In this document: one piece after another, positions 1 to 64,000 of the stretch
How positions within the stretch are numbered: position 1 is the first letter of the stretch
How the letters are laid out: every line of letters begins with the position of its first letter
Assembly: GCA_964372855.1 (NCBI GenBank)
Contig: CAYJRY010000001.1
Span: 18,794-82,793 of the forward strand
Source of the DNA: an uncultured Gammaproteobacteria bacterium
GTDB taxonomy: Bacteria; Patescibacteriota; Microgenomatia; Levybacterales; UBA12049
Direction of reading: 5' to 3'
Length of the DNA: 64,000 nucleotides
Program-made: the position numbers and the translations under genes
Notes under the pieces: model-generated
Database searches by the model: none
The model's input: the letters and a program-made list of their open reading frames with translations, nothing else
What the model was told of the DNA's origin: nothing

Positions 1-149
1 TCTCAATGCTTCCAATGTACAAAACAAAAACAAATAATAAAATAGCCTACCGAGTTGGTCTTAATGGCATAAATCTTCCCAGTGGCGTTACACTTACTGA
101 AAAACAGGTGGATTATGTCTGTCAAATGATAAATAAGATTCTTAAATAG
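1..149 (+). CDS. Partial CDS (C-terminus only, runs off the window start): DegT/DnrJ/EryC1-family sugar aminotransferase-like tail
   Basis: The frame that is open from the window edge to a TAG at 147-149 translates ...GLNGINLPSGVTLTEKQVDYVCQMINKILK*. This resembles the typical C-terminal LP..P.LT.....YV...I motif of sugar aminotransferases. There is no upstream context. Confidence 0.4.
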   Translation, partial: SMLPMYKTKTNNKIAYRVGLNGINLPSGVTLTEKQVDYVCQMINKILK

Positions 150-179
150 TAATTACACTTAATTCTTTTAACAAATTAA

Positions 180-944
180 ATGAAAATTTTTCTCTTAGCA
201 AATAACTGGGTAGGTTTAGAAGTTGCAAAATATCTTACGAAAAGAAAAGAAAATATTGTCGCTTTAGGTATTGCACCTTTGGAAAAACAAAAATTTACTG
301 ATGAAATAACTAAAATTGTAAACCTTCCTAAAAGATTAATTTTTGACGGATCAACCTTACGAAATCCAACTGTTATTAGAAAGATAAAAAAACTTGCACC
401 AGATATTATTATTGGTGCATTTTGGGTTACAATTCTCAAACCCGAAATTATTAACATTCCACCAAAAGGTTGCATAAACCTTCACCCGGGTTACTTACCA
501 TACAATCGCGGAGTCAACCCAAATGTCTGGCCAATAATTGAAGGAACACCTGCAGGCGTTACTCTTCATTACATGGATTCCAACATTGATACCGGAGATA
601 TCATTGCAAGGAAAATTGTTCAGATAGAAGTTTATGATACAGCTGAAACATTATATAATAAAACGCTTGTTGAGATTGTAAAACTTTTTAAAGAACAATG
701 GCCGCTTATAAAGAAGGGCAAAAATGCCATTACTCCTCAATCTACCTTACGTGATAAACCAACATTTCATTTTGCAAAAGATTTAGAAAAATTAGATAAA
801 ATCGATCTAGATAAAAACTATACAGGACGTGATTTAATTAATACTATCAGATCTCGTTCATATAAAAATCGTTTTTTTGCATATTATCTGGATCATGGGA
901 AAAAAGTTTATATCCGTGTGGAATTGTCAGATAAAGATAAATGA
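180..944 (+). CDS. Formyltransferase-domain protein, likely a sugar N-formyltransferase
   Basis: 254 aa. It has an Fmt/PurN-like core with INLHPGYLPYNRGVNPNVWPII (the HxSLLPxxRG formyltransferase signature) and a DTGDII motif. The stop overlaps the next start (ATGA). Confidence 0.65.
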   Translation: MKIFLLANNWVGLEVAKYLTKRKENIVALGIAPLEKQKFTDEITKIVNLPKRLIFDGSTLRNPTVIRKIKKLAPDIIIGAFWVTILKPEIINIPPKGCINLHPGYLPYNRGVNPNVWPIIEGTPAGVTLHYMDSNIDTGDIIARKIVQIEVYDTAETLYNKTLVEIVKLFKEQWPLIKKGKNAITPQSTLRDKPTFHFAKDLEKLDKIDLDKNYTGRDLINTIRSRSYKNRFFAYYLDHGKKVYIRVELSDKDK

Positions 945-1762
945 AAGGTAATTCACGATTCACTAAAATTGCAAAGGAAATAAGAAAAAATATTTTGTTA
1001 ATGGCAAATCGCGCCAAAAGCGCTCATACTGGAGGCGCATTATCGTGTGTTGAAATTATGGTGGCCCTCTACTTTGAGATCATGCATGTATTTCCCAAAG
1101 ACTCTCAAAATCAAAAAAGAGACCGTCTCATTTTTAGCAAAGCCCACGATGCCAAGGTATTGTATGCAGTACTCTCTAAGCGTGGGTTTTTTGATAAAAG
1201 TATTTTACAAGGGTACGAAATGGATGGAGGTCTTTTACCTGGACACGCGACTCGTCATTGCGTTCCTGGCGTTGAGGCTTCTGCCGGTGCTTTAGGACAT
1301 GGATTGTCTATGGCAGCAGGGATCGCATATGCCGGAAAACTTGATAATAAAAAATTTCGAGTTTTTGCAGTTTTGTCTGATGGAGAATGCGATGAAGGAT
1401 CAACATGGGAAGCAGCGCTTTTTGCATCACACCATAAGTTAGATAACCTTGTTACTATTGTCGATTATAACAAACTACAAGGCTTCGGGTTTACAAAAGA
1501 CGTGCTAGAACTTGAGCCTTTTACAGACAAATGGAAAAGTTTTGGCTGGGATGTTAAAGAAATTAATGGTCACAGTTTTGATGAGATTATAACAACTTTT
1601 AAAACTATCCCTTTTACTCACAAAAAGCCCTCTGTAATTATTGCCCATACCATTAAAGGCTTAGGAGGTGTACCCGCTCATGTAAATCAAGTTTCCTCTC
1701 AATACAAATCACCAACAGATGAGGAAGCAAATGAAGCAATAAAAAACCTAGACAATATATGA
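941..1762 (+). CDS. tkt: Transketolase, N-terminal (TPP-binding) subunit of a split transketolase
   Basis: 273 aa. It carries HTGGALSCVEIMVALYF, GHATRHCVPGVEASAGALGHGLSMAAGIA and SDGECDEGSTWEAALFASHHKLDNL, the classic transketolase N-terminal motifs. There is a 4-bp overlap with the downstream partner. Confidence 0.85.
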   Translation: MKGNSRFTKIAKEIRKNILLMANRAKSAHTGGALSCVEIMVALYFEIMHVFPKDSQNQKRDRLIFSKAHDAKVLYAVLSKRGFFDKSILQGYEMDGGLLPGHATRHCVPGVEASAGALGHGLSMAAGIAYAGKLDNKKFRVFAVLSDGECDEGSTWEAALFASHHKLDNLVTIVDYNKLQGFGFTKDVLELEPFTDKWKSFGWDVKEINGHSFDEIITTFKTIPFTHKKPSVIIAHTIKGLGGVPAHVNQVSSQYKSPTDEEANEAIKNLDNI

Positions 1763-2676
1763 GAATTGCTTTTGTCAACACATTAATAGAACATGCAAAG
1801 CTTGATAAAAGGATTATGCTCTTAACAGGCGATCTTGGTTTTTCTGTATTTGAAAAATATATCGAAGAATTACCCATGCAATTCCTCAATATGGGTGTCG
1901 CAGAGCAGAATATGGCGGGTGTTGCTGCTGGATTAGCAATGGAAGGAAAGATTCCAATTATTTATTCTATTGTTCCTTTTACGACAATGAGGAATTTTGA
2001 GCAAATAAGAAACGATATCTGTTATCAAAACCTTAATGTTAAAGTTGTTGGTGTTGGCGCTGGATTTTCTTATGGGCCTTATGGGCACACACATCATGCC
2101 TTGGAAGATATAGGAATATTGCGGACATTACCAAACATGGTAATTCTGTGTCCTGGTGATCCTCAAGAAGTGATTGCAGCAACAAAGGAAACATTGCGCT
2201 ACGAAGGGCCTGTCTATCTAAGATTGGGAAAAGCAGGAGAGATGGTAATTCATAAAAACACACCATCTTTTTCTATTGGAAAGGGAATTGTTATTGAGAA
2301 AGGGTCAGATATTGCAATCATTGCAACTTCAACAATGGTTTATAGGGCGTGGGAAGTTGCCCAAAAATTAAAGGACAAAAATATATCAACACATCTTGTT
2401 AGCATGATTTCCATAAAGCCACTAGACACAAATGTTATTTTTGAATCTGTAAATAAGACAAAGGCAATTTTTACTATTGAGGAACATAGTGTTGTTGGCG
2501 GATTAGGCAGTGCTGTTGCGGAGGTTCTTTCCGAAAATAGAGCAAATGCGATTTTTAAAAGAATAGGTGTTCCAGATCGTTTTACCAAAGTAATAGGAAG
2601 TCAGGAATATATGAGGACAGCAAATGGACTTACTGTCGAACATATAGTTAATACTATTTTGGAAAGGCTCAAGTGA
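1759..2676 (+). CDS. tkt: Transketolase, C-terminal (pyrimidine-binding/C-terminal domain) subunit
   Basis: 305 aa. It carries MGVAEQNMAGVAAGLAMEGKIP and FSYGPYGHTHHALEDIGILRTLPNMVILCPGD. It is translationally coupled to the N-terminal subunit. Confidence 0.85.
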   Translation: MRIAFVNTLIEHAKLDKRIMLLTGDLGFSVFEKYIEELPMQFLNMGVAEQNMAGVAAGLAMEGKIPIIYSIVPFTTMRNFEQIRNDICYQNLNVKVVGVGAGFSYGPYGHTHHALEDIGILRTLPNMVILCPGDPQEVIAATKETLRYEGPVYLRLGKAGEMVIHKNTPSFSIGKGIVIEKGSDIAIIATSTMVYRAWEVAQKLKDKNISTHLVSMISIKPLDTNVIFESVNKTKAIFTIEEHSVVGGLGSAVAEVLSENRANAIFKRIGVPDRFTKVIGSQEYMRTANGLTVEHIVNTILERLK

Positions 2677-2742
2677 AAAATTATTCATTGATACTGTATA
2701 AATGCCAATCGGATAATATACCAACGTCAAAAAAGTGGTTTG

Positions 2743-3942
2743 TTAAGAAGAGGCTTTCTTAAGAAAAGATGTAAATACATCTTTCAGTCTGTCAAGGTTT
2801 TTCTTTTCAAGACCATGGTGACAACCGATTACAAAACCTCTTTCCATAATATCATCTGTGATTGGATATCCTGGGTTATTTGTCCTATGAGGAATCTTGT
2901 TAAAACCTGGTTGTCTTAAAATATTCCCAGTAAATATCGGACGTGTTTGTATATTGTTTTTTTCAAGAAAGGTCATTATTTCTAATCTTGAAAAAGGAGA
3001 GGATTTTCTAATCGTTAATGGAAAAGCGAGCCATTGAGTCCTACTATACTTATTTTGTTCGGGAAGAATAAAAAACTTTTCATACTTTTTAAAGAATTTT
3101 TTGAGTTCTGTGAAGTTTTTTTCTCTGATTTTTCTGAATTCCGGAAGTTTTTTAAGTTGGATATTTCCAAACGCAGAGCACATTTCATTTGGAAGAAAGT
3201 TATAGCCGATTTCGTTAAATATATATTTAGCATCATAAGGTATATTTCCGACTTTTATTTTAAATCGCTTATTAATATCTTCAGATTCATCAAAAATAGA
3301 CGAACTTCTTCCCCATCCTCTTAAAACTTTTGCTCTATCTCTCCATTCTTTTCTATTAATCAAGATCATTCCTCCATTTCCTCCGGCGGTTATTATATGT
3401 GAACCAAAAAAACTTGTTGTTGAGATGTCGGAATATGTTCCTGTCGGTTTTCCATTAACCTGTGCCCCAAGTGTATCGCAAGAGTCTTCGATAAAAATGA
3501 GATTATGTTTTTGAGCAATTTTTTTTAATTTTTCCATGTCGGGAATATTTCCAAGAAGTAGTGGAATCATAAGAACTTTTGTTTTTTTCGTAATGAGTTC
3601 TTCCACTTTATTGACATTTATAACATAGGTTCCGGCCTCTACATCCGCAAAGACAGGAATAAGTCCATGCTGAACAAGCGGCGCAACTGTTGTTGAAAAA
3701 GTCAAAAGAGGAGTAATTACTTCAGAACCCCTGGGAAGATTTAAAAGTTCAATTGCAAGGAAGTTTGCTGATGATCCGGAATTAACCATAACCCCATATT
3801 TTTTGCCAAAAAGTTTAGCGATACCTTTTTCAAAGATTTGAGTTTCAATTCCCATATTGGTTCTATGCTCTTTAAGAACCGCAACCACAGCTTGAATTTC
3901 TTCATCATCATAAACAGAAAGTGCGTATGGGACTCTTTGCAT
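2743..3942 (-). CDS. DegT-fold PMP-dependent sugar 3-dehydratase (ColD / E1-like), not a true aminotransferase
   Basis: 399 aa with a DegT/DnrJ fold (VMVNSGSSANFLAIELL, FIEDSCDTLGA). The position of the PLP lysine reads SFFGSHIITAGGNGG, with His in place of Lys. This is the hallmark of GDP-4-keto-6-deoxymannose 3-dehydratase (ColD) and the CDP-hexulose 3-dehydrase E1. The C-terminal RPIFTGNILRQ is also ColD-like. Confidence 0.65.
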   Translation of the reverse strand: MQRVPYALSVYDDEEIQAVVAVLKEHRTNMGIETQIFEKGIAKLFGKKYGVMVNSGSSANFLAIELLNLPRGSEVITPLLTFSTTVAPLVQHGLIPVFADVEAGTYVINVNKVEELITKKTKVLMIPLLLGNIPDMEKLKKIAQKHNLIFIEDSCDTLGAQVNGKPTGTYSDISTTSFFGSHIITAGGNGGMILINRKEWRDRAKVLRGWGRSSSIFDESEDINKRFKIKVGNIPYDAKYIFNEIGYNFLPNEMCSAFGNIQLKKLPEFRKIREKNFTELKKFFKKYEKFFILPEQNKYSRTQWLAFPLTIRKSSPFSRLEIMTFLEKNNIQTRPIFTGNILRQPGFNKIPHRTNNPGYPITDDIMERGFVIGCHHGLEKKNLDRLKDVFTSFLKKASS

Positions 3943-4157
3943 AGTAATGAGTATATCATGGAAGAGCTGTAATTACCAATTATCCGTAGCTTCATAGAAG
4001 TATGCGTCGATTTCGCGACTGGTTACTAGATTACTGGTTTGTATCCTGTAATTTCTGATACAATGCTTAATGTGTTGCATTGTCTTTTTATGAATTTTTC
4101 CAACATTTATAAAGGTTTCTTAGTCATCATTATTCTATTTAGTCATCTAGCGCAGCC
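3943..4157. promoter_or_regulatory. Divergent intergenic region, which probably holds promoters for the 3-dehydratase (-) and a GT2 gene (+)
   Basis: This 215-bp gap is the largest non-coding stretch in the window. It lies between divergently oriented start codons and contains AT-rich TATAAA-like hexamers. No specific operator was recognised. Confidence 0.3.
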
Positions 4158-5204
4158 ATGAAGAATTTACCAACAATTTCAATTGTCACTTGTCTATTTA
4201 ATAGCGAGTTAACTTTTTTTCGTGAGGGGCTTAAGTCCATTGCGAACCAACATTACCCCAAAAAATTAATTGAGCATATCGTTATGGATGGAGGTTCAAC
4301 AAATGGCTCAATGGAACTGGCAAAAAAATATGGTTGTAAGGTTTTTGTGCGAAAAGATCTTCTTCAGCAAGCAGAAATGCGTATTGCAATTGGAATAATG
4401 AAAGCGAAAAACGAACTTGTTCTCATACTTGAGGCAGACAATATTCTCACCTCTCGTGATTGGTTGATTCGAATGGTAGAACCTTTTTTGTCTGACAAAA
4501 GAGTATTTTGCACATATAGCGCTTACTATGGTTACAAGAAAAGTCTCCCGGCCACAACAAGATACTCTGCACTCTTTGGGGCTCCTGAACCGACAGTCTA
4601 CTATTTAAATAAAAATGAGAAGATCTCAATAGTCGATAAACTGTATGACAAAGGAGAAATATTAGAAGAAAGAGGAAATTATTTTATTGTTCGTTTCAAA
4701 AGAGATAATTTGCCTGTCTTGGGAGATAATGGAACTTTATTTTTAAGAAGTGCAATGAATAAAGTAAATATTAATCCTCAAGAGTATATTCATCCTGACG
4801 CGTTTGTAAAACTGCTAAACCTTGGATATGATACAGTTGGAGTTGTAAAAAATGATCTCATTCATATAGCTAATCCCAATATTTTCGGTATGGTAAAAGG
4901 GAAGTTATGGCTAAAGAAAGTTTATGATAATAAGCGTTACAAGAGAATATATTATGTTTTTACCTGGAGATCAAAAAAGGATCTTTTTAATCTTATGAAA
5001 TTTATTTTCTTTTCAATAACCATTATAATTCCAACCCTTGAAGCTATGCGAGGCTTTATAAAAATAAGAGATTGGGCATGGTTTTTGCATCCTGTTATTT
5101 GTCTAGCAATGTTTTTTGGTTATGGCTGGTCGGAAATTTTATGGATTGTAAGAGGAAAGATAGTTCGATTGGATAAAAATACTTTCACATCTTTACCTTT
5201 ATAA
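4158..5204 (+). CDS. GT2-family (GT-A fold) glycosyltransferase with a C-terminal membrane region
   Basis: 348 aa. It has an N-terminal ISIVTCLFNSE...IVMDGGSTNGS GT2 core with an acidic motif (LEADN). Hydrophobic C-terminal segments are present. Confidence 0.6.
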   Translation: MKNLPTISIVTCLFNSELTFFREGLKSIANQHYPKKLIEHIVMDGGSTNGSMELAKKYGCKVFVRKDLLQQAEMRIAIGIMKAKNELVLILEADNILTSRDWLIRMVEPFLSDKRVFCTYSAYYGYKKSLPATTRYSALFGAPEPTVYYLNKNEKISIVDKLYDKGEILEERGNYFIVRFKRDNLPVLGDNGTLFLRSAMNKVNINPQEYIHPDAFVKLLNLGYDTVGVVKNDLIHIANPNIFGMVKGKLWLKKVYDNKRYKRIYYVFTWRSKKDLFNLMKFIFFSITIIIPTLEAMRGFIKIRDWAWFLHPVICLAMFFGYGWSEILWIVRGKIVRLDKNTFTSLPL

Positions 5205-6009
5205 TTATATTTACGAAAGAGTTGCCTTTTTTTATAGTTTTTGTGTTGTTATATTTATCAAACAAATAGAATATTTTTAAAACAAATTTAAAGAGAAATG
5301 AATCTTTGCTGGAATTGTCGAATCTATCAAAAGAAGTGAAAAACCCTTTATCCACAATATTCTTTCCAAGTCCTAGAACAAAATGTGCAAAAGGGAAACA
5401 AAAATGTGTTGTCCTTGTAATGTTGTTTATTTTAAATCCCGTTTTCTTAACTTTTTCTATTAGTTCATCTTCGTCGTACAATCTTACATGATAAGCCCAG
5501 ATACCAGCAAGCCACAAAATATGAGAAGGAATATGGGTATGAAAAAACCGCTCAAGAACCCAATTGATTGGATCCCAAAGAAATGGGTAGTTTTTATTGG
5601 GAACAGTAATTACTGCTATTCCCTGGGGTTTCAATACTCGGTATAACTCAGAAAGTACTTTTCTGTCATTTTTGATATGCTCAAGAACCTCGGAGCAAAT
5701 AATTTTATCAAAAACTTTATCAGCAAATGAAAGTTTTATTGCGTTAGCTTTTTGAAAATGTACGTTTGGTGCTTGAGCAAAAACTTTTGCTACCTGTAAA
5801 TGCTTTTCATTTATATCAATACCGGTATAAGAAGTCTTAGGGAAATACATCCCGATTATGTTTGCGTAAAATCCTCTCCCACAACCGACTTCTAGAATTT
5901 TATCGCCATTTTTAATATCAAGATTTTTAATCACCTCCTTTGCTCGTCTTCTAAATGCAGGATCAATTTCTTTTTGCAGGATTTTATTAATTGGTAAAGA
6001 GATCTTCAT
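5185..6009 (-). CDS. Class I SAM-dependent methyltransferase (paralog group A)
   Basis: 274 aa. Motif I is ILEVGCGRGFY. The shared signature ICSEVLEHI...VLKPQGIAVITVPNKNYPFLWDPINWV is also found in the genes at 17987-18871 and 51830-52507. Confidence 0.7.
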   Translation of the reverse strand: MKISLPINKILQKEIDPAFRRRAKEVIKNLDIKNGDKILEVGCGRGFYANIIGMYFPKTSYTGIDINEKHLQVAKVFAQAPNVHFQKANAIKLSFADKVFDKIICSEVLEHIKNDRKVLSELYRVLKPQGIAVITVPNKNYPFLWDPINWVLERFFHTHIPSHILWLAGIWAYHVRLYDEDELIEKVKKTGFKINNITRTTHFCFPFAHFVLGLGKNIVDKGFFTSFDRFDNSSKDSFLFKFVLKIFYLFDKYNNTKTIKKGNSFVNIIIKVKM

Positions 6010-6012
6010 AAA

Positions 6013-7110
6013 TTACGTAATTTTAAAAATACTACCTTGCATCCTATTTAACTGAATATATTCTTTTTCCAACATAAGTAAGTTATTAATAACTTCCCGT
6101 TCGTTTTTTACTTTTGAGGTTCTTATATAAACGCTTAAAAATAAATCTCTGAAAATTTTTAAAAACATTCTTGGAAAAATTAATGCAATACTTAAGTATA
6201 TCCAATATGTAATACTTTTTACCATTGTTTCATCAAGAATACGAACTCTAGCAGCAATATCTAATAATATTTTATTACCAACATTCATTTTTATCGCTGG
6301 GAAAAGAAGCACATAAATATTCATAAGCTCATTATGTAAAAAGGAATTATACTCCATAATGTTTAATTTTTTCTTGACCGCTTTAAAATAATTCTCCGAC
6401 TTCAATTTTCCATTTTTAATGTTAAATAAATGGTGTTCTTCATTTTTTTTAATAATTCTTCGCGACCAATATGCAACTAGATAGGGTTTCGAAATAAAAC
6501 AAGCGCCATATTTTTTGGCAGCATAAAATATATAATTAATAAATGGCGATGGATCTGTATTAACCACTTGTATATGTCTTGGAATAGAGTTTTTAATAAC
6601 TATACCTGTAATAAAATGGTGATGTGTGTTAAGGATAAACGATAGTACTTTACTATTATCCAAATTAGGCTCTAAATGTGAATTTTGTGTAAAAGTTTTT
6701 TTTATTTTAAATGCAAATATGTGTTTTCTGTCTAATGCGAGACAAACATAATTAATACGATAATATCCTAATTTACTTTTTATTATTTTTTGGTAAATTT
6801 CCATGAGGGCATTACTGTAAAGAAGAAAATCGTCATCTGCATGGATGAGGATATACTCTCCTTTTGAATGAATTACGGCATTCTTTTGGTTTTGGTCTAT
6901 TTCGATATTTCTTCTGGTTTTGTAATAACGTATTTTTTTGTTGTGCAATTTATCAATAACAGTTTTTGTGTGATCTGTGGAACAATTATCTGAAATAACT
7001 ATTTCATAATCTAAAAAAGTCTGCCTTAGAATACAAAATAAGGCAAATTGCAAATCATTTGCTCTATTATAGGTAGGAATAGCAATTGAAAAGAAAGGTT
7101 TTTTTATCAT
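6013..7110 (-). CDS. GT2-family glycosyltransferase
   Basis: 365 aa. It has FSIAIPTYNRANDL...YEIVISDNCSTDHT and an IHADDD (DxD-like) motif. Confidence 0.6.
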   Translation of the reverse strand: MIKKPFFSIAIPTYNRANDLQFALFCILRQTFLDYEIVISDNCSTDHTKTVIDKLHNKKIRYYKTRRNIEIDQNQKNAVIHSKGEYILIHADDDFLLYSNALMEIYQKIIKSKLGYYRINYVCLALDRKHIFAFKIKKTFTQNSHLEPNLDNSKVLSFILNTHHHFITGIVIKNSIPRHIQVVNTDPSPFINYIFYAAKKYGACFISKPYLVAYWSRRIIKKNEEHHLFNIKNGKLKSENYFKAVKKKLNIMEYNSFLHNELMNIYVLLFPAIKMNVGNKILLDIAARVRILDETMVKSITYWIYLSIALIFPRMFLKIFRDLFLSVYIRTSKVKNEREVINNLLMLEKEYIQLNRMQGSIFKIT

Positions 7111-7119
7111 AAGAAGAGA

Positions 7120-8055
7120 TCATGCCTTAGGGGTCGCTGTCTTTCGTGCTTCTTGAAAGTACGCATAAGTCAGCTTAATCCCTTCCTTTAAAGAGGTTTT
7201 AGGTGACCAACCTGTTACTTTTTTAATTTTTGTTATATCAGCATAAGATTTTAATGGGTCACCTTTTCGTTCACCTAGATCGATAAGTTCAAACTTCTTT
7301 CCTGCTATTTTTTGAAGTATGTATAAAATATCCTTCATTTGCACTTTCTTACCCGAACCAATATTAAAACTATGGATTCCTTCAAGATTTAGAACAGCCT
7401 GATGAGCCTTAGCTACATCCGCAACATATACATAATCTCTTATTTGTTTCCCTTGCCAATACCAGGAAACAGGCTTATTATCCAAAATGGCCTCAATCCA
7501 CATTGGAATTGCTCTAGTACGTGGCTTTTGTTCGTCCCGTGGACCATACACATTAAAAGGACGAAATGTAATGGTTTGAATACCGTATGAATGGTAATAT
7601 GCAGTTAAAACCTGTTCAAAGGCTAATTTTGATGCTGCATAGGCATTTAAAGGAACAGTTGGGTCATCTTCTTTAATAGGTGTCTTTTTTGGCTGCCCAT
7701 AAACAGATGATGTTGAGGAATAGATTATTTTTTTTACTCCTTTTTTTCTCATCACTTCAAGGAGTCTCATTCCATTAAGAACATTATTTTCAAAATATTT
7801 AATTGGCTCTTGGTAGGAAAATTCAATTATACTTGAGGCGGCAAGATGAATAACAACGGAAACATCTTCAAATTCTTTCTCAATAGTATGCACTTTTTCA
7901 AGCGGAATTTTTAAAAGTTTAGCTCGTTTATCAACAAAGCTTTCATATCCAAACCTCAAATCATCTATAACAGTAACAGCATGACTATTGTTACACAAAT
8001 GTTCTACGACATGCGAACCAATAAAACCTGCTCCTCCTGTAACTATTATTTTCAT
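7120..8055 (-). CDS. NAD-dependent sugar epimerase/dehydratase (extended SDR)
   Basis: 311 aa. It has a GGAGFIGSH Rossmann motif and the catalytic region SSTSSVYG...YAASK. Confidence 0.7.
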   Translation of the reverse strand: MKIIVTGGAGFIGSHVVEHLCNNSHAVTVIDDLRFGYESFVDKRAKLLKIPLEKVHTIEKEFEDVSVVIHLAASSIIEFSYQEPIKYFENNVLNGMRLLEVMRKKGVKKIIYSSTSSVYGQPKKTPIKEDDPTVPLNAYAASKLAFEQVLTAYYHSYGIQTITFRPFNVYGPRDEQKPRTRAIPMWIEAILDNKPVSWYWQGKQIRDYVYVADVAKAHQAVLNLEGIHSFNIGSGKKVQMKDILYILQKIAGKKFELIDLGERKGDPLKSYADITKIKKVTGWSPKTSLKEGIKLTYAYFQEARKTATPKA

Positions 8056-8651
8056 TGTTTTTTAACATTTTTAGTATTACGTAAGCCTACAATAAAGTCG
8101 TAATTAATTTTGGAAAATTGAGTTACAACTTGAAAAGTTTTTTTGTTTTTTTCATCTGATTTTTTTTCAAGATCCACAAAAATTTTTTGATGCATAACGG
8201 CCGATTGTGTTATTTTTTTATCCAGCCAGTCTGGAATTTTATTTTGTCTTATTAATGCGTTATTGTAGGCTTGAACAAGCATACTATAATAGTTTTCCCC
8301 TTTTAAGGCAGTTTCTGCAGCTAAATCATTCTTTCCTTTTTCCATTAGTAGTCTACTCGCAATTATCGTCTTATCAGCCATTAGCAAATTAAACTCAATC
8401 TTTTTAACTTGGTCAATGATAATCTTCTCAGCTATTTTGTTTCTTAAGACTTTAAGCTTATAAAGCCTATTATCTGGAAGCAATCCTACTGAAGATTGAA
8501 TATAGTCAACCGTATTCATTTTTAGGATTGCATTTTTCGCAGTACTTATAACACTAAACATAACAAATAATAAGAAACACATAATCCACAGTACCCAAGC
8601 TATTCTTAAAATTCCACTTCCATTAAAATAATTGGTAAAAAGATTATTCAT
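8052..8651 (-). CDS. Hypothetical membrane-anchored protein; possibly a distant relative of the secreted proteins at 32127 and 38610
   Basis: 199 aa. There is an N-terminal hydrophobic segment and then a hydrophilic region with no recognisable catalytic motif. It shows weak pattern similarity (LP..LY..K...EKI ... YY) to the two secreted paralogs. Confidence 0.3.
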   Translation of the reverse strand: MNNLFTNYFNGSGILRIAWVLWIMCFLLFVMFSVISTAKNAILKMNTVDYIQSSVGLLPDNRLYKLKVLRNKIAEKIIIDQVKKIEFNLLMADKTIIASRLLMEKGKNDLAAETALKGENYYSMLVQAYNNALIRQNKIPDWLDKKITQSAVMHQKIFVDLEKKSDEKNKKTFQVVTQFSKINYDFIVGLRNTKNVKKQ

Positions 8652-9027
8652 CGATCAATATTGCTTTTGCTATTTTTTTTATTTCTCTTTTTGCTTTCAA
8701 GTCTAAATATATTGCCAGTTTGTTAATTTTATTGATGTATGGCTTTGAAAGTCTATTAATATTACTGATATATAATTTGGATAATTTGTTAACCTTGTCA
8801 CTAATAACAAATCCTATGGCATAAGGAGCATTAAAGGTAAATGTTTTTATAGATAAAAGATTTAACTTAACCTTTGAAAATTTTTTCCTACTTTTTTTAA
8901 TTGGTAATTGACTAATTGTTGCAACAAAAAAAATAAATAAAAATGTAATTAGAAAAAAAAGGCTAGAAAAAAAATAATTGGGATGATAGATAAGAAAATT
9001 ATCGTATAAGGAGATGATTTCTTTCAT
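8644..9027 (-). CDS. Small membrane protein with an internal tandem peptide repeat
   Basis: 127 aa. It has a TM segment and then repeated NKLSKLYISNINRLSKPYINKINKLAIY units. Confidence 0.25.
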   Translation of the reverse strand: MKEIISLYDNFLIYHPNYFFSSLFFLITFLFIFFVATISQLPIKKSRKKFSKVKLNLLSIKTFTFNAPYAIGFVISDKVNKLSKLYISNINRLSKPYINKINKLAIYLDLKAKREIKKIAKAILIDE

Positions 9028-9041
9028 TCTGTTTTTTTACG

Positions 9042-9710
9042 CTACCGTATGGTGAAAGGTACAGCTTTATTTTCGTTAACACTATGAGGACTTTCATCGT
9101 AAATGTTTTTAATTTTTGCGATCCAAGCAGCAATCATGTGATTAAGCACCAATTGTATATCCTCGATAGGACCATAATGATTGCTGTTGATAATAATTGA
9201 ATGGTTAACTAAACCCCCTAATTTTCCTCCAGTTTTAAAACCTAAAATCCCAATAGTTATTGCACCACATTCTTTCGCATATTCTATCGCTTTTACTACA
9301 TTTGGGCTATTGCCGCTTCCAGATAGAGCAATAACAATATCATCTGTTTCAACTAAATTACGAAGCTGTTGTACAAAAATGTCATCAAAACTTAGGTCGT
9401 TTGCAAAAGCAGTCATAATAGCAACATTATCGGTTAGGGAAATAACACGAAATCGTCTTTCTGTATTATCGTAAATTCGCTGCAATGTACCTTTTCCTAA
9501 GTCGCAGGCCATATGTGAAGCTGTGGATGCTGATCCACCATTTCCAATAATAAAAACTTTCCTGTCTTTTTTATATGCTGCGACTAATAAATCTATAATT
9601 ATTTCAATTTTGGTCGTATCGAGCGAGTCCAAGCATTTTTTAAGCTCCATAAGATACTCATTGATAAAATTTTTAGGATCTGGCATTTTGTGTATTATCT
9701 TTGTTTTCAC
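9042..9710 (-). CDS. gmhA: Sedoheptulose-7-phosphate isomerase (SIS domain), GmhA
   Basis: 222 aa. It carries VFIIGNGGSASTASHMACDL and ALSGSGNSPNV SIS motifs and has the typical GmhA length. Confidence 0.75.
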   Translation of the reverse strand: MKTKIIHKMPDPKNFINEYLMELKKCLDSLDTTKIEIIIDLLVAAYKKDRKVFIIGNGGSASTASHMACDLGKGTLQRIYDNTERRFRVISLTDNVAIMTAFANDLSFDDIFVQQLRNLVETDDIVIALSGSGNSPNVVKAIEYAKECGAITIGILGFKTGGKLGGLVNHSIIINSNHYGPIEDIQLVLNHMIAAWIAKIKNIYDESPHSVNENKAVPFTIR

Positions 9711-9711
9711 C

Positions 9712-10692
9712 TTAATCTATAAAAATAATTTTACTCCCTTGTTGTTCAAATAAAAGTTCTTGATAAACAAGTTCTGGAAGAGAATTAATAATTTTTGCAT
9801 GCTTTTCCTCAGGCGCATAAAAGAGCAAAAATCCTCCACCTCCTGCGCCTAAAAGTTTTCCTCCAATTGCTCCATTTTTTCGAGCAATTGTATACCATTT
9901 ATCTATTGTTGAATTAGATATTCCTTCCGCCATTTGCATTTTCAATAACCAATTTTCATGCAGCATCTCACCAAACGAATCAAGGTTGTTTTTATTAAGT
10001 GCTTTTTGCATTTCCTTAGTGATTCCTACCATTCTACTCATTAATTTACGTTTCTTTTTCTGGGAAGCCAAATTTCTTGTCTGTTTTGCCAAAATCGGAT
10101 TTGCAGATCTTGTAATACCAGTATAAAAGAGGAGTAATCTCTTCTCTAAAATTCTTTTTGTTTCTATTTTACATATAATAGGGTCCACATATACAGTCTC
10201 ATTTGGATTAAATTGCATATACTGAAAACCCCCATAAGCAGCTGCATACTGATCTTGTTTGCCAATAGGCTTATTTAATATATCTATTTCAATTTTACAT
10301 GCTTCTTTTGCCAACTTCTCAGCATTTACATGTTTACCTTGAAATGCATAAAGTGCATTCAAAAGACCCACAACATAAGAACTTGAAGATCCCATTCCCG
10401 TACCTTCGGATGGAATATCCGCAATTGAAGTAATGTGAATTCCTCCTTTTATCCCGGTTAGCTTTAGTGCTTCTCTTACAAGATTATTTTCAATATCTGA
10501 TACTCTACGAACAATTTCTGTTTTTGAATAATTAATGATAATTCTGCCATCAAATTGATTATTAACTGCTATGTAGACATATTTATTAATCGCTGTCGCA
10601 ACAACAGCACCAATATGCTTTTTATAAAAACTCGCAATATCACTCCCACCTCCCACAAAACTAATTCGAAGCGGTGTTCGCGAAATTATCAT
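9712..10692 (-). CDS. hddA: D-glycero-alpha-D-manno-heptose 7-phosphate kinase (GHMP kinase), HddA
   Basis: 326 aa. It has RTPLRISFVGGGSD at the N-terminus, GMGSSSS, and GKQDQYAAAYGGFQYMQF, which is near-identical to the HddA-type GHMP heptose kinase motif. GAGGGGF is also present. Confidence 0.8.
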   Translation of the reverse strand: MIISRTPLRISFVGGGSDIASFYKKHIGAVVATAINKYVYIAVNNQFDGRIIINYSKTEIVRRVSDIENNLVREALKLTGIKGGIHITSIADIPSEGTGMGSSSSYVVGLLNALYAFQGKHVNAEKLAKEACKIEIDILNKPIGKQDQYAAAYGGFQYMQFNPNETVYVDPIICKIETKRILEKRLLLFYTGITRSANPILAKQTRNLASQKKKRKLMSRMVGITKEMQKALNKNNLDSFGEMLHENWLLKMQMAEGISNSTIDKWYTIARKNGAIGGKLLGAGGGGFLLFYAPEEKHAKIINSLPELVYQELLFEQQGSKIIFID

Positions 10693-11867
10693 AAATACCT
10701 ACACGCTATATCATAAAGGCTTTTATTTATTGTGACCAAAAATGTCTTACAACCAGCACTTTTACCTGCTATCATATCACGCTCGTCATCTCCAATGCAA
10801 TAACTATTAAATAAATTTATATGATGCTTTGCTGCGGCTAAAAAAAATAAACCAGGATTTGGCTTTCGGCAAAAACAGCCTTCATCCCATCCGTGTCTAC
10901 AGATAAAAATATCTGCTATTTCACCACCATTTTTTTTAATTTCATTAAGCATATTAGTATGAATATTTCTCAACTCATCTTCCTGTAGCATTTTTCTTGC
11001 TATACCTGGTTGATTTGTAATAATAAAAACCATATATCCTTTTACCTTTAAGAGTTTTAATGCTTCTTTTGCTTTTGGTAAAAAATGAAATTCTTCCCAT
11101 TTTCTAACATATTGTGCTTTTGGTGGTTTTTCATTGATTGTTCCATCGCGGTCAAGAAAGATAATTTTTTTCTTTTTAAAAAATTCTTCAATGACTGGTA
11201 TCCTTTCTAAATTACTCAAGCTATAATACTTGTGATATGTTAAAAATCCAGCTAGTTGTTTTTGGGAAATAAGCTTAGGCAATACAGTAGTTTCAAACGA
11301 GCAATTCTCTTGGAGCAAAAAATCTATGACACTTTTTTTCAAAATAAAAAATCCTATATCCACACCATTGAGATTTTTTGCTTCTCTTTTTTTATCGTAT
11401 ACTTCAACAAGCCCTTCTGAATTTACGTATATATTATTTTTCGTGTAATTATCTAAATTACGATAAACGGTTATAAGACCAAGCGTACGTTTTTCTTTAT
11501 AAAATGATTCTAGATCGTTAAGCCTAAGCGGCCAATAATTATCTCCATATAAGAGAAGAAAATGCTTAGCAAAAAGTCGTGATGCATTTCTCAGGCGAGT
11601 TCCGGTATCTGCCTCTACCGGGTCATACGAATATGTAATTTTTAAACCAAACTTTTCCCCTTTACCGAAATATTCTTCAATCTGTTCATGCAGATATCCA
11701 ACTAAAATAATGACTTCCTCAATTCCATTTTTTTTCAAAAGCTCGAGAAGATATGCTAGAAAAGGCTTGCCATGAATTGGAATCATAGGCTTAGGCATAG
11801 TATTTGTTAGAGGCCTCATTCGAGTACCCAGACCGCCAGCTAAAATAACTGCTTGCTTAATTGTCAT
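10689..11867 (-). CDS. Bifunctional fusion of heptose-1-phosphate nucleotidyltransferase (HddC-like) and D,D-heptose 1,7-bisphosphate phosphatase (GmhB-like, HAD)
   Basis: 392 aa. The N-terminus AVILAGGLGTRMRPLTNTMPKPMIPI is an NTP-transferase. The C-terminal ~170 aa IIFLDRDGTIN...ITNQPGIARK...GDDERDMIAGKSAG is a GmhB-type HAD phosphatase. Confidence 0.75.
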   Translation of the reverse strand: MTIKQAVILAGGLGTRMRPLTNTMPKPMIPIHGKPFLAYLLELLKKNGIEEVIILVGYLHEQIEEYFGKGEKFGLKITYSYDPVEADTGTRLRNASRLFAKHFLLLYGDNYWPLRLNDLESFYKEKRTLGLITVYRNLDNYTKNNIYVNSEGLVEVYDKKREAKNLNGVDIGFFILKKSVIDFLLQENCSFETTVLPKLISQKQLAGFLTYHKYYSLSNLERIPVIEEFFKKKKIIFLDRDGTINEKPPKAQYVRKWEEFHFLPKAKEALKLLKVKGYMVFIITNQPGIARKMLQEDELRNIHTNMLNEIKKNGGEIADIFICRHGWDEGCFCRKPNPGLFFLAAAKHHINLFNSYCIGDDERDMIAGKSAGCKTFLVTINKSLYDIACRYL

Positions 11868-11873
11868 GTGAAA

Positions 11874-13103
11874 TTAAAGAACCTTAGGATTATTTGGTAA
11901 AGGCAAAATGAACGTACCTTTGTATTTATATTTATCATTAAGAGTTTTCATAATCTCATTTTTAAAATTCCACGCCAAGATTACAACAAGATGTGGATTT
12001 CTTTTCATTACTTTATCTGGGCTTTCGATTGGAATATGAGTACCAGCTGTAAATAATCCTTGCTTTAAAGGATTCTGGTCAGCAATTACTCTAATATATT
12101 TTGTATTTATACCACAATAATTAAGAAGCGTTGAACTTCTGGCTGAGGCGCCATAACCAACAATAACTTTATTTTTATTTTCATACAAAATTGCAAGTAA
12201 CTTTTCTTTGTGCATTTTAACTCTTTTTGTAAAATTCTCCCAAGCATTGAAAGTATTTAACATAATCTTTTTTTCAGCTTTTCTGTATTCTTCAACTATT
12301 GATGTTTCTTTAAGCTTTGTTTTTCTAATATAAATTACTAAGGATCCTCCACTTATCGGGCTTGTTGTAATATCTTCGATAAAAAGACCGTATCTATGTA
12401 ATAACTCTTCTAAACTCTTAATAGTAAAGTAACATAAATGTTCATGATAGATAGAGTCGTAATGAAGCTCTTGGTATATCTTTTTTGCGTAATGTATCTC
12501 AATTACCAACATGCCATCATTTGCAAGTACCATATGCATTCCTTTAATAAAACTATGAGTATCTTCCACATGAGGAAGCACGTTTCTTGCAAATATTACT
12601 CTTGCAGGTCCCATATCCTTTAGTATTCTTCTTGCAGATGATACGCCAAAAAATTCGCACCTTGTTGGTACACCAGCAGCGATTGCTTTTTCTACAATAT
12701 TTTTTGCTGGGTCAACTCCTAACACTGTATAACCGTTTTTTATAAAGGGAAGAAGAAATGTTCCATCGTTACTTGCTACCTCCAAAATATAACCTTTTTT
12801 ATTGTTTTTTAATCGATATATTATCTCTTTATAAAATACTTTGGCATGAATTCTTGCCGTGCTTGAGGTGCCTGTAACCCAGACATAATTTGAAAATAGA
12901 TCCTTGGGATTTGGAGTATGGTTTAGTTGTACCAAACTACAATTTTCACAATAGCTTAATGACAAAGGATAAAAATTCTCTTTATCGTTTGGACTTTTTA
13001 AGAGGGAATTTGCGTATGGCTGATGACCTAAGTCCAAAAACTCCTTAATCTTTCTAGTTTTACAAATACGGCATGAGTCAATTCTTTTCATTAACAAAAT
13101 CAA
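11874..13103 (-). CDS. NDP-sugar C-methyltransferase-family protein (Zn-ribbon + SAM MTase + C-methyltransferase C-domain architecture)
   Basis: 409 aa. The N-terminal CRIC...(36 aa)...CENC four-Cys putative zinc-binding domain is followed by an LGHQPYANSLL motif. It has a central MTase (ILEVASNDGTFLLPF) and a long C-terminal domain. This is the architecture of the TylC3/NovU-type sugar C-methyltransferases. Confidence 0.6.
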   Translation of the reverse strand: MILLMKRIDSCRICKTRKIKEFLDLGHQPYANSLLKSPNDKENFYPLSLSYCENCSLVQLNHTPNPKDLFSNYVWVTGTSSTARIHAKVFYKEIIYRLKNNKKGYILEVASNDGTFLLPFIKNGYTVLGVDPAKNIVEKAIAAGVPTRCEFFGVSSARRILKDMGPARVIFARNVLPHVEDTHSFIKGMHMVLANDGMLVIEIHYAKKIYQELHYDSIYHEHLCYFTIKSLEELLHRYGLFIEDITTSPISGGSLVIYIRKTKLKETSIVEEYRKAEKKIMLNTFNAWENFTKRVKMHKEKLLAILYENKNKVIVGYGASARSSTLLNYCGINTKYIRVIADQNPLKQGLFTAGTHIPIESPDKVMKRNPHLVVILAWNFKNEIMKTLNDKYKYKGTFILPLPNNPKVL

Positions 13104-13111
13104 AGTATATC

Positions 13112-14083
13112 CTAAGCTTGTTGATTAGCATTTTGAGTAGTAACTTGGTATAAATTTTTATTTTTTTTAAACCAATCTATTGTTTTTGTAAGACCTTCCT
13201 CTATTGTATTTCTTTGTTTCCATTTAAGAACCATTTTCATTTTTGAAACATCTGCTTCCCAACGTGAAGGCTCAATATATCTGGCTTGCTTTGCCACAGT
13301 TCCCCATTGTACATTAGATTTACTTTTTGTAATTTTTTGTATCATTTGTACTATTTCCCCCACTGAGTGTTGCTTACCACTTCCAATGTTGTATATCTCT
13401 CCATATTCATGTTTTAACTCTACAGCATGCAGATATGCATCTATAACGTCATCTATAAAGATAAAATCGCGAACAAAAACTGGGTTAGAAACTCTAATTG
13501 GATTTCCTTCTAAAGCACTTAAAACCACAGATGGAATAAGGCGATTTTTTCCTTCAAAATATCCATAGGGAGTAAATAAGCGGAAATTGATTATGGGTAA
13601 TTTATTTCTTATAGCCTCTTTCTGACAATAGAGAGTAATTACTGATTTTATAACACCATTATTATTTACAGGTTTTAGTAGATCCGTCTCTCGCATAGGC
13701 GTTTCTTTAACTCCATATTCATCTCCGCTACTTGTGTTAATAAATAACTTAAATGGATTTTCCTTAACAGCATCAAGTAGATTTATTGTCCCTTTTAGAT
13801 TAATATCTATCATTTTATATATGTCATCTTCTTCCGGTAAGTTTCCGTATCTGGCTAAATGAAAGATATAGTCTGGTGATATTTTTTTAACTATTGTATG
13901 CAATTTTTTATCTTGAATATCACATTCGTAAATATGTATTTTGTCATAGACATCATGCAATCTCCAATTTAATTTTTTGTCTCTAACAATTACATGTGTC
14001 TTTTGGCCCTGTTTTATTAACTCTCTAATCAAATTAGCTCCAATGAATCCAGTTGCACCAGTAACAAGAAAAGTATTTTTCAT
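13112..14083 (-). CDS. NAD(P)-dependent sugar epimerase/reductase (extended SDR), candidate 4-keto reductase/epimerase
   Basis: 323 aa. It has a GATGFIGANL Rossmann motif. It sits next to the Gmd-like dehydratase. Confidence 0.6.
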   Translation of the reverse strand: MKNTFLVTGATGFIGANLIRELIKQGQKTHVIVRDKKLNWRLHDVYDKIHIYECDIQDKKLHTIVKKISPDYIFHLARYGNLPEEDDIYKMIDINLKGTINLLDAVKENPFKLFINTSSGDEYGVKETPMRETDLLKPVNNNGVIKSVITLYCQKEAIRNKLPIINFRLFTPYGYFEGKNRLIPSVVLSALEGNPIRVSNPVFVRDFIFIDDVIDAYLHAVELKHEYGEIYNIGSGKQHSVGEIVQMIQKITKSKSNVQWGTVAKQARYIEPSRWEADVSKMKMVLKWKQRNTIEEGLTKTIDWFKKNKNLYQVTTQNANQQA

Positions 14084-14085
14084 TT

Positions 14086-15069
14086 TTAATAAAGGCCTTT
14101 TTCAACAAAATTTCGCCAATATACCAAAACATCGTCAATAATATTTTCAAAAGATAGCTTTTGTGTCCAACCAGTTGCTTCGTAAAATTTGCTTGAATCT
14201 CCTATAACAACAGCTTCATTTGTAGCGCGAATAAATTTCTCCATTATCTTATGTTTTATTTTCCCTTTAAATACAGATTTCTTAATCAGACTTTTTATTG
14301 CATCATCAAATGTACCAATGTTTTCCCTTTTATCAGAACCGACCAAGTAAGCTTCTGGCTTGCAGTGTTCTAAAGCCAACCAATACGCCTCAACTATATC
14401 TTTTACATGGATGAAATTACGTTTTGCCGATACATACCCACTTTGTAAAATTGGTTTTTGTAATCCTTTTTCGATTCGAGCAATCTGGTAAGCATACCAT
14501 GGAAGACCGAATATGTAATCTCGTCTTGGTCCTTCTATATTAAAAGCCCGCGTACGAACAACATGAAGACCATATGTTTTGTGATAGACATAACCAATAT
14601 AATCTTGTGCTATTTTTGACACTGCATACGGATTTAAAGGATTAAGTGGGGTCTCTTCTTTCATGGGTAAATATTCTTTGGGAATATCACCATACATTGC
14701 TACACTACTTGCAATAAGTATTTTTGCAGTTTTATTTGCAATTCTTACTGCTTCCAAAAGGTTGAGAGTTCCTTTATAATTTACATCCATATAGTGACTT
14801 GGGTGAGTCCATGATGGACCAAGTCCACTTTCTGCAGCAAAGTGAAAAATTTTTGTCGGTTTTATTTTTTCAATAATACTTCCTATTCCTATTGGATCTG
14901 TTAAATCGCAATCAAGGAATTCTATCTTAGAAAGTATATGTGCAACATTTCGAAGCCTGGATAAATTCCATCGTTTTAATCCATACACCTTAACACCTTT
15001 ACTCAAAACATAATCGGCCATGTGAGAGCCAACAAAACCGGTAATACCTGTGATGAGAACTTTTTCCAT
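14086..15069 (-). CDS. GDP-mannose 4,6-dehydratase family (Gmd/DmhA-like) NDP-sugar 4,6-dehydratase
   Basis: 327 aa. It has VLITGITGFVGSH and RAFNIEGPRRDYIFGLPWYAYQIARIEKGLQ...SAKRNFIHVKDIVEAYWLALEH. This closely follows the Gmd signature FNHESPRRG...[25 protein letters not shown]. Confidence 0.7.
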   Translation of the reverse strand: MEKVLITGITGFVGSHMADYVLSKGVKVYGLKRWNLSRLRNVAHILSKIEFLDCDLTDPIGIGSIIEKIKPTKIFHFAAESGLGPSWTHPSHYMDVNYKGTLNLLEAVRIANKTAKILIASSVAMYGDIPKEYLPMKEETPLNPLNPYAVSKIAQDYIGYVYHKTYGLHVVRTRAFNIEGPRRDYIFGLPWYAYQIARIEKGLQKPILQSGYVSAKRNFIHVKDIVEAYWLALEHCKPEAYLVGSDKRENIGTFDDAIKSLIKKSVFKGKIKHKIMEKFIRATNEAVVIGDSSKFYEATGWTQKLSFENIIDDVLVYWRNFVEKGLY

Positions 15070-15179
15070 ACTTTCTATTCTACATTTTATGAGAAATGTT
15101 AATTCTCTATACGTGAATAATAATTCATATCAAGTAATTCAATTTAAAACAGACTATTGGTATTTACGGATCGATCAGT

Positions 15180-15881
15180 TTATACCTTTATGATAAGGCA
15201 CTGTGATCCTGATAGTTCAACAATCGTTTCTGGTTTGTCTTTAAAAAATTCATCAAATGCCTTGCTTACACCTCCTATTGTCATATAATCATGAGAGAGA
15301 ATTATTCCTCCTTTACTCATTCGGGGATAAAAGAACTTAAGAGAGTCAAGTGTACTTTTGTATAAATCAACATCCAGATGTACAAATGAGAATCGTTTAT
15401 TTTCAATAGGGGCAGCTGTTTGAGGAAATATTCCTTTATAGAAATAGACCCTTTTTTCGCTCTTCAAATATACTTTTACTTCTTCAAATAAGAGATTAAA
15501 TCTACCTTTGTAGAATTCGGGATCATCATACTCTGTTGTATCTGGTAATCCATCAAAGGTGTCAAATAAATAGAGATTTTTCTTCCCTTTAAATTGGGAT
15601 ATAATTTTTGCGGTTCCTCCTTTAAATACGCCCACTTCTGCAACATCCCCAGGAATTTTTTGAGTATTTTTAACAAGCATTGCTATTGAATACGCTTCAT
15701 TATACGTAACCCAAGTTTCCCGTTCTTTTTTAATTCTTGTAATCAGATCAAACGTTGATATACTTTTTTTGTTATTATATCTTATGAGTACAAAACGTTT
15801 TGAAACAAGAGTGTTCGCGACGCTTTCAAAAAAAATGTCTCGAAAAAAACTAAGAATGTGAGATAGTCCTTTTTCTTCCAT
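15180..15881 (-). CDS. TylF/MycF-family (macrocin O-methyltransferase-like) SAM-dependent sugar O-methyltransferase
   Basis: 233 aa. It has VAEVGVFKGGTA, LFDTFDGLP and VHLDVDLYKST...GGIILSHDY, the characteristic TylF-family motifs. Confidence 0.65.
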   Translation of the reverse strand: MEEKGLSHILSFFRDIFFESVANTLVSKRFVLIRYNNKKSISTFDLITRIKKERETWVTYNEAYSIAMLVKNTQKIPGDVAEVGVFKGGTAKIISQFKGKKNLYLFDTFDGLPDTTEYDDPEFYKGRFNLLFEEVKVYLKSEKRVYFYKGIFPQTAAPIENKRFSFVHLDVDLYKSTLDSLKFFYPRMSKGGIILSHDYMTIGGVSKAFDEFFKDKPETIVELSGSQCLIIKV

Positions 15882-15888
15882 TGCTTTG

Positions 15889-16869
15889 TTATTCTATCTT
15901 ATTCTTTCCAAATAAGAAAGATTCTATAGTCCAAAAAGTTTCGTAATAAAGAAGAAAAACATTTAAAAAGGGTAAAATAATTATTCTAGGATCTTGTAGT
16001 GAAGATTTAGTAATAAACATTTTTCTTGTATACAAAAATGAATACATAATAAGCAATAGTAAACCAACAGTATGCAAGTACGGTATAAAAGGAAAAATTG
16101 ATATAACAGGTCTTACCAATAAAAAAAGGCCATCTTTAAGGAGTGACACACCTCTCATCCGAATGCATCTTCCATTAGTCCTCGAATCCATTCTTTGTTT
16201 ATCAAGTAATTTACGTAATGAAAAACCTTTTCCCAAATAATGCAGATGTGTAATTACTGCTTCACTTTTCATTACTTTTCCTATTTTACCAAGGCTTTGG
16301 TGTAAGTCTGCATCGAAGCCTCCAAAACCAAAATTTTTTACATCAATGCCTCCTATCTGTTGATATTTCTTTTTTCTTATGCAATCAAATTTTGTAGTAA
16401 GACCAGCAACTGCACTTCCTACCTGACGAGCGAAATAACATTTTTCCCAGAAACTGTATGTTAGCCAGACACTTTCTAGTAAAACAATTGTTGGATATGC
16501 TGCAATAATATCGTTATTTTCTATAATTGGCCTTGTTAACTTATATAATTCATCTGCCGTTGGCAAAGTACAATCTGAATGCATTAAAACTACAAGCGAT
16601 GATTTTGCAGTTTCCACTCCTAAATTAAAACTTGCGCCAAGACCAAAGTTTTTATTGCGTGAAATAATACGGATGGGTATTTTTGATTTTTTTTCAAAAT
16701 TTCTAACAATTTCTATAGAGTTATCAGAAGATGCATTATCAATAACGATAACTTCTTTTATGGGATAAGTTTGCATATGTATGCTATGCAACGAAAACAA
16801 AACAGTTGTTGCGGCGTTTCTCATTGGGAGTATTATTGTTACTGGTACTTCCCTATTAATTTTAATCAT
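15889..16869 (-). CDS. GT2-family glycosyltransferase with C-terminal transmembrane segments
   Basis: 326 aa. It has VTIILPMRNAATT...VIVIDNASSDNS, with an acidic motif within VLMHSDC. Confidence 0.6.
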   Translation of the reverse strand: MIKINREVPVTIILPMRNAATTVLFSLHSIHMQTYPIKEVIVIDNASSDNSIEIVRNFEKKSKIPIRIISRNKNFGLGASFNLGVETAKSSLVVLMHSDCTLPTADELYKLTRPIIENNDIIAAYPTIVLLESVWLTYSFWEKCYFARQVGSAVAGLTTKFDCIRKKKYQQIGGIDVKNFGFGGFDADLHQSLGKIGKVMKSEAVITHLHYLGKGFSLRKLLDKQRMDSRTNGRCIRMRGVSLLKDGLFLLVRPVISIFPFIPYLHTVGLLLLIMYSFLYTRKMFITKSSLQDPRIIILPFLNVFLLYYETFWTIESFLFGKNKIE

Positions 16870-16870
16870 T

Positions 16871-17977
16871 TTATTCTAGAATACGGAATATCTCCCGATA
16901 GTGAGTTTCGTAATAAAAATAGTCGTTAAATTTTTTTAATCCCGCAAGATACTTTGTATAGTTTTTTTTCATATCTAAAAGTGCTTTCTCAAACTCAATT
17001 TCATCGTTATTTACAAGTATGCCGCAATTAAATCGTTTTAGATATGGGGCTATTGCGGACATATTAGACATAATAATTGGTAAACCTAGCGAAGCATAGG
17101 TTTTAACTTTGCCTGGATCGGTATAATAGGTACCATTTGTTGGCGTAATATCATATAGAGCAACACCTACTTGACATGTTTTAGATTCTTCCTCAAGCTC
17201 TTTGTCAGAAAAAAATCGGTTTGGGAAATAAACTTGATTCTCTATCTTATATTCTTCTATCTTCTTACTATACTTTTTATATGCATCTCCAACACATACT
17301 CCAATTAGTTTAAGTTTGTAATTCTTATGTTTCTTTAAGAAATTAAATAAAAACTCTACGCCTTGAGAGCCTTTCATGACACCTACAAATAAAATCGTAA
17401 GATTTTTAGTATCAAATTTTCTTTTAATATTTCTTGGCTTAACTCCCCACAGTATAGTTTTTCTATAAGGAGTATTTAAGATCTTACCGTTCATTTTTTC
17501 ATTTATTAAATCTCCCGAATAGAAGGCGTATTTTACTTTTTTGTTATAATGTCTCTTAAGAGCTTCAAATAATATAAGTGAAATATTCACGGGGGGGAAA
17601 AAATCTCCATCAAGAAAAAGAAAATCTATATTTCTAATCTTTTTTTGTAAAGACATTCCAAAAAAAGAAATTGGATGCCAAGAAATAACAATTACTTTTT
17701 CGTTTTTAGAGAAATACTTGAGAAGTGAACGTAAATAATTAACATACCACAAAAAATAATGAAGAAAAATGTTTTTTGAAAGTATTATTTTTTCTACTTT
17801 TACTAGTCTTCCATTCTTATAAAGACGTATTGCATTCTTATCATAGTTCTGCCTGTAATCCAAAATGAAAACAACAAGCTTTTCGGTATGCTTTATAAAA
17901 TATTCTTCTGCATCTGTCGTAGCCGTCGACTGGTTACTAGAATACATAAAAATATTTTTATAATACATTTTGTTCAT
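16871..17977 (-). CDS. Probable GT-B fold glycosyltransferase (divergent GT1/GT4-like)
   Basis: 368 aa. The C-terminal half LTILFVGVMKGSQGVEFL...YASLGLPIIMSN resembles a GT-B donor-binding domain. The canonical E...E motif is degenerate. Confidence 0.4.
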   Translation of the reverse strand: MNKMYYKNIFMYSSNQSTATTDAEEYFIKHTEKLVVFILDYRQNYDKNAIRLYKNGRLVKVEKIILSKNIFLHYFLWYVNYLRSLLKYFSKNEKVIVISWHPISFFGMSLQKKIRNIDFLFLDGDFFPPVNISLILFEALKRHYNKKVKYAFYSGDLINEKMNGKILNTPYRKTILWGVKPRNIKRKFDTKNLTILFVGVMKGSQGVEFLFNFLKKHKNYKLKLIGVCVGDAYKKYSKKIEEYKIENQVYFPNRFFSDKELEEESKTCQVGVALYDITPTNGTYYTDPGKVKTYASLGLPIIMSNMSAIAPYLKRFNCGILVNNDEIEFEKALLDMKKNYTKYLAGLKKFNDYFYYETHYREIFRILE

Positions 17978-17986
17978 GTGCTTGAA

Positions 17987-18871
17987 TTACACTTTTCTTG
18001 CTTTCAAAAAGATTCCAACTGTTGATTCTTTTTCTGAGAATTTTCTATTGTTTCGTTTATCTAGCCAGTTGATAATATGCAAGAGAAGCGAAAACAATGT
18101 TTTCTTATCGCCTTTAAATTTGCTTAATGTGGCGCGGATTTTTTGCGGAACATTCTTTGATGTACGAAGACGAAAACCAATATTGGCAATATGATGATTA
18201 AAAGGTAAAGCGAAGTGCGATAGACACTCAAGGCGATCTATAGAAAAGCCGGAATCTTTTATTAATTTACGAAGTTCCGGCACACCGTATAACCTTTCAT
18301 GAAAATTCCATATACCAGCCCAGAAACCAGATTTAACATGCGTTTTAAACAAACGTTGCATAATGTAATTAACAGGATCCCAAAAGAAAGGGTAGTTCCA
18401 ATGGGGAACAGTAACATACATTGTGCCATTCTTGGCAAGTACTCTTTTGATCTCCATCATACCTTTTCTTTCATCCGGTAAATGTTCGAGCACTTCACTA
18501 CAAATTACTTTATTGAATTGACCATTCTTAAAAGGCATTTTATATATATCACCTACTATATAGCGAACACTTTTAGAACCGACTTGCTTTTTGGCATTCG
18601 TAATTGCTTTTTCATCACTATCAATACCAGTTAGATGAAAATCTCCTAATCGTGAAAGAAGGTACAAATAAAATCCATCGCCGCAACCTGCGTCCAAAAT
18701 TTTATCATTTTTTTCAGGATCTAGTTCTCTTATAAGGAGTTTAGCTCGTCTCTTAAGACACATGTCGCCTGTATTTGCAAGAAGTAACTCAAGTTTTTCT
18801 TCATTTACCATATCTGATTCCTTTAATTGAATAATTGTAGCAGAAATCTTAATTTGTGTGTAGCATTGCAT
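17987..18871 (-). CDS. Class I SAM-dependent methyltransferase (paralog group A, second copy)
   Basis: 294 aa. It has ILDAGCGDGFY and VICSEVLEHLPDERKGMMEIKRVLAKNGTMYVTVPHWNYPFFWDPVNYIMQRLF, the same signature as 5185-6009. The true start is probably an internal Met (MVNEEK...). Confidence 0.7.
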   Translation of the reverse strand: MQCYTQIKISATIIQLKESDMVNEEKLELLLANTGDMCLKRRAKLLIRELDPEKNDKILDAGCGDGFYLYLLSRLGDFHLTGIDSDEKAITNAKKQVGSKSVRYIVGDIYKMPFKNGQFNKVICSEVLEHLPDERKGMMEIKRVLAKNGTMYVTVPHWNYPFFWDPVNYIMQRLFKTHVKSGFWAGIWNFHERLYGVPELRKLIKDSGFSIDRLECLSHFALPFNHHIANIGFRLRTSKNVPQKIRATLSKFKGDKKTLFSLLLHIINWLDKRNNRKFSEKESTVGIFLKARKV

Positions 18872-18889
18872 GTGAGTAACCTTTTTTTG

Positions 18890-20020
18890 TTACATATAAC
18901 TATTAATAATAGGTTCTGCGTTTTTTTCGCTAAATTTATTTACGGCGTATTTTCTAGCATTTCGAGAAAATGTTTTTAAAACATTACGATTATGAAAAAA
19001 GAAATTAACAGCTTTTGCAATATCTCGATCTGTAGGCTCTATAATCTTTCCAACAGAATCAGTCACAATCATCGGTAAGGCTCCTCTATTTGAGGCAATC
19101 ACTGGTGTTTTGCAAAATAATGCTCCCGCAGCAACTCTTCCAAAACCCTCCTCATTTAAGGTAGGCACAATCACTATATCAGCAGCGCTATAATGAAGAG
19201 GTAAAAGATTAGGGATAATTGTTCCTTTATAAATAACATTTGGATATTCTTGGACGGCTTTTTTTACGTAATCAACTAGAGGACCCTCTCCATATATAAG
19301 AAAGGTGATTTTTCTATCTAGTAATTTAATGGCACTAATAAACACTTTTATACCTTTTTCTTCAATCAGTCTACCAAAAAAAGAGACAATAAATGTATTG
19401 CTAAGTCCTATTTCTTTTTTTGCTTTTTTTTTATCAACAGGTTTGAAAAAAGTGCTATCTTCCCAATTAGTATAAAGCTGAATTTTATTGGAATTTATTC
19501 CCAGACTCTCTATATCTTGTTTGGACTGATAAGAAATAGCAATAATTTTACTAGCTGATTCAAAAATCCATCTACAAACTTGTCTATATAACCCCCTTTT
19601 TGGAAAATGATACACAGACTGAGCGGAAACTACGTAACGTTTTCTAAAAATTTTTGTCCAGAAACTTGCTGAAAATCCTGCAATTAGACCTTGAGCGTTT
19701 ATCACATTAATTTTCGGATAAACTAGTAACACTAGCGGAGTTACAAAAAAAAGTAAAGGTTCTAAGAATAAAAATTCAAGCATTGGTTTTTTGTATAATT
19801 TATAAAATATTCCTCTTAGAACAGGTAACCGAAAAACAACTACATTTTTACTTTTTTCTATCCACCTACCTAAAACTGGAGTATTAAGGGGCTGATATGT
19901 AAGAACTTTAACTCTCCAATCTTTTTTAATTAACTCATCAATTAAATCTTTCAAGTGGGTTTCTAAACCTCCTATATTTGGCAAAAAGCCTATTGCTATT
20001 ATGAGGATGTGTTTGCTCAT
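18890..20020 (-). CDS. GT4-family (GT-B) glycosyltransferase
   Basis: 376 aa. It has an N-terminal GGLETH and the C-terminal PTLNEEGFGRVAAGALFCKTPVIASNRGALP EX7E-type motif. Confidence 0.7.
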   Translation of the reverse strand: MSKHILIIAIGFLPNIGGLETHLKDLIDELIKKDWRVKVLTYQPLNTPVLGRWIEKSKNVVVFRLPVLRGIFYKLYKKPMLEFLFLEPLLFFVTPLVLLVYPKINVINAQGLIAGFSASFWTKIFRKRYVVSAQSVYHFPKRGLYRQVCRWIFESASKIIAISYQSKQDIESLGINSNKIQLYTNWEDSTFFKPVDKKKAKKEIGLSNTFIVSFFGRLIEEKGIKVFISAIKLLDRKITFLIYGEGPLVDYVKKAVQEYPNVIYKGTIIPNLLPLHYSAADIVIVPTLNEEGFGRVAAGALFCKTPVIASNRGALPMIVTDSVGKIIEPTDRDIAKAVNFFFHNRNVLKTFSRNARKYAVNKFSEKNAEPIINSYM

Positions 20021-20970
20021 ATAAAAAGATGGGAATTTGCTTGATACCAGGCAATAGTTTTTGAAAGGCCACTATCTAAAGTTACTTTTGGATACCATCC
20101 TAATTCTCTTTTTGCTTTTGCAATTGACACATATTGTTTTTTTACTTCATTCAATCTTTCTTCAGGCAACTGCTCCATTTTAACTGTTATTTCTTTTCCC
20201 ATTATTTGAATTATTTTCTGCACTAAATCATAAATTTTAATCTGCTTTCCAGTACCAATATTAAAAATCCTAAGTCTTTTTTTATTTTCTAACTTTTTTT
20301 GGGCAATTATAAGATACGCATTAATAGCATCATCAATATAAAGAAAGTCACGTATTGTACCTATATCCCATATTTCTGGCTTCTTGTCCTGTAAGATACT
20401 CTTGACAATTCTTGGGATTAAACGTGAAAAATTTAGGTCTCCCGGTCCATAAATATTAACAAATCTGGGAATTGCAACTGATAAATTATAGCTATCGGCG
20501 AAAGATTGTGCTAGTAAATCTGCGCAAGCCTTTGAAGTTTCGTATGGTCTTGATGGTTGAGGAAAATATTTTTCTTTGAACGGAACTTTTGGATTATCCC
20601 CATACACATGAGCAGAAGACGCAATAATAACTTTTTGTATTTTATTCTCTCTTGCAGACTCTAATACATTCCATGTACCTTTAATATTTACCTCGAAGGT
20701 TTTAATAGGATTATCTTGACCGACTTCAACTATTGGCTGAGCAGCTAAGTGAAAAACAGTATTGACTTTATATCTTTTCATAATAGCATGCAATCTATCA
20801 AAATCCTCAACCACCCCACTCTCATTTATTACATTAGTTGAAGATTTTAGTTTCTTTTTAGATAAAGTTACTACCCTTGAGTGTTTTGAAATCAATTGAT
20901 TAACAAGATGTGATCCAACAAAACCACTAGCACCTGTTACGAATACTACTCTTTGTTCCCAAAATGACAT
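20017..20970 (-). CDS. NAD-dependent sugar epimerase/dehydratase (extended SDR)
   Basis: 317 aa. It has VVFVTGASGFVGSH and SSAHVYG...YETSKA. Confidence 0.65.
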   Translation of the reverse strand: MSFWEQRVVFVTGASGFVGSHLVNQLISKHSRVVTLSKKKLKSSTNVINESGVVEDFDRLHAIMKRYKVNTVFHLAAQPIVEVGQDNPIKTFEVNIKGTWNVLESARENKIQKVIIASSAHVYGDNPKVPFKEKYFPQPSRPYETSKACADLLAQSFADSYNLSVAIPRFVNIYGPGDLNFSRLIPRIVKSILQDKKPEIWDIGTIRDFLYIDDAINAYLIIAQKKLENKKRLRIFNIGTGKQIKIYDLVQKIIQIMGKEITVKMEQLPEERLNEVKKQYVSIAKAKRELGWYPKVTLDSGLSKTIAWYQANSHLFI

Positions 20971-21096
20971 TTATTTCTCCTTTATTATTTTAGCAGTTTA
21001 TCATTTTTGATATAGCTATTTTTCTTTTACTACGCTCAGAAAACCCAGTATTCTTACCATCATATATTGTCCCACCCAAAAGAAGTTTTTACCTTT

Positions 21097-21945
21097 TTAA
21101 ATAGGCTTTTTGTTTGTATTAATTATCATACCAAGAAATCCACCAAAAACTTCTCCAGATCGTAGTAATATAAGTCCTGCTGTTAAAAGCGGATGTCTCA
21201 ACAATAAATCAAAATGTTTTATATAAGCCGTTTTAATAGGAAAAAACTGGGCAACGGCTATATCTGGATATCGCTTAAGATATTTCTTGAATGCTTGGCT
21301 ATAGTAATACTTTTTTTCAATTCTTCCAAAAAAACTAGTTTTACCCTCATCATGATAAAGATGTTCTTTTATTTTTCTTATCTTGCCAATCTTATTCATT
21401 CTATAATGAAAATCAGAATCCTCAACTCCAACAATTGTTCTATCAAATCCACCAATACGCAAAGCATCTTTTTTTCTAAAAAACCTGCAACATTCGTTCA
21501 TACCATCTTCAAGATATATGCTAACATAGCGCTCAAGTGCTACACATTTAGTCCAAAACCCTGTACCAATAGAAATTTCTGGAATTACCAATGCAATGTT
21601 GTTATGTATTTCTCTATAGCATTCTTCGACAACTTTTGGGGTCAAATACATATCCTGATCTAGAATCAATATGTATTCACCCTTTGCTTCACTAATACCT
21701 CTATTGCGTTGCCTACTTCTTTCAGGTCCATCTACAAAATATCTCGCATACTTTTTGATTATTTTCTCATATTTTTCTTTTTCTGAAAAAATATAGTTAA
21801 TACTATTAACTACTATAATTTCTATGTTTGGGTATGATTGTTTGCATATGGACTGTAAGCATTTCTCGATTGTTCGTTCACAACGATATGTAGCAATAAC
21901 GATAGATATAAGTGGTAAATTACTTGATTTTTTTTTCTGGGTCAT
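21097..21945 (-). CDS. GT2-family glycosyltransferase
   Basis: 282 aa. It has ISIVIATYRCERT...IEIIVVNS and a DQD motif. Confidence 0.6.
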   Translation of the reverse strand: MTQKKKSSNLPLISIVIATYRCERTIEKCLQSICKQSYPNIEIIVVNSINYIFSEKEKYEKIIKKYARYFVDGPERSRQRNRGISEAKGEYILILDQDMYLTPKVVEECYREIHNNIALVIPEISIGTGFWTKCVALERYVSIYLEDGMNECCRFFRKKDALRIGGFDRTIVGVEDSDFHYRMNKIGKIRKIKEHLYHDEGKTSFFGRIEKKYYYSQAFKKYLKRYPDIAVAQFFPIKTAYIKHFDLLLRHPLLTAGLILLRSGEVFGGFLGMIINTNKKPI

Positions 21946-21957
21946 AAAAGTTATCTA

Positions 21958-23064
21958 TTATAACAATTTTTTGAATGCCTCGTATGAACTTTCCCAGGAA
22001 AATTTTTTACTCCATGCAATTGCACCTTTTCCTAATTTTTCTCTTAAGCCTCTTTCCTCAATAATTCTCAACATTGCCTTACTTAATTCTTGACAAGTTG
22101 GATCTTTTGATAAAATTATGCCTGTTTTATTATGTAAAACAGAATCCCGTAGTCCAGTAACGTTTGAAACTATTGCAGGCGTGCCACAAGCAGCAGCTTC
22201 TGTTACAACCATTCCCCATCCTTCTTTTACAGATGGCAATAACAATGCCCAGGCTTTCTGCATATAATACACCTTTATATCATGTATATTTTTGTCTATA
22301 AAAAAATTATTTTTATCTACAAACTCTATATAATTTTCTAGTTTCTTTTGCCTTACTAACATTTTAAGTTTAATTTCCTCAGGTCCGTTACCAATAATCG
22401 CAAGCTTAACTTTTGGAAATTCTTTTCTAAGTTGGCTAATTGCTTCTATGCAAAGATCTGCTCGTTTCATTTTTACCAACCTTGCAACAAAGATAAATAA
22501 AGGATCCTTAGTCTTTTTCCCTTCCTTCTTATATCGATTGTGATCTAATCCCAATGGAAAGACACGTATGAGATGAGAAGATATCCCAAATGAAATCAAA
22601 TCCTCTTTTGTGCTTTTTGAGTAGCAGAGAAATTTTGTTCTAAGATAAGGAAGATATTCAAATCTTTCTAAAAAATAAGCAATTGTGGATAACGGCCAGG
22701 GGAATTCATAAAAAAATACTTCTTTGGCAAGCTGGTTAACATATACAACCCTTCTTCCATAATCAACATACAAGGGAGTTTGCCAGATAATAGTATTTAC
22801 CATATCTATAACCCTATCTGGCTTCTTTTTTAATTGTAAATAATAAAAAAACGCGTGGAGGTAGACAGTGAACTTATTACCCCGACGAATAATTTTTACA
22901 CCGTCAATTTCTTCCTCAGGAAGACAGCCTTGAAATGTCCTACAAAAAAAAACGACATTATGACCGTCTTTTACTAAACGTCTAGCGAATTCAAACGCTA
23001 TGATTTCTGCTCCACCTACTTCTGGATTTTTTACGTCCTTCCAATTTAGAATTAGAATATCCAT
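21958..23064 (-). CDS. GT4-family (GT-B) glycosyltransferase
   Basis: 368 aa. It has GGAEI at the N-terminus and the C-terminal PSVKEGWGMVVTEAAACGTPAIVSNVTG motif. Confidence 0.7.
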   Translation of the reverse strand: MDILILNWKDVKNPEVGGAEIIAFEFARRLVKDGHNVVFFCRTFQGCLPEEEIDGVKIIRRGNKFTVYLHAFFYYLQLKKKPDRVIDMVNTIIWQTPLYVDYGRRVVYVNQLAKEVFFYEFPWPLSTIAYFLERFEYLPYLRTKFLCYSKSTKEDLISFGISSHLIRVFPLGLDHNRYKKEGKKTKDPLFIFVARLVKMKRADLCIEAISQLRKEFPKVKLAIIGNGPEEIKLKMLVRQKKLENYIEFVDKNNFFIDKNIHDIKVYYMQKAWALLLPSVKEGWGMVVTEAAACGTPAIVSNVTGLRDSVLHNKTGIILSKDPTCQELSKAMLRIIEERGLREKLGKGAIAWSKKFSWESSYEAFKKLL

Positions 23065-24087
23065 TTAAACAAACAGGCCTTCATTTTCCCTGACCCATCT
23101 AAACAAACGTTCTACTCCCTCTTGTACTCCAATCGTAGGCCTCCAATTAAGCTCTCTGCTCACCTTTTCAAGGTTTGCTATGAATACTGGCTGATCACCA
23201 GAACGAATTGGAGCGAAGGATGCATGAATCTTTCTGTTATATAATTTTTCTAATATTGGTTTAAGCTCATACCAAACAGACAATGAATTGTTTGGGCCTC
23301 CGCCAATATTATAAATTTTTCCCTTTGCAGTATCGATGTTTTCTATTGCCAGCTCGTAGGCACGAATTAGATCATCGACATATAATAAATCTCTCACTTG
23401 CTTACCATTCCCATAAATAGTGATCTCTTTTTTAAGAAGCACAGCTATAATAAACCACGCAACCCAGCCTTGATCTTCAACTCCAAACTGCCTTGGTCCA
23501 TAAATACACGACTGTCTAAAAACAACAGTTGGTAAATTATAAATTCTGTAATAATCTCTTGTGTACTGATCACCCGCTCCCTTACTACATCCATAGGGAG
23601 AATGAAAATCGAGGTTTTCAGATTCGTCAATTCCATTCGGATGATTTTTAAAAGAATATCGTGTTTCTTCCTCTATTATTCCTATATGGTCAAGATCGCC
23701 ATAGACTTTATTAGTTGAACTATAGATAACGATTGGATTCTTTTTAGATAAGCGTGCCGCTTCAAGAACATTAAATGTACCTAGCGCGTTGTTCTCAAAA
23801 TCACCCCAAGGATCTACTACGGATGATGTAACCGCTACTTGACCAGCCAAATTTATAACAACATCTATATCCTCAATGTATGATTTCAGCGCTGTGATAT
23901 CGCGAATATCACCCTCAATTACCTTTACTGCATTTCCCCACTTTAGACTTCTTAACCACTCAACATTTGACTTTGATCCTTTTCTTGAGAAATTATCCAG
24001 TATAACTACATCATACCCTTTCTTTAGAAAATAAGAACTTGAATTTATTCCAATGAACCCTGCTCCTCCAGTAATTAAAATTTTCAT
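23065..24087 (-). CDS. Extended-SDR nucleotide-sugar epimerase of the CDP-paratose/tyvelose 2-epimerase-like subfamily
   Basis: 340 aa. It has MKILITGGAGFIGINSSSYFLKKGYDVVILDNFSRKGSKSNVEWL. This closely follows the CDP-tyvelose 2-epimerase N-terminus (...ITGGCGFLGSNLA...DNLSRKGATDNLHWL). Confidence 0.55.
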   Translation of the reverse strand: MKILITGGAGFIGINSSSYFLKKGYDVVILDNFSRKGSKSNVEWLRSLKWGNAVKVIEGDIRDITALKSYIEDIDVVINLAGQVAVTSSVVDPWGDFENNALGTFNVLEAARLSKKNPIVIYSSTNKVYGDLDHIGIIEEETRYSFKNHPNGIDESENLDFHSPYGCSKGAGDQYTRDYYRIYNLPTVVFRQSCIYGPRQFGVEDQGWVAWFIIAVLLKKEITIYGNGKQVRDLLYVDDLIRAYELAIENIDTAKGKIYNIGGGPNNSLSVWYELKPILEKLYNRKIHASFAPIRSGDQPVFIANLEKVSRELNWRPTIGVQEGVERLFRWVRENEGLFV

Positions 24088-24089
24088 AA

Positions 24090-24896
24090 CTACACAATGT
24101 TATTTTTAAAATCAAGCTTTGGATCAAACCGCTGTTTTCTTTTACCTTTATTATAATAATGAAGAATTTTTAATCTATAAAATATTTTTACGGTGTCCCA
24201 AAGCATAAGTAATATAATTTTCCAAAAACTTCTAGACGTGATGCTGCTATTGTCTTTAAATGTAAGTTTTATAGGTGCCTCATAGATTTTTGTATATCCA
24301 TAAGCATACGAAACAGCCAAAACCTCTACGTCAAACGCAAACTGTTTTACTAAAATATTAGGAAAAACATGTCTCACAACTTCTCTTTTAAATAATTTAA
24401 GTCCAACCTGTGTGTCTTTAATATTAAAACCAAACAATAAGTGAGTAAAAGTTCTATATCCCCATGAAAGAATTTTTCGCATCAGCGGATAACTCACTAT
24501 AGAATCTGGATGGAGTTTGCTTCCTACAACAATATCTGCATTGTATAGCTTCATAAAGTCAAAAAGCATAAAAATTGCCGATGGGTGAATATCCATACCT
24601 GCATCAATAAATCCTATTACATCTCCTTTTGCCTTCAACATTCCATATGTAACAGCATAACCTTTACCATGATTATGTTCATATCCAAAAACCTTAATTT
24701 TGGAAGATCTAAGCTTTTTTGCGTTTTCGAAAGTTTTATCTACCATACCATCTACAACGACTATAATTTCATATTTATAATTAGTTCTATCCATAGTTTT
24801 TCTTAAACGATCGATGCTTTCTTCAATCACACTTTCATTTTTAAAAGACGGGACTATAATAGAAACTAGCGTATTTCTTTTAGCCAACGACTTCAT
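24090..24896 (-). CDS. GT2-family glycosyltransferase, DPM1/GtrB-like (candidate polyprenol-phosphate sugar synthase)
   Basis: 268 aa. It has VSIIVPSFKNE...EIIVVVDGMVDKT...HNHGKGYAV...IGFIDAGMD. It sits immediately upstream of a flippase-like gene. Confidence 0.5.
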   Translation of the reverse strand: MKSLAKRNTLVSIIVPSFKNESVIEESIDRLRKTMDRTNYKYEIIVVVDGMVDKTFENAKKLRSSKIKVFGYEHNHGKGYAVTYGMLKAKGDVIGFIDAGMDIHPSAIFMLFDFMKLYNADIVVGSKLHPDSIVSYPLMRKILSWGYRTFTHLLFGFNIKDTQVGLKLFKREVVRHVFPNILVKQFAFDVEVLAVSYAYGYTKIYEAPIKLTFKDNSSITSRSFWKIILLMLWDTVKIFYRLKILHYYNKGKRKQRFDPKLDFKNNIV

Positions 24897-26142
24897 GATG
24901 TACCCTCCAATAATATACTAAAAGACATAGCAATGGAATAGCCGTAGTTACAATAGAAATAATAACCACCAACTGAAAAGTACTATGATAAAAATAAACT
25001 AATACCCCTTGAGAAATTGCTCCAACTAATACTGGGATAAAAACTTTTGTTTTTTTAATTGATAAATAATAATTCGTTACAAGCGATAAAAGCGAATATA
25101 AAATCATAAAAATGCCAAATATCCAAAGAGTAGATTTAATAACTAAATATTCTTCCTGTTTTAAGAGGACCTTTATACTAAATTCTGGGAAAAAATAATA
25201 AAAAATAGTAATTGCGACTGAAGATGTTAATACTAAAAAAAGTGATAAATAAAAAAAATGACTATGACGCTGTCGACGCGTGTGTAGCTGAGCTACCAAT
25301 GGGAACAAAACTGTAACTATCGGAGCTGAAAAAAAATAAATAATTCGCCCAAGAAGAGACATGCCCGCATATATCCCAGCTTCAGTTTCTGTAAAAAAAT
25401 GCTTTACAAGTATTATATCTGTAGTTATGAAAAATGTCAGTCCTAACATTGCAATTCCTGATGGCGCAGCATACTTTAGAATCTCTTTGATGCCCACTAC
25501 TTTTTCTTTCTCACTTCGAAGAATAGATCTTAAAGGAAAAAAAGTGAATAGATAAGAAGATAAATAACCTATAAGAAATGCCAATATTCCACCTGTTACT
25601 CCCAAGCCTAGAAATATTAAAATCATACCAACCAAAAATTTTAAAAATGAAGAAAAAAATTGAAAAAAAGAAATGTAACCAAAGGATAGTTTACCAGCAA
25701 GAATTCCTCTATTTAAGGAGCTAAGGGAAATTACAAATATTATTAAACCAACAAGAAATATCAAAAAATTATTCTCTATTTTAAAAAAATGACTTATGTT
25801 GACTCCGAAAATTATAAAAATTCCTATAATTACGAAACCAAAAAAAATAATCAATTTATTTAGTTTCCAAAAAAAAGCAGCTACTTTTTTTATCTCACTT
25901 CGAGCAAAATATTGGCTTGAAAAATGTATAATGGTCGGAATAATAGATTCAAATGCGAGAGTAAAAAGAAGAACAATAGAAACAAGACTTGCCAAAATTC
26001 CATAATCAGAAACTGAAAGATTCCTTGTCATAAAAAAATTAAATAAAAAATTAAAAATATTTCCTATAAAAGTACCGATAAAAACTACCAAACTTCCTGA
26101 GACGAAATGGTTTTTAATTAACGTGTGAATCAAATTGCTCAT
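24880..26142 (-). CDS. Wzx-like polysaccharide/oligosaccharide flippase (MOP superfamily)
   Basis: 420 aa with about 12 predicted TM helices. The N-terminus is FIGTFIGNIFNFLFNFFMTRNLSVSDYGI. It is a paralog of 26776-28101. Confidence 0.6.
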   Translation of the reverse strand: MSNLIHTLIKNHFVSGSLVVFIGTFIGNIFNFLFNFFMTRNLSVSDYGILASLVSIVLLFTLAFESIIPTIIHFSSQYFARSEIKKVAAFFWKLNKLIIFFGFVIIGIFIIFGVNISHFFKIENNFLIFLVGLIIFVISLSSLNRGILAGKLSFGYISFFQFFSSFLKFLVGMILIFLGLGVTGGILAFLIGYLSSYLFTFFPLRSILRSEKEKVVGIKEILKYAAPSGIAMLGLTFFITTDIILVKHFFTETEAGIYAGMSLLGRIIYFFSAPIVTVLFPLVAQLHTRRQRHSHFFYLSLFLVLTSSVAITIFYYFFPEFSIKVLLKQEEYLVIKSTLWIFGIFMILYSLLSLVTNYYLSIKKTKVFIPVLVGAISQGVLVYFYHSTFQLVVIISIVTTAIPLLCLLVYYWRVHHEVVG

Positions 26143-26175
26143 AATTATAAGAGAAAGACTTATTAAAAATATAGT

Positions 26176-26730
26176 TTAGAGGTTATAAATCTGAAAAACT
26201 TTTCTTACTTTATCCCAAGAGAATAATTGTCCATCTTCTAACTTTACTTGAATTTTGCTGTGAGGAATACGGCCCTCTTCTTTTGGGCTGTATAGAGAAG
26301 TTGGAAAGTTCAAAAGTATTGCGGGTATTTTAGAAACAACTAAAAACCCATGTAAGGTTTTTTTTGGAACCAATAAGACATAGGGGTCTTTAGTTGCTTC
26401 CATGTGGAAAAGATTCAATTTTCCAAAAGTATTGGAATCTGCTCGATTATCGGCTATTGCAACAACTATTGCGCCTTGAACAACTAAAAACCTATCCTCT
26501 TGACCATGTGGATGATAATGCCAAACATTTTCATCTCTTGCAATTCCACTATTTGTAACAGAATAATACTGCATAGCAAACCCGCGTTTATGGCCATAGA
26601 TATCTTTCCAATCTTTTCTTAATGTTTCAACCAAAACTCCTGTTTTATCTATATTAATTTTAAGAGGATGTAACAATACACCTCTAACTAACTCCACATC
26701 ATCTTTATTTGCAAGAGTAATATATTTCAT
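26176..26730 (-). CDS. RmlC-like cupin, putative NDP-4-keto-sugar 3,5-epimerase
   Basis: 184 aa. It has WHYHPHGQEDRFLVVQG, LHGFLVVSK and LYSPKEEGRIPHS...FSW. These parallel the RmlC segments GLHFQ, HGFVTLSE and YYSPSSEGSILWND...IEWP. Confidence 0.55.
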   Translation of the reverse strand: MKYITLANKDDVELVRGVLLHPLKINIDKTGVLVETLRKDWKDIYGHKRGFAMQYYSVTNSGIARDENVWHYHPHGQEDRFLVVQGAIVVAIADNRADSNTFGKLNLFHMEATKDPYVLLVPKKTLHGFLVVSKIPAILLNFPTSLYSPKEEGRIPHSKIQVKLEDGQLFSWDKVRKVFQIYNL

Positions 26731-26775
26731 AAATAAATCAATATTAACAAATATTAAATCGTAATACCATATATG

Positions 26776-28101
26776 TTAACATCCAATTTCTCCAGGCTTC
26801 CCTATTATAACCATCTGCTTATTAATTCTCTTATAGTTTACATATTCTCTTAAATAATAAAATAATAGGAAAGTAAGAAGAATCAAAGAGACTATTACAC
26901 AAATAGACACTACTATAAAAAGTGAATCATGGTATAAGATTATAAGAAAAACCTGAGCAATAGCTGCCAATAAAACAGAAATATAGATATTGGTTTTTTT
27001 TATTGACAAAAAATAATACACAAAAAGCGAAATTAAAGAGTATATTGCTATGAATACTCCAAATAATCCTAGCAAACTAGAGGCGGATAAATATGCCTCG
27101 TTCTTTATGAAAAAAATTATGGCAAATCTTGGATACAAAAAATAAAATATAGAAATAAAAACAGAAGGAACAAATACCATAACAATCGCCATTTTGAAAG
27201 TATTGTTATAATTTTCTTTTTTTGCATGCTTTTTAATAATAAGAGGAAACATTACACTTCCTATAGGAGCTGTAAAGAAGAAGATAACCTTTCCGACTAA
27301 AGAAAGTCCAGAATAAATACCCGCTTGTACTGGGTCAAAATAATGCTTTACTAGCAAAATATCTGTTGAAATCAGAGATGTAATGCCTAAGAGAGTAATG
27401 GCTGAGGGAACTCCATAAGGAAGAATACTATTAAAACTAAACTTATACAAATTTATAGATTTTGTTAGAAAAACAAATCTCAGATAAAAAAACCCAAAGA
27501 TAATTGGCAATATAACTGAAATAAAAACTGCCCAAATTGCTCCTTTTACACCAAAACCCAAAAAAAACAAAATAACACCAACTAATAGTTTGGAAAATAA
27601 AGAAATAACATTTACAAAAGATATAAATTTGAATGCTAATTTTGCTTGTAAAAGTCCTCCACTTACAACTCCAATATAGGCAAAGCCAATAGTTATTCCT
27701 ATTATTACAATTATATTTCTATCAATCTTTAAAAAACGTCCTATCTGGTCTGCAAAAAACATAAAATAAAATAATGTAATAATGCTTACAATTAGAAGTG
27801 CTTTAATAATTTTTAAAGAGAATGTTTTAACAGAACTATAATCCTTTTTGGCGAAATGGGCTCCGGCAAAATTAACTATCATTGGAGTTAATGCTCCAAC
27901 GGGAATTCCAACAAGAGTAATTAATGAAATTGCGCTAATTAAGACTCCGTAATCTTCTGGAAGTAAATTTCTGCTCATAAATAAGTTGAAAAGCAAATTA
28001 AATATATTGGAGATAACAGAACCTATAAAAATATAGATACTTCCTGTCAACAATTCCTGCTTAAAAATCCTCTTGCTAAATAATAATATTCTTTCCTGCA
28101 T
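26776..28101 (-). CDS. Wzx-like flippase (second paralog)
   Basis: 441 aa, polytopic. The N-terminus IFIGSVISNIFNLLFNLFMSRNLLPEDYGV is homologous to 24880-26142. Confidence 0.6.
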   Translation of the reverse strand: MQERILLFSKRIFKQELLTGSIYIFIGSVISNIFNLLFNLFMSRNLLPEDYGVLISAISLITLVGIPVGALTPMIVNFAGAHFAKKDYSSVKTFSLKIIKALLIVSIITLFYFMFFADQIGRFLKIDRNIIVIIGITIGFAYIGVVSGGLLQAKLAFKFISFVNVISLFSKLLVGVILFFLGFGVKGAIWAVFISVILPIIFGFFYLRFVFLTKSINLYKFSFNSILPYGVPSAITLLGITSLISTDILLVKHYFDPVQAGIYSGLSLVGKVIFFFTAPIGSVMFPLIIKKHAKKENYNNTFKMAIVMVFVPSVFISIFYFLYPRFAIIFFIKNEAYLSASSLLGLFGVFIAIYSLISLFVYYFLSIKKTNIYISVLLAAIAQVFLIILYHDSLFIVVSICVIVSLILLTFLLFYYLREYVNYKRINKQMVIIGKPGEIGC

Positions 28102-29165
28102 TATTTCCCTGCAACTTTTCTATACACTAGTATAGTATCATCTATTGTTTTTTTCCAATTGAACTTTCTTGCCCTAATTAAACCTTTCTTATAAAGAGAC
28201 CCTTGAACAGACTCGCCTAAGAATACTTTCTTAATTCCACTGGCAATACTGTCAACATCATATGCATCAACAAAATATGCCGCGTCTCCCGCAACCTCAG
28301 CTAGCGATCCTTTTTTTGTAGTAACAACTGGGCACCCACAACTCATTGCTTCTAAAATTGGCAAACCAAAACCTTCATATAGGCTTGGCATTGTAAAAAC
28401 CGTTGCTATGTTATATAAAGTTACCAAATCTTCTTGAGGGATAAAGCCTAATATAAAAATATTTTTGTCATTTGCTGTTAACGTCCTCACTTTTGCGAGA
28501 TCCTGATTCCAGGGATTTTTTATTTCTATATCTTTTTCATCTAAAGCATGTCCCACCATTACCAATGGAATATCAATCTTTTTTATTGCCTCAATTAATC
28601 TTGGTAAGTTTTTATTCCATGTTACATCTCCAACATATAATGCAAACTTATTCGGTAAATTGTATTTTTTTCTAAAAATTTGATCTTTGACATTTGAAAT
28701 TTTATTTTTTTTAAATTCTTCTGAAGCGGCAAGGTAAACAACATGTGTCTTTTCATCCTTAATATCTGTAAAATTAATAATATCTTTTTTTGAGGACTGC
28801 GAATCTGTTATAATTGCTTTTGCTGAATTTAATGACATTTTCTGTAAATTCCATTTAATTTTTCCCCTGATTCCCGATGGAAAATATTTTTTAAAAACTA
28901 AAGGAGTTAAGTCATGAACTGTTACAATTGTTTTATGTTTTTTTAAGAAAGGTAGAGTTAAAAAAAACGGTTCAAAATAAGGATAATGAACTATGTCGGT
29001 ATTTTCGGGTATTTTTTGTTCTCGAGTAAAAAAAGTATACTTATTTTCGGGATAATATTGCAAAAGGAACTTTTTTAAATTTTTAATATAAAAACCTGTA
29101 CCCCTAACTCTGTGAGCAAGAAGGTTTTCACTTTGAATAGGAGAAACATCAATCGCGATATTCAC
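28101..29165 (-). CDS. GT4-family (GT-B) glycosyltransferase
   Basis: 354 aa. It has MPSLYEGFGLPILEAMSCGCPVVTTKKGSLAEV. An N-terminally similar remnant lies at 33666-33965. Confidence 0.7.
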   Translation of the reverse strand: MNIAIDVSPIQSENLLAHRVRGTGFYIKNLKKFLLQYYPENKYTFFTREQKIPENTDIVHYPYFEPFFLTLPFLKKHKTIVTVHDLTPLVFKKYFPSGIRGKIKWNLQKMSLNSAKAIITDSQSSKKDIINFTDIKDEKTHVVYLAASEEFKKNKISNVKDQIFRKKYNLPNKFALYVGDVTWNKNLPRLIEAIKKIDIPLVMVGHALDEKDIEIKNPWNQDLAKVRTLTANDKNIFILGFIPQEDLVTLYNIATVFTMPSLYEGFGLPILEAMSCGCPVVTTKKGSLAEVAGDAAYFVDAYDVDSIASGIKKVFLGESVQGSLYKKGLIRARKFNWKKTIDDTILVYRKVAGK

Positions 29166-29240
29166 AAATTTTATTCTATCAAAAAACTAAGCTTTGTGTC
29201 TTGTTATTATAAGTATCGTTGAATAGACGAGAATTTATCC

Positions 29241-29352
29241 TGCACCTTTTAAAACCCCGCAACTTGATGCGTGGGTTAGCATCGTTATTTTTTCGCGTGA
29301 GTCAATCCCGCACCTATTCGGTGCGGGATCAATATTCCACGAAAAAAAGGTG
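29241..29352. repeat. GC-rich palindromic element: a perfect 10-bp stem hairpin (ATCCCGCACC-tattc-GGTGCGGGAT, 29305-29329) nested inside outer inverted repeats (TGCACCTTTT / AAAAGGTGC)
   Basis: This is read directly from the sequence. It is the most GC-rich stretch in an AT-rich window. It overlaps the last 15 codons of the 29285-31018 CDS and lies about 75 nt upstream of the 28101-29165 start. It is a candidate terminator or structured RNA. Confidence 0.4.
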
Positions 29353-31018
29353 CTGGATTTATTTTGTATAAGAAGACGATAAGGATGCCTAAGGAAAATA
29401 AAGTGATATAAGTACTTACCTTCCTTACAAATGTGTCATTGAATTTAATCTCAACTAAATTTAGTCCTTTTTGTATTTTGAAGGTAAAAAGTCCATTTTT
29501 GGTTGCTTGAGCTTTTGTTTCTTTGTTATTCACATATACTACCCAATTAGGAAAATAGGCTGTGTTTACTTGCATCAATGATTGCTCAGCTGCTTCTACT
29601 TCAAACCTATAATAAGTACTCTTGATTGTATGGCTTTTTATTTTGCCCTCTCCTTTTAAAAACTCAATTTTTGAGTTTTGACTTTTAAGTTTGGTATCAA
29701 AAATAACAGTGTTAAAAACATTTCCAGGACTATTGGTTCCGTGAATAAAGTTAGATCGGCTAATGTAATAATTATCATCTCTATAATGATAATAAGCTGG
29801 GTTTGTATATCCTATCCCAAAAAAGAAAGAAGTCAAAATCAATACTATCCCCAACAACTTACTTTTCCAAAAATAAATAACTCCTCCGCTTAAAAACGAA
29901 GAAATAAGTATCTCAAGACTTAAAAATCTCCAAGGAAATTGAAAATAGTTCATAAAAATAACTGACTGCCAGATTGGTGCAGAACTCTTAAGCATCAGAA
30001 ATAAAATAAAGAAAAACCAAGCCAAAAAAAAGATAAGTATGCCCATCTGTTTCATCCCAAGCGACCCCAAGAATATATGCAGCCTCAAGTCAGCGAGATT
30101 GGTTCTCCCGATTTTCACAATGACTAACATTAAACACATAATTACCACTAATAAATTTGCTATCCCTATCTGGAATGACATTTGATTTGAAATATTTTCT
30201 CCAGAAAACCCAGAACCCCAAGAAGGAATAATAAGTTGATAAAAATCTGGAAAATGCCTTGAAACATCAAATATTTCAAGACCTCTTACGTAATCTCTCT
30301 CCAGTATCGCAGGCAACCAAAAAACAGTTGACAAACCAAGACCTAAAAGTATTAAGTATAAAGCATTAAGTATTAGGTATTTTTTATTTTGTTCTTTACT
30401 AATCAGGTATACAACATATGATAGGGCAAAAATGAAAAACATGAGAGCTAATATGTTGTGGGAGAATATAATTAAGGCCAAAAATATAGATGATAATATA
30501 AAAAAAGAATATTTTCTTTCTCTTATAAAATTAGCTATTGACCATAAAAACGCTGGAAAAAGTGCTAATGACCAAGCTTCCCCTACTGAACCTCTAATAT
30601 AAATATCTAAAAAATGATACGGCGAATATGTATAAAATACTGAAGAAACAATTCCTCCATTTACACCCCAAAAGTTTTTTGTCCACAAATAACAAAATAC
30701 TGCTCCTATAATTAATGATAAAAACATTTCTAATTTAAATATATCTATAAAACTTAAATTAAAAAATCTAAAAAAAGTAGCTATATAATTGGGTAATGGA
30801 TAAACATAATTAAAAAGAGGAACTCCAAATCCATTATTCAAATCGGGTGCCCAACGAGGATATAAATTACCATCCAAAAAAGTTTTGTTGAATTGATAAA
30901 ATCTTACTATATGATATTCTCCATCATGAGTCGGAGGCAAACCTTTGTGAAGTAGTGGTAATCCAGAAACGATAGCGAAAATAATAACAATAATTATCGG
31001 GTAAATATTTTTAACCAT
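29285..31018 (-). CDS. Large polytopic membrane protein, YfhO-like GT-C candidate (paralog group Y)
   Basis: 577 aa. It has more than 10 TM helices plus a C-terminal extracytoplasmic domain. Its first loop THDGEYHIVRF...NLYPRWAPDLNNGFGVPLFNYVYPLPNY is shared with 42550-44205 and, more loosely, with 54407-56923. Confidence 0.45.
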   Translation of the reverse strand: MVKNIYPIIIVIIFAIVSGLPLLHKGLPPTHDGEYHIVRFYQFNKTFLDGNLYPRWAPDLNNGFGVPLFNYVYPLPNYIATFFRFFNLSFIDIFKLEMFLSLIIGAVFCYLWTKNFWGVNGGIVSSVFYTYSPYHFLDIYIRGSVGEAWSLALFPAFLWSIANFIRERKYSFFILSSIFLALIIFSHNILALMFFIFALSYVVYLISKEQNKKYLILNALYLILLGLGLSTVFWLPAILERDYVRGLEIFDVSRHFPDFYQLIIPSWGSGFSGENISNQMSFQIGIANLLVVIMCLMLVIVKIGRTNLADLRLHIFLGSLGMKQMGILIFFLAWFFFILFLMLKSSAPIWQSVIFMNYFQFPWRFLSLEILISSFLSGGVIYFWKSKLLGIVLILTSFFFGIGYTNPAYYHYRDDNYYISRSNFIHGTNSPGNVFNTVIFDTKLKSQNSKIEFLKGEGKIKSHTIKSTYYRFEVEAAEQSLMQVNTAYFPNWVVYVNNKETKAQATKNGLFTFKIQKGLNLVEIKFNDTFVRKVSTYITLFSLGILIVFLYKINPAPFFRGILIPHRIGAGLTHAKK

Positions 31019-32130
31019 AACTTTTCTTTGAAAAGATAGAAAAATACTACTCCAAGTGGAAAAATAAATGTTAATATTGTTTTTATAATAGAAGTCTTAT
31101 CGTCATATATCCCCGTTAGCATGAAAGGTATATATCTAAGAAGTAGTCCAAGACTAAGCGATATGGATATAGCTAATAAAAACTTTCTTTGTGGGATAAG
31201 AAATGAAAATGACAAAAACCATATTGCATACCAAGGATATATTTCCTCTCTAAGTGGAGACATTAGAAATCCAAAAAACATTGCTAATGCCGAATAAAAA
31301 TATACTTTTCCCCAATTAATAGATTCATTCTTCAATTTTTTAAAAAATACATAAACAAAAATAGGCAAAAGAACAATAGTTGCATATTTTATAAAAACTG
31401 ACAATAAAAAAAATAAAACTGATAATTTAATTTTATTTTTCATTAGTAAAATGAAAGATAATAGTGCAAAAAAAATCATTACTATGTCATTATGGCCACT
31501 AACTAAAGTTTCTAAGACTACAAGAGGATTAAATGCAAATAGTCCAATGGATACTAATCTATTTGTCATTTTCCAAATAAGAAAAATGGTGCCAATATAA
31601 AATAAGGAAATAAGTAATTTAAAATTGAAAAGAATAAGTATAAAATTACTAAAACCAAACAAAAATGGAATCCCAGACATTAAAATCCAACTTGGTCCGT
31701 ACAACGCGATTTTATTTGCTGCATGAGTAAAAGAAAGTAAAGGATCTCCAACAAATTCAATCGGCATAATAATATATGGATTTTCCTGATAAAAAAATAA
31801 AACCTTTGAGGTAGCTATATAATTAAAAATATCATATGAAAGCATTGCAGGATATGAAAATAATAATATTAAAGCGGTTATTAAGATAATTAATCCGAAT
31901 TTTTTAGAGCTAAAGTAATTGTTCTTAATATATTTAAGAAATAAAAAATAAAATAAAAAACTTAAAAAAACAGTTAAAATGTAAATTATTGTTGTCTCCA
32001 ATCTATGCTTATATGAGAAACCAGAATAAATATTTTGTAGGTAACTAAAATTAGGATCTATAAATAAATAAGAACAAATAGCCACAAAAATTAGAAAAAC
32101 AAAATAAAAAACAATTAAAAATTTTTTCAC
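30994..32130 (-). CDS. Polytopic membrane protein, DUF2029/GT87-like GT-C candidate
   Basis: 378 aa, all-helical membrane protein. It has an SYDIFNYIATSKVLFFYQENPY loop motif. The C-terminal LGLLLRYIPFMLTG is echoed in the remnant at 38346-38564. Confidence 0.35.
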   Translation of the reverse strand: MKKFLIVFYFVFLIFVAICSYLFIDPNFSYLQNIYSGFSYKHRLETTIIYILTVFLSFLFYFLFLKYIKNNYFSSKKFGLIILITALILLFSYPAMLSYDIFNYIATSKVLFFYQENPYIIMPIEFVGDPLLSFTHAANKIALYGPSWILMSGIPFLFGFSNFILILFNFKLLISLFYIGTIFLIWKMTNRLVSIGLFAFNPLVVLETLVSGHNDIVMIFFALLSFILLMKNKIKLSVLFFLLSVFIKYATIVLLPIFVYVFFKKLKNESINWGKVYFYSALAMFFGFLMSPLREEIYPWYAIWFLSFSFLIPQRKFLLAISISLSLGLLLRYIPFMLTGIYDDKTSIIKTILTFIFPLGVVFFYLFKEKLWLKIFTR

Positions 32131-32645
32131 AATACTCTTTTTCTAATATTAATAGCACTATCAATTGATTTAGCTAAATCAAGAAATATGGATGAGCTTT
32201 TCTCGGGTTCCCAATTAAATGTTTTTGGAATTTCTTCTAAACTTCTAAGAACTTCTCTGTGTTTTATCTCCGCTTCTTTAAGAAATAATTTATTATGGGA
32301 AATATCTTTTTTTTGATCGGCCTTTATATAATGTATAGTTTTAAGAAAATAAGAATCTGATTTTTTAAGAGCACTGATTCCAAGCAAATACTGTCTGTAT
32401 TCAAAGAGAGTTTTTGCCTCAACTAAATATTTATCTGAGTACTTCAGATTATATTTAAACTGCCCTAAATCACCAAAATACCAAAACTTGGATATTTTTT
32501 CCCAAATAAGTTTTATTGTATATAACTTACTTCCTGGCATACCTGATGGATACGGAAGCACGTAGTTTGATTCTGCAAGGCTGATGTTACTGAAAAATAT
32601 TAAGAGGAACAATGTGGGCATCAGTACCCAAAAACATCTTATCAT
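32127..32645 (-). CDS. Secreted/signal-peptide protein of unknown function (paralog S1)
   Basis: The likely true start is the internal Met (MIRCFWVLMPTLFLLIFFSNISLA), which makes an ATGA overlap with the upstream stop. The mature region YVLPYPSGMPGSKLY...FGDLGQFKYNL...YLVEAKTLFEYRQYLLG...HREVL is about 55% identical to 38610-39125. Confidence 0.45.
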   Translation of the reverse strand: MIRCFWVLMPTLFLLIFFSNISLAESNYVLPYPSGMPGSKLYTIKLIWEKISKFWYFGDLGQFKYNLKYSDKYLVEAKTLFEYRQYLLGISALKKSDSYFLKTIHYIKADQKKDISHNKLFLKEAEIKHREVLRSLEEIPKTFNWEPEKSSSIFLDLAKSIDSAINIRKRVL

Positions 32646-33640
32646 TTTGAATTTTGAATTTTGAATTTTGAATTTTTTGTGTGCCATTCAAATGCAGTTG
32701 CAACAATAGTTTCAAGATCAGAATATCGAGGTTCAAATCCAATCTCCTTCTGAATCTTTTTTGCGTCAGCTATTAGAGCTTCTGCGTCACCACTTCTCCT
32801 ACTTTTTACTTTAACCTTTAGCGTTTTTCCTGAAACTTTTTCGACCATTTCTATTACTTCTTTATTCGAATAACCTATTCCTGTCCCAATATTATAATAA
32901 AATCCCCCCTTATCTCGATTAATTTTATCAAGAGCCAAAATATGGCCCTCAATAAGATCTATGACATGTATATAATCTCTTATGCAAGACCCATCGTAAG
33001 TATTATAATTAGATCCATATAAATTAAATTCAGTGTCATTTATAGCTGCATCTATTGCCAATGGAATAATATGTGTTTCAGGATTATGCAATTCTCCTAA
33101 TTTACCATCGAAAGAAGCCCCTCCCGCATTAAAATATCTTAGACTTACGAAACTTAGCCCTACATTATTTTGAAAATAACTTAACATTTTCTCAACTTCA
33201 AGCTTGTTTTCTCCATAAGGACTAGTTGGATTTTTCGGGTGATCCTCAGGAATTGGTATTTTAATAGGATTACCGTAAACCGCGGCTGATGATGAAAAAA
33301 TTAGTTTATCTATATTTCCTTTTCCAATCATTGTTTCGACAAGATTTTTTGTTCCTGTTACGTTATTCTCATAATATTTCTGCGGATCTTTTGTTGATTC
33401 TTCAACGGAAATGTAACCAGCAAAATGCATTACAGCATCAATTATTTCATCTTGAAATAAATTCTCAAGAGTTGCTTCATCTTTAATATCGCCACTTACA
33501 AATTTTGCCCTGTCGTCAATAGCTTTTTTATATCCTCTCTCCAAACTGTCAAAAACAACAACCTTATTATCTAGATCAAGAAGTCGCTTAGTCATAAAAC
33601 TTCCAATATATCCTGCTCCTCCTGTAACAAGTATTTTCAT
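32642..33640 (-). CDS. UDP-glucose 4-epimerase-like (GalE-family) extended SDR
   Basis: The true start is probably MKILVTGGAGYIGSF. The ORF-track start at 33715 adds 25 atypical residues. It has SSSAAVYG...YGENK catalytic motifs. The C-terminal tail is encoded by the 7-bp repeat. Confidence 0.7.
   Translation of the reverse strand: MKILVTGGAGYIGSFMTKRLLDLDNKVVVFDSLERGYKKAIDDRAKFVSGDIKDEATLENLFQDEIIDAVMHFAGYISVEESTKDPQKYYENNVTGTKNLVETMIGKGNIDKLIFSSSAAVYGNPIKIPIPEDHPKNPTSPYGENKLEVEKMLSYFQNNVGLSFVSLRYFNAGGASFDGKLGELHNPETHIIPLAIDAAINDTEFNLYGSNYNTYDGSCIRDYIHVIDLIEGHILALDKINRDKGGFYYNIGTGIGYSNKEVIEMVEKVSGKTLKVKVKSRRSGDAEALIADAKKIQKEIGFEPRYSDLETIVATAFEWHTKNSKFKIQNSK
32645..32672. repeat. Perfect heptanucleotide tandem repeat (TTTTGAA)x4, followed by a T6 tract
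   Basis: Read directly: ttttgaa ttttgaa ttttgaa ttttgaa tttttt. It lies in the last codons of the GalE-like gene (encoding ...KNSKFKIQNSK*) and immediately abuts the coupled start of the secreted-protein gene. Confidence 0.8.
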
Positions 33641-33665
33641 ATAAAAAATTCCCACATAATCGTAT

Positions 33666-33965
33666 CTATACCGATCCCGAATCGTTATAACTATGACACA
33701 ATCCAAAATCTTCATATAAAGATGGCATTATAGATAGTGTTAGAAAAAGTGGTTCAAGATATGGATAATATACTATATCAATATTTTTGGGTAATTTTAC
33801 TCCTCGAGTAATAAAAATGTTCTTATTATTTGGAAAATAATTTAATAGAGAGCTTTTTAAGTTTTCTATGTAAAACCCTGTTCCCCTTACCCTTTGCTGG
33901 ATGTCTGTTGTATTATTTATAGGAGAAATATCCATTGCAATATTCATTTCCTTATTATACAACAA
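33666..33965 (-). pseudogene. Remnant of a GT4 glycosyltransferase with an internal deletion
   Basis: The 99-aa ORF joins an N-terminal segment homologous to 28101-29165 (MNIAMDISP...VRGTGFYIENLK...DIVYYPYLEPLFLTL) directly to the C-terminal MPSLYEDFGL motif. About 250 aa of GT4 core are missing. Confidence 0.55.
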
Positions 33966-34113
33966 CTCTTGTATTGTTGCTTTATTCTATAAACAACTGC
34001 CCCCAAAGGAATTTAGATCTAAAATTCAAAACACTTCAGAAAGTAATTTCTGAGCATACAATAAAACCGAAGAGATGGAGATTATTTCTAGAAGACAGGT
34101 TTTAATTAAAGAT

Positions 34114-35244
34114 TCACTTATGCTTTAAGTTAAATGCACTTAGACCAAGAAGAGGAATAAGAAAGGTAAAATACGCGTGAGTTGTCCATTGGCTTAGTAC
34201 TAGATAAATAAACATAATTACTCCTGAGGCTACAAAAACTTTATTAAATGAATCAAATCTAAAATATCGAAATAAAAAAAATACTGTAGCAAGACTACCT
34301 ATGGTTCTAACTCCCCACATTTGCTCTGTTGAAAAAGTAATATGTAACGTGTCTTTTAGAAAAACCCATATATTCCATCCCCATATTGTATGCCAGTTTG
34401 TCAATTCTATAAAAGAAATACTACGAAAAAATCCTTGAGGCGCAAATAAAATAAAAGGTCCTGAAACAATAATAATGGTCAATAAAAAATGAAAAATGTA
34501 GCGCTTGTTTGAAATTGGCAAAAGGTTTTTATTCTGGTAAATGTATGGAATAAAAAATAGCAGGTAAAAAAATACGTGGTGCTTGAAAGATGCTGCAAAC
34601 CCTAAGATTATTGCGCTTAGAATAGCATAAAAACGGCTTTTATTATTAACCGAGTAAATAAATAGTATTATTGATAAAAGTAAAATAAATATTGTACTAT
34701 TATCATTACTTCCATCAGCTGATAAATCGATTAAAAATGGCGTTAAAGACACAACAGCAAACAAAGGTAATATTTTCATAGTTTTTAAAATCCTTCCGTA
34801 GATAAGTATCAAAACTGGCACAAAAGATGAAACAAGCATCTCAAAAAAACGCAAATCAATATTTAAAATATATGCGGGTAAATACCAAAAGAGGCTAAAT
34901 GGCAAATAGGTAAAAGGGGTTAATCCACTTTGTGCCATAATCATTTCCTTATAGACATTTTTTCCATTAACGAAATAACCAATATAATCACGAACTGCCA
35001 TCAGAGCATCGGATCCATATGTGGAGGTATGATATTGAATTATTCTACCTAAAGTGCCAAAAATTAATAGATATAATATGAGAGGGTAAAAAGATTTCTT
35101 AAAATGGAACAGTAGAATAAAAAGCGGCATTAAGGCAAGAGCTACAATAAAAAGCCAGTCAGCGCTATTGTGCACAATTAAAACAAAGCTGACAATAATT
35201 GTTGTCCAAAAAATCCACTCTTTATCGTTTTGATTTCTTCCCAT
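34114..35244 (-). CDS. Polytopic membrane protein, DUF2029/GT87-like GT-C candidate
   Basis: 376 aa, about 10 TM. The GSDALMAVRDYIGYFVNGKNVY loop resembles that of 30994-32130. Confidence 0.35.
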   Translation of the reverse strand: MGRNQNDKEWIFWTTIIVSFVLIVHNSADWLFIVALALMPLFILLFHFKKSFYPLILYLLIFGTLGRIIQYHTSTYGSDALMAVRDYIGYFVNGKNVYKEMIMAQSGLTPFTYLPFSLFWYLPAYILNIDLRFFEMLVSSFVPVLILIYGRILKTMKILPLFAVVSLTPFLIDLSADGSNDNSTIFILLLSIILFIYSVNNKSRFYAILSAIILGFAASFKHHVFFYLLFFIPYIYQNKNLLPISNKRYIFHFLLTIIIVSGPFILFAPQGFFRSISFIELTNWHTIWGWNIWVFLKDTLHITFSTEQMWGVRTIGSLATVFFLFRYFRFDSFNKVFVASGVIMFIYLVLSQWTTHAYFTFLIPLLGLSAFNLKHK

Positions 35245-35512
35245 ATTTTTTGATCAACAGACTATATTATAACATCGTATACTGTAAAACACTATGAAAT
35301 AAAGTGTTGCTTGAGATACAAATTTGGCCTTTGTTGTTATCGAAGTATCTTTAAACTTTACCTCGATTTGATGTTTGTCTGGAGTCTCGTTAAATTAAAT
35401 TATCTTATCAGAATCTGATCCTGCTGTTAATTTTTTTGATCAATAAATACGTTCCATCCAGGAATATAAGCGATATTAACTATTATATTTGATTTCGAAA
35501 AAAACAGAAACT

Positions 35513-36760
35513 TTACATAAGTGCTTGTATTCCAAGTATGTGTAAAAATATTGCCATTGCTATACCTAGAAGGTAAAAAGGGTTGATTTTTCCTTTTATC
35601 CCAAGAATAGAAAGCAATAGAAGTAATACTGTAATATCAAGGGAATACCTGTAACCAAACTGCATCCAACCAGTGCTGTAAATCATAAGAGATGGCAACA
35701 TTACAATAATTGCCGTTAACCAAAGTGAAAAAAGATAAGGATTGACAGTAAATTTTTTCTTAATTTTTGTAATGGGTATTGCTAAATATGCCGTAAGAAA
35801 TGGGAGTGTTAAAATAAAAATAGAATTACCATTTAAGTTGAAATCAAGTGAAAATTTTCCATTAATAAAACGAAGCTGTGGAGATTCAAAAAGCATATAC
35901 CAAAGGTTATTAGGGATATGAAAAATAGATACAGCCCCTTTTGCTTGCCTTATTTCCGCAAGATACGGTGACTCTTGAATGTAAGTATAACCGTATTCAA
36001 AGACGGTTCCAAATCGAAAGTAGTTATAAAGGAAAAAAAGTATGCTAAAAAATCCAAGGGGTAGACCAAAAATAACAATTGCCTTTAAAAATGCATATGC
36101 CTTTTTTTTAACTGATCCTTTCGATACAATAAAATGTTCCCACAGATATAAGAATCCAGGAAGGAGAACGAAAAAAACAATTGTTGGCCTACCAATTAGA
36201 GCAACACTAAAAACAAGCGTGCTGAAGAAATAATCCCATATTGATCTATGCTTTTTAAAAACGATATATGTTCCAAACACGCCCAAAAATGTTGTTACCA
36301 TTTGATCAACATGCCAAGAACTTCCCAGCGTCCCTACATAAAAGTGTGTTGTCCCAAAAGTAAAAAGTATTATGAATAAGAAAATGTTTCTCTGAGTAAG
36401 AAGAGGAAGAAATTCTTTTTTAACTCGCTGTAACAACAGATAGACAATAACTACATTGAGACTTGCAAAAAATATGGTAAGGTATATTGTAGGAACAAAC
36501 CTTTGTTTTATAAGCTGCAAGGGAATTAAAAAAATTGCCGAAAGCACTCCCCACGGGGCATACCACTTATCTTTATACTCAATAAGATCATAGGTATCTA
36601 TAGGATTTTGTATATCAAGACGAAGTTGCAAAATGGATTTTGCCAGTGGATTAAAATGATCATGGGCCCATTTTGGCTTAAATGAATACTGCGTTGAAAC
36701 TGCAAAATAAACAATAAATGTAACAAAAAAAATACCCAAACAATAGAAAAACTTTTTCAT
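35513..36760 (-). CDS. Polytopic membrane protein, uncharacterised GT-C-like/polymerase-like
   Basis: 415 aa. It has more than 10 hydrophobic helices. No catalytic motif was recognised. Confidence 0.3.
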   Translation of the reverse strand: MKKFFYCLGIFFVTFIVYFAVSTQYSFKPKWAHDHFNPLAKSILQLRLDIQNPIDTYDLIEYKDKWYAPWGVLSAIFLIPLQLIKQRFVPTIYLTIFFASLNVVIVYLLLQRVKKEFLPLLTQRNIFLFIILFTFGTTHFYVGTLGSSWHVDQMVTTFLGVFGTYIVFKKHRSIWDYFFSTLVFSVALIGRPTIVFFVLLPGFLYLWEHFIVSKGSVKKKAYAFLKAIVIFGLPLGFFSILFFLYNYFRFGTVFEYGYTYIQESPYLAEIRQAKGAVSIFHIPNNLWYMLFESPQLRFINGKFSLDFNLNGNSIFILTLPFLTAYLAIPITKIKKKFTVNPYLFSLWLTAIIVMLPSLMIYSTGWMQFGYRYSLDITVLLLLLSILGIKGKINPFYLLGIAMAIFLHILGIQALM

Positions 36761-36763
36761 ATC

Positions 36764-38380
36764 TTAGAGCTTATAGACTATAACATCATCGTCCCAATAG
36801 ACTCTCTGTAAACTTTTATCTAAATAATCTTTTTTAATATTGTAATGAAAATCTACAACTGATTTCTTTGGTACCACAATATAGGAAATTGATTCTTTTC
36901 TTATCTGCGCCAACGTTTCTTCGGAATCAGCCTCAAAGTACAGTTTTGCTTGGCTTAATCTTTCTGTATAATTATAACCCATTACTGACAAGTAATAATT
37001 GTGACCGAGATAATTTTTTCTTCCAGACAATGTTACTGGATCAAGAATCTCTTGTCTTGAAAGAAATATATCTTTCTTTTGAGTATTTATTTTAATCCAA
37101 TGCATGAACTCATTTTTTGGTGCATCATGTAGATAAAATTGAAAATCATTTTTAATAGCCATTATATTTATAACACCTGAAATTGTTAATAAAAAAAATA
37201 ATATTCCGCATAGAAGTTTTCTAAAATAATTTCCTGCAAATATTTTTACTAAAAAATAACCAATATAAAAATTTGTAAAAATAAAAAAGAAATTAAATAA
37301 TGAATGATTATGATCAATTCGAAAACTTAACTGAAAAATATTTCCAATAATAAAAAGTGGTAATACGCTTAGAAAAACAAGTTTTTGTTTTCTGTCAGCA
37401 ATGAAGTATCCTAAAGGTATAAGAAAAAAAGCAATTCCTAAATTTACAAACCAAAATTCAACAAAATGTTCGATCGTGAATGGTTTTTCAGAAAGGAATC
37501 CTGGATTAAAAACTGAATGATTTACATCTTGATGTAAGATATCTTTTGCATGAAAACTAAATATCAGTAATGTAGGTATAAAGAAGGGCAGTATAAAACG
37601 AAATCGTTTGAAGAAAATAAAAAGAAGAAATATAGCAAGTGCAGTAGAAAAAAATGTTAATGTGTGAAAACGAGAAAGCACTCCTAAAACAATTCCAAGT
37701 AACATAAGAATTTTGTAAGTTATTTCTTTTCCATTCATAATTTTTGGTAAGAGAATAAATAAAAGGGTTAGGCTTATTGCAAGAGCTGCAATAAAATGTC
37801 TTTGATTAAGATAGATATTCAAAGTAAAAAAGATTGATATTAAAGATCCATCAAAAGGCCCCTTATGGATATAATCAGGCAGATACCAAAAATCTTTAAT
37901 TAAAGATAAAGAAAATCCTTTTTCTTTAAAAAAGTCAACAAACGTTAGACTGTTATTGAACAAAAAAAGAAGAACAGATACAATGCCAAGAATTATGTTT
38001 TTTGAGAATATGACCTGTGGAAGTTTATAGATCAAAAATAACAATGCCGTAAAAAATATTACACTTAATCCATTAAAAGCAAAATCAATTCTCAATCCAA
38101 TTTTTTCCAATATTCCTACAAGAAAATCGAAATAATAATGATAAGGAAATGGTTTTCCTGGAAAAAATGGTGATTCAGGCGGTATATTGTTGCCCAAAGA
38201 AATTGACCTTATTAACGATAAATGTAATCCAAAATCTCCTATTTGATGTCTGGCAATTCTAATACTACTTTGTTGACTGTCATAACCAAATGATTTAAAC
38301 ATAAACCACATGGAAAAAATAAAAAAAGTAATAAGAAGAAAAATATCAAATTTTCTTTTTAATATAATTGTATAGTCCAT
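36764..38380 (-). CDS. Polytopic membrane protein, YfhO-like GT-C candidate (paralog group Y, divergent)
   Basis: 538 aa. The first loop HQIGDFGLHLSLIRSISLGNNIPPESPFFPGKPFPYHYY parallels the H..G..H...GN.YP...P...G.P...Y pattern of group Y. It has a C-terminal soluble domain. Confidence 0.35.
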   Translation of the reverse strand: MDYTIILKRKFDIFLLITFFIFSMWFMFKSFGYDSQQSSIRIARHQIGDFGLHLSLIRSISLGNNIPPESPFFPGKPFPYHYYFDFLVGILEKIGLRIDFAFNGLSVIFFTALLFLIYKLPQVIFSKNIILGIVSVLLFLFNNSLTFVDFFKEKGFSLSLIKDFWYLPDYIHKGPFDGSLISIFFTLNIYLNQRHFIAALAISLTLLFILLPKIMNGKEITYKILMLLGIVLGVLSRFHTLTFFSTALAIFLLFIFFKRFRFILPFFIPTLLIFSFHAKDILHQDVNHSVFNPGFLSEKPFTIEHFVEFWFVNLGIAFFLIPLGYFIADRKQKLVFLSVLPLFIIGNIFQLSFRIDHNHSLFNFFFIFTNFYIGYFLVKIFAGNYFRKLLCGILFFLLTISGVINIMAIKNDFQFYLHDAPKNEFMHWIKINTQKKDIFLSRQEILDPVTLSGRKNYLGHNYYLSVMGYNYTERLSQAKLYFEADSEETLAQIRKESISYIVVPKKSVVDFHYNIKKDYLDKSLQRVYWDDDVIVYKL

Positions 38381-38564
38381 AGAAATCTGGCGGAGAAAAA
38401 GAAAAAAGCTCTTTTAATTTTTGAACTGGCAAATGATAATTACCAGCTAGTATGTGCGGTATATATTGAAGAAGTAATCCAAATGAAAAAGTAAAACCTA
38501 TCTTTAATAGATATTTTTTTGCGTCACAAGTACAATAAAGCTTAGAAACCATATTGCATGCCAA
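38346..38564 (-). pseudogene. C-terminal remnant of a paralog of the 30994-32130 membrane protein
   Basis: The 72-aa ORF ...KYLLKIGFTFSFGLLLQYIPHILAGNYHLP aligns with the tail of 30994-32130 (RKFLLAISISLSLGLLLRYIPFMLTGIYDDK). It occupies the same position relative to a secreted-protein paralog. Confidence 0.45.
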
Positions 38565-38609
38565 AAATATATTTCTTCTCTTATTGAAGCAAGAAGAAAA
38601 TAGATTTTT

Positions 38610-39125
38610 TCATATATTATCCCTTATTGAAATCGCTTCCTCAATAGACTTATGCAGATAAAGTACTGTTGGCAGATCTTTCTCCGGTTCCCATTTAAAG
38701 GTATTTGGCACTTTTGATCGAATATTATTTAACACTTCCCGATGTTTTTGTACTGCACTTTTAAGTATTTTCTCTTTTTCAGTGATATCTCTTCCTTCAT
38801 TTTTTGACATCAGTAAATGCGGTTGGATATTCCCAAAGTAGAAATCAGATTTTTTTAATGCATTGTATCCTAATAAATATTGTTTGTATTCAAATAGTGT
38901 TTTTGCTTCAACCAAGTAATTGTCTGATTGATCTAGATTGTATTTAAACTGACCAAAATTTCCAAAAAACCAGTATTTTTTGAATTCATCCCATATCATT
39001 TTAACTTCATAGAACCTATTTCCTGGCATGACAGATGGATAAGGCAAAACATAACTTGATTCGGCGTAAACAGATGATGACATGGCTAAAATTAAAAATA
39101 AAAACAATACTAGAATCTTTTTCAT
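38610..39125 (-). CDS. Secreted/signal-peptide protein of unknown function (paralog S2)
   Basis: 171 aa. It has the signal peptide MKKILVLFLFLILAMSSSVYA. The mature region is about 55% identical to 32127-32645. Confidence 0.45.
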   Translation of the reverse strand: MKKILVLFLFLILAMSSSVYAESSYVLPYPSVMPGNRFYEVKMIWDEFKKYWFFGNFGQFKYNLDQSDNYLVEAKTLFEYKQYLLGYNALKKSDFYFGNIQPHLLMSKNEGRDITEKEKILKSAVQKHREVLNNIRSKVPNTFKWEPEKDLPTVLYLHKSIEEAISIRDNI

Positions 39126-39146
39126 TTTGAGTTAGGAATTATTTTT

Positions 39147-40310
39147 CTACAATCTTCTCAATCTTACTCTACTCCTGTAAACTAAATAGTAAACCTCATT
39201 GACTGTGTAAACTCCAACAATAAATTGAACAGGAAGAAGAATAAGAAGAAATCGTGACGATACAACACCCAGTGAAAGAAATATTTCATATATAAATATC
39301 CATATTAGAAGAAATAATATTTTTGATGAAAGTTTTATGATATTTAATCCCGCCAACAAAATAAGAAAAAATGGCAATAATGTAAAGATTGGCCAGGTTA
39401 TTTGCCAGTCATCAGCAGTTAATATCTTCATCTCACCCCACCAAGATTGCCATTGATTAAAAAGAACTAACTTCCAGTATGAAAATGGGAAAATGAGTTT
39501 ACTTTGTTGATAAAGAAAAATCCATTTTTGGAATCCTATAAAATCTAAAAACGTATAACCATTTAAAAAAGTTTTTATATAAGAAAATATCAAAATCATT
39601 GCCGTTATTGGAAGAGTCATTAAAAAAAATATTAAATTTTTGTGAAGTTTATTTAATGCTAAAAATATGGAGCAACAAGCAATAAGCAGTATTCCTGGAA
39701 CAACAGTTTTTGTTGCCATTACAAGCCCTATGGAAATTGATGTAAGAAAAAAACTTCCCTTTTTATACCCTCTTAGAAAAAAATAAAGAGCAAAGAGAAC
39801 AAATGGTAACTGAATAATATCTAAAAGAGGAGTAAAAATAAGCTGGTTAATAAAAATCTTTTCAAATGACAGAAGGACTAATGGAATAATAGCAATTATT
39901 TTACTACCTAAAACGACATATCCTAATAGCCATAAACTATAAAGTGTAATTATTCCAAATGGAATTACAATAAAGCTATCATTCTTAAAAAGATATATTG
40001 ATAATGCTATAAAATATTTACCAAGTGGCGTATGTTCGGAGTTTACTAGAATCGGATCAACGCCCCTTAAGTACGCTCCTGCAGCATAACTAAATACAGT
40101 TTCATCTGGGATTATTCCTGGTTTTTCTTTTTGTCGGTATTGAGAATGGTTAAATGCATTTTCTAGGTTTTTATAATAAGCTTCTGTATACCATCCCCCA
40201 AAATATTTGCTATTATTCTGAACAAAAACAGATCCAATCCTATATATGATTACCAAAAGTAAAGTAAATACAATAATTTTCTTCATTATTGAAATCAGAT
40301 TACAAGTCAA
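39147..40310 (-). CDS. PMT/GT39-like polytopic glycosyltransferase candidate (protein O-mannosyltransferase family), short form
   Basis: 387 aa. The first loop IIPDETVFSYAAGAYLRG...EHTPLGKYFIALSIYLF matches the PMT signatures (FDEVHFG...Y and HPPLGK..IAL). It is a paralog of 56938-59079. Confidence 0.5.
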   Translation of the reverse strand: MTCNLISIMKKIIVFTLLLVIIYRIGSVFVQNNSKYFGGWYTEAYYKNLENAFNHSQYRQKEKPGIIPDETVFSYAAGAYLRGVDPILVNSEHTPLGKYFIALSIYLFKNDSFIVIPFGIITLYSLWLLGYVVLGSKIIAIIPLVLLSFEKIFINQLIFTPLLDIIQLPFVLFALYFFLRGYKKGSFFLTSISIGLVMATKTVVPGILLIACCSIFLALNKLHKNLIFFLMTLPITAMILIFSYIKTFLNGYTFLDFIGFQKWIFLYQQSKLIFPFSYWKLVLFNQWQSWWGEMKILTADDWQITWPIFTLLPFFLILLAGLNIIKLSSKILFLLIWIFIYEIFLSLGVVSSRFLLILLPVQFIVGVYTVNEVYYLVYRSRVRLRRL

Positions 40311-40316
40311 ACTAGC

Positions 40317-41804
40317 CTATGGCTGAAGCTCAAACCACCATCGCGCATATTGGTCATACATGTTAGAAAAAGTAATAGGTTTCCATCCTGCCTTAAGTAT
40401 TGCAGACTCTGATGCGCTTGAAAAATCTACTATGCCAATATTGCTTAATATCGGATACTCACTTTTAAAATTAGTTTTTCTTGGTAATAAGCATTTTTCT
40501 CGCAATCCAATCTTCACACCCCTTTTATTATATTTATGTTTCGCTTCTAGGGCTAAAACAATAGAAAAAGCAGAGCCATTATAGAATGAATGATACTTTT
40601 TCGAACAAGTATATAGTAAGAAACTACTTTTTGGATATTTTTTTTCCAAATCATTTACTCCATTATATATCAACATACTAAATCCATCTTTTTTAAGCTC
40701 AGATGCTGTTCTGGGATATGAAAAAAAAATAATTAAAGGTATTAATATTAAACCAATATAAATTTTTCTATAGTTTAAATTAATAATTGCAAAAGTAGTA
40801 AAAATAAATACAAATGGCCGCAGAAAGTTAAGATATCCGAAAAATCTGGGTCCCCAATAATATCTAAGTAAAATAAAGTTAACTAAAAATGCAACAATAA
40901 GCAAAATTAAATTTATCGATAATTTCTTTTTATAAGCAAACCACAGAAAGAGGATAAAAAACAAGATCATTATTAAACTAGAAAACCAAGACGGAACTCC
41001 TAAGGCATCTGCCCAAAATGCAGGCCAAAAATCTCTCACATAGAATAACCATCTGTTGGGAACATATATAGCATTTTTTCCTTCAGTAATATAATAGAAA
41101 ATATTTCTAGTTGTAAACCAATGGTTATTCATTTCAAATATTAACATTGGGATAAAACTTATGACTACGCCTAAAGCGCTAAATACAAAATTTATGAATT
41201 TTCTTTTATATAAAAAAAGGACAAGCGGAAGGATTAATAATCCACCCATCTGAAAATGTAGATTCATCCCCACTCCTATAACAAAACCAAACAATAAGCT
41301 GAGCCACTGTGATTTCTCTTTAGATATGAGTATTAAAAAAAGCCAGATTGCCAAAGCGGCAAATAAGTTGGTATTATTATGACTAGTTAAATGTGTTGCT
41401 GATATTACTTGTGCAGGAGAAATGGCGGCTATAAAAGAGACGATTAAACCAAAGTTGTCTCCGCCTAAAATTTTACCGATTTTGAACATTACAAAAATGT
41501 ATATCACTGAAATAATACTTAAGTATATCCAAGGAGAATATACAGATGGAAAAATAAGATAAAATAAAATTAATTGATATGCGTACCATGGTCCAAATGT
41601 AAATGGACCAAGAGACGAAAAAGATCCTGTCAGAGGAAACTGTAATTGTCTTGCGCCTTCAATTCCTATTACAGCATCTCTAACTGTTTCCTCACCTAAA
41701 GAATATCTATAAGGGTAATTATAAAATCTTAAAAATGTGCCAAGAATCAATATTCCCAAAAAAATATAGAAATGCAATTTTTGCTTTCTAAGAAAAGTTA
41801 TCAT
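40317..41804 (-). CDS. GT-C-like polytopic membrane protein, member of the D-x-x-R-D first-loop family
   Basis: 495 aa. It has LGEETVRDAVIGIEGA...LTGSFSSLGPFTFGPWYAY, the same loop architecture as 44206, 45718, 47233, 52892 and 61051. Confidence 0.45.
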   Translation of the reverse strand: MITFLRKQKLHFYIFLGILILGTFLRFYNYPYRYSLGEETVRDAVIGIEGARQLQFPLTGSFSSLGPFTFGPWYAYQLILFYLIFPSVYSPWIYLSIISVIYIFVMFKIGKILGGDNFGLIVSFIAAISPAQVISATHLTSHNNTNLFAALAIWLFLILISKEKSQWLSLLFGFVIGVGMNLHFQMGGLLILPLVLFLYKRKFINFVFSALGVVISFIPMLIFEMNNHWFTTRNIFYYITEGKNAIYVPNRWLFYVRDFWPAFWADALGVPSWFSSLIMILFFILFLWFAYKKKLSINLILLIVAFLVNFILLRYYWGPRFFGYLNFLRPFVFIFTTFAIINLNYRKIYIGLILIPLIIFFSYPRTASELKKDGFSMLIYNGVNDLEKKYPKSSFLLYTCSKKYHSFYNGSAFSIVLALEAKHKYNKRGVKIGLREKCLLPRKTNFKSEYPILSNIGIVDFSSASESAILKAGWKPITFSNMYDQYARWWFELQP

Positions 41805-42568
41805 AAAATCCTAAGATACTTAAGGTAAGAAACCGGAAATCTTAATGCTGAAAAAAACGAAAAAACAAATCCAGGGAATACATCCATAAATCCCTTATGT
41901 CTAATATATGTAGTTAAAAACCAATGAACAGGCTTAATCAACAAATAAACTAATCCATAATAGAAAATGTAGATAATGTTTTTATTTTTTAATTTATTTT
42001 TAAGCTGCGAAGAAAGAAGATCGCAATACCTAGTCCATTTATGTATATAATCGCCAAATCCTTTGTAAGGATAGTGAAGGAGAGGGTGGATCAAATATCC
42101 TACTTTTCCATCTATTATTGCCTGTTCATGAACATCTCTTTGAGGTAAATATCCCTTTCCTTTACGATACAACCTTAGGGTATAATCTGGATATTGTCCT
42201 CCTTTAGTTAAAAATCTTCCCAAAAACCAATTTTTTCTTGGAATCCAATATCCGCTTACGCGGGAATTTCCAATTTTTTCTTTTATCTCTCTAGCAAGAT
42301 CTGATGTTACCCTTTCGTCTGCATCCAGCTGAAGAATCCAATCTTTTGTTGCCATATCTATTGCTATTTGCTTATTAATATGAAATATTGGTTTGTTGTT
42401 TGTAATTTTTACGCGAGCATTGAATTTTTTTGCAATTTCAACTGTATTATCGGTAGATAAACCATCTACAACAACAATTTCATCTGCTAAATCTTTTACT
42501 AATTCAAGACAATCTTCTATGTTTTTCTCCTCGTTATAGGTTGCCAAAACTATCGAAAGCGATGCCAT
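41801..42568 (-). CDS. GT2-family glycosyltransferase
   Basis: 255 aa. It has SIVLATYNEEKNIEDCLE...IVVVDGLSTDNTVEIAK and LDADER motifs. Confidence 0.6.
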   Translation of the reverse strand: MASLSIVLATYNEEKNIEDCLELVKDLADEIVVVDGLSTDNTVEIAKKFNARVKITNNKPIFHINKQIAIDMATKDWILQLDADERVTSDLAREIKEKIGNSRVSGYWIPRKNWFLGRFLTKGGQYPDYTLRLYRKGKGYLPQRDVHEQAIIDGKVGYLIHPLLHYPYKGFGDYIHKWTRYCDLLSSQLKNKLKNKNIIYIFYYGLVYLLIKPVHWFLTTYIRHKGFMDVFPGFVFSFFSALRFPVSYLKYLRIL

Positions 42569-44205
42569 ATGTTTATTCTATTAAGTATAACTAAACTCAA
42601 TATGAATAACAAACTAAGTCCACTTATAATATTAGCTACCATTCTAAACTTTGTTTCTGAAAACTTTACTAAAATGTCATGTTTTCCTTTTTCTAAATAA
42701 AAAGTCATAAGACCTCTATTTGCAGGGTCTTGGAATTCAAGATCATTAATATCAACTTTTTTATTGTCTATAAAAACATTCCATCCAGGGAAATATAACG
42801 TGTTTACTCTTATTCTTGATTTTTCCTCAGAAAATATTTTATATCTATGAATGGTTGAGTTTCTCATTGATTCGATTATTTTAGCCCTACCAGAAATTAC
42901 TTCCATATTGGATTTAGCTGGCTTCTCCATAAACCTTACCGACCAAATTGGCGCACTTTCACCCGTATCGGTTGTTCCATAATAAATGCCCGTATAGAAA
43001 GTCTCTGGTTTTTGAAGATAACCGTTTGCATGCCAATAATTTCGGTTAAAAAACAAAATTGCAAAAATAATACAGACGGTAAAGAGTCTAATTTTTTTAG
43101 CAATTGTATAAATTGCTACTGCTCCGATCACTGATGATGCAAAAACAATTACTGACAGAAATCTCCATGGAAACTGGAATTTCTGAATTAGAGTGATACT
43201 CTCCCATAAAAATTTTGAATTTGGTGTCATAATAAAAAGTGCAAAAATAAAAATAAACAAAAATCCTATTGATAAAAACCAAAGATTATTTTTAGTTTTA
43301 TATAAAATATAAGTTGCAGGTAAGGAAATGATTATTAAAAACCAGTGAATGATTCCAACCTGAACACTAAATACTCCGGTTCCTCCATAGCTCCATTGCC
43401 CATAAAGAAAATCCCAAAAGTTATTCACAAATCTGGATGTGAAATCTCGACTTATTACGATGTCTCTTAGAGTATATTTTCCTTCAAAAAATGCAGGAAG
43501 AAGAAAAAAAGAAGACAAACCTACACCAAAAGATATGAAATAAGAAGTATAAAGTATGAATTTTTTTTTATATTTGGTTTGCCAAAGAAGATATAAAAAG
43601 TAAAGTAATATTAATGGCATGAACATAATTGTTATGGCATTGTGAGAAAGAATAAGCCCAGCGAGCGAAAAAGAACCCCCGACAAAATATAAAAACTTTG
43701 GTTTTTTAGCTAGCTTTAAGAGAAAATATAAAATAAGTGGTGGAAAAATAAATGCCGTATGCTCTCCTATTGCACCCCTTACATAAAGATCTACAAACCT
43801 ATACGGTGCAAACATGTACAATATTGCCCCCAAAAACGCACTTTTTATCCCCAAAAATTCTTTTAACCATAAATACATTGTTAGACCACTTGCAATAAAA
43901 CTTAATCCAAACACAATCTTTAAACTATCTACCAAAGAAAACCCAATAAAATGAAAAATAGAAGCCATATAGGAGGGCAACGGATACAAAAACATTAATA
44001 TTGGATGACCATAGCCCCAATTCAGGTTTGCTGCCCATCTTGGAATAATATTTCCCTCGGAAAGATTCTTGTAAAAGTTTGCAATTCTAGCCACATGATC
44101 CTGGCCATCATGAGTTATTGGCAAACCAAAATGGAAAAGATCAAACAAAGGAATAACTCCAATTATGATAATTAACAAAAATCCTAAATTTTTAAATCTC
44201 CTCAT
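42550..44205 (-). CDS. Large polytopic membrane protein, YfhO-like GT-C candidate (paralog group Y)
   Basis: 551 aa. It has ITHDGQDHVARIANFYKNLSEGNIIPRWAANLNWGYGHPILMFLYPLPSY, homologous to 29285-31018. It also has a C-terminal soluble domain. Confidence 0.45.
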   Translation of the reverse strand: MRRFKNLGFLLIIIIGVIPLFDLFHFGLPITHDGQDHVARIANFYKNLSEGNIIPRWAANLNWGYGHPILMFLYPLPSYMASIFHFIGFSLVDSLKIVFGLSFIASGLTMYLWLKEFLGIKSAFLGAILYMFAPYRFVDLYVRGAIGEHTAFIFPPLILYFLLKLAKKPKFLYFVGGSFSLAGLILSHNAITIMFMPLILLYFLYLLWQTKYKKKFILYTSYFISFGVGLSSFFLLPAFFEGKYTLRDIVISRDFTSRFVNNFWDFLYGQWSYGGTGVFSVQVGIIHWFLIIISLPATYILYKTKNNLWFLSIGFLFIFIFALFIMTPNSKFLWESITLIQKFQFPWRFLSVIVFASSVIGAVAIYTIAKKIRLFTVCIIFAILFFNRNYWHANGYLQKPETFYTGIYYGTTDTGESAPIWSVRFMEKPAKSNMEVISGRAKIIESMRNSTIHRYKIFSEEKSRIRVNTLYFPGWNVFIDNKKVDINDLEFQDPANRGLMTFYLEKGKHDILVKFSETKFRMVANIISGLSLLFILSLVILNRINIWHRFR

Positions 44206-45714
44206 TTATCTATTATCTATCCTTCTCTGAACTATTACTCCTCCCTTTACGATTTCTTCTTTTTCTACAATTCCATCACCTTCCCTATCTTTTAGCCAAT
44301 CCCTTAATCTAAACGGTAAATCATAATCAGGCTCAATTATTAAATAAAATAATCCTGTGTTTTGTCTTGAAGGTATATACCCATATTTTTTCTCTCCATA
44401 CCACGGAAACAAGTATCTATAGGTGTAATCGTGTACTGCTGGAGTATAAACAATATATTTAAAATCCTTCCCTTTTGCATCGTTATAAACGTAATCGATT
44501 ACAGCAAGCTGATTACGATATACTGCTGCGTTTCCTTCCCACAATGGCTTCCTAATATTTTCTAAAACCTGTATGGGATCAAGGTTGATCCAAAATAAAA
44601 CAAAAAGTATAAAGAAAATAAACCAAAATTTTTTTAAGGCAATTCTCACTATATTAATAGCTATACTTATAAAAAAAATGTACAAAATTGGAATACCAAC
44701 AAGATAATGAGACCAAACAGCCTGATTGAAAAAAGTTAGACCAATTAAAAAAACTCCAATTGATATCAAAATAATTTTTACAAATTGCTTACTTGGATTC
44801 TCCATTTTCTTATAAAAAAATATTATAGCCAAAGAGGCAAATGTAATTAAAAGAAAACCAACTATAATATTTTGTCCTGCCAATGTAGCATTCCATGTGT
44901 TAAATAATGAAATCATCCTGCTAATAAGTGCATCGAAAAGAGAAAATTGCTTAGCAGGCAAAAAACCATTACTTAATGCATTAATAAATGTCTTAGTCAT
45001 TAAAAAATCGTTTCTAATTTCAAAAATAATACGTGGCGAAAAAATCAGCAAAAATCCTAAGATAAAAAAGAATATTCCTTTTATTGCCAGTCTTTTTCTA
45101 AAAAGAATAATTAAAGAGAGACAAATGCTTAAAAAGAATAGCGTCCCAAATACTATTGCCAGATCTATTATGATTCCCAAAAATAAACCAAGTAAAAATA
45201 GCTCTTTTTCTTTAGGCGCTCTAGATTGATCTTCAAGGGAAAATTTTCTAAGTATCAAAAAAACAAGCAGTACAAAAAATGCTGCTAAATTTGGACTCCA
45301 TATTTGTAAGGAAAATGAAACCATTAAGGAAGAGAAACTAATAAAAGCTGCAACAAGTATTCCTAAAAAAACTCCTCCTATCTTCTCACCAATAACATAA
45401 CCTAATATAATAGTAGCAATTCCGATGAAACCCATAAAGAAAGTAATTCCTTGTGGGTTGCCGGAAAAGATAAAAAATGGAATGCTTAATATAAAATACC
45501 ACCATGGACCATAGAAAATGCCCTCTATTCCTGTTGTTGGGCCGATAAGAGTAATATTATTATTAATTACTATATCCTCAACAGCAATTAAATCTCTGCC
45601 CACATCATAGGTAAAAGCAAATGAATTAGTAAAAATTCCGCTTAATCTAAGCCATGACCCGATTGCTATAATTATCATTAGCAAACCTAAAATAACAATT
45701 TTTTTCTTATGCAT
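44206..45714 (-). CDS. GT-C-like polytopic membrane protein, D-x-x-R-D family with a C-terminal WYGEKKYGY domain
   Basis: 502 aa. The N-terminal loop is FTYDVGRDLIAVEDIV...TLIGP...GIFYGPWWYF. The C-terminus is YLFPWYGEKKYGYIPSRQNTGLFYLIIEPD. Confidence 0.45.
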   Translation of the reverse strand: MHKKKIVILGLLMIIIAIGSWLRLSGIFTNSFAFTYDVGRDLIAVEDIVINNNITLIGPTTGIEGIFYGPWWYFILSIPFFIFSGNPQGITFFMGFIGIATIILGYVIGEKIGGVFLGILVAAFISFSSLMVSFSLQIWSPNLAAFFVLLVFLILRKFSLEDQSRAPKEKELFLLGLFLGIIIDLAIVFGTLFFLSICLSLIILFRKRLAIKGIFFFILGFLLIFSPRIIFEIRNDFLMTKTFINALSNGFLPAKQFSLFDALISRMISLFNTWNATLAGQNIIVGFLLITFASLAIIFFYKKMENPSKQFVKIILISIGVFLIGLTFFNQAVWSHYLVGIPILYIFFISIAINIVRIALKKFWFIFFILFVLFWINLDPIQVLENIRKPLWEGNAAVYRNQLAVIDYVYNDAKGKDFKYIVYTPAVHDYTYRYLFPWYGEKKYGYIPSRQNTGLFYLIIEPDYDLPFRLRDWLKDREGDGIVEKEEIVKGGVIVQRRIDNR

Positions 45715-45717
45715 AAT

Positions 45718-47229
45718 TTACTTAAATAAACGTTTCTGGATAATTAACCCGCTGGCAAGTTCTTTTGTTGCTATAATTTCTCCCTCTTTTATTACTGTCT
45801 CAAGCCATCCCTTATAGCTCCAAGGTTTTGAGCTATCCTTTTCGATAAGAAGATATATAAGTCCTTTTTTTTCTCTATGTGGAACATATCCATACTTTTT
45901 CTTTCCATACCAAGAAATAAGATAATCATAAGGATATGTATATATAGGAGGACTAAATATCAGTATCCCAAATTGTTTTCTGTGAGCGTTTTTATAAATA
46001 TAGTCTATTGCATCCAGCTTTCCTTTAATTTTATGTGTACCGCCATAATCGCCAATATCATAATAAAATGTTTTAACGTTAGAAAAAATACCAGAGAGGA
46101 GCATTATTGCCAAATATCCTACAATAAAAGCTTTTACAATTCTATATTGTATTCTTAAGAAAGATATAATAACAAAAACAACTAAAAATATATAAGCCAG
46201 ATTAAGATGAATAAGATAGTAATTATAAACAAAATTTCTCAAAAATCCTAAGACAATAAACGTAACTGGTATAAGGATTAAAAGATATAGGATAAATTGT
46301 CTTCTTTCTCTATCGTATTCTCTAATGAGCAAATAAAAAATAGCGGGAATAATAATAAATATTGCCAAAGGAATAATTTCTTGTCGGGGGAATGTAGACA
46401 AAAAATTCTGAAAAAATACCAAAAGATGATCGCGTAAAAGGTATATCCAAAATGTTTGTGTTGTTGCTGTTTCTGGATGATCAAATAAGTAAGTTAACAA
46501 TCCCTTTGCTGCTTGGAACCCATGTCGGATTTCAAACAGAAACATAGGAAAGAAAGACGTGACAAACCCTAAAAACAAAACAATATATTCTTTAACTTCT
46601 TTACGCCTAAGTACTAATACACAGTACACGATAAGACTTATAGAGAGAGGAATAGCTATGGCCAATTGAAAATTATATACAAAACCCGAGAAAAAGGAAG
46701 CCCAAAAAAGATATTTTGTTTTATGTTTTTTTGTAAAAAGAAATACGAAATAATATGCCAATAAGATAAATACTGGCGAAGGATTAGAATTCCATACAAA
46801 TCTTGAGTAGGTAATAAAAGGCGGAGAAATAGCAATCAAGGCAGCAACTATTAGTCCAACTTTTGCTCCAAATAGCCTTCTTCCAATAGCATAACCAACA
46901 AGAATTGTTGCGATTCCCAATAAAAACATTAATATTATTCCCCCATAAGGATCTCCTTTAAAAAATATAAAAGGTGCTGCTAGTAGATAATAATAAAAAG
47001 GTCCATGGAAAATTCCGCGAAATCCAGCAACACCCGCGCCTATTTCAGATCCAATAAGAGTCAGCTTGTGATCAACGACAATATTTTTTACCGCAAGATA
47101 ATCTCTACCTTGATCAAATCCAAAAAGAAAGTTTCTATTTAAAACCTCTACAGATCTTAGAATTACTCCACTCAATATTGCTGAAAAAAGTATTATATAA
47201 ACAATAATCCTCAAAAATCTTTTGGCCAT
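45718..47229 (-). CDS. GT-C-like polytopic membrane protein, D-x-x-R-D family with a C-terminal WYGKKKYGY domain
   Basis: 503 aa. It has FGFDQGRDYLAVKNIVVDHKLTLIGS...GIFHGPFYYY and YLISWYGKKKYGYVPHREKKGLIYLLIEKD. Confidence 0.45.
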   Translation of the reverse strand: MAKRFLRIIVYIILFSAILSGVILRSVEVLNRNFLFGFDQGRDYLAVKNIVVDHKLTLIGSEIGAGVAGFRGIFHGPFYYYLLAAPFIFFKGDPYGGIILMFLLGIATILVGYAIGRRLFGAKVGLIVAALIAISPPFITYSRFVWNSNPSPVFILLAYYFVFLFTKKHKTKYLFWASFFSGFVYNFQLAIAIPLSISLIVYCVLVLRRKEVKEYIVLFLGFVTSFFPMFLFEIRHGFQAAKGLLTYLFDHPETATTQTFWIYLLRDHLLVFFQNFLSTFPRQEIIPLAIFIIIPAIFYLLIREYDRERRQFILYLLILIPVTFIVLGFLRNFVYNYYLIHLNLAYIFLVVFVIISFLRIQYRIVKAFIVGYLAIMLLSGIFSNVKTFYYDIGDYGGTHKIKGKLDAIDYIYKNAHRKQFGILIFSPPIYTYPYDYLISWYGKKKYGYVPHREKKGLIYLLIEKDSSKPWSYKGWLETVIKEGEIIATKELASGLIIQKRLFK

Positions 47230-47232
47230 ACC

Positions 47233-48510
47233 TCAATATACTTCTTTTCCTTTTTTCCTCATATAATAATAGTATAAATACGATTCTGGAACTCCTTCAT
47301 GAAACCCAATATCCCTCCCTTCCTCAATTGCTTTTAAGACTTTTTGGCTTCGCTCATGAATTCCCCCTTCTTTATAAGTAAAATATTTGCTTATATTAAA
47401 TATTGCATAGTATATTAAAAAACAAGATAAAATAAATTTAGGAATCCAATTTCTAAATAAAAATATTCTAGATAACAAATAGGAGATAATAATAAGTGCG
47501 ATAAATCTGTTTGTGGAAAAATAGTAGTCGCTTATTTCTCCGCTATAAGTTGAGAGCACAAACCAAGGAACCACAAACCAAAGAATTATAAGATAACACA
47601 GAACTATTTTTTCTTTTGAAACTGATTTAAAAAACAACAGAAACATAAATAAAGGAACAAGAACAAACTTTAAAGGTTTAAGAAAGGAAAAAGTAAAAAA
47701 CGGCTCAAATTGAATAAGGGCATCATTTGTCAACTGCAGAACTCGTCTTACATGAAACCCATGATAGTAGCTAGTACCGTATTGTAAAAGATTTGATGTA
47801 TGTTGTTGATTTTCTAGAGTAGCTATAATAGTGGGAATAAGCCAAACTGTAAATACCGGTAAAGCAAAAAACATATATTTAAGCGTCTCCTTAGTCTTTG
47901 GAAAAAAAATAACTGACAGAAAAATCATAAAAGGAAAATAAATAGAAGTAAAATGTATGTGAAAGGAAAAACCCAACGCGAGACCCAAAAGAAGCATGAA
48001 TTTTGGATTTCCTGTTATTATTTTGTAGATACTATAAAATATAATAAGTGAAATGGCAGGGATAAAATTTACCGGCCATTGTACTCGGTCAAAAATAATA
48101 CCATAATATGCAACAGTATTTATAAAAATAGCTATAAAAGCGGTTTCCACTGAAAAAATTTTTTTAGTTATGTAAAAAAGGGTCAAAAATGTAAAAATGC
48201 TTGTAACTCCTGCAAAAACTCCGGATGCTATTGGATCAAGATTAAAGATCCAGTAGAAAAAAGCTATCATATAGTAATATATAGGACCAATAAAAATACC
48301 GCTGTTCTGCTTAGCAACCATTCCAACGAGAGGTAATTCGTGATTAACTATTATATTTTTGGAAGCCCACGCATTATCGACTTGATCCCATCCGAATGGG
48401 CTTCTTGTATCAATTTCATAGAACCTCAAAAATATCAATAAAATAAATATGATCAAAAATAATACCAAAGCTTTACTACTCCAAAAGCGCAAAATAAATT
48501 CTTTTATCAT
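47233..48510 (-). CDS. GT-C-like polytopic membrane protein, divergent D-x-x-(R/D)-(D/N) family member
   Basis: The likely start is MIKEFILRFW (1 nt after the upstream stop). The ORF-track start at 48609 would overlap the upstream gene by 98 nt. The loop is FGWDQVDNAWASKNIIVNHELPLVG...GIFIGPIYYY. Confidence 0.4.
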   Translation of the reverse strand: MIKEFILRFWSSKALVLFLIIFILLIFLRFYEIDTRSPFGWDQVDNAWASKNIIVNHELPLVGMVAKQNSGIFIGPIYYYMIAFFYWIFNLDPIASGVFAGVTSIFTFLTLFYITKKIFSVETAFIAIFINTVAYYGIIFDRVQWPVNFIPAISLIIFYSIYKIITGNPKFMLLLGLALGFSFHIHFTSIYFPFMIFLSVIFFPKTKETLKYMFFALPVFTVWLIPTIIATLENQQHTSNLLQYGTSYYHGFHVRRVLQLTNDALIQFEPFFTFSFLKPLKFVLVPLFMFLLFFKSVSKEKIVLCYLIILWFVVPWFVLSTYSGEISDYYFSTNRFIALIIISYLLSRIFLFRNWIPKFILSCFLIYYAIFNISKYFTYKEGGIHERSQKVLKAIEEGRDIGFHEGVPESYLYYYYMRKKGKEVY

Positions 48511-48511
48511 A

Positions 48512-50164
48512 TCAATCTTTATGAATAACTCTAATTGCAACTTCTCCATCTGGATAATCGATTCTATGAATAGTTTTATATATTTCGCTAAACTCTGAAT
48601 TGCTTCCAACTAATAGAATATTGTTTTCCTTCTCTTCATAGTAATTAAACGGTCTAAATTCAAAATTTAAAAATTTATTTTGAGCATCCTGAACGCCCGA
48701 CCTAGTTCCTCCTTCTTGTAAATATTTTTCAGGATTATATTTTGAATAAAAAAGAAAAAATATATAGGACTGATCCATAGGCATCCTATTCGAAACAATT
48801 ATCTTATTGTAGTTTTCTCTGACAGACATAAGGTAACTAACTAAATCTCTATATCCATATTGCCAGTATTTTGCGTGAAAATAATTTTGCTGAACAAAAT
48901 ACTGATTGATATAATAAACAAAATTAAAAATGAAAAATGAAAAATATAATCCAAATATTAGATATTTAATCTGTATTTTTGATATTTTATTTTTGATATT
49001 TGATATTGCACTTACGGTTGTAATAATCCCAATTGCTATAAATACTTGAAAAGTGGGCAAAAAGTTTAATGTGCGTACCGCATGAGGAACATCGCTTGTC
49101 ACAGAAGCTGGAATAGGGGCTATTAAAAACCAGCTAAATATAAACGCTTTTGTCTTATTTGGGAAATTACCAAATAATAGCATATATATCCCAATCATCA
49201 AAAATGGTAGCTCCCAAATATATAAAAGTCCCATGTTTGGTGCATGATGACGTGCTATATCGCCTTTTACGAACAACCAATTTAGATCAAAATGGGAAAG
49301 ATAACCAGCAATAATGTTTTTAAAATATGTAAATCGTCTATTGTCTAAAATAAGACCAATATAATCATGATTTTCCCTATTTCGCATAAGTCTTTGTACA
49401 TTTTCCTCAAGAATTGGTGTTCTATTCGCAAGTATGCTTACATCTTGAGCTCTAGACAGTGCTTCTCTATTGGTAAACGTGTAATAAATTATCGGTAATG
49501 AAACAAAAAGACCCAGTATTCCAGCTATTATTATGTATTTTTTTGAAATTAAGAAAAGGTCTTTTCTAAATATAAGAATTAAAGCAGTAAAAAGTAAGGG
49601 GGTGAAAACTTTCTCGCTTTGATATGTATATAAATTTACGCCACCCGCTAATGCAGATAATACTAAAAACCATGGTCTTTTTAATCCCAACAGAAAAAAT
49701 AATGCCGCAAAAACATTGAAAGCAAGCCCAACATTTGATTCAAAAGCAATTCTAGAAAATTGTATATGCCAAGGAGAAACAGCTAAAATAAATGCTGAAA
49801 GTAAGGCAATATTTTTTCTCCCAAAAAGTGTTCTAACCAAAAAGAAAACACCCAAAATAGTAAGTACTCCAAATACAGCAGATGGAATTCTAACTGCAAA
49901 TTCATTTAAACCAAAGATGACTATTGATGGTGCTGATAAGTATACATATAAAGCGGGTTTGTAATCATCAAACGAACGTAAAATAATAGGTAAAAACTCT
50001 CCATATTCATCTCTTCCTGTTTTTAAAATAGAATATGCATTGTATCCAAGAGCAACTTCATCCCAATCAGGAGAAATTGGTACATTTCCTAGTTGCCAAA
50101 ATCGCAAAAAAGATCCTATAAGAATTATAAAGAATAAAATAAAAAACTGAATATGTTTCTTCAT
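48512..50164 (-). CDS. ArnT/GT83-family (PMT_2-type) undecaprenyl-phosphate-sugar dependent glycosyltransferase
   Basis: 550 aa. It has FLRFWQLGNVPISPDWDEVALGYNAYSI...YKPALYVYL...IFGLNEFAVRIPSAVFGVLTILGVFFLVR. This matches the ArnT pattern (WDEARYAEIA...KPPL.YWL...FGxNEFAARLPSAL). Confidence 0.6.
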   Translation of the reverse strand: MKKHIQFFILFFIILIGSFLRFWQLGNVPISPDWDEVALGYNAYSILKTGRDEYGEFLPIILRSFDDYKPALYVYLSAPSIVIFGLNEFAVRIPSAVFGVLTILGVFFLVRTLFGRKNIALLSAFILAVSPWHIQFSRIAFESNVGLAFNVFAALFFLLGLKRPWFLVLSALAGGVNLYTYQSEKVFTPLLFTALILIFRKDLFLISKKYIIIAGILGLFVSLPIIYYTFTNREALSRAQDVSILANRTPILEENVQRLMRNRENHDYIGLILDNRRFTYFKNIIAGYLSHFDLNWLFVKGDIARHHAPNMGLLYIWELPFLMIGIYMLLFGNFPNKTKAFIFSWFLIAPIPASVTSDVPHAVRTLNFLPTFQVFIAIGIITTVSAISNIKNKISKIQIKYLIFGLYFSFFIFNFVYYINQYFVQQNYFHAKYWQYGYRDLVSYLMSVRENYNKIIVSNRMPMDQSYIFFLFYSKYNPEKYLQEGGTRSGVQDAQNKFLNFEFRPFNYYEEKENNILLVGSNSEFSEIYKTIHRIDYPDGEVAIRVIHKD

Positions 50165-50181
50165 ATGAAGTTTAAACTTGT

Positions 50182-51768
50182 TTATAACCTGTAAGCAACA
50201 AGAATTTCATTTTTATTTAATAGGTAAAATCTTTTTAAAATATCTCCTTTCGGATGAACTTTGCCAGGAGAATCTAAATACAATACCTTTCTTGATCTTG
50301 ATTTTATAGAACTTAGATTATTTGCGAAGCGATATTTTAGGAAACCCGATACCGTAACAAATCCGAATGAATCTCTCTCATAAATCTTACTTTCTCTTAA
50401 GATCTTCGGATCTGCTTTTGTATAAAATGCGTAGTATATATAAGGCCTACCCATATCCGAAGTTATATGAATTTGGTCATAATGATCTTCAACACTTTTA
50501 ACGTATTTTATCGATTCTTTGTAGCCAAATTGCCATTCTCCGGAATACTCATACGGATAATGAATGTAATAACCATGAAGATAATATAAAATATTAAATA
50601 TAAAAAATAAAAAACACAAAGAAAATATTAAATATTTAATTTGTATTTTTAATATTTGATGTTTTATGTTTGATATTGCATTTATAAAAACAATAACTCC
50701 ATATGCAGTGAATATCTGAAAGGTAGGTAAAGTTGCCTCTATTCTTAAAGCATGCGGAGTTTCTCTCGCGGTAGCAGCTGGAATTATACCTGCTAACAAC
50801 CAGACAGGAACTATCCACCAATTTCCCTCACGCTTCCTAAAAAGAAATAAGATACCAGCAACGAAAAAAGGCAATTCAATAATATACAACTGACCAACAT
50901 CTTGAGTAGAAAACTTAGGATTCCCATCCCCCCTTATAAATAGGAAACTTGGATTCAAATTGTCAAAATAATGCTTGATATACTCAACCGCATAAGCAAT
51001 ACGTCTGTTATGTATAATTGGCCATTTGGCATTTTTATCATTCTCTATCTCCTGATTAACTCTTTGTATAACGGCAACATTTGAAAAAATATTTACTTCT
51101 CGGAAACGTAACCGCGCTTGAGGACTTAATAAAAATCCAATTGTTGGAACTAACATCAACAATCCGATTAATGCCGAGATCAATGCTTGTTTTTTTCTCT
51201 CAAAAAGTAATTTTCGAAAGCTAAAAATTAAAACTAAAACTAAAATTGGTGAAACTATTCTTGCTGTATTAAAGGTATACATTGACAAGACAAAGCTTAT
51301 ACTTGATAAAATCAATAACCATCTTCTATTTGCTATCCCTTCCAAAAATAACCAAATGCCCAAAACTATAAAAAAAGTTGCTACGTTTGCCTCAAATGCG
51401 GCTCGAGACAGCATAATATGCCATGGAGAAATCGCAAGCAATAGAGATGCAAAAGACGCATATTTTTCTTTTAGATCAGAATTCCAAAAAATTCTTTTAG
51501 TTAAAAAATAGGTAATTAATACTGTTAAAACGCCAAAAAATGCTGAAGGAAATCTAACTGCAAATTCATTGAGCCCAAATAGCTTGATCGGTAATATATC
51601 CAAGTATGCATAGACAGGGGGTTTAAAATCCCCAAAAGACTCAAGGTAGTTAAGCGGTAAAAATCTTCCGAATTCATCCTTACCATCAATACCCAAAGAG
51701 TAAGAATTGTATCCCCATGCCACTTCATCCCATGTTAGAGAAGGTGGATTATTACCAAGTCTGTACAA
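50182..51768 (-). CDS. ArnT/GT83-family glycosyltransferase (paralog); the N-terminal TM helix is encoded upstream of the annotated ATG with no canonical start
   Basis: It has TWDEVAWGYNSYSL...FKPPVYAYL...LFGLNEFAVRFPSAFFGVLTVL. The reading frame stays open upstream (…[29 protein letters not shown]…) back to an ATT at 51832-51834, which is preceded by an AAGGGAG Shine-Dalgarno. Confidence 0.55.
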   Translation of the reverse strand: MYRLGNNPPSLTWDEVAWGYNSYSLGIDGKDEFGRFLPLNYLESFGDFKPPVYAYLDILPIKLFGLNEFAVRFPSAFFGVLTVLITYFLTKRIFWNSDLKEKYASFASLLLAISPWHIMLSRAAFEANVATFFIVLGIWLFLEGIANRRWLLILSSISFVLSMYTFNTARIVSPILVLVLIFSFRKLLFERKKQALISALIGLLMLVPTIGFLLSPQARLRFREVNIFSNVAVIQRVNQEIENDKNAKWPIIHNRRIAYAVEYIKHYFDNLNPSFLFIRGDGNPKFSTQDVGQLYIIELPFFVAGILFLFRKREGNWWIVPVWLLAGIIPAATARETPHALRIEATLPTFQIFTAYGVIVFINAISNIKHQILKIQIKYLIFSLCFLFFIFNILYYLHGYYIHYPYEYSGEWQFGYKESIKYVKSVEDHYDQIHITSDMGRPYIYYAFYTKADPKILRESKIYERDSFGFVTVSGFLKYRFANNLSSIKSRSRKVLYLDSPGKVHPKGDILKRFYLLNKNEILVAYRL

Positions 51769-51829
51769 TCGAAAAAATGTAGCTAAAAAAACTATTACTG
51801 CTAAAATTAAAATAATATGTTTGTTAAGT

Positions 51830-52507
51830 TTAATATTTTTCTCCCTTTCTTTTTAATAGGAATGAAACAGCCATTGTAAAATTAAATATTTTCTTATGAA
51901 CTATAGAAAAACCGTTTGTACGAATTACTTTTTCTAGATTCTCAGTATTAAATGTATGGATATGAGAATCTCTCCATACTCCGTGTCTCATATTAGTCCA
52001 CCAATGCCAAATTGTCTTAAATAGAAAATTTCCACTATCCATTTCTACAACTGCTATACCATTTGGGTTAAGCACTCTTCCTATTTCTTGTAGAACTTTT
52101 TCTGGAAATTCAACATGTTCTAAAACCTCTGTACAAATAACTAAATCAAATGACTTATCAGCAAAAGGTAGGTTGTGGCCATCGGAATGGATCAATTTTA
52201 GAGATTTATAACGCTTCTTGCCATAATCTATAGCTTTTTTGTAAATATCAACACCTATACATTTAGATTTTGGGTATTGCAACTTAACTTTGGAAAGAAA
52301 CCAACCGCTCGCACATCCAACGTCAAGAATATTTTTAGGATAAATATGAGTTCCCTCGATAAGGCTTAAAACAGTTTTCAATTTTTTAGTGTGCCAAATT
52401 CTCTGAAGTAGATTCTTTGATATCCCGTTTTGATAGTAGTCGGGTGGCACTTGGTGCCAAATTTCCTCTAACTCTTTCTTTGAATTGGTTCCTAACTTAC
52501 TATTCAT
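51830..52507 (-). CDS. Class I SAM-dependent methyltransferase (paralog group A, third copy)
   Basis: 225 aa. It has [11 protein letters not shown] and [49 protein letters not shown]. Confidence 0.65.
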
Positions 52508-52565
52508 ATTTTATTTTCCAAATACCCTGTTGTAAAAATTACGCTACCTATCGAAAATGATTGGC

Positions 52566-52844
52566 TTATTCTACTCTGTCTTTTCTGCCAAACTTTTTGC
52601 ACATCAACGGAACAGATAAGTATATTGGCAAGGGTAGAAACGGCCATCCTTGCATATTCATCCAGGTAAGAAATGGAAATGACTCACTAAAAACATTTTT
52701 ACCAGTTTGAGAAATAGAATAGGCATTATAGATATATCCCATTTCATCATGAGTCACACCGTAAGGAACATCACCAAGCTGCCAAAAGCGGAGAACTATT
52801 GCTAAAAGAAGAATCAGAAAAAGCACTAAATGTCTTTTAAGCAT
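52566..52844 (-). pseudogene. N-terminal fragment of an ArnT/GT83-family glycosyltransferase (truncated after about 90 aa)
   Basis: MLKRHLVLFLILLLAIVLRFWQLGDVPYGVTHDEMGYIYNAYSISQTGKNVFSESFPFL aligns with the N-termini of 48512-50164 and 50182-51768, then stops. No continuation is present. Confidence 0.5.
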
Positions 52845-52891
52845 AAGCAGAAAAAAGCTTCTAATATAATATCATAAGTAACTACATGAGG

Positions 52892-54385
52892 CTACCGAAA
52901 GTGAATCCCTAACTCTATAGATTTTTCATGCTCTATGGCTTGTTCCGCATCAGTTAAAATAAATTTTTCTATTATAAATCCATTTGGGAATTTTTTAGTT
53001 TCACTAGGTTCTTTTAGAATCTTTACCTGAACTTTACGCCACCAGTCATGAGTCATATAAGGATCATCTGCTGGAGGAGGAGCTGCAATTATGTATGTAG
53101 TAGGTTTTTTTGAATATTCAAAAGCTTTTGCTTTTGCTTTATTAAAATTATAGATCATTGCGTATCTTGGTTGATAAGCCAGAGCATCAGGCGCAAAAAC
53201 AAAATAACCAAACTCTCCTCCTTTCTGCCAGTCTACAACAGTATTTGCTACCTCGCTAAGAGCAAGCCACGAATTATAATGTTTACCAATACTTCTTTCA
53301 TCATAATGCATAGTAGAAATAAAATCCGAATAAAAAATTAAAAAGATAAATGGAATAAATAAGAATCTATACTTACTTTTAAGAAATGAGGTAAGCCATA
53401 AGGCAGTTAACGGTATAATCAAATAGACATAATGAAATAGTAAAACTCCTTTGTTAAAAAAGCTAAGGCACATATATCCAAAATAATAGAAGGGGAATAA
53501 AAAATATAATTTTCTTTGCCTGATATTTTTCAATTGCAGGATAGTGGCTATAATAACCACCGCAAAAACAATATAAACAAATAAATCATTTACTTTGTTA
53601 TTAAAAAGCTGTAAAGAAACCGTATTATTAATTCTGTTCTCCACCCACGATCTTATCGTTATAAAAAAATGCAACGATTCTCCAGTTGAAAGTATTGCTT
53701 TTGACATTCTCAAATCATTGCGAAGATCAAAGATAATTAAATTCGAAAGAAACAGGGGAACTAAAATAAAAGCAATTAAATGTCTCCAAAGATTATTTCT
53801 ATAGATTATCCAGATAATTAATAAAGAGGAGAGTATTAAAAATTGAAGTCCTATGCCGATCTCCAGTTGAATAATTAATGCCAGAATTATCAAATGTAAA
53901 GTTAGATATAGCGCTTTTTTGTTTTCTACATATTTATATATAGTAAATAAGAAAACAGGGACAAAAAAGAAAGTTGCTTCCGAATGAAACACTCCGTTCA
54001 GATAGGGAACCATTTTTGTAGAAACGAATAATACATAAACAAATGCAGGGAACATTCTAAGCATTTTCCAAACCATCCAAAAACTACTAATTAAAAAAAC
54101 TGCCGCAAGCATAATCCAAAACCACGCAATTATTACCGGATCCCCATGCCCAATAAGATATGCCGGGTAATTCATATATGTCCAGAGAGGGCCGTGGAAA
54201 AGCCCATTGGTGCTGGATCTGGGGCCAATAAGGACTATCTTCTTTTCATCCAATTCCGAAAGCAAAAGAAAATCTCTAGCAACGTCATTAAAAAAATTTA
54301 CCTCACCATGACGGACGGGATAAGAAGACATATACAAATTAAACAACGTTAGAAGAAACAATGGTAGATAAAATAACTTCCCCAT
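52892..54385 (-). CDS. GT-C-like polytopic membrane protein, D-x-x-R-D family member
   Basis: 497 aa. It has FFNDVARDFLLLSELDEKKIVLIGPRSSTNGLFHGPLWTY and a C-terminal soluble domain with a degenerate Y..KAK...Y...YIIAAPP motif. Confidence 0.4.
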   Translation of the reverse strand: MGKLFYLPLFLLTLFNLYMSSYPVRHGEVNFFNDVARDFLLLSELDEKKIVLIGPRSSTNGLFHGPLWTYMNYPAYLIGHGDPVIIAWFWIMLAAVFLISSFWMVWKMLRMFPAFVYVLFVSTKMVPYLNGVFHSEATFFFVPVFLFTIYKYVENKKALYLTLHLIILALIIQLEIGIGLQFLILSSLLIIWIIYRNNLWRHLIAFILVPLFLSNLIIFDLRNDLRMSKAILSTGESLHFFITIRSWVENRINNTVSLQLFNNKVNDLFVYIVFAVVIIATILQLKNIRQRKLYFLFPFYYFGYMCLSFFNKGVLLFHYVYLIIPLTALWLTSFLKSKYRFLFIPFIFLIFYSDFISTMHYDERSIGKHYNSWLALSEVANTVVDWQKGGEFGYFVFAPDALAYQPRYAMIYNFNKAKAKAFEYSKKPTTYIIAAPPPADDPYMTHDWWRKVQVKILKEPSETKKFPNGFIIEKFILTDAEQAIEHEKSIELGIHFR

Positions 54386-54406
54386 TTTGCAAAGAGAATA
54401 TTTATC

Positions 54407-56923
54407 ATGATACCATATTTCAAAATATATTCTGAGTTAGTTAGAATGAAAAAGTTGTTTAAATCTTTAGATTTTATAGTAATTATTTTCATCTCAATTG
54501 GACTCCTTTATATCTATAGCGATGTTTTACTAAACGGCAAGATTATTTTCCCGTCAAACTTTCTTGCACAATTTTATTCTCCCTGGAGAACAGAAAAATT
54601 CCCAAGCTGGGAAGCAGGAATTCCTCATAAGCCAATCGGGGACGACCAGATTAGACTATTTTATCCCGAACGCACATTTACCAACCTGTTGTTATCTAAA
54701 AATATTCTTCCGCTTTGGAATCCGCATACCTTTTCAGGAACACCATTTCTGGCCGACCTTCAATCTGCAATTTTTTATCCTCCAAATATTCTTTACTTCT
54801 TCTTGCCGCAATTGACAGCATGGCAAATTCTTCTACTCATCCAACCTATCATGGCAACAGCTTTTATGTATATATTTTTAAAAATTTTGGATCTTAAAAA
54901 ACCCGCTGCTTGGCTTGGAGCTATAGCTTTTGGATTCTGTGGTTTTATTTTGGCGTGGAGCCAGGAACATGTAACATCCGGACAAGCTATCTTGTGGCTA
55001 CCGCTAGTAATGTTCGGAATTGAGGGCTATCTTAGACATAGAAAATTAAAATACTACCTAATAGCTATTATTGCGCTGGCGTGTTCTATAGTTGGCGGTT
55101 TTATTCAACAGACTTTTTACGTTTATCTTTTTTCTTTTATATATGTCCTATATAGAATAAATACTTTGCGCCTTAATTTAAGCTACTTATTGAAAGTTAT
55201 GTTTATTTATATTTTCTCTGTATCTCTAACTGCAATACAATTATTTCCATCAATAGAAGCTTTTTTAGAATCCCCCAGAAGCACGTCATCAGCTTGGTAT
55301 TTATTCGAAGGATATCTTCTACCTGTTACTCATATACTCAATGCGTTAGTGCCGGATATTTTTGGAAATCCGGGGACATATAATTTTTTTGGGAGGGGTT
55401 TTTATAGAGAAACTATACTATATATTGGAGTTATTCCTCTATTCCTCGCTACTTATGCTATTTTTAAATCTAAAAAAAATACCATAATTATGTTTTTTAT
55501 TTTTGGCGCAATTTTATCCTTTTTCCTCACAATAGATTCACCTTTCACAAGATGGTTTTTCCGGCTCCCCATCCAATTTCTGAGACCGTTTTTGCCAAGC
55601 CGGATACTTACAATCACCGCTTTTTCTCTTAGCGTACTTTCCGCTTTTGGTTTATCCAAATTAATTAAAGAAAGGAAGAATGACAAGAAAATTCCGTTAT
55701 CTATTATTTTAATATTTTATTTTGCCTTTTTTCTAATAGGAATTTACGCAATTTTATTATTAAAGTTTGGCGATGAATCTTTTTTCAGAGGATTAAATGA
55801 TTACATAATTAGACATAGTTTTTCGCCTACTAGAGACAATGTATTTGTTCTTTTGAAAAATTTAATACTGCCGTTTGCATTTTTTTCCATCTTCGTTCTT
55901 CTTCTAATCTTCAAAAATAAGACTAAATTATTTTTATACGGAGTTGTTTTTCTAACACTATTGAGTCAATTTTATTTTTTGAAAAAATATTCTGTTATTG
56001 GCGAGGCTGAATTTCTTTATCCGAAAAATCCGGTTACTTCTTTTCTCCAATCGAGAAGTTCTTTTGATAGATTTCTGACCTTTCGTGAGTCATTTGAAGA
56101 AAACATATCAACATACTTTGGCATATATTCAGCAGAAGGAGCAAACCCTGTTTTTCCAAGAAGATATGGAGAACTACTTTTTGCTATAAAAAACAATGGG
56201 AAACTGATTAAAGATATCCCTCGTATCGAAGCAAGACTTTCGGAGCTAGGAGATAAAGAAAATCCATTCGAAGATAATAGAAGGCTTCGTTTATTTTCAC
56301 TTCTTGGGATAAAATATATACTCTATTTTGATGATCAAAATCCAAAAAATAGTGGTGCAAATAAATTCTCTGGAAATCTTTTTAAACCTATTTGGCGTCA
56401 TGGTAATTGGTATGGGCTTGAGTATCTTAACAGTTTCCCTAGAGCTTTTTTAGCAAGTAGTATCCATATTGAAAATAATCCTCAAAAAATTTTAGATTTA
56501 ATTTTTGATCCAAAAATAGACCTTTCAACAAGTGTCATTTTGGAAGATAAGCCTCTTGGCATAAAGAGTTCTGGCAAACTTATTAACTTAGAAAAACTTT
56601 CAAAAAATTCATTAGTAAATATTAAATCTTATCAACCTCAAGAAATAATTATCGAGACAAAAACCGATACTCCCCGGATGCTTTTTATTTCGGATAATTT
56701 CTATCCGGGATGGCAAGCTTTTGTTAATGGTAAAGAAACTAAAATTTATCGTACAAACTATACTTTTAGAAGCATTTACCTTTCAGCGGGAAACCACACA
56801 ATAATATTTAAATATAACCCGCAATCATTTAGAATTGGCTCTACAATCTCAATATTTACTGGTTTCATATTAATACTAATTATTTTAATGAACGTTCGCT
56901 CTTCAGCAGCAAGAAAGAGATAG
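54407..56923 (+). CDS. Very large YfhO-like polytopic membrane protein (GT-C candidate); the only plus-strand gene in the 3-prime 35 kb
   Basis: 838 aa (the start is probably the internal MKKLFKSL). It has IGDDQIRLFYPER...LPLWNPHTFSGTPFLADLQSAIFYPPNILYF and about 14 TM helices across the protein. A C-terminal extracytoplasmic domain ends in a TM anchor. Its size and topology match the YfhO family. Confidence 0.45.
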   Translation: MIPYFKIYSELVRMKKLFKSLDFIVIIFISIGLLYIYSDVLLNGKIIFPSNFLAQFYSPWRTEKFPSWEAGIPHKPIGDDQIRLFYPERTFTNLLLSKNILPLWNPHTFSGTPFLADLQSAIFYPPNILYFFLPQLTAWQILLLIQPIMATAFMYIFLKILDLKKPAAWLGAIAFGFCGFILAWSQEHVTSGQAILWLPLVMFGIEGYLRHRKLKYYLIAIIALACSIVGGFIQQTFYVYLFSFIYVLYRINTLRLNLSYLLKVMFIYIFSVSLTAIQLFPSIEAFLESPRSTSSAWYLFEGYLLPVTHILNALVPDIFGNPGTYNFFGRGFYRETILYIGVIPLFLATYAIFKSKKNTIIMFFIFGAILSFFLTIDSPFTRWFFRLPIQFLRPFLPSRILTITAFSLSVLSAFGLSKLIKERKNDKKIPLSIILIFYFAFFLIGIYAILLLKFGDESFFRGLNDYIIRHSFSPTRDNVFVLLKNLILPFAFFSIFVLLLIFKNKTKLFLYGVVFLTLLSQFYFLKKYSVIGEAEFLYPKNPVTSFLQSRSSFDRFLTFRESFEENISTYFGIYSAEGANPVFPRRYGELLFAIKNNGKLIKDIPRIEARLSELGDKENPFEDNRRLRLFSLLGIKYILYFDDQNPKNSGANKFSGNLFKPIWRHGNWYGLEYLNSFPRAFLASSIHIENNPQKILDLIFDPKIDLSTSVILEDKPLGIKSSGKLINLEKLSKNSLVNIKSYQPQEIIIETKTDTPRMLFISDNFYPGWQAFVNGKETKIYRTNYTFRSIYLSAGNHTIIFKYNPQSFRIGSTISIFTGFILILIILMNVRSSAARKR

Positions 56924-56937
56924 GGAGTTTGAGATAA

Positions 56938-59079
56938 TTAGTTACCATCGTATATAGTTATATCTTGACCATCTCTTTTGGATTTTTCAATTACAGTTCT
57001 TATTGTTCTTCCATTCTTGTCTTTAATTTTAATTATTCCCCCATCGTATGCTGATAATATTTTGTCGTATTGCTTTTCCTCCCCTTTAACGCCGTGATAA
57101 TTATAGCTACTGTAAATTCTAGTACAGCATTCTTCGTAGAATAGATTCTGAATGCCCAAAGGCTCGATAAGTGGTGAGTAATAAATCCTAGCTATATGAT
57201 GAATAATTTTTACACCTTTATATGAAAGTATTTTTTCTTTAAGATTATTTGTAAGATTTGTAAATAAGGTAAATAAAGGAGCATCGGAACCTGGAATCAT
57301 ATTTTCAAGGTATGCGTTTTGCAAATGAACATTTTTTACGTATCCTATTTTGCTTAGGAAATCTAGCATCTCATTCTCTTTTTTCAAATCAATTTCTTGA
57401 GGATTAACTGTTATCAAGTAGCCATTAATATCTTCTACTAAAACATTTCCCCCTGAGTCAAGAATTCTTCCTCTCTTTCCTTGAGATATAATAGTCTCCA
57501 CATTATGTTCGGGCAAAAATCCATTCAAAACCAAATCCCAATCCCAAATAATTTTCCATTGGCCGTCTTCTTTAATCAATTCGATACTTTTATTTTCAAA
57601 GAAAGCACCCAGACCTCTTGTTTTATATTTAACTAAAATTTCAACTAAACCTCTATTCGCAAATACTGAAATATCGCGCTTTAATTCTTTTATTTCAATC
57701 GCTGCTACTGTAGCTTTATCCAAAATTCCCTGCGTATGCAAACGAAATTCACCGCGGGACATTTTAGGAAAGGCTAATTTCGCAATATTTTCATGATATA
57801 TATCTTGGAAGTATTGATTAGATAGATTGTAATAAAAATTATTCAAAACCAACTCTGATTTGGGCTGTAGAAAAAACGTGGAATGAACAATACCATAGAA
57901 AATTATTACTACAAAAATCAAGATCTCTTTTCTATTATTAACATAATTAACAACTACCTTAACAAAAAGAAGATAAAGAAAAGGTAAAACAATCATTAAA
58001 TATCTGGGATATGCAGGAATAAAGGTATATACAATAAGAGTCAATAAAGTGAAAATAGAAATACCTTTCCAAAATAGATTAACTCCTTTCTTAAGAAGAA
58101 ATATTATAGAAGTAATTATTCCAATTATGCTAATTGTAGGCCATATAATCCACCATTCAGTAACAGAAGTAAGAGAACCGTCTGAAATATTGGGAAATTT
58201 TCCTAAGAATAATGTTTGCCAAATAGCTTCCTTATGAACAACAACTTGAGACCTTAGGTAAAAATCTACAATATATTTTTGCAAGCTTAAAAAATCTATC
58301 AAGGAATTACCATCAAAAAAGAATTTACCATACGGAATAAGTATTCCAATAAATATTCCGAAAGTAAAAATAATATATTCTTTAATCTTCTTTATATAAA
58401 TAAAAAATCCGCTCTCAAGAAAAAAAATTATAGGCAAAAGAATCGGTGGTTTAGTCTGTGTAAATAACCCTAATGACAAACCAATTAATAAAGAAAGGAT
58501 AAGCGTTTTATTGTTTTTTTTATTTACAAATATAATGAATAAAAATAAATTTACTAGAAGAAAAAACAATTGAGAGATGTCAACCCATGCTTTCCAAAAC
58601 TGATTTATGAAAAGAGGGTCAACAAAAAAAAGCGCTGTGGCAAATAAGGCAAATATACTGCTTCCTAGTAACTTCTTCGAAATAAGAAAAAAAAGAAATA
58701 GAGATCCTATTCCCAAAAAAAGGGCATAATAGGCGGGATTTCTAAAAATTAAAATTGATAAACCAATTAGATATTTTCCTACAGGAGGTGTTTCCGCATT
58801 GAATCCGTCAAGAGAAATTGTATTATTAATAAGACCATATCCAATATAGGAAAATAGCCCATCATCTCCTATAATTCGCTTCGACAAAGGAAGAACCCAT
58901 TGCGAATGCTCAAAACGATCTTTCCAGTAAGGAACATTATAGGCCTCTCTAAAGAAAGCCCTTTTAAAATAAATAATCTGAACAGTTTGTATTAAAATAA
59001 TAAGACAACAAAAAATAACAAGAAGGTACTTACTTCTAGACAATGTTTCAGTAATAAATTTATAAATTTTATTTTGCAT
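56938..59079 (-). CDS. PMT/GT39-like polytopic glycosyltransferase candidate, long form
   Basis: 713 aa. It has IIGDDGLFSYIGYGLINN...AETPPVGKYLIGLSILIF, homologous to 39147-40310 and PMT-like. It has a large C-terminal soluble domain. Confidence 0.5.
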   Translation of the reverse strand: MQNKIYKFITETLSRSKYLLVIFCCLIILIQTVQIIYFKRAFFREAYNVPYWKDRFEHSQWVLPLSKRIIGDDGLFSYIGYGLINNTISLDGFNAETPPVGKYLIGLSILIFRNPAYYALFLGIGSLFLFFLISKKLLGSSIFALFATALFFVDPLFINQFWKAWVDISQLFFLLVNLFLFIIFVNKKNNKTLILSLLIGLSLGLFTQTKPPILLPIIFFLESGFFIYIKKIKEYIIFTFGIFIGILIPYGKFFFDGNSLIDFLSLQKYIVDFYLRSQVVVHKEAIWQTLFLGKFPNISDGSLTSVTEWWIIWPTISIIGIITSIIFLLKKGVNLFWKGISIFTLLTLIVYTFIPAYPRYLMIVLPFLYLLFVKVVVNYVNNRKEILIFVVIIFYGIVHSTFFLQPKSELVLNNFYYNLSNQYFQDIYHENIAKLAFPKMSRGEFRLHTQGILDKATVAAIEIKELKRDISVFANRGLVEILVKYKTRGLGAFFENKSIELIKEDGQWKIIWDWDLVLNGFLPEHNVETIISQGKRGRILDSGGNVLVEDINGYLITVNPQEIDLKKENEMLDFLSKIGYVKNVHLQNAYLENMIPGSDAPLFTLFTNLTNNLKEKILSYKGVKIIHHIARIYYSPLIEPLGIQNLFYEECCTRIYSSYNYHGVKGEEKQYDKILSAYDGGIIKIKDKNGRTIRTVIEKSKRDGQDITIYDGN

Positions 59080-61054
59080 TAATCTTATAAATCACTGTAG
59101 ATTGGTCCTCGTATACCTTATGTATATAAGCTTTCTTTGCAACAAAAGCTAACGGGTAAGGACTATAAATATATGATATTTTATTTTTTTCAAATCCCTG
59201 CCTTACCTCTTCTTGGAGATGGGTATACTCGGAAGAATCGTTTGGAGGTATGTTATCTAAGAAAATCACTTTATGAATAAAGTCAATTCTAGGCCTAATA
59301 TCCACTCCAAAAAAATCAATATATTCGTTACTAAGATAACTTCTTTTGTTGCCAAAAGCAACAATTGCGGGTGAGGATGAACCATACCAATGCCCTACAT
59401 CTTTTAACGTTGGCTTAATATCTTTGGATGGAATTTCTATAACAGTATCTCTATATTTTCCCTGCGATTTCAAAAAATTCATTGCTTGAAAATAAGGTCC
59501 TGATAATGAAAAACTATTTGAATTCCTAGTGCCAAAGTAAACCTTATAGCTCTCATATGCAGATGGCAATGTTAGAACGACAATTACTGTAAATAGCAAA
59601 GTTTTTATCAGCCGACTTGAGATAAGATTCAAGAATGCAGAAACTCCAAATGCGGCAAATAAAGAAATAAAAAATAAAAAATACCATCCCATTTGTATTA
59701 TTTCAAATACTTTCCCTGACTGGATAAAAAATAAGGGAATCAAAATAGAAATTAGAGTTATTAGCAAAACTGTAAAAGCAAAAAATGAAGGTGGTTTGCG
59801 TTGTTTCAAAAAAATCACTGGCAAGAAAAATAATCCTATCAATCTTGTACCCAAATTTCCAAACAAAAATACGTACAGTGCGTATAATTCTGTCTCTACT
59901 ATTCCCTTTATCACAGTAAACTTTGTATAAGTATACATTTTCTCTGCGTATCCATACCAAGGCATATTATCTGTTAAAACGCTATGAGGTGCCCAAAGAG
60001 GCGCGAAAATAAGAATAGATGTTGGATCTCTAAAAATACCGTATGTAAAAATAAAAATTAATCCTGTAATAAATAAAGGAATAAGTATAAAATAGTTTTT
60101 TTTGCGAACTATCTCAATTAAACTAAATAAGATAAAACCTCCAATAAGAATAATTCCTGCATATACTTTGAACATGGTAGACATACCAACGAACAAAGCG
60201 GCAATAATTAGCCAATTATTTTTTCTCGATTCAAGATATTGATAGGTCGCAAAAAGTGTTGAAATTACAATAATGATTGAAATGGCAAAAGGAGGATTAA
60301 TTAATGATGTTGCTGGCTGCTGTATTCCAAAAGCGCTATCCAGACTTAAATTAGTATGACCTCTTAAATAAAGGATGAAAGCGAAACTGCCGCCAAACAT
60401 AGTTAAAAAAACAGCCCAGAGAGCAACTGATGTTTTTTTACTCCATGCAAAACTTAAACAATAAACTCCCAGTCCCCACAAAATAGCCATAAATAACGGA
60501 AAGAAATGGAAATGTAACGAAAGAGGAGAAATAAAAATAATGTTACTAAACATTGCTATTAAAAAATTATAAAAAAAATGATAGCCCTTTAAAGGCACTT
60601 GTGCAAATCCTGGATTATCAGGCGGAAAATTTTCTTTTAATTCATTTATCAAAGCCAAATGCCACAAATCATCTCTTCCATATCTAATGGTATCTCCATA
60701 AACGCCAGACATTAACATGCTAAGGCTAAAAATAAATGATAAAACAAATATAATAAAAAAAGGCTTTATATGGAATTTATCAAGATTACAAGGCAACCAT
60801 TTCTTGCTTTTAATGACAAGAAAGTCAAGTATTAGTAGTATTGGCAAAATTATTATCTCCAATTTCAACCAAGTAAATATATAAGAAATTAGTGTAAATA
60901 GCATTATTCCTAAAGCAAATGGGAAAAAAAGATCCTCTGGCGAATCAAGTGTAAGTTTCAGTCTTGCTAATAAAAATTTTCCAGGCAAATAAAAACAAAT
61001 AAAAATAGCAAAAAGAAAAAGCACAATTTCTAGGAAAGATTGTAGAATATTCAT
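59069..61054 (-). CDS. Large polytopic membrane protein, possibly a YfhO-like GT-C candidate
   Basis: 661 aa. It has GDTIRYGRDDLWHLALINEL...FPPDNPGFAQVPLKGYHFFY and a C-terminal soluble domain. Confidence 0.3.
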   Translation of the reverse strand: MNILQSFLEIVLFLFAIFICFYLPGKFLLARLKLTLDSPEDLFFPFALGIMLFTLISYIFTWLKLEIIILPILLILDFLVIKSKKWLPCNLDKFHIKPFFIIFVLSFIFSLSMLMSGVYGDTIRYGRDDLWHLALINELKENFPPDNPGFAQVPLKGYHFFYNFLIAMFSNIIFISPLSLHFHFFPLFMAILWGLGVYCLSFAWSKKTSVALWAVFLTMFGGSFAFILYLRGHTNLSLDSAFGIQQPATSLINPPFAISIIIVISTLFATYQYLESRKNNWLIIAALFVGMSTMFKVYAGIILIGGFILFSLIEIVRKKNYFILIPLFITGLIFIFTYGIFRDPTSILIFAPLWAPHSVLTDNMPWYGYAEKMYTYTKFTVIKGIVETELYALYVFLFGNLGTRLIGLFFLPVIFLKQRKPPSFFAFTVLLITLISILIPLFFIQSGKVFEIIQMGWYFLFFISLFAAFGVSAFLNLISSRLIKTLLFTVIVVLTLPSAYESYKVYFGTRNSNSFSLSGPYFQAMNFLKSQGKYRDTVIEIPSKDIKPTLKDVGHWYGSSSPAIVAFGNKRSYLSNEYIDFFGVDIRPRIDFIHKVIFLDNIPPNDSSEYTHLQEEVRQGFEKNKISYIYSPYPLAFVAKKAYIHKVYEDQSTVIYKINAK

Positions 61055-62613
61055 TCTAAATTATGTTTATTTTCTCTAAATATTCGCTTTTGCACTAAAA
61101 ATTGACCAAACTTTTTTTCTTCTAAAATATCTGATGTTTTATTTTCTTCAAATATAATTTGCTGTATAAAATAATCCGGGATTCCAGTTGTTGGCTCAAT
61201 AATAACGTACCTATATTTCGTGCCAAAGGGTTTATCTAAAAGATTTCCTAAGTAACCTACTTGACTTTTTCCGCCATGATAAGGAAGATACCCATATTTT
61301 TTTTCGCCATACAGTTCATAAAGATACGACCATAAAGTATTTATATGCAAAGGGTTGGTTATCGGTATTATTGTAAACTGCTTGCCTCTGGATTCTTTAT
61401 AGGTATAATTAACAATTTCTTTTTCAAGACTTAGACTTATACCATATTGTACTGACAATGGACTATATTCTGTTTTGAGCCATGAATACACAGTATAAAA
61501 TTGCCCCGAAAAAATACAGATCAAAATAAAAGCAAGAAGTTTAAAATTTTTGACTGTATTTATTAATAAATATGCCCCTATTGCTATAATAGGAATAATA
61601 AAAGGTCCAAACATAAATCCACTATGCAGTATTCCTGATTTAAATAGATAAAAAATAACAAGTACTCCTAACCATATAGACAAAAGTATCAACGCGTATA
61701 TATCTTGCTTTTTTTTATATCGCTTTAAATAAAATATAACTAAAAATATGAAGAAAACTAATGCCCAATAAAAGGGTATAAAAGTTATTGATAAAAGAAA
61801 ATTAAACTTTTCAATAATTAAAAAAATCGTTTCCGTAAAAGGCCTTGAGGAAGACAGACTAGAGTTTAGAAAATCTGCAATTGCCAAAATAGCTTTGCCT
61901 TTAAATCGAATTTCGGAAATTACATATGTACTTGTCCCCAACAAAAAACCTAGTCCCAAAAGTAAAAAGCTTTGAAGTGTAAGTTTTATTTTATAAATTA
62001 ACCAGTATATAGGTAATACAATCAAAAACAAACCAAATGCGAAATCTGCTTGTATCAGAAACCCAAAAAAAAGACCTGTCAATATTAAATCTTTTTTTTG
62101 CTGTTGTTTTATGAACCTCCATAAAAAAAACAATAAAAGAGGCGTTATGTAAAGTGCAATAAGAGGATTTGCTAGCCACCTAGTAAATGTTTGAAAGAGC
62201 GGAGACGATGCATATAAAACAGAGGCCAAAAGGGCTATATGAAAATTTCGGAAAAGTTTGTATATAAAATAAATGCATAGAGGTATTGTAAGTAATGAAA
62301 AAAGAAAGAAGAAAACAGCAACAAATTCAGGGTTTCCAGAACTTATTGCATAAGGTAATGAAAGCAAATAATACCACAAAACACCATGATGCACTCCTGG
62401 AAGATCTGAGGACGGGCCAAGTATCTTAAAATCTTGATTATGCCAAATCGCGTATGCTTCGTAGGCATCTCTTGCTTGATCAAATCCGAAAACAAGCTGT
62501 TTTGATAGCCCAAAAAACGCAAATATAATAGAGATAATGAACGTAAAGACATACAATAAAAGTAGATAAAGAGGAATTTCTTTGAAATACTTTATTAATC
62601 TATGAATCGACAT
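61051..62613 (-). CDS. GT-C-like polytopic membrane protein, D-x-x-R-D family with a C-terminal LYGEKKYGY domain
   Basis: 520 aa. It has FGFDQARDAYEAYAIWHNQDFKILGP...GVHHGVLWYY and LYGEKKYGYLPYHGGKSQVGYL...RYVIIEPTTG. Confidence 0.45.
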   Translation of the reverse strand: MSIHRLIKYFKEIPLYLLLLYVFTFIISIIFAFFGLSKQLVFGFDQARDAYEAYAIWHNQDFKILGPSSDLPGVHHGVLWYYLLSLPYAISSGNPEFVAVFFFLFSLLTIPLCIYFIYKLFRNFHIALLASVLYASSPLFQTFTRWLANPLIALYITPLLLFFLWRFIKQQQKKDLILTGLFFGFLIQADFAFGLFLIVLPIYWLIYKIKLTLQSFLLLGLGFLLGTSTYVISEIRFKGKAILAIADFLNSSLSSSRPFTETIFLIIEKFNFLLSITFIPFYWALVFFIFLVIFYLKRYKKKQDIYALILLSIWLGVLVIFYLFKSGILHSGFMFGPFIIPIIAIGAYLLINTVKNFKLLAFILICIFSGQFYTVYSWLKTEYSPLSVQYGISLSLEKEIVNYTYKESRGKQFTIIPITNPLHINTLWSYLYELYGEKKYGYLPYHGGKSQVGYLGNLLDKPFGTKYRYVIIEPTTGIPDYFIQQIIFEENKTSDILEEKKFGQFLVQKRIFRENKHNLE

Positions 62614-63311
62614 TTTAGTAACGTTAAAAGAGCTATTGACCCATCTTTAAATGTATTTAATTTCTTACCTTCATTATAGCCTCTAGGATTTGTCGTAATA
62701 GGCACCTCAAATATCTTATAACCTTTTTTTAACAATTTAGCAGTAATCTCAGGCTCAAAATCAAAACTTTTTGCTTTTAGCGTCATCCCTTCAAGTGCTT
62801 TTTTTGGAAATAACTTATAACAAGTTTCCATATCTGTGATCCACTGTCCATAAAGTATACTTGTCAAGAAACTTAAAAATTTATTGCCTAGATAGTGCAA
62901 TAAAAATCGAGGAGTTCTTTCTTCTTTCGAAAAACTAGGTAAACGTTTAAGACGAGTTCCATAGACAACTTCACTTTCATTGTTTAGAACTGGTTCTACA
63001 AGCTTTACAATGTCTTTTGGATTATATTCCAAATCAGCATCCTGAATAACAATATAATCTCCAGTTGCATTTTTTATCCCAGTCTTAACCGCCATTCCCT
63101 TACCAAGATTTTTCGTATGTCGAATAATTTTGAGATTTGAAATTTGAGGTTTGAGAATTGAAATTTCCGATGAAGTAGAATCGGATGATCCATCATCAAC
63201 AACAATAATTTGTTTAGAAATACTTGGAACCTTCAACTCAGATACTTTCTTGATTACCTCAAGAATTGTCTCTTCTTCATTAAAAACGGGTATAATAATA
63301 GATAATTTCAT
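62595..63311 (-). CDS. GT2-family DPM1/polyprenol-phosphate mannose (or glucose) synthase-like glycosyltransferase
   Basis: 238 aa. It has LSIIIPVFNEEETI...IIVVDDGSSDSTSSEI...KNLGKGMAVKTGIKNATGDYIVIQDADLEYNPKD. Confidence 0.6.
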   Translation of the reverse strand: MKLSIIIPVFNEEETILEVIKKVSELKVPSISKQIIVVDDGSSDSTSSEISILKPQISNLKIIRHTKNLGKGMAVKTGIKNATGDYIVIQDADLEYNPKDIVKLVEPVLNNESEVVYGTRLKRLPSFSKEERTPRFLLHYLGNKFLSFLTSILYGQWITDMETCYKLFPKKALEGMTLKAKSFDFEPEITAKLLKKGYKIFEVPITTNPRGYNEGKKLNTFKDGSIALLTLLKCRFID

Positions 63312-63331
63312 TAAGTGAATTAATAAGATTT

Positions 63332-64000
63332 CTAGTTTTTTAATTTTTTAAAAATATATTGTTCTTGAGTCTTAAATATAATTTGGTAATTTTTATCTCT
63401 TTTTAATTTTTCAATTATATCAAAAATATCAGATGGGCTCGTAAAAAAATTGTTTGGATTCTGTCCACTACGAACATCTATTAATATGTAGTCAGGATTA
63501 TAATCATTATAATTATTCCTAAGTAGCCAAACTTTCTGATGAGTGAAATGGGAAGCTAAATTATTTTGCGTCATTACCGAACTATCACGCGGGATCTGTT
63601 TAATTACATTATCTAAAAAAGTAAAATTACCTGTATGGCTATAAAATGCCTTATTATAGGCTAACCCAAAAGGACCATGTAATACAAATTGAAACAAATA
63701 AAGAGAGTTTAGAATTAAGAACAATCCAAAAAGATTTAAATATTTTTTTAGAATATAAATTCTATTTTTTAAAAAATGAAAACTGTAAATACTTGCTATA
63801 GCCATAATCACAGCTAACTGCGCATTGTAATGTAGACCAAGTCCCCATCTGGTTGGGGTCATAGGTATAAAACGAATAAATAAATCTTGAAAAATTAATG
63901 CCCAAAAAGACGGCGATATAAGTGGTAAAAAACCAAAACTGTAAAAACTATAAAAAAGAGTGTTTCTTTTTATAGAATCGTCGAGAAATGCAGTAACGTA
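63332..64000 (-). CDS. Partial CDS (N-terminus beyond the window): another polytopic membrane protein with a C-terminal soluble domain
   Basis: The frame is open from 63862 to the window edge with no stop (…YSFYSFGFLPLISPSFWALIFQDLF…) and is hydrophobic. The listed ATG at 63862 is probably internal. Confidence 0.35.
   Translation of the reverse strand, partial: YVTAFLDDSIKRNTLFYSFYSFGFLPLISPSFWALIFQDLFIRFIPMTPTRWGLGLHYNAQLAVIMAIASIYSFHFLKNRIYILKKYLNLFGLFLILNSLYLFQFVLHGPFGLAYNKAFYSHTGNFTFLDNVIKQIPRDSSVMTQNNLASHFTHQKVWLLRNNYNDYNPDYILIDVRSGQNPNNFFTSPSDIFDIIEKLKRDKNYQIIFKTQEQYIFKKLKN

Follow-up and report, generated by a model that had tools for sequence, protein, structure and literature searches.

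Between positions 29285 and 64000 of the window (the whole stretch of 64000 nucleotides analysed here) there are 25 open reading frames (ORFs) of at least 150 amino acids, and 19 of them encode polytopic membrane proteins (Table 1; genes are named by their first coordinate). Nineteen such genes per 35 kb is far beyond chance. A crude hydropathy script gave 6–14 transmembrane (TM) segments per polytopic protein, and most of the 19 share a short basic N-terminus, TM1 and then a first loop of 50–85 amino acids; the conserved acidic motif that a first-pass annotation had placed in this loop is borne out for most members by hydropathy and family alignments. Many adjacent genes overlap by 4–25 nt, in operon-like packing. 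The block had been described as co-directional and as beginning at 29285. It is not fully co-directional, because 54407 is its sole plus-strand gene, and the conserved unit extends upstream through 28101, 26776, 24880 and 24090. The host is an uncultivated, Levybacteria-like member of the Patescibacteria (Candidate Phyla Radiation) with a small genome.

Table 1. Genes and remnants of the array and its upstream edge
Position	Strand	Assignment	Evidence
24090..24896	-	GT2, DPM1/GtrB-like polyprenol-phosphate-sugar synthase candidate	Pfam Glycos_transf_2
24880..26142	-	Wzx-type flippase, paralogue 1	Pfam Polysacc_synt_3, Polysacc_synt
26776..28101	-	Wzx-type flippase, paralogue 2	Pfam Polysacc_synt_3, Polysacc_synt
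28101..29165	-	GT4 cytoplasmic glycosyltransferase, conserved downstream array edge	Pfam Glycos_transf_1, Glyco_transf_4
29285..31018	-	GT-C, PTPS_related/YfhO-like, 577 aa	PF10131 39.7 bits; YfhO C-terminus 29.6 bits
30994..32130	-	GT-C, MptA/GT87-like, 378 aa, 10 TM	TIGR03459 E 1.9e-5; GT87 sub-threshold
32127..32687	-	DUF5667 signal-anchored small protein	Pfam DUF5667 sub-threshold; 54% identity to 38610
32642..33715	-	NAD-dependent sugar epimerase (GalE-like)	Pfam Epimerase 185 bits
33716..34113	-	Remnant, N-terminal 71 aa of 28101-like GT4	tblastn 61% identity, E 1e-27
34114..35244	-	Polytopic, 376 aa, 7–9 TM, GT-C assignment weak	Sub-threshold signals only
35245..35512	-	Remnant, C-terminus of 42550-type YfhO-like gene	tblastn, two pieces, E 4e-7
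35513..36760	-	GT-C-like, LA_3751/LA_3752-related family, 415 aa, 9 TM	hhalign vs PMT family 93.7%, E 1.9e-7
36764..38380	-	GT-C, short 59069 paralogue, OST-like family, 538 aa	hhalign vs 59069 family 98.6%, E 5.5e-16, full length
38381..38609	-	Remnant, C-terminus of 30994-type MptA-like gene, frameshifted	tblastn E 2.5e-12, two pieces
38610..39125	-	DUF5667 small protein, second copy	Pfam; BLASTP
39147..40310	-	GT-C, short PMT-like, 387 aa, loop-1 PDE	BLASTP to 56938 E 6e-15, to 48512 E 7e-4
40317..41804	-	GT-C, PMT_2, D..RD group	Pfam PMT_2 32.4 bits; alignment
41801..42568	-	GT2, hydrophobic C-terminal tail	Pfam GT2 72.5 bits
42550..44205	-	GT-C, PTPS_related/YfhO-like, 551 aa	PF10131; BLASTP to 54407 E 6e-6 over 366 aa
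44206..45714	-	GT-C, PMT_2-like, D..RD family	No Pfam match for this copy; hhalign vs PMT family 95.2%
45718..47229	-	GT-C, PMT_2, D..RD group	Pfam PMT_2 47.2 bits
47233..48609	-	GT-C, PMT_2, D..RD group	Pfam PMT_2 29.2 bits
48512..50164	-	GT-C, PMT/PMT_2 (ArnT/Pmt-like), loop-1 WDE	PMT_2 55.5 bits, PMT 36.6 bits; alignment
50182..51768	-	GT-C, PMT/PMT_2, tandem paralogue of 48512	Pfam; BLASTP E 2e-106, 41% identity
51830..52507	-	SAM-dependent methyltransferase	Pfam Methyltransf_11 87.9 bits
52508..52891	-	Remnant, N-terminal ~60–100 aa of PMT/ArnT-like gene	tblastn to 48512 E 1e-9; six-frame reading
52892..54385	-	GT-C, divergent D..RD member	BLASTP to 44206 E 5e-12, to 61051 E 1e-9; alignment
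54407..56923	+	GT-C, YfhO family, 838 aa	Pfam YfhO 77.1 bits
56938..59079	-	Fusion, PMT-like GT-C + PBP2a-type N-terminal region	Pfam PBP_dimer 51.6 bits
59069..61054	-	GT-C, unannotated family, 661 aa, 14 TM + 150-aa C-terminal globular domain	OST-like predicted fold
61051..62613	-	GT-C, PMT_2, D..RD group	Pfam PMT_2 32.1 bits
62595..63311	-	GT2, DPM1/GtrB/ArnC-like candidate synthase, no TM segment	Pfam GT2 121 bits
63332..64000	-	DUF2079 polytopic membrane protein, truncated by window end	Pfam DUF2079 52.9 bits, read to window end

Families of the polytopic proteins

Seventeen of the 19 polytopic proteins can be tied to the GT-C superfamily, through a Pfam match, a profile-profile alignment, the annotation of homologues or the predicted fold; the earlier figure of at least 19 GT-C-like proteins stands as a count of polytopic proteins, and as to family for all but 34114 and 63332. 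Pfam matches exceed the gathering score in 11 of the 19, and structure models cover two. The GT-C enzymes are predicted to span at least seven sequence families. All-versus-all BLASTP recovered the PMT-like (39147 and the 56938 N-terminus), ArnT-like (48512 and 50182) and D-x-x-R-D (40317, 44206, 45718, 47233, 52892 and 61051) groups of the first-pass annotation, the alignment of the last being nearly invariant for D..RD in loop 1; it also grouped 29285 with 42550 and 54407, and 36764 with 59069. Paralogues are only 20–40% identical, so the duplications are ancient. A YfhO-like set had been proposed for the last two groups together. Pfam and BLASTP uphold it for 29285, 42550 and 54407; 36764 and 59069, considered as divergent YfhO proteins, lack any YfhO signal and were placed in a separate unannotated family with an oligosaccharyltransferase (OST)-like fold.

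The first loop of 29285 (9–10 TM; 31% identity to 42550) carries the motif THDGEYH, and the syntenic orthologue of 30994 in locus L002 carries PF26314 (MptA_B_family). The 44206 family comprises 404 homologue clusters, some with PF13231, and conserves D37, R40 and D41. The start codon of 47233 is probably internal to the ORF (438 amino acids in the public gene call, L001), and TM1 of 50182 is encoded in frame upstream, with no ATG, GTG or TTG ahead of it. The orthologue of 54407 is likewise inverted in L002, L003 and L006.

For 34114, once called DUF2029-like, the signals are sub-threshold and point to PMT_2 (E 0.02), Agl23 (E 0.0023) and the PMT family (hhalign, 34%), with weak phmmer matches (E down to 5.8e-5) to ORFs of about 550 amino acids in related loci. 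The 35513 family (1265 representatives at E<=1e-3) gave no Pfam match, and 15 of 30 homologues match NCBIfam NF047440, 'putative glycosyltransferase'. We rejected 63332 as a short protein, because its frame is open across 63863–64000, up to the window end; a full-length orthologue (L007:906-2333) has 475 amino acids and a DUF2079 score of 141 bits. A link of 63332 to GT-C was looked for and none was established; by its Pfam clan, DUF2079 presumably belongs with GT-C.

The predicted fold of the 36764/59069 family is closest to the oligosaccharyltransferases PglB, STT3 and AglB; 36764 itself has neither a Pfam nor an NCBIfam match. In 56938, residues 1 to ~405 form a PMT-like GT-C TM domain, to which 39147 is homologous, and residues ~386–709 an NTF2-like MecA_N plus a PBP dimerisation/pedestal domain of the non-catalytic PBP2a type; the transpeptidase domain is absent. 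NCBIfam PBP2a matches residues 4–326, homologues carry PF02366/PF13231 with PF05223 and PF03717, and in Foldseek the AF2 model of 56938 (pLDDT 90.2) aligns across ~310 columns with PBP2a, PBP5 and PBP3 (E~1e-15). The pedestal probably docks the GT-C domain onto peptidoglycan or the peptidoglycan-synthesis machinery.

Candidate donor synthases, flippases and remnants

The interspersed GT2 genes had been called DPM1-like, and 62595 and 24090 do match Dol-P-Man synthase across the whole catalytic domain. Against the P. furiosus enzyme 5mlz, 62595 scores E 4e-20 (residues 1–216), with ArnC and GtrB at ~1e-14; 5mlz is also the best solved relative of 24090 (E 2e-15, residues 8–213), followed by GtrB. 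The closest solved relatives of 41801, GmaR and SunS, are protein/peptide glycosyltransferases, not lipid-phosphate synthases. This gene is coupled to 40317 and 42550 by 4- and 19-nt overlaps, and in L017:14777-17089 its orthologue forms a fusion with a PMT_2 GT-C. Two or three DPM1/GtrB-like enzymes (62595, 24090 and possibly 41801) are candidates for the donor part of a polyprenol-phosphate-sugar system. A 17-nt overlap joins 24090 to the start of the Wzx gene 24880, to which it is translationally coupled.

In agreement with the first-pass annotation, no phosphoglycosyltransferase, Wzy or Wzz domain turned up in any of the window's 54 large ORFs; a GtrA-type flippase is likewise absent from the window. 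Synteny always pairs the DUF5667 gene with an MptA-like gene. Four pseudogene remnants, including the ArnT-like one already suspected at ~52566, show that the array grew through segmental duplication and gene replacement.

Conservation in related genomes

We retrieved 72 related loci from genomes of Levybacteria, Curtissbacteria and further Patescibacteria. Among the full ones (~21 kb), nearly all have 5–13 GT-C ORFs, most at least seven. The 72 loci have a common core gene order, which about 12 genes keep throughout Levybacteria, even where protein identity falls to ~45%. The GT-C array is a lineage-wide trait and not peculiar to the source genome; its density, first judged extraordinary, is so relative to model bacteria but not as a peculiarity. 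GT-C orthologues are 60–77% identical, compared with 62–70% for the neighbouring cytoplasmic epimerase 32642, a conserved locus member to which 52 ORFs in related loci are orthologous. Orthologues of 62595 number 80 ORFs, and those of 24090 lie at the same array end in 44 loci; the flippases 24880 and 26776 are each syntenic in 19, and GT4 28101 has orthologues in 27, directly after the 29285-type gene. Accessory gene content varies among relatives, and neither 34114 nor 35513 had an orthologue in the 72 loci. The conserved array points to an elaborate cell-surface glycan assembled outside the membrane.

Possible routes of glycan assembly

The block is probably the membrane half of a large, Levybacteria-conserved envelope-glycan locus, working as a fixed assembly line that builds one or a few complex polymers step by step. 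Judging from their domains, cytoplasmic enzymes encoded at 1–24 kb of the window would make unusual nucleotide sugars, which the soluble GT2 enzymes (62595, 24090, possibly 41801) would load singly onto polyprenol phosphate, as their homology to Dol-P-Man synthase, ArnC and GtrB suggests. [quoted passage not shown] The GT-C enzymes would then use these few donors at the membrane's outer face through the acidic first loop, each making a different linkage or acting on a different acceptor. Such a line would resemble mycobacterial arabinogalactan/lipoarabinomannan synthesis. What the analysis shows is which genes are present, the families and folds to which they are assigned, their synteny and how well they are conserved; the donors, the flipping step, the acceptors and the order in which the enzymes act are inferred. 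The DPM1-like GT2 enzymes agree with the polyprenol-P-monosaccharide chemistry proposed earlier; the upstream GT4, Wzx and GT2 together with the OST-like proteins also leave room for an en-bloc lipid-PP-oligosaccharide branch, in which 59069 and 36764 may transfer a pre-assembled lipid-PP-glycan. With neither a GtrA-type flippase nor an initiating phosphoglycosyltransferase in the window, both branches are incomplete as seen there.

Sequence alone cannot separate an assembly line from many independent decorations. It is possible, though rather unlikely, that the array comprises independent transmembrane glycosylation systems, each GT-C adding one sugar to an acceptor of its own (an S-layer or pilus protein, a teichoic-acid-like polymer or peptidoglycan) in a modular, combinatorial surface pattern, as in the CsbB/GtcA/YfhO, Csd and Gac systems of Gram-positive bacteria. 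Those have the same component types (GT-A synthase, flippase, PMT_2 or YfhO GT-C; PMC8035078), some GT-C genes have a GT2 gene as direct neighbour (40317 and 42550 flank 41801; 61051 adjoins 62595), a GT2 is fused to a GT-C in L017, and varied C-terminal domains (PBP pedestal, OST-like domain, 125–165-aa tails) suggest different acceptors. However, 19 GT-C enzymes face only two or three synthase candidates, and known bacteria of the Gram-positive type have just 1–4 such GT-C genes, dispersed in the genome (PMC8035078). The many GT-C enzymes, few synthases, ancient paralogy, conserved order and strong orthologue conservation favour the assembly line over combinatorial decoration. Core order and GT-C orthologues as conserved as a housekeeping epimerase fit fixed, non-redundant roles and argue against free modular variation; the highly combinatorial machinery first proposed was an over-reading.

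The same conservation, together with the ancient paralogy, makes it improbable that the locus is a fast-evolving surface-variation island for phage or host escape, its paralogues often gained, lost and exchanged. Part of it is nevertheless in flux, which lends diversification some support: the four remnants mark a decayed DUF5667-MptA-YfhO-GT4 duplicate, 36764, 35513 and 34114 are inserted in it, the tandem paralogues 48512 and 50182 share a 124-nt tract at 77% identity, relatives vary in accessory content, and in aquatic bacteria the genes for surface glycans are frequently hypervariable (10.1101/2022.03.23.485478). Several Pfam scores are barely over threshold (29–47 bits), eight of the 19 proteins have no Pfam match, and sequence profiles found no match in the PDB, as would be expected if most were transporters, polymerases/ligases or structural proteins with matches due to AT-rich, hydrophobic composition. 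That reading is very hard to sustain, because the catalytic Asp of loop 1 lines up in the profile-profile links of the 44206 and 35513 families to the PMT family, the acidic motifs of that loop do not vary within family alignments, and PMT and PMT_2 matches are stronger in homologues of the weak members. With two fold-comparison methods, the modelled unannotated family gave GT-C matches and no others, transporters appearing only at E>0.09.

Layout and membership of the GT-C array

The window has a G+C content of approximately 30%, and its minus strand carries nearly all of the genes from 5185 to the end. The array, which runs from 29285 to 64000, contains 25 ORFs of at least 150 amino acids (aa), 19 of which encode polytopic membrane proteins (genes are named here by their start coordinates in the window). 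A crude hydropathy script gave 6–14 hydropathy peaks per protein in all 18 of the complete array proteins; the reading frame of the remaining one, 63332, stays open to the window end and thus belongs to a full-length gene truncated by the window. In the usual layout among the 19, a short basic N-terminus leads into TM1 and a loop 1 of 50–85 residues with a conserved acidic motif, placed outside the cell by the positive-inside rule only, and a C-terminal tail of 125–165 residues often closes the protein after the last TM helices. Adjoining genes frequently overlap by 4–25 nt, which fits co-translation as operons, and 54407 is the sole array gene on the plus strand, an inversion shared by the relatives. 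A tRNA scan found none.

The Pfam gathering score was exceeded by 11 of the 19 array proteins, and eight had no Pfam match (assignments and coordinates are collected in the table). PF02366 scored 36.6 bits for 48512 and 44.1 bits for 50182; because Pfam searches detected neither MIR nor PMT_4TMC in any array protein, these two are filed as PMT_2/ArnT-Pmt-like GT-C proteins, not as GT39 PMTs. YfhO (PF09586) matched 54407 with 77 bits over two stretches, the C-terminal one being the best, and matched 29285 over its C-terminal 75 residues only (29.6 bits, against a cut-off of 28.5). Six proteins (44206, 52892, 39147, 35513, 30994 and 36764) were tied to GT-C by BLASTP, hhalign or homologue annotation. 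44206 and 52892 are members of a six-member PMT_2-like group with the motif D37...R40-D41, and the 44206 orthologue profile aligned to the PMT profile of 48512/50182 with 95.2% probability in hhalign. 30994 is MptA/GT87-like (TIGR03459, E 1.9e-5; PF26314 in a syntenic orthologue). The short protein 39147 is homologous to the TM domain of 56938 (BLASTP, E 6e-15), and homologues of 56938 carry PMT and PMT_2 domains; hhalign related the 39147 family to the PMT family weakly (36%). The paralogue groups of the first-pass annotation were reproduced by all-versus-all BLASTP.

Family alignments showed that D37, R40 and D41 of loop 1 are nearly invariant in the 44206 family and that W34-D35-E36 is invariant in 48512/50182. 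The corresponding motif is T-H-D-G in 29285/42550, G-D-D in 56938 and D128 in 59069, and in hhalign the loop-1 Asp falls on the PMT D-E for both the 44206 and the 35513 family. AlphaFold (AF2) models, which cover two of the 19 array proteins (59069 and 56938), both show helical TM bundles. The traits of the GT-C superfamily, namely polytopic topology, a loop-1 acidic residue, profile matches and fold, are found in the array. A transporter or other non-glycosyltransferase identity was considered for the array proteins and rejected. 34114 and the DUF2079 protein 63332 are not firmly tied to GT-C: signals for 34114 were weak in Pfam, NCBIfam, hhalign and phmmer, and its loop-1 motif is not clear-cut.

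The 35513 family has 1,265 representatives in a library of 1.8 billion proteins. In 30 sampled homologues no Pfam family was found, other than one weak DUF2079 match and, in a single protein, fused TPR repeats that recall TMTC-type GT-C enzymes; a DUF2079 orthologue compared with the 35513 family showed no relationship to it. Half of the sampled homologues match NCBIfam NF047440 ('LA_3751/LA_3752 family putative glycosyltransferase'), a likeness to this Leptospira family that 35513 itself reaches with only E 0.093. The family profile aligned to the PMT family with 93.7% probability in hhalign. Many homologues are 550–650 aa long, and among those sampled the extra N-terminal region of ~170–250 residues matched nothing in Pfam or NCBIfam. 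A search of all PDB chains returned nothing for sequence profiles of the 59069, 36764, 39147 and 35513 families.

Two gene starts deserve mention. The listed ORF of 47233 overlaps 48512 by 98 nt and the public gene call starts internally (438 aa), so that the ORF's initial ~20 residues are probably untranslated. In 50182, the first TM helix, KHIILILAVIVFLATFFRL, is encoded in frame ahead of the listed TTG start, with no ATG, GTG or TTG between the stop of the methyltransferase gene and the helix; either translation begins at a non-canonical codon (e.g. ATT/ATA) or the gene has recently lost its start codon.

Coordinates and assignments of features in the window
Feature	Coordinates	Strand	Assignment
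Sugar-tailoring genes, heptose type	180–24087		GmhA-like SIS isomerase, GHMP kinase, nucleotidyltransferase-phosphatase (HAD fusion)
Sugar-tailoring genes, dehydratase/epimerase enzymes	180–24087		five enzymes (4,6-dehydratase/epimerase type)
Sugar-tailoring genes, transferases and transketolase	180–24087		DegT aminotransferase, N-formyltransferase, split transketolase pair
Sugar-tailoring genes, methyl- and glycosyltransferases	180–24087		C-methyltransferase, TylF O-methyltransferase, several GT4 and GT2 enzymes
DUF5667 signal-anchored protein, three copies	8052–8651; 32127–32687; 38610–39125	−	DUF5667
Small ORF	8644–9027		single-TM, no known family
Wzx paralogues and intervening gene	24880–28101	−	Wzx-type; 26176 dTDP-sugar 3,5-epimerase-like
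29285, 42550			PTPS_related, Pfam above gathering score
Pseudogene remnant	33716–34113		GT4 N-terminus, E 1e-27
Pseudogene remnant	35245–35512		YfhO-like C-terminus, E 4e-7
Pseudogene remnant	38381–38609		MptA-like C-terminus, E 2.5e-12
40317, 45718, 47233, 61051			PMT_2, Pfam above gathering score
47233, listed ORF	47233–48609	−	PMT_2
48512, 50182			PMT + PMT_2, Pfam above gathering score
Similar tracts in 48512 and 50182	48891–49014; 50561–50684		124 nt, 77% identical
50182, listed ORF	50182–51768	−	PMT + PMT_2
50182, first TM helix	51769–51829	−	in frame with 50182
Pseudogene remnant	52508–52891		PMT N-terminus, E 1e-9
54407			YfhO, Pfam above gathering score
56938	56938–59079	−	PMT-like domain fused to PBP2a-type region
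63332			DUF2079, Pfam above gathering score

The oligosaccharyltransferase-like pair and the PBP-pedestal fusion

59069 and 36764 are homologous to each other (98.6% in hhalign) and had no match in Pfam, NCBIfam or PDB sequences; all 120 of the 59069 homologue clusters listed are unnamed or 'hypothetical' and have no Pfam domain. With the AlphaFold model of 59069 (pLDDT 84.9, pTM 0.88), two independent fold searches returned GT-C enzymes alone at the top. Foldseek ranks 1–7 were PglB and STT3 (E 2e-6 to 9e-6), with DPY19 and AftA next, and transporters appeared at E>0.09 only; AftB, AftD, and Emb, Mpt and PimE structures were also among the fold matches. The overall fold of the oligosaccharyltransferases STT3/AglB/PglB, including the C-terminal globular domain, is recognized in the model. 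Judged by predicted fold, 36764 and 59069 are GT-C proteins closest to oligosaccharyltransferases, and the YfhO-like label that they received at first pass is set aside, no YfhO signal having been found. They are nevertheless not filed as oligosaccharyltransferases, because Pfam STT3 gave no match for either even at E≤10 and the family has no convincing WWDYG-type motif ('HWYGSSSP' in 59069 is not kept in the 36764 subfamily). The relationship of the 59069 family to the PMT family was weak in hhalign (27%).

In the 713-aa protein 56938, a 10-TM PMT-like domain is fused to a PBP2a-type region. Residues ~386–709 match positions 4–326 of PBP2a, both by NCBIfam profile and by fold, and comprise an NTF2-like extension and the dimerisation/pedestal (allosteric) domain (PF03717, 51.6 bits). 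The model (pLDDT 90.2) matched PBP2a, PBP5 and PBP3 in Foldseek at E~1e-15, and PBP2a entries filled the output, so that the TM domain is unranked by fold. The protein ends at residue 713, directly after the pedestal match, where a transpeptidase would begin, and no transpeptidase match was found in it or among the 120 homologues listed (of at least 218 clusters), nearly all of which are 660–710 aa long with the PBP domain present. Thus, 56938 has the pedestal and not the transpeptidase, and is not a PBP; unlike in PBP2a, PBP5 and PBP3, a 10-TM PMT-like GT-C domain replaces the single TM anchor.

In bona fide PBPs, the region equivalent to the C-terminal part of 56938 contacts the SEDS polymerase, and in PBP2a the same NTF2-like/pedestal region binds peptidoglycan fragments. 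PDB titles among the fold matches name muramic acid and a peptidoglycan analogue at the allosteric site. By analogy, 56938 would most simply be a GT-C protein targeted to peptidoglycan or its synthesis machinery, and such a fusion could link glycan attachment with peptidoglycan synthesis. No description of a GT-C/PBP-pedestal architecture was found in the literature searched.

Donor synthesis, flippases and comparison with known systems

The whole upstream third of the window consists of nucleotide-sugar tailoring genes, a set that predicts methylated, formylated amino/deoxy/heptose sugars. The first-pass annotation had the locus begin at 29285; the array does start there, but the conserved unit runs further upstream, through the GT4 gene 28101 and two Wzx-type flippase genes (26776 and 24880) to the GT2 gene 24090, the 3' end of which overlaps the start of 24880. 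The two Wzx-type genes adjoining the array are syntenic in 19 loci, and in each of these both match one single ORF, which suggests a duplication of the flippase in this genome. An epimerase-like gene lies between the paralogues.

As proposed at first pass, DPM1-like GT2 genes are present in the array: 62595 (238 aa, no TM) matches the P. furiosus Dol-P-Man synthase (5mlz) across the catalytic domain (E 4e-20), as well as ArnC and GtrB. A second DPM1-like protein, 24090, matches 5mlz (E 2e-15), ArnC and GtrB. By homology only, 62595 and 24090 are candidates for the GT-A enzyme making the polyprenol-P-sugar. 41801 is a different GT2, its nearest solved relatives being GmaR and SunS. A natural fusion of 770 aa in Levybacteria RIFCSPHIGHO2_01_FULL_36_15b (L017:14777-17089) joins a 41801-type GT2 to a 10-TM PMT_2 GT-C, which argues for functional coupling of this GT2 with a GT-C. 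Genes of GT2 and GT-C proteins overlap at 41801/40317, 42550/41801 and 62595/61051.

A GtrA-type flippase was not found among the window ORFs, the only small-ORF candidate (8644) being a single-TM protein. Searches of the 54 large ORFs of the window also bore out the earlier statement that an initiating phosphoglycosyltransferase, Wzy and Wzz/PCP are missing there, and the initiating enzyme may be encoded elsewhere in the genome. Unlike a Wzx/Wzy-dependent pathway, the window thus has only the Wzx-type flippases and GT4/GT2 enzymes.

Gram-positive three-component transmembrane glycosylation systems include CsbB/GtcA/YfhO, GtlA/GtlB, CsdAB-EF and GacI/J/K/L (PMC8035078; PMC5836110). In these, the C55-P-sugar made by a GT-A enzyme is moved by a flippase of the GtrA or Wzx type, and a GT-C of the PMT_2 or YfhO type then transfers the sugar outside the cell to a wall polymer; both a soluble GT-A (GacI) and a Wzx-type flippase (GacK) occur among them (PMC8035078). 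The array locus likewise has GT2 synthase candidates (GT-A by homology) and PMT_2/YfhO GT-C genes near them, with the Wzx-type genes as flippase candidates, and from this match of parts we propose the same chemistry for the array. A GT-A/GT2 enzyme would make the polyprenol-P-sugar, a Wzx-type flippase would move it, and GT-C enzymes would transfer the sugar outside, using polyprenol-(di)phosphate-linked donors, as the presence of DPM1-like GT2 and Wzx genes in the same conserved locus indirectly suggests. In contrast to the Gram-positive systems, the array comprises 19 GT-C genes of at least seven families in one conserved block with only two to three synthase candidates, has no GtrA-type flippase and belongs to a CPR host.

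The mycobacterial and corynebacterial set for arabinogalactan, lipomannan and lipoarabinomannan consists of EmbA/B/C, AftA-D, MptA-C and PimE, with the donor synthase Ppm1. In mycobacteria, many GT-C enzymes act in sequence on the outer face with one or two lipid-P-sugar donors, and their genes are mostly dispersed. The array resembles this set in its MptA-like member 30994 and in the Aft structures matched by the 59069 model, and differs in that there is no orthology past the weak MptA similarity, the genes are contiguous and operon-like, and PMT_2/YfhO types dominate. Likeness to ArnC/ArnT and Pmt (GT83/GT39) lies in the PMT and PMT_2 matches and loop-1 D-E pair of 48512/50182 and in the resemblance of 62595 to ArnC and DPMS; unlike eukaryotic Pmt, 48512/50182 have no detected MIR domain, and lipid A is not known from CPR bacteria.

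Conservation, change and interpretation of the locus

For 44206, 59069 and 56938, the homologues are patescibacterial and mostly from Levybacteria. Scanning GTDB species representatives with a profile built from the 44206 orthologue alignment yielded 72 loci, in genomes of Levybacteria, Curtissbacteria, a few Gottesmanbacteria and unnamed Patescibacteria. Nearly all full ~21-kb loci (Levybacteria, Curtissbacteria and unnamed Patescibacteria) contain 5–13 GT-C-like ORFs, most of them at least seven, and the Gottesmanbacteria loci contain one. The conserved order is GT2(62595-type) - PMT copies - 50182 - 48512 - 44206 (+/- 45718, 47233) - 42550 - GT2(41801) - (40317) - epimerase - DUF5667 - MptA-like - 29285 - GT4 - Wzx - GT2(24090). 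GT-C orthologues in the four closest relatives are 60–77% identical to those of the window, similar to the cytoplasmic epimerase (62–70%), which indicates purifying selection on the core; among the window's own paralogues identity is only 20–41%, so the duplications are old.

Part of the array is less stable. The GT4, YfhO-like and MptA-like remnants, together with the DUF5667 gene 38610, are a decayed duplicate of a DUF5667 - MptA-like - YfhO-like - GT4 module, within which 36764, 35513 and 34114 now sit; orthologues of 35513 and 34114 were found in none of the 72 loci. The similar tracts in the tandem paralogues 48512 and 50182 (41% identical as proteins) cover the 'ISNIK..KIQIKYLIF' segment and may be a local gene-conversion patch. 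The array therefore combines a conserved core with a smaller accessory part, the latter evolving by segmental duplication and gene replacement. In the relatives, one copy of the DUF5667 gene always lies between the epimerase and the MptA-like GT-C; its product could be a glycan acceptor, chaperone or ruler.

With 19 GT-C genes to two or three synthases, old paralogy and a conserved gene order, we favour a fixed assembly line of the mycobacterial kind, which is probably the correct overall explanation. The first-pass annotation had read the density of GT-C genes as a highly combinatorial glycosylation machinery. Combinatorial decoration is a possible but rather unlikely account in view of that GT-C:synthase ratio, paralogy and order; nor is the feature a unique combinatorial oddity, since it recurs across related loci as a conserved pathway. 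Duplication and replacement are seen in the accessory fraction and purifying selection in the core, and a surface-variation island seems very improbable. Beside the fixed assembly line there may be a parallel en-bloc branch, for which the oligosaccharyltransferase-like pair, the Wzx flippases and the set of GT4/GT2 enzymes leave room.

The fullest reading that we can offer is speculative, and as a whole it is doubtful. Levybacteria would build a complex, lineage-specific cell-wall heteropolysaccharide almost wholly on the outside of the membrane by a fixed line of ~20 GT-C enzymes, which would parallel mycobacterial arabinogalactan/LAM in function but have evolved independently. 56938, with its captured PBP2a pedestal/allosteric domain, would couple the line physically to peptidoglycan synthesis, and 59069/36764 would represent oligosaccharyltransferase-like enzymes of a bacterial branch that has so far gone unrecognised, with protein or wall receiving the Wzx-flipped lipid-PP-glycan from them en bloc.

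Much of bacterial diversity belongs to the CPR/Patescibacteria, organisms with genomes of ~1 Mb that live attached to other cells; to our knowledge, almost nothing is known of their surface chemistry. Judging from contig sizes of 0.6–1.0 Mb in the relatives, the array would occupy ~3–4% of such a genome, and this share, together with the purifying selection, suggests a central role for its product in the biology of the lineage. The locus offers a concrete, testable parts list of donor synthases, flippases and 19 transferases. Three protein families without a Pfam model or functional name come to light as well: the oligosaccharyltransferase-like GT-C, the 35513 family (more than 1,200 representatives) and the widespread GT-C-PBP-pedestal fusion. 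Each of the components falls within a known superfamily or resembles one, and the chemistry, too, is of a known kind; what is new is the scale and conserved organization in a reduced genome, the unannotated oligosaccharyltransferase-like GT-C family, the unmodelled 35513 family and the pedestal fusion. Literature searches, of limited coverage, found no description of GT-C/PMT_2/ArnT/YfhO arrays in CPR/Patescibacteria/Microgenomates/Levybacteria.

A Levybacteria-type array, with identity up to 69%, is present in many public MAG records that bear the title 'uncultured Gammaproteobacteria bacterium' (TPA binchicken/SRP co-assemblies); among the related loci these include L003, L009, L010, L013, L020, L023, L028, L031 and L032. 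The Gammaproteobacteria label on these MAG records looks wrong. Synteny was the same in L003, the one such record checked for gene order.

Follow-up and report, generated by a model that had tools for sequence, protein, structure and literature searches.

Two divergent copies of a putative glycan cassette and the pairing of a secreted DUF5667-type protein with a GT-C glycosyltransferase in a Levybacteria-type genome

Two genes in the window (the whole 64,000-nucleotide stretch of DNA analysed) encode similar secreted proteins, here called sec1 and sec2. Downstream of one lies an intact membrane glycosyltransferase gene (mem378), and downstream of the other a fragment of such a gene. How did the two arrangements arise, and what does a small secreted protein do beside a transferase? 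A preliminary description had seen a two-gene module that was segmentally duplicated and then decayed.

Two partial copies of a cassette

The genes and elements concerned are the following.

41801..42568, (-): GT2 glycosyltransferase (PF00535, 72.5 bits), hydrophobic C-terminal tail; canonical first gene of the unit
39147..40310, (-): 387-aa multi-pass membrane protein, 21-nt gap upstream of sec2; likely true start M9 at 40286
38610..39125, (-): sec2, 171 aa, secreted, YVLPYPSxMPG subfamily of DUF5667; intact, well conserved
38346..38613, (-): remnant of a mem378-type GT-C pseudogene; coupled ATG (38613-38611) and last ~85 codons in two frames, ~275 codons deleted
36764-38380, (-): membrane protein, 538 aa, first cassette
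35513-36760, (-): membrane protein, 415 aa, first cassette
34114-35244, (-): membrane protein, 376 aa, first cassette; weak PMT_2 match
33666..33965, (-): GT4 pseudogene remnant, residues ~1-74, 257-268 and 294-303 joined by internal deletions; end of first cassette
32642..33640, (-): GalE-like NAD-dependent sugar epimerase (PF01370, 185 bits); upstream of sec in most loci
32644..32676, (.): perfect tandem repeat, 7-nt unit, 4.7 copies, at the junction of GalE stop and sec1 start
32127..32645, (-): sec1, 172 aa, secreted, same subfamily as sec2; signal peptide end ...SLA|ES
30994..32130, (-): mem378, intact 378-aa GT-C fold membrane glycosyltransferase, MptA_B family; GTG start overlaps sec1 stop (GTGA)
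29285..31018, (-): YfhO/PTPS-related membrane protein, 577 aa; canonical gene after mem378
28101..29165, (-): intact GT4 glycosyltransferase, paralogue of remnant 33666-33965

Gene content and order show the window to hold two divergent, partial tandem copies of a conserved cassette of Levybacteria and Gottesmanbacteria, putatively for envelope glycan. Comparison of gene order across ~80 species-level genomes gave the conserved arrangement GT2, (PMT_2-type GT-C), GalE, sec, MptA_B-family GT-C, (two membrane proteins), YfhO-like protein and GT4. Copy B runs from 33640 to 28101 and is intact; copy A, from about 41800 down to 33666, lacks GalE and has its GT-C and GT4 genes cut to fragments, with sec intact. 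The junction of the copies is marked by the GT4 remnant, which matches the N-terminus of 28101-29165 at 59% identity (E 2e-29) and whose pieces were mapped against 60+ orthologues. The duplicated unit is not the two-gene module first described, but a whole multi-gene cassette with a second remnant at its end. A minority of related loci have genes of the 36764 and 35513 type after the GT-C gene; in L003, L008, L031 and L046 the order is sec-mem-36764-35513-29285. Comparison with NCBIfam did not yield an informative name for the adjacent membrane proteins. Both GT2 and GT-C are present in conserved order, and the window encodes more than a dozen GT-C enzymes. The only flippase-type genes near the unit are of the Wzx-type Polysacc_synt family (24880, 26776), and no GtrA- or MATE-type flippase was identified inside the core unit.

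As anticipated in the preliminary description, the 72-aa open reading frame 38346-38564 aligned with the C-terminal part of mem378 (residues 315-358, 41% identity, E 3e-8). A GT-C family HMM from 30 homologues matched the remnant at E 3e-10 (profile positions 313-370), its sole match in the six-frame translation of the window besides 30994-32130. The remnant is real, but larger than the C-terminal 30 residues originally assigned to it. Its ATG still overlaps the sec2 stop (ATGA); one frame reads FLLASIREEIYFWHAIWFLSF... and is 60-70% identical to family positions ~286-317, and after a frameshift near 38515 the second frame corresponds to positions ~313-371. Some 85 of 375 codons are retained, and two of 12 highly conserved columns (≥90% conserved) are changed, Y301H and R332Q. 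All 76 orthologues of the gene are full length. Truncated, disrupted in frame and missing conserved residues, 38346-38613 is classed as a pseudogene; the same sec2/remnant arrangement was found in an independent Logan assembly (L001). One possible reason for the survival of the coupled start and last quarter of the gene is that its 3′ end runs into the beginning of the following gene (38380). As in bacterial pseudogene erosion generally, the GT-C and GT4 remnants alike show internal deletions, frameshift, few conserved-site changes and intact flanks; the decay in copy A is ordinary, with nothing unusual about it.

The earlier reading of duplication followed by decay holds in that the modules are paralogous and the second membrane gene has decayed by deletion, frameshift and substitution. 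A simple segmental duplication is not borne out: sec1 and sec2 are no nearer to one another than to orthologues in other species, and rank 11-14 of 81 as mutual neighbours. Copies as distant as orthologues from different species imply that the paralogy is old or that the second cassette was acquired; a neighbour-joining tree of 82 sec proteins was star-like and did not resolve the origin of the two. A recent tandem duplication within the genome, with rapid divergence and decay of the second copy, would suit the head-to-tail, same-strand cassettes, the remnants at exactly the expected positions and the shared broad neighbourhood of sec1 and sec2 in the tree. We nevertheless regard it as unlikely: identities between the copies (54% for sec, 59% for GT4, 44% for the GT-C remnant) lie in the between-species range, the copies have no near-identical DNA in common, and 79 of 80 other loci carry a single copy. 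The remnant also ends in ...KKKI as in 36764/35513-type loci, which fits a different locus variant, and its retention of 10 of the 12 highly conserved columns suggests that the gene was selected during most of the divergence and inactivated late. Most likely, the copy-A losses represent recent removal of redundant genes, with the paralogy old or the second cassette derived from another Levybacterium.

The secreted proteins and the neighbouring transferase

Protein alignment of sec1 and sec2 gave a clearly significant 54% identity across 151 residues (E 2e-56), in line with the earlier estimate of ~55%; at the DNA level identity was 72% across 231 nt. At least 1450 sec homologues were found, and the subfamily is compact (~175 aa, 50-63% identity between genomes). 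With an HMM made from other genomes only, sec1 scored 210 bits (15th percentile of the family) and sec2 234 bits (85th percentile, i.e. the top 15%), and by its sequence sec2 shows no sign of decay.

Previously described as being of unknown family, sec1 and sec2 are a subfamily of DUF5667, homologous to bona fide members by profile comparison. Against Pfam PF18915 they scored 21.6 bits (E 2.9e-4) and 19.2 bits (E 1.7e-3), respectively, below the gathering threshold of 27 bits and covering nearly the whole profile. Many close homologues carry a precomputed PF18915.6 match, and long, typical DUF5667-like proteins were reached by the sec profile. A further gene had been suspected of being a distant third copy.

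8052..8651, (-): distant DUF5667 paralogue, N-terminal membrane anchor; overlaps the downstream epimerase gene; outside the sec/GT-C unit

That suspicion was correct, in that the protein is a genuine though distant relative, scoring 29.6 bits against PF18915 (above threshold), matched by the sec-family HMM at E 1.3e-9 and 25-26% identical to sec1 and sec2 (E 6e-8 and 1e-9). It lacks the YVLPYPSxMPG motif, and its next gene is an epimerase, not a GT-C; what sets sec apart from other Pfam DUF5667 proteins is an N-terminal motif of its own and a GT-C gene as obligate neighbour. Family HMMs run on the six-frame translation found no further copy of either family in the window beyond those listed. 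A literature search found no paper naming DUF5667, and nothing relevant was found for Levybacteria with glycosyltransferase or Patescibacteria with GT-C.

The sec proteins have a cleavable signal peptide and neither membrane anchor nor lipobox, and the Ala of the signal-peptidase site is kept in 184 of 198 sequences. Structure prediction, proposed earlier and run here for sec2, gave a confident AF2 model (pLDDT 89.6) comprising a signal helix, an N-terminal arm in coil (pLDDT 63-79), a helical bundle and a small hairpin. The arm has the consensus [E/Q]-S-x-YVLPYPSxMPG, within which Y, L, Y and P are invariant in all 198 motif-containing sequences; the YPS serine column holds 185 S, 1 T, 7 P, 3 G, 1 Q and 1 D. 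When the model was compared with the PDB by Foldseek, nothing meaningful was retrieved; the matches were generic helical repeats, with a best E value of 0.6. The start codon of sec1 (ATG at 32645) shares bases with the stop codon of the GalE-like gene, and the 7-nt tandem repeat found here is present at the corresponding junction of 14 related loci.

The transmembrane fold of mem378 is that of a GT-C enzyme, with Gpi14, ALG3, ALG6 and PimE as best fold matches. Invariant in its family are D100, HND and REExYPWY; D100 (in SYDIFNY), a candidate for the catalytic acidic residue of the first extracytoplasmic loop, is unchanged in 30 and in 36 homologues and follows model helix 75-89 within a low-confidence loop (pLDDT 43-62). 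Assignment to MptA_B rests on precomputed PF26314.1 annotation of an identical protein (P0121, 100% identity) and all 120 listed homologues, PF26314 being absent from the Pfam scans run here. The label "DUF2029-like" used for mem378 before is fair as a statement of distant similarity but not of membership: the match to GT87 (PF09594, formerly DUF2029) reached 11.1 bits (E 0.33) against a threshold of 25 bits, with weak matches in 9 of 30 homologues (best E 9.8e-5). The MptA equivalog TIGR03459 gave 23.8 bits (E 1.9e-5, residues 43-268), short of its cut-off of 439 bits, and a PDB sequence profile search with the family gave no match.

A mem378 homologue lies directly after sec in 76 of 80 Levybacteria/Gottesmanbacteria loci, and the other four end too early, so that adjacency holds in 76/76 testable loci. 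The stop and start codons overlap by 4 nt in 56 of the 76, mostly as ATGA, and 9 more overlap by 8-20 nt. Judged by gene order, sec and GT-C together make up a two-gene unit that is conserved within a group of ultra-small, uncultured bacteria. Together with gene fusions, adjacency and overlap give strong backing to the functional link between secreted protein and transferase that had been suggested.

Fusions were seen with two kinds of neighbour. GT2 is joined to sec in some genomes, in P0264 (identical protein in L075) and in P0316, whose N-terminal part is 50% identical to 41801-42568. Proteins of the 387-aa type are joined to sec in other metagenomes, in P0254, P0258 and the truncated P0263; the 387-aa protein matches the first 385 residues of the 564-aa fusions at 49% (P0258) and 37% (P0254) identity. 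P0258 is present in two samples, where an MptA_B gene follows. As a point against a subunit role, such proteins can also arise when a stop codon is lost where genes overlap and are closely packed, and the fused forms keep the signal-peptidase site. An 841-aa GT-C/YfhO fusion (L072) was an artefact of a masked run of N. The second secreted protein is not left stranded: sec2 lies 21 nt after a protein that elsewhere is fused to the sec domain. The 387-aa protein is not called a GT-C here, because hhalign of its family against the GT-C family showed no relationship (probability 12%) and a Pfam scan of nine aligned family members gave a PMT_2/PMT/AftD match in one; links to PMT_2-type GT-C are weak and indirect, and that designation was not adopted. 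A PDB sequence profile search with this family gave no match.

Candidate roles for the secreted protein

The most likely role of sec, on the genomic evidence, is that of a secreted accessory subunit of GT-C transferases. In the proposed pathway, a UDP-sugar from GalE would be loaded on polyprenyl phosphate by GT2, the lipid-linked sugar would be flipped across the membrane, and a minimal GT-C consisting of the transmembrane core only would hand the sugar on, outside the membrane, to an acceptor in the envelope. After export by the Sec route and cleavage behind the conserved Ala, sec would bind the GT-C non-covalently at ~1:1 as an extracytoplasmic subunit, stabilising it or binding the acceptor, with the invariant arm as docking element. 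The sec domain may also serve, or fuse to, the 387-aa membrane protein upstream of sec2, which would explain why sec2 is conserved despite the death of the downstream GT-C. Levybacteria-type hosts are presumably single-membrane, and "periplasmic" in the preliminary description was loose wording. To the whole account (two old or acquired cassettes, recent losses from copy A, and sec as extracytoplasmic GT-C subunit) we assign a probability of about 0.55.

Two other roles have to be weighed against that of a subunit. One of the possibilities named in the preliminary description is that sec is an acceptor substrate. The Pro-rich arm (S-x-YVLPYPS) would then be O-glycosylated by the downstream GT-C at the Sec channel exit, and the two sec proteins would be two substrates of one remaining transferase. 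A conserved Ser in an unstructured arm suits this proposal, as does a sec2 conserved without its own transferase; indeed, the full conservation of sec2 beside an inactivated GT-C gene is explained as easily by a substrate or an independent role as by a subunit. The proposal is nonetheless rather improbable. The non-hydroxyl residues in the YPS serine column weaken the case for a strict O-glycosylation site, the top fold matches of mem378 are lipid- or glycan-directed and not protein transferases, and a dedicated enzyme for each 150-aa substrate, with strict 1:1 translational coupling in ~80 species, would be unusual for an enzyme-substrate pair. In-frame fusions to GT2 or a membrane protein also suit a subunit better.

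The other role is one of its own within the pathway, sec being merely co-transcribed and forming no stable complex with the GT-C: it could carry or chaperone intermediates, whether polymeric or lipid-linked, or act in regulation or in setting chain length. Such a role would resemble that of LpqW, a mycobacterial lipoprotein that directs intermediates between GT-C mannosyltransferases. The helical-bundle fold without specific match among solved structures, the cleavable signal peptide without anchor, and the occurrence of more distant DUF5667 proteins (8052-8651, for example) in glycan loci where no GT-C gene lies next to them are all compatible with it; an unanchored sec could simply be a released protein, which would speak against a subunit. 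Adjacency in every testable locus, with stop/start overlap as the rule, the invariant arm motif, which suggests a single fixed protein partner, and the recurrent fusions with membrane-embedded neighbours make such an uncoupled role doubtful.

Comparison with known systems

Gpi14-Pbn1 is a precedent for a GT-C enzyme whose auxiliary subunit sits on the luminal, non-cytoplasmic side (PMC12653191). Pbn1 of GPI mannosyltransferase I (Gpi14/PIG-M with Pbn1/PIG-X) is a beta-rich eukaryotic protein anchored in the membrane; sec, a helical bundle of 150 aa, is cleaved, has no anchor and shows no detectable similarity to Pbn1. In the GT136 prototype, a three-component system that includes an auxiliary epimerase, substrate binding falls to a C-terminal module of the GT-C (PMC11127046); sec would play the corresponding part here. 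As in the GtrABC, CsbB-GtcA-YfhO and GT136 systems, a GT2 (possibly making the lipid-linked sugar), a GT-C, an epimerase and flippase-type genes share one locus. Unlike in those systems, the additional module, sec, is secreted on its own and joined to another protein in only a minority of genomes, no GtrA- or MATE-type flippase was identified in the core unit, and the activities are predicted ones. Similarity to the polyprenyl-phosphate-mannose-dependent MptA/MptB and PimE of mycobacteria is limited to 13-15% identity, and the profile scores given above fall far short of the family cut-offs. The hosts of sec are CPR bacteria, for which mycobacterial-type lipoglycans are not known, and we know of no small secreted partner gene for MptA, MptB or PimE.

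Duplication and decay are routine genome evolution, and the sec/GT-C pairing is the more useful result. Through adjacency in all testable loci of ~80 species-level uncultured CPR genomes, and through independent fusions, DUF5667, a domain of unknown function, gains a specific partner that can be tested, namely a minimal GT-C transferase. These hosts devote very large loci to GT-C enzymes, and a two- or three-protein unit (GT2, sec and GT-C) offers a tractable start for heterologous expression and complex prediction. More tentatively, YVLPYPSxMPG DUF5667 proteins may constitute a new class of secreted, trans-acting subunit for minimal Microgenomatia GT-C enzymes, serving two or more membrane partners that are unrelated to each other (downstream the GT-C of MptA_B type, upstream the 387-aa protein) and with the ~32-nt, 7-nt-period GalE/sec element tuning expression. 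If true, this would provide a first function for DUF5667 and define a "split GT-C" architecture.

Sec proteins, mem378 and the decayed GT-C copy

All ORFs named in the preliminary description were recovered where it had placed them, every one on the minus strand. The features considered here are as follows.

38610-39125, minus strand: sec2, small secreted protein
38346-38613, minus strand: remnant of a GT-C gene
33666-33965: dead GT4, just upstream of the GalE-like gene, at the boundary between cassette copies
32644-32676: perfect tandem repeat of a 7-nt unit (4.7 copies), located precisely where the GalE-like gene meets the sec1 ATG
32127-32645, minus strand: sec1, small secreted protein
30994-32130, minus strand: mem378, intact 378-aa GT-C membrane protein
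Copy A: 40317, 39147, sec2, dead GT-C, 36764, 35513, 34114, dead GT4
Copy B: GalE, sec1, mem378, 29285 (YfhO-like), GT4

Protein alignment of sec1 and sec2 gave 54% identity across 151 residues (E 2e-56), bearing out the homology reported earlier at about 55%; at the DNA level, only 231 nt could be aligned, with 72% identity. Both proteins had been described as of unknown family, a designation that is no longer apt, as each is matched over its full length by Pfam DUF5667, at 21.6 (sec1) and 19.2 bits (sec2), under the 27-bit threshold. The ORF at 8052-8651, put forward earlier as a possible distant third copy, scores above this threshold (29.6 bits) and shares 25–26% identity with sec1 and sec2, in support of that proposal. 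The subfamily of sec1 and sec2 (hereafter sec) is large and tight, with at least 1450 database clusters of ∼175 aa and 50–63% identity to the query; named sources of the clusters are Levybacteria and Patescibacteria. In the 198 sequences compared, a conserved Ala closes the signal peptide and the mature N terminus reads [E/Q]-S-x-YVLPYPSxMPG, in which Y, L, Y, and P are invariant. The AlphaFold model (pLDDT 89.6) comprises a signal helix, a coil arm, a five-helix bundle, and a small hairpin, and had no match among solved structures. Sec is helical and exported, and its N-terminal arm is invariant.

For mem378, a Pfam scan returned nothing at E ≤ 0.1; precomputed database annotation places it in PF26314 (MptA_B_family), as it does all 120 of the 120 homologues listed. 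Weak matches were seen to MptA (TIGR03459) for mem378 and to GT87 for 9 of 30 homologues. The family carries an invariant D100 (SYDIFNY) together with HND and REExYPWY signatures. The protein is a GT-C fold enzyme, its activity being predicted.

The 72-aa ORF at 38346-38564 was thought to match only the C-terminal 30 residues of mem378. It does align with mem378, at residues 315–358 (41% identity, E 3e-8), and the GT-C family HMM matches the remnant (E 3e-10); the 30-residue limit did not stand, since more of the gene survives. Its extent was mapped by reading the region in three frames and by running 77 family members against it in tblastn. The remnant keeps an ATG at 38613-38611, overlapping the sec2 stop, followed by a first frame (FLLASIREEIYFWHAIWFLSF...) with 60–70% identity to family positions ∼286–317 and, past a frameshift, a second frame corresponding to positions ∼313–371. 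Some ∼275 codons have been lost, and 2 of the 12 most conserved columns of the surviving part are altered (Y301H and R332Q). L001, independently assembled from run ERR3478686, shows the same arrangement. This remnant is a pseudogene; apart from it and 30994-32130, a family HMM search of the six-frame translation found no further GT-C family copies in the window. No decay was visible in sec2: an HMM trained on other genomes alone scored sec2 at 234 bits (85th percentile) and sec1 at 210 bits (15th percentile).

Two partial cassettes and their age

Compared with the order conserved in other genomes, the window holds two partial cassettes, head to tail. The dead GT4 at their boundary is 59% identical (E 2e-29) to the N terminus of 28101-29165 and consists of three gene pieces (approximately residues 1–74, 257–268, and 294–303) fused by internal deletions. 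The duplicated unit was therefore a multi-gene cassette and not a gene pair.

Identities between the paralogues (sec 54%, GT4 59%, and GT-C remnant 44%) equal inter-species values, and sec1 and sec2 are not mutual nearest relatives, each being placed 11th to 14th in the other's list of 81 neighbours; resolution of the sec protein tree is poor. Because the GT-C remnant retains 10 of 12 highly conserved columns and ends in ...KKKI, as in loci with 36764/35513-type genes, the copy A genes appear to have been under selection during most of the divergence and inactivated late. Of the segmental duplication followed by decay proposed earlier, the decay of the second GT-C gene stands; a recent duplication in situ does not fit these sequences. 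They would fit either long-standing paralogous cassettes or a second cassette acquired from another Levybacterium, followed in both cases by recent deletion of redundant genes. Multiplication of the locus is not peculiar to the window, as another genome (assembly JBBTYY01) has the complete GalE-sec-GT-C locus twice, on two contigs (L036 and L048), with an intact GT-C gene each time. The decay event is ordinary.

The window (1-64000, chiefly 26776-63311) is almost entirely one minus-strand glycan-assembly locus, with more than 12 large membrane proteins of the multi-pass type, many of them resembling PMT_2 or YfhO, as well as six SDR-type sugar epimerases/dehydratases. Paralogue pairs include 48512/50182 (41%), 44206/45718 (30%), 29285/42550 (31%), and the flippase-type pair 24880/26776 (39%). 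A 92-aa ORF at 52566-52844, whose match to the GT-C-like paralogues 48512-50164 (43%) and 50182-51768 (35%) is confined to their ∼60 N-terminal residues, is probably a third gene remnant of this locus. GC skew is about zero or slightly positive across 34001-38000 (+0.03, 0.00), with adjoining minus-strand gene regions mostly more negative (−0.04 to −0.23); this could reflect membrane-protein amino-acid composition or a separate origin of copy A.

The sec/GT-C unit in other genomes

For comparison, 80 loci were fetched from species-representative genomes, which, where the name is informative, are from Levybacteria, Gottesmanbacteria, or Patescibacteria only. Many contigs, those of L002, L004, L007, and L008 among them, bear the title "uncultured Gammaproteobacteria bacterium," and a single contig is called "Woesearchaeota archaeon"; on contigs with a Levybacteria-type locus, these look like mislabelled bins. 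A mem378 homologue lies directly 3' of sec in 76 of the 80 loci, the remaining 4 contigs stopping before that point. In 56 of these 76, the sec reading frame runs 4 nt into that of the GT-C gene (ATGA or GTGA), and in 9 more the overlap is 8–20 nt. Sec and GT-C form a conserved unit, co-transcribed and with stop and start codons that overlap, within the order YfhO/PTPS-related, GT2, (PMT_2 GT-C), GalE, sec, GT-C, (36764-type, 35513-type), YfhO-like, GT4, flippase, GT2.

The repeat at 32644-32676 codes for the epimerase tail ...KNSKFKIQNSK. Period-7 arrays of 3.7–4.9 copies (26–34 nt) occupy the same junction in 14 related loci (L002, L006, L007, L008, L009, L019, L022, L023, L028, L031, L048, L052, L054, and L067), where chance would place ∼1 of 91 such arrays; sec2 has no such repeat. 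Units differ among loci (AATTCAA, AATTTGA, AAATCTC, AAGTTAA, CAAAACT, AAAAATG, and others), so that period and length are conserved and sequence is not. A translation or coupling element and a slippage hotspot are both possibilities.

An exhaustive profile search with the sec domain found fusions to two membrane-associated neighbours. In the window, the 387-aa membrane protein 39147-40310, which profile comparisons did not show to be a GT-C, lies 21 nt upstream of sec2. P0258 and P0254 (564 aa each) have N-terminal ∼385 residues that are 49 and 37% identical to it, respectively; P0258 occurs in two samples in canonical context, with an MptA_B gene next at a 4-nt overlap. In P0264 (an ORF of L075) and P0316, a 41801-type GT2 is fused with the sec domain. 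Fusions with one or other upstream neighbour comprise P0254, P0258, P0263, P0264, and P0316 (loci L075, L082, and L083); in these, the signal peptide is an internal hydrophobic segment, with the signal-peptidase motif retained. Unfused 39147-type genes lie next to, or between, sec and GT-C in five Gottesmanbacteria-type loci. In the literature searched, no prior description of the DUF5667-subfamily/GT-C unit or its fusions was found, and as far as we could find, it is undescribed.

Possible role of sec

That sec is itself the substrate of the GT-C seems unlikely, and an independent carrier or regulator function is given equally little weight. We favour, with a probability of about 0.55, sec as an external module of the GT-C, by analogy with known systems. 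One precedent is Pbn1, which serves Gpi14 as auxiliary subunit (PMC12653191); another is the C-terminal module of the GT136 enzyme, which binds substrate (PMC11127046). As such a module, sec would belong to a three-component-type extracytoplasmic glycosylation system (compare PMC11127046), in which the epimerase would provide the sugar nucleotide, the GT2 would produce a lipid-linked sugar, and this would be flipped and then transferred by the GT-C; sec would stand in for the soluble external module missing from this minimal GT-C.

Follow-up and report, generated by a model that had tools for sequence, protein, structure and literature searches.

The window, by which we mean the whole 64,000-nucleotide stretch of DNA that was analysed, has a G+C content of about 31%, is densely filled with glycan genes and shows no Shine-Dalgarno (SD) usage at its gene starts. 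Judged from its sequence, the genome is probably that of a Levybacteria-like member of the candidate phyla radiation (CPR), with Levybacteria as its relatives. Near the middle of the window a short repeat lies at the junction of two genes on the minus strand, with the following features.

32642..33640, minus strand: GalE, UDP-glucose 4-epimerase, 332 aa
32644..32676, minus strand: heptanucleotide tract (TTCAAAA)x4.7, covering the last 10 codons of GalE and the 28 to 33 nt directly 5' of the downstream ATG
32642..32645, minus strand: ATGA stop/start overlap (GalE TGA at 32644..32642, downstream ATG at 32645..32643)
32127..32645, minus strand: DUF5667-like secreted protein, 172 aa, with an N-terminal signal peptide
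30994..32130, minus strand: polytopic membrane protein, GT-C-like, 378 aa
32587..32641, minus strand: alternative-frame stretch for GalE after loss of one unit, 16 extra codons with the stop at 32589..32587
32646..32687, minus strand: 5' extension of the downstream ORF, -1 frame (MAHKKFKIQNSKFK), judged to be no real N-terminus

The first gene encodes a GalE protein on the basis of matches to the TIGR01179 equivalog model and to the Pfam Epimerase family. It scores 395 bits against TIGR01179 (cut-off 262.3), with residues 2 to 325 covered and the model ending at residue 325. The C-terminus reads FEWHTKNSKFKIQNSK before the stop codon, and its last seven residues form a +21-nt insertion of three units relative to the 325-aa form of relatives. 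GalE orthologues with a single copy of the unit end in WHxKNSK and a stop. The GalE stop overlaps the start of the 172-aa protein, which begins with MIRCFWVLMPTLFLLIFFSNISLA, is identical to the database protein P0001 and matches Pfam DUF5667 below the threshold (E 2.4e-4). In public assemblies this protein is confined to a single contig, and an exact search for the GalE of the window gave no record. A YVLPYPSxMPG motif is kept throughout the family of this secreted protein. Its stop is in turn overlapped by the start of the 378-aa protein, the next link of the coupled chain. The latter has a weak GT87/DUF2029 match (E 0.33), and orthologues at its position carry PF26314 (MptA_B_family). A gene for a YfhO-like protein follows downstream, and then one for a GT4 enzyme.

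On the plus strand, positions 32645..32672 are exactly (TTTTGAA)x4, which reads (TTCAAAA)x4 on the minus, coding strand. The perfect period-7 run extends over 32644..32676, that is 33 nt or 4.71 copies (TRF, 100% matches, score 66), and the T's continue from it through 32678, forming a T6 stretch at 32673..32678. Among perfect tandem repeats with a unit of at least 4 nt, it is the sole one in the 64 kb of the window to exceed a length of 15 nt, and the longest periodic runs in 100 third-order Markov simulations were 16 to 23 nt versus the 33 nt observed. A general enrichment of short heptamer runs inside the window was not seen. As in simple sequence repeat (SSR) contingency loci, a perfect unit whose length is not a multiple of three lies inside or abutting an ORF, here as the 33-nt run at the end of GalE.

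We modelled the consequences of changes in copy number. Loss of one unit adds 16 aa to GalE, giving a 348-aa protein that is translated across the downstream start, and a 51-aa ORF at 32587..32742 matches this modelled reading frame; its natural counterpart is the L273 allele described below. Gain of one unit produces an in-frame fusion of GalE with the downstream protein (506 aa), and a change by three units restores the present arrangement. As in the C-terminal phase variation described by Snyder et al. (2010), the catalytic body of GalE, up to the W-H residues, is unaffected by the frame changes. The first-pass annotation had described four exact copies followed by T6, placed in the GalE tail next to an ATGA overlap with the following gene, and both the sequence and the ORFs confirm this. 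It had also proposed that gain or loss of one unit would frameshift the GalE C-terminus and change the junction with the next gene, a logic that holds in the model.

A profile of the downstream protein recovered 80 species-level loci, of which about 57 share the gene order GalE, then DUF5667. The ATGA overlap, with the start one base ahead of the GalE stop, is common to most syntenic loci. The perfect, in-frame and ATGA-coupled TTCAAAA x4 tract occurs in the window and in L001, L012 and L035, and L039 has a perfect ATCTCAA x4 tract that is likewise in frame and coupled. L007 and L017 are in the four-unit state with ATGA coupling and two unit variants each, and L060 and L011 have four decayed units in which the length is kept and no further indels are present. 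In L013 the four-unit state is made of AAAAATG, with ATG and TGA inside the unit. A one-copy state (a single TTCAAAA, with NSK, stop and ATGA) is found in L004, L037, L049, L026, L059 and L006. Other lineages carry units with a stop codon, namely TTTAAAA (L014, L003, L002 and L063), TTTGAAA (L025) and GTTAAAA (L068); there GalE terminates within the tract, and the rest forms a spacer of 5 to 32 nt. Seven further GalE junctions from an exact scan of metagenome contigs all have 4.3 to 4.4 copies. With the exception of L273, the stop-free alleles have a length of four or one units and always keep the ATGA overlap, and none with two, five or more copies was present among the junctions compared.

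The 28-nt tract is 100% identical in at least nine Levybacteria lineages whose GalE proteins are only 50 to 78% identical. The identity at 4-fold sites of GalE among the nine carrier lineages is 0.29 to 0.52, which is saturated. Since these diverged lineages share the identical tract, the repeat tail is neither recent nor private to the window genome, contrary to the earlier suggestion of a recent repeat expansion that gave GalE an unusual tail. That annotation had also held that a four-copy tract fixed as a coding feature in related strains would speak against a switch, and this is the state of the nine carrier lineages, on the comparative evidence alone. A GalE neighbor-joining tree was star-like and poorly resolved, with the carriers scattered, and does not separate single from multiple origins of the four-copy state. 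A protein search with the GalE tail returned fragments only. No GalE-DUF5667 fusion was found in 5.8 billion protein clusters with a query spanning the hypothetical fusion junction; all matches were 101 to 199 aa long and had a coverage of at most 63%.

Period 7 is also the dominant period in the wider set of related loci. We scanned 483 kb of these loci for perfect repeats, defined as at least two units plus 6 nt, and found 27 with period 7 and 1, 2, 0 and 0 with periods 5, 6, 8 and 9, respectively. The GalE junction accounts for 11 of the 27. The remaining ones recur at homologous sites with different units, which are a GT2 loop, the leader of GalE, the signal peptide of DUF5667 and a position in the YfhO-like protein. 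This last position lies just ahead of GLGLSxFFWxP, and its version in the window is a decayed (AATACTT)x5 at 30347..30381. Heptamer tracts outside the GalE junction have different units and are mainly intragenic. Every intragenic period-7 tract is in frame, and the maximum length is 33 nt.

One natural allele with a lost unit was found in a sister species. Rifle-aquifer assemblies contain 27 contigs of this L169-type species, whose GalE is 58% identical to that of the window; 19 places were read and 15 sequences were aligned. Four units are present in all the places read except L273 (ENA ERZ4903137, a 36.7-kb contig), which has three; ERZ4903125, ERZ27254754 and ERZ28563625 are among the sources of four-unit contigs. 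One more place resembles L273, and the three-unit allele makes up one, possibly two, of the 27 contigs. Over 4474 nt, the sole internal difference between L273 and L269 is the 7-nt deletion from four to three units, and in the alignment of 15 sequences over 3 kb there are four SNP columns and a single indel, which is the L273 unit loss. Because of this loss, the gene caller gives L273 a GalE of 354 aa that runs across the downstream start (NSKFKIQNEEILQVC), which is the predicted -1 state. The L273 allele is an assembly consensus rather than a set of reads, and an assembly error is possible. No length change was found in the decayed-tract species P0091 and P0090 (six places each) or in the one-copy species P0317 (10 places, 23 contigs), and the tract also has an unchanged length between L118 and L186 and between L088 and L178. 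The slipped-strand switch proposed in the first-pass annotation therefore stands in part. Slippage is supported by the three units of L273, in a related species, and an ON/OFF switch is not, as the copy number is otherwise four or one and fusions were not found.

Several other readings of the junction were rejected. The repeat-encoded MAHKKFKIQNSKFK might have been the true N-terminus of the secreted protein, but stops interrupt this frame in L001, L012, L035 and L039 and wherever the unit of a lineage itself contains a stop. The ATG of the spurious extension corresponds to the conserved W-H codons of GalE (aATGGCAca) read in another frame, and the stop-free repeat leaves that frame open. Many database homologues of the downstream protein begin with MAQxKFKIQNxKFK, which is an annotation artefact, and annotators should be aware that this repeat-encoded spurious N-terminus is widespread in these homologues. 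A programmed -1 frameshift at A_AAA_AAT, leading to a GalE-DUF5667 fusion, was also considered. The slippery heptamer is present in the window but is AAT AAT in L012 and L035, and we rejected programmed frameshifting because the site is not conserved; moreover, the -1-frame ORF is closed in L001, L012, L035 and L039, and the corresponding fusion proteins were absent from the protein clusters searched. The junction has no Rfam family, no excess of promoter or terminator signals and no unusual RNA stability.

The sequence (TTCAAAA)x3 plus TGA has more than 120 exact matches in unrelated, often GC-rich, metagenome contexts. A special mobile cassette made of (TTCAAAA)n is not supported, as composition-matched control heptamers in four copies were about equally frequent in viral contigs (27 versus 23 and 18 loci). 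This similar frequency indicates that the exact matches reflect the general abundance of heptanucleotides and no special element. Going by the flanking codons, which were inspected by eye, some of the matches appear to be linkers that precede C-terminal sorting domains of the Bacteroidetes T9SS. Others lie between genes, flanked by hairpins, and have 3.1 to 5.3 copies among related loci.

The reading we lean towards, with somewhat better than even confidence, views the tract as a heptanucleotide microsatellite of long standing that still undergoes slippage, that is kept at four units by selection on the reading frame and the ATGA overlap and that occasionally gives rise to one-unit variants. 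The ancestral end of GalE would have been W-H-x-K-N-S-K-stop (AAT TCA AAA TGA), with one TTCAAAA and the TGA overlapping the next ATG. Addition of three units (+21 nt, +7 aa) would then have created the four-copy form. Selection would keep the tract at four units, or at one, because only copy numbers equal to 1 modulo 3 leave the GalE stop on the ATGA. Ongoing replication slippage would homogenise the copies to the constrained master copy beside the ATG, a form of concerted evolution, and would at the same time yield low-frequency one-unit variants, in which a loss would cause GalE read-through and a gain would fuse GalE to the secreted protein. Either change would uncouple termination from re-initiation for the chain of DUF5667, GT-C-like and YfhO-like genes, in a genome where SD motifs are not used. 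We infer that such variants would have an effect on expression, and they may be useful, as in true phase variation, or merely tolerated. The homogeneous arrays of differing units at one site (L039, L013, L025, L014 and L068), together with L273, point to ongoing slippage and turnover that are filtered by frame. Some observations weigh against the microsatellite reading. The sole out-of-frame allele is in a different species, and the copy number is strikingly fixed at four. Four units is also short for high-rate slippage, changed last residues of GalE may be without a phenotype, and the step from one to four copies requires two out-of-frame intermediates. In addition, the variants with a stop-containing unit in L014, L025 and L068 have about 3.3 to 3.7 perfect copies although frame is irrelevant there, which may mean that the length or sequence of the tract, and not frame alone, is under selection.

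It is possible, though we consider it rather unlikely, that the repeat is a fixed, non-switching feature, in which a heptamer-slippage bias created an in-frame 7-aa tail insertion and an A-rich leader that were then frozen and have no regulatory role. The rare three-unit allele would then represent either an error of assembly or a transient mutation that is deleterious. Such a frozen state agrees with the copy number of four in every carrier lineage and in 26 of the 27 L169-type contigs (possibly one fewer), with the lack of GalE-DUF5667 fusion proteins in the clusters searched and with the decayed units of L060 and L011, which retain their length without more indels. Heptamer repeats are also frequent at many in-frame sites of related loci, and heptanucleotides are the most abundant class of long SSRs in bacteria according to Mrazek (2007), as far as this work is cited in PMC4679880 and PMC4692102. 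However, a frozen neutral insertion should decay at synonymous sites as the flanks did, and the tract is 100% identical in nine lineages; the homogeneous arrays of different units at the same site, in the five lineages named above, also require ongoing turnover. An adaptive role of the one-unit variants as phase variation goes further than the microsatellite reading, and we think it unlikely. Classical contingency loci have many copy numbers, and OFF alleles are frequent between strains; at this junction we found neither common in-phase and out-of-phase alleles nor a wide range of copies.

The tract might instead act at the nucleotide level, as an unstructured leader of about 30 nt or as a binding array for S1 or cold-shock-domain proteins that supports or tunes SD-independent initiation of DUF5667, a role of the kind proposed for the TAACTGA heptamers of Beggiatoaceae. 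The tract is always 0 to 32 nt 5' of the start, regardless of the unit, and its A-rich units reach about 3.3 to 4.7 copies, also in the cases with stops in the unit and part of the array beyond GalE. A translational function would fit the absence of SD usage at the gene starts of the window and the exact conservation of the tract at the nucleotide level, and there is a precedent in groups of two to six heptamers that directly precede starts and overlap the stop of the gene before, where SD motifs are rare (MacGregor 2015, PMC4679880). When the tract was cut to one copy in silico, the mean unpaired probability near the start was lowered in five of eight carriers (0.59 versus 0.48), but the effect was missing in the other three and is mild and inconsistent. 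Many orthologous junctions function with one copy or none, the junction region is not less structured than shuffles (z = +0.57), and it is without an Rfam match. A sequence-specific binder is unlikely, as the unit differs between lineages, and there is one such tract in the 64-kb window versus 169 sets in a Beggiatoaceae genome. A translational element is distinctly improbable in our judgement. Least credible, with only a very slight chance of being correct, is a role as a recombination linker, in which the 28- to 33-bp block of identity would be a crossover point for swaps of GalE or downstream cassettes among diverged Levybacteria. L035 and L088 are 98 to 100% identical upstream of GalE, 52 to 69% through GalE and 91 to 96% from the W-H codons and the tract into DUF5667, a pattern that indicates replacement of a GalE cassette with its 3' breakpoint at the tract. 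This is one example, mosaicism is seen at many further positions of the locus that are free of repeats, and a breakpoint beside any conserved block is expected by chance. Neither the period of 7 nor the differing units would be explained by recombination.

If the one-unit variants were functional, they would offer genome-reduced CPR bacteria a simple route to diversify the expression of surface-glycan genes, which bear on host attachment and phage escape, and this would be an unusual kind of phase variation that operates via stop/start coupling and gene fusion and not via ON/OFF truncation. One could go further and propose a heptamer phasome in Levybacteria, where tracts at surface-glycan hot spots are contingency loci that switch glycan genes or translational coupling, with the GalE junction having three states (coupled, read-through and fused). 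We are doubtful of this proposal. If true, it would be the first description of SSR phase variation for bacteria of this ultrasmall, host-dependent kind. Among the papers searched, none combines "phase-variable" with "Patescibacteria". Even if the variants are not functional, the junction would be a clean natural case in which a coding microsatellite evolves in concert and is filtered by frame, modulo 3.

A close parallel is found in Helicobacter canadensis, where Snyder et al. (2010, PMC2823697) described C-terminal phase variation by SSRs at the 3' ends of genes. In both systems the last codons hold a repeat with a unit length that three does not divide, so that a length change swaps the C-terminus and does not abolish the protein, and the H. 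canadensis cases include an NAD-dependent epimerase/dehydratase in a surface-glycan region (PMC2823697). The H. canadensis tracts are poly-G of 11 to 14 nt with clear ranges of length at the read level, whereas here the tract is a heptamer in four copies with one variant allele, in an orthologue. Unlike in H. canadensis, the repeat abuts an ATGA overlap, and coupling or fusion with the next gene would also change.

A second parallel is the TAACTGA heptamer at start codons of marine Beggiatoaceae, cyanobacteria and Bacteroidetes (MacGregor 2015, PMC4679880). There, two to six tandem heptamers lie a few nucleotides from the start and often overlap the upstream stop, and SD motifs are rare in the intergenic regions with repeats; the GalE junction likewise has heptamers beside a start, overlapping an upstream stop, and SD usage is absent. 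In the TAACTGA system a single unit, which has stops in all forward frames, recurs at about 170 sites of a genome. Here, in contrast, there is one long tract in 64 kb and not the same unit at many gene starts, the unit is stop-free and translated as the GalE tail, and relatives vary the unit at the same site.

With respect to heptanucleotide SSRs of bacteria in general, for which the parts of the literature quoted in PMC4679880 and PMC4692102 (Mrazek 2007, and three tandem heptanucleotide repeats in the cyanobacterium Calothrix PCC7601 cited in the latter) are our source, the Levybacteria tracts are similar in that period 7 is strongly favoured, the arrays are short and the units vary between relatives at the same loci. 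Going by the same sources, bacterial heptanucleotide SSRs are mostly intergenic, whereas those at the GalE junction and at the other hot spots are in frame within coding sequences, a position that restricts their length to about four units.

One-unit slippage of 7-nt repeats has known effects in other bacteria. In the hmw promoters of H. influenzae, slippage of 7-bp repeats by one unit alters the level of expression. In Pseudomonas fluorescens, duplication or loss of GGTGCCC forms a contingency tract in pflu0185 (bioRxiv 10.1101/2024.05.01.592015). At the GalE junction, too, slippage that adds or removes a single 7-nt unit would toggle a reading frame or the level of expression. For pflu0185 and hmw, the tract is located in a promoter or at a 5' end, and reversible switching was demonstrated together with a phenotype, whereas the present tract lies at the 3' end of GalE and is known from sequence alone.

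Nearly all perfect tandem repeats in the species-level related Levybacteria loci (L001-L080, 483 kb) have a period of 7, with 27 such repeats compared to 1, 2, 0, and 0 for periods of 5, 6, 8, and 9, respectively. Period-7 repeats with differing units re-use homologous in-frame sites, namely, the GT2 loop, the YfhO-like protein, the GalE leader, and the DUF5667 signal peptide. Several decayed heptamer-derived coding segments are present in the window, and the peptides that they encode include KLKSQNSK, EISILKPQISNLK, and ISNIK.QI.KIQIKY. The window positions belonging to this observation are as follows:
29669..29692
30347..30381
48955..49007
50583..50674
63129..63166

In the related contigs L300 and L303, the gene call for the YfhO-like protein lacks 22 aa at the 5' end compared with L301 of the same species (about 3118..3184). 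As the alignment contains no indel behind the shorter call in L300 and L303, a start-changing SNP is presumably its cause.

In public databases, many DUF5667 homologues are annotated with a false N-terminal extension encoded by the repeat, MAQxKFKIQNxKFK (proteins P0002-P0007, P0010, P0014, P0022, P0031, P0035, P0037, P0042, P0052, P0058, P0068, P0071, P0072, and P0089), which originates from an ATG within the W-H codons near the end of GalE together with the stop-free heptamer tract that follows. Shine-Dalgarno motifs are essentially absent before the 55 large ORFs (all gene starts in the window), their leaders are rich in A/T, and many stops overlap the next start as ATGA or GTGA; initiation in the window therefore does not appear to depend on Shine-Dalgarno sites.

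The related locus L035 and the metagenome contig L088 form a mosaic pair (L035 coordinates 1588..3384). Their identity is 98-100% 5' of GalE, drops to 52-69% across GalE, and is 91-96% from the W-H codons and the tract on into DUF5667. Judging from this alignment, GalE appears to have undergone replacement as a cassette whose 3' breakpoint lies at the repeat.

A remnant of a GT4 glycosyltransferase lies directly upstream of GalE in the window:
33666..33965, minus strand, 99-aa ORF

Its residues 7-80 align with residues 1-74 of the GT4 encoded at 28101..29165 (59% identity). Past residue 80, the match skips to the GT4 motif MPSLYE.FGL (residues 259-268), which implies that about 185 aa have been lost from the interior.

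Some relatives have a 120-aa gene that separates GT2 from GalE. In the related contigs L290-L293 this gene (1128..1490 in L290) has Pfam matches to 23S_rRNA_IVP/bAvd, the latter being an accessory protein family of diversity-generating retroelements. L035 has an ORF of 120 aa in the corresponding place (1638..2001), and a GTCTTAA x3.7 tract overlaps the stop of this ORF, 15 nt ahead of the start of GalE.

Exact matches to (TTCAAAA)x3+TGA also occur in >120 unrelated contexts of 29-65% G+C (metagenome contigs L081-L200). Some of these matches look like linkers that lead directly into the C-terminal sorting domains of the Bacteroidetes T9SS, ..GI(E/K)x-IQNSKFKIQNSKFKIQN-(D/E)xVYDLSGR. Others are intergenic, 3' of small GC hairpins, and their copy number ranges from 3.1 to 5.3 between related loci. 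The motif is also visible in the printed Lyngbya sequence upstream of jamI (PMC2799420).
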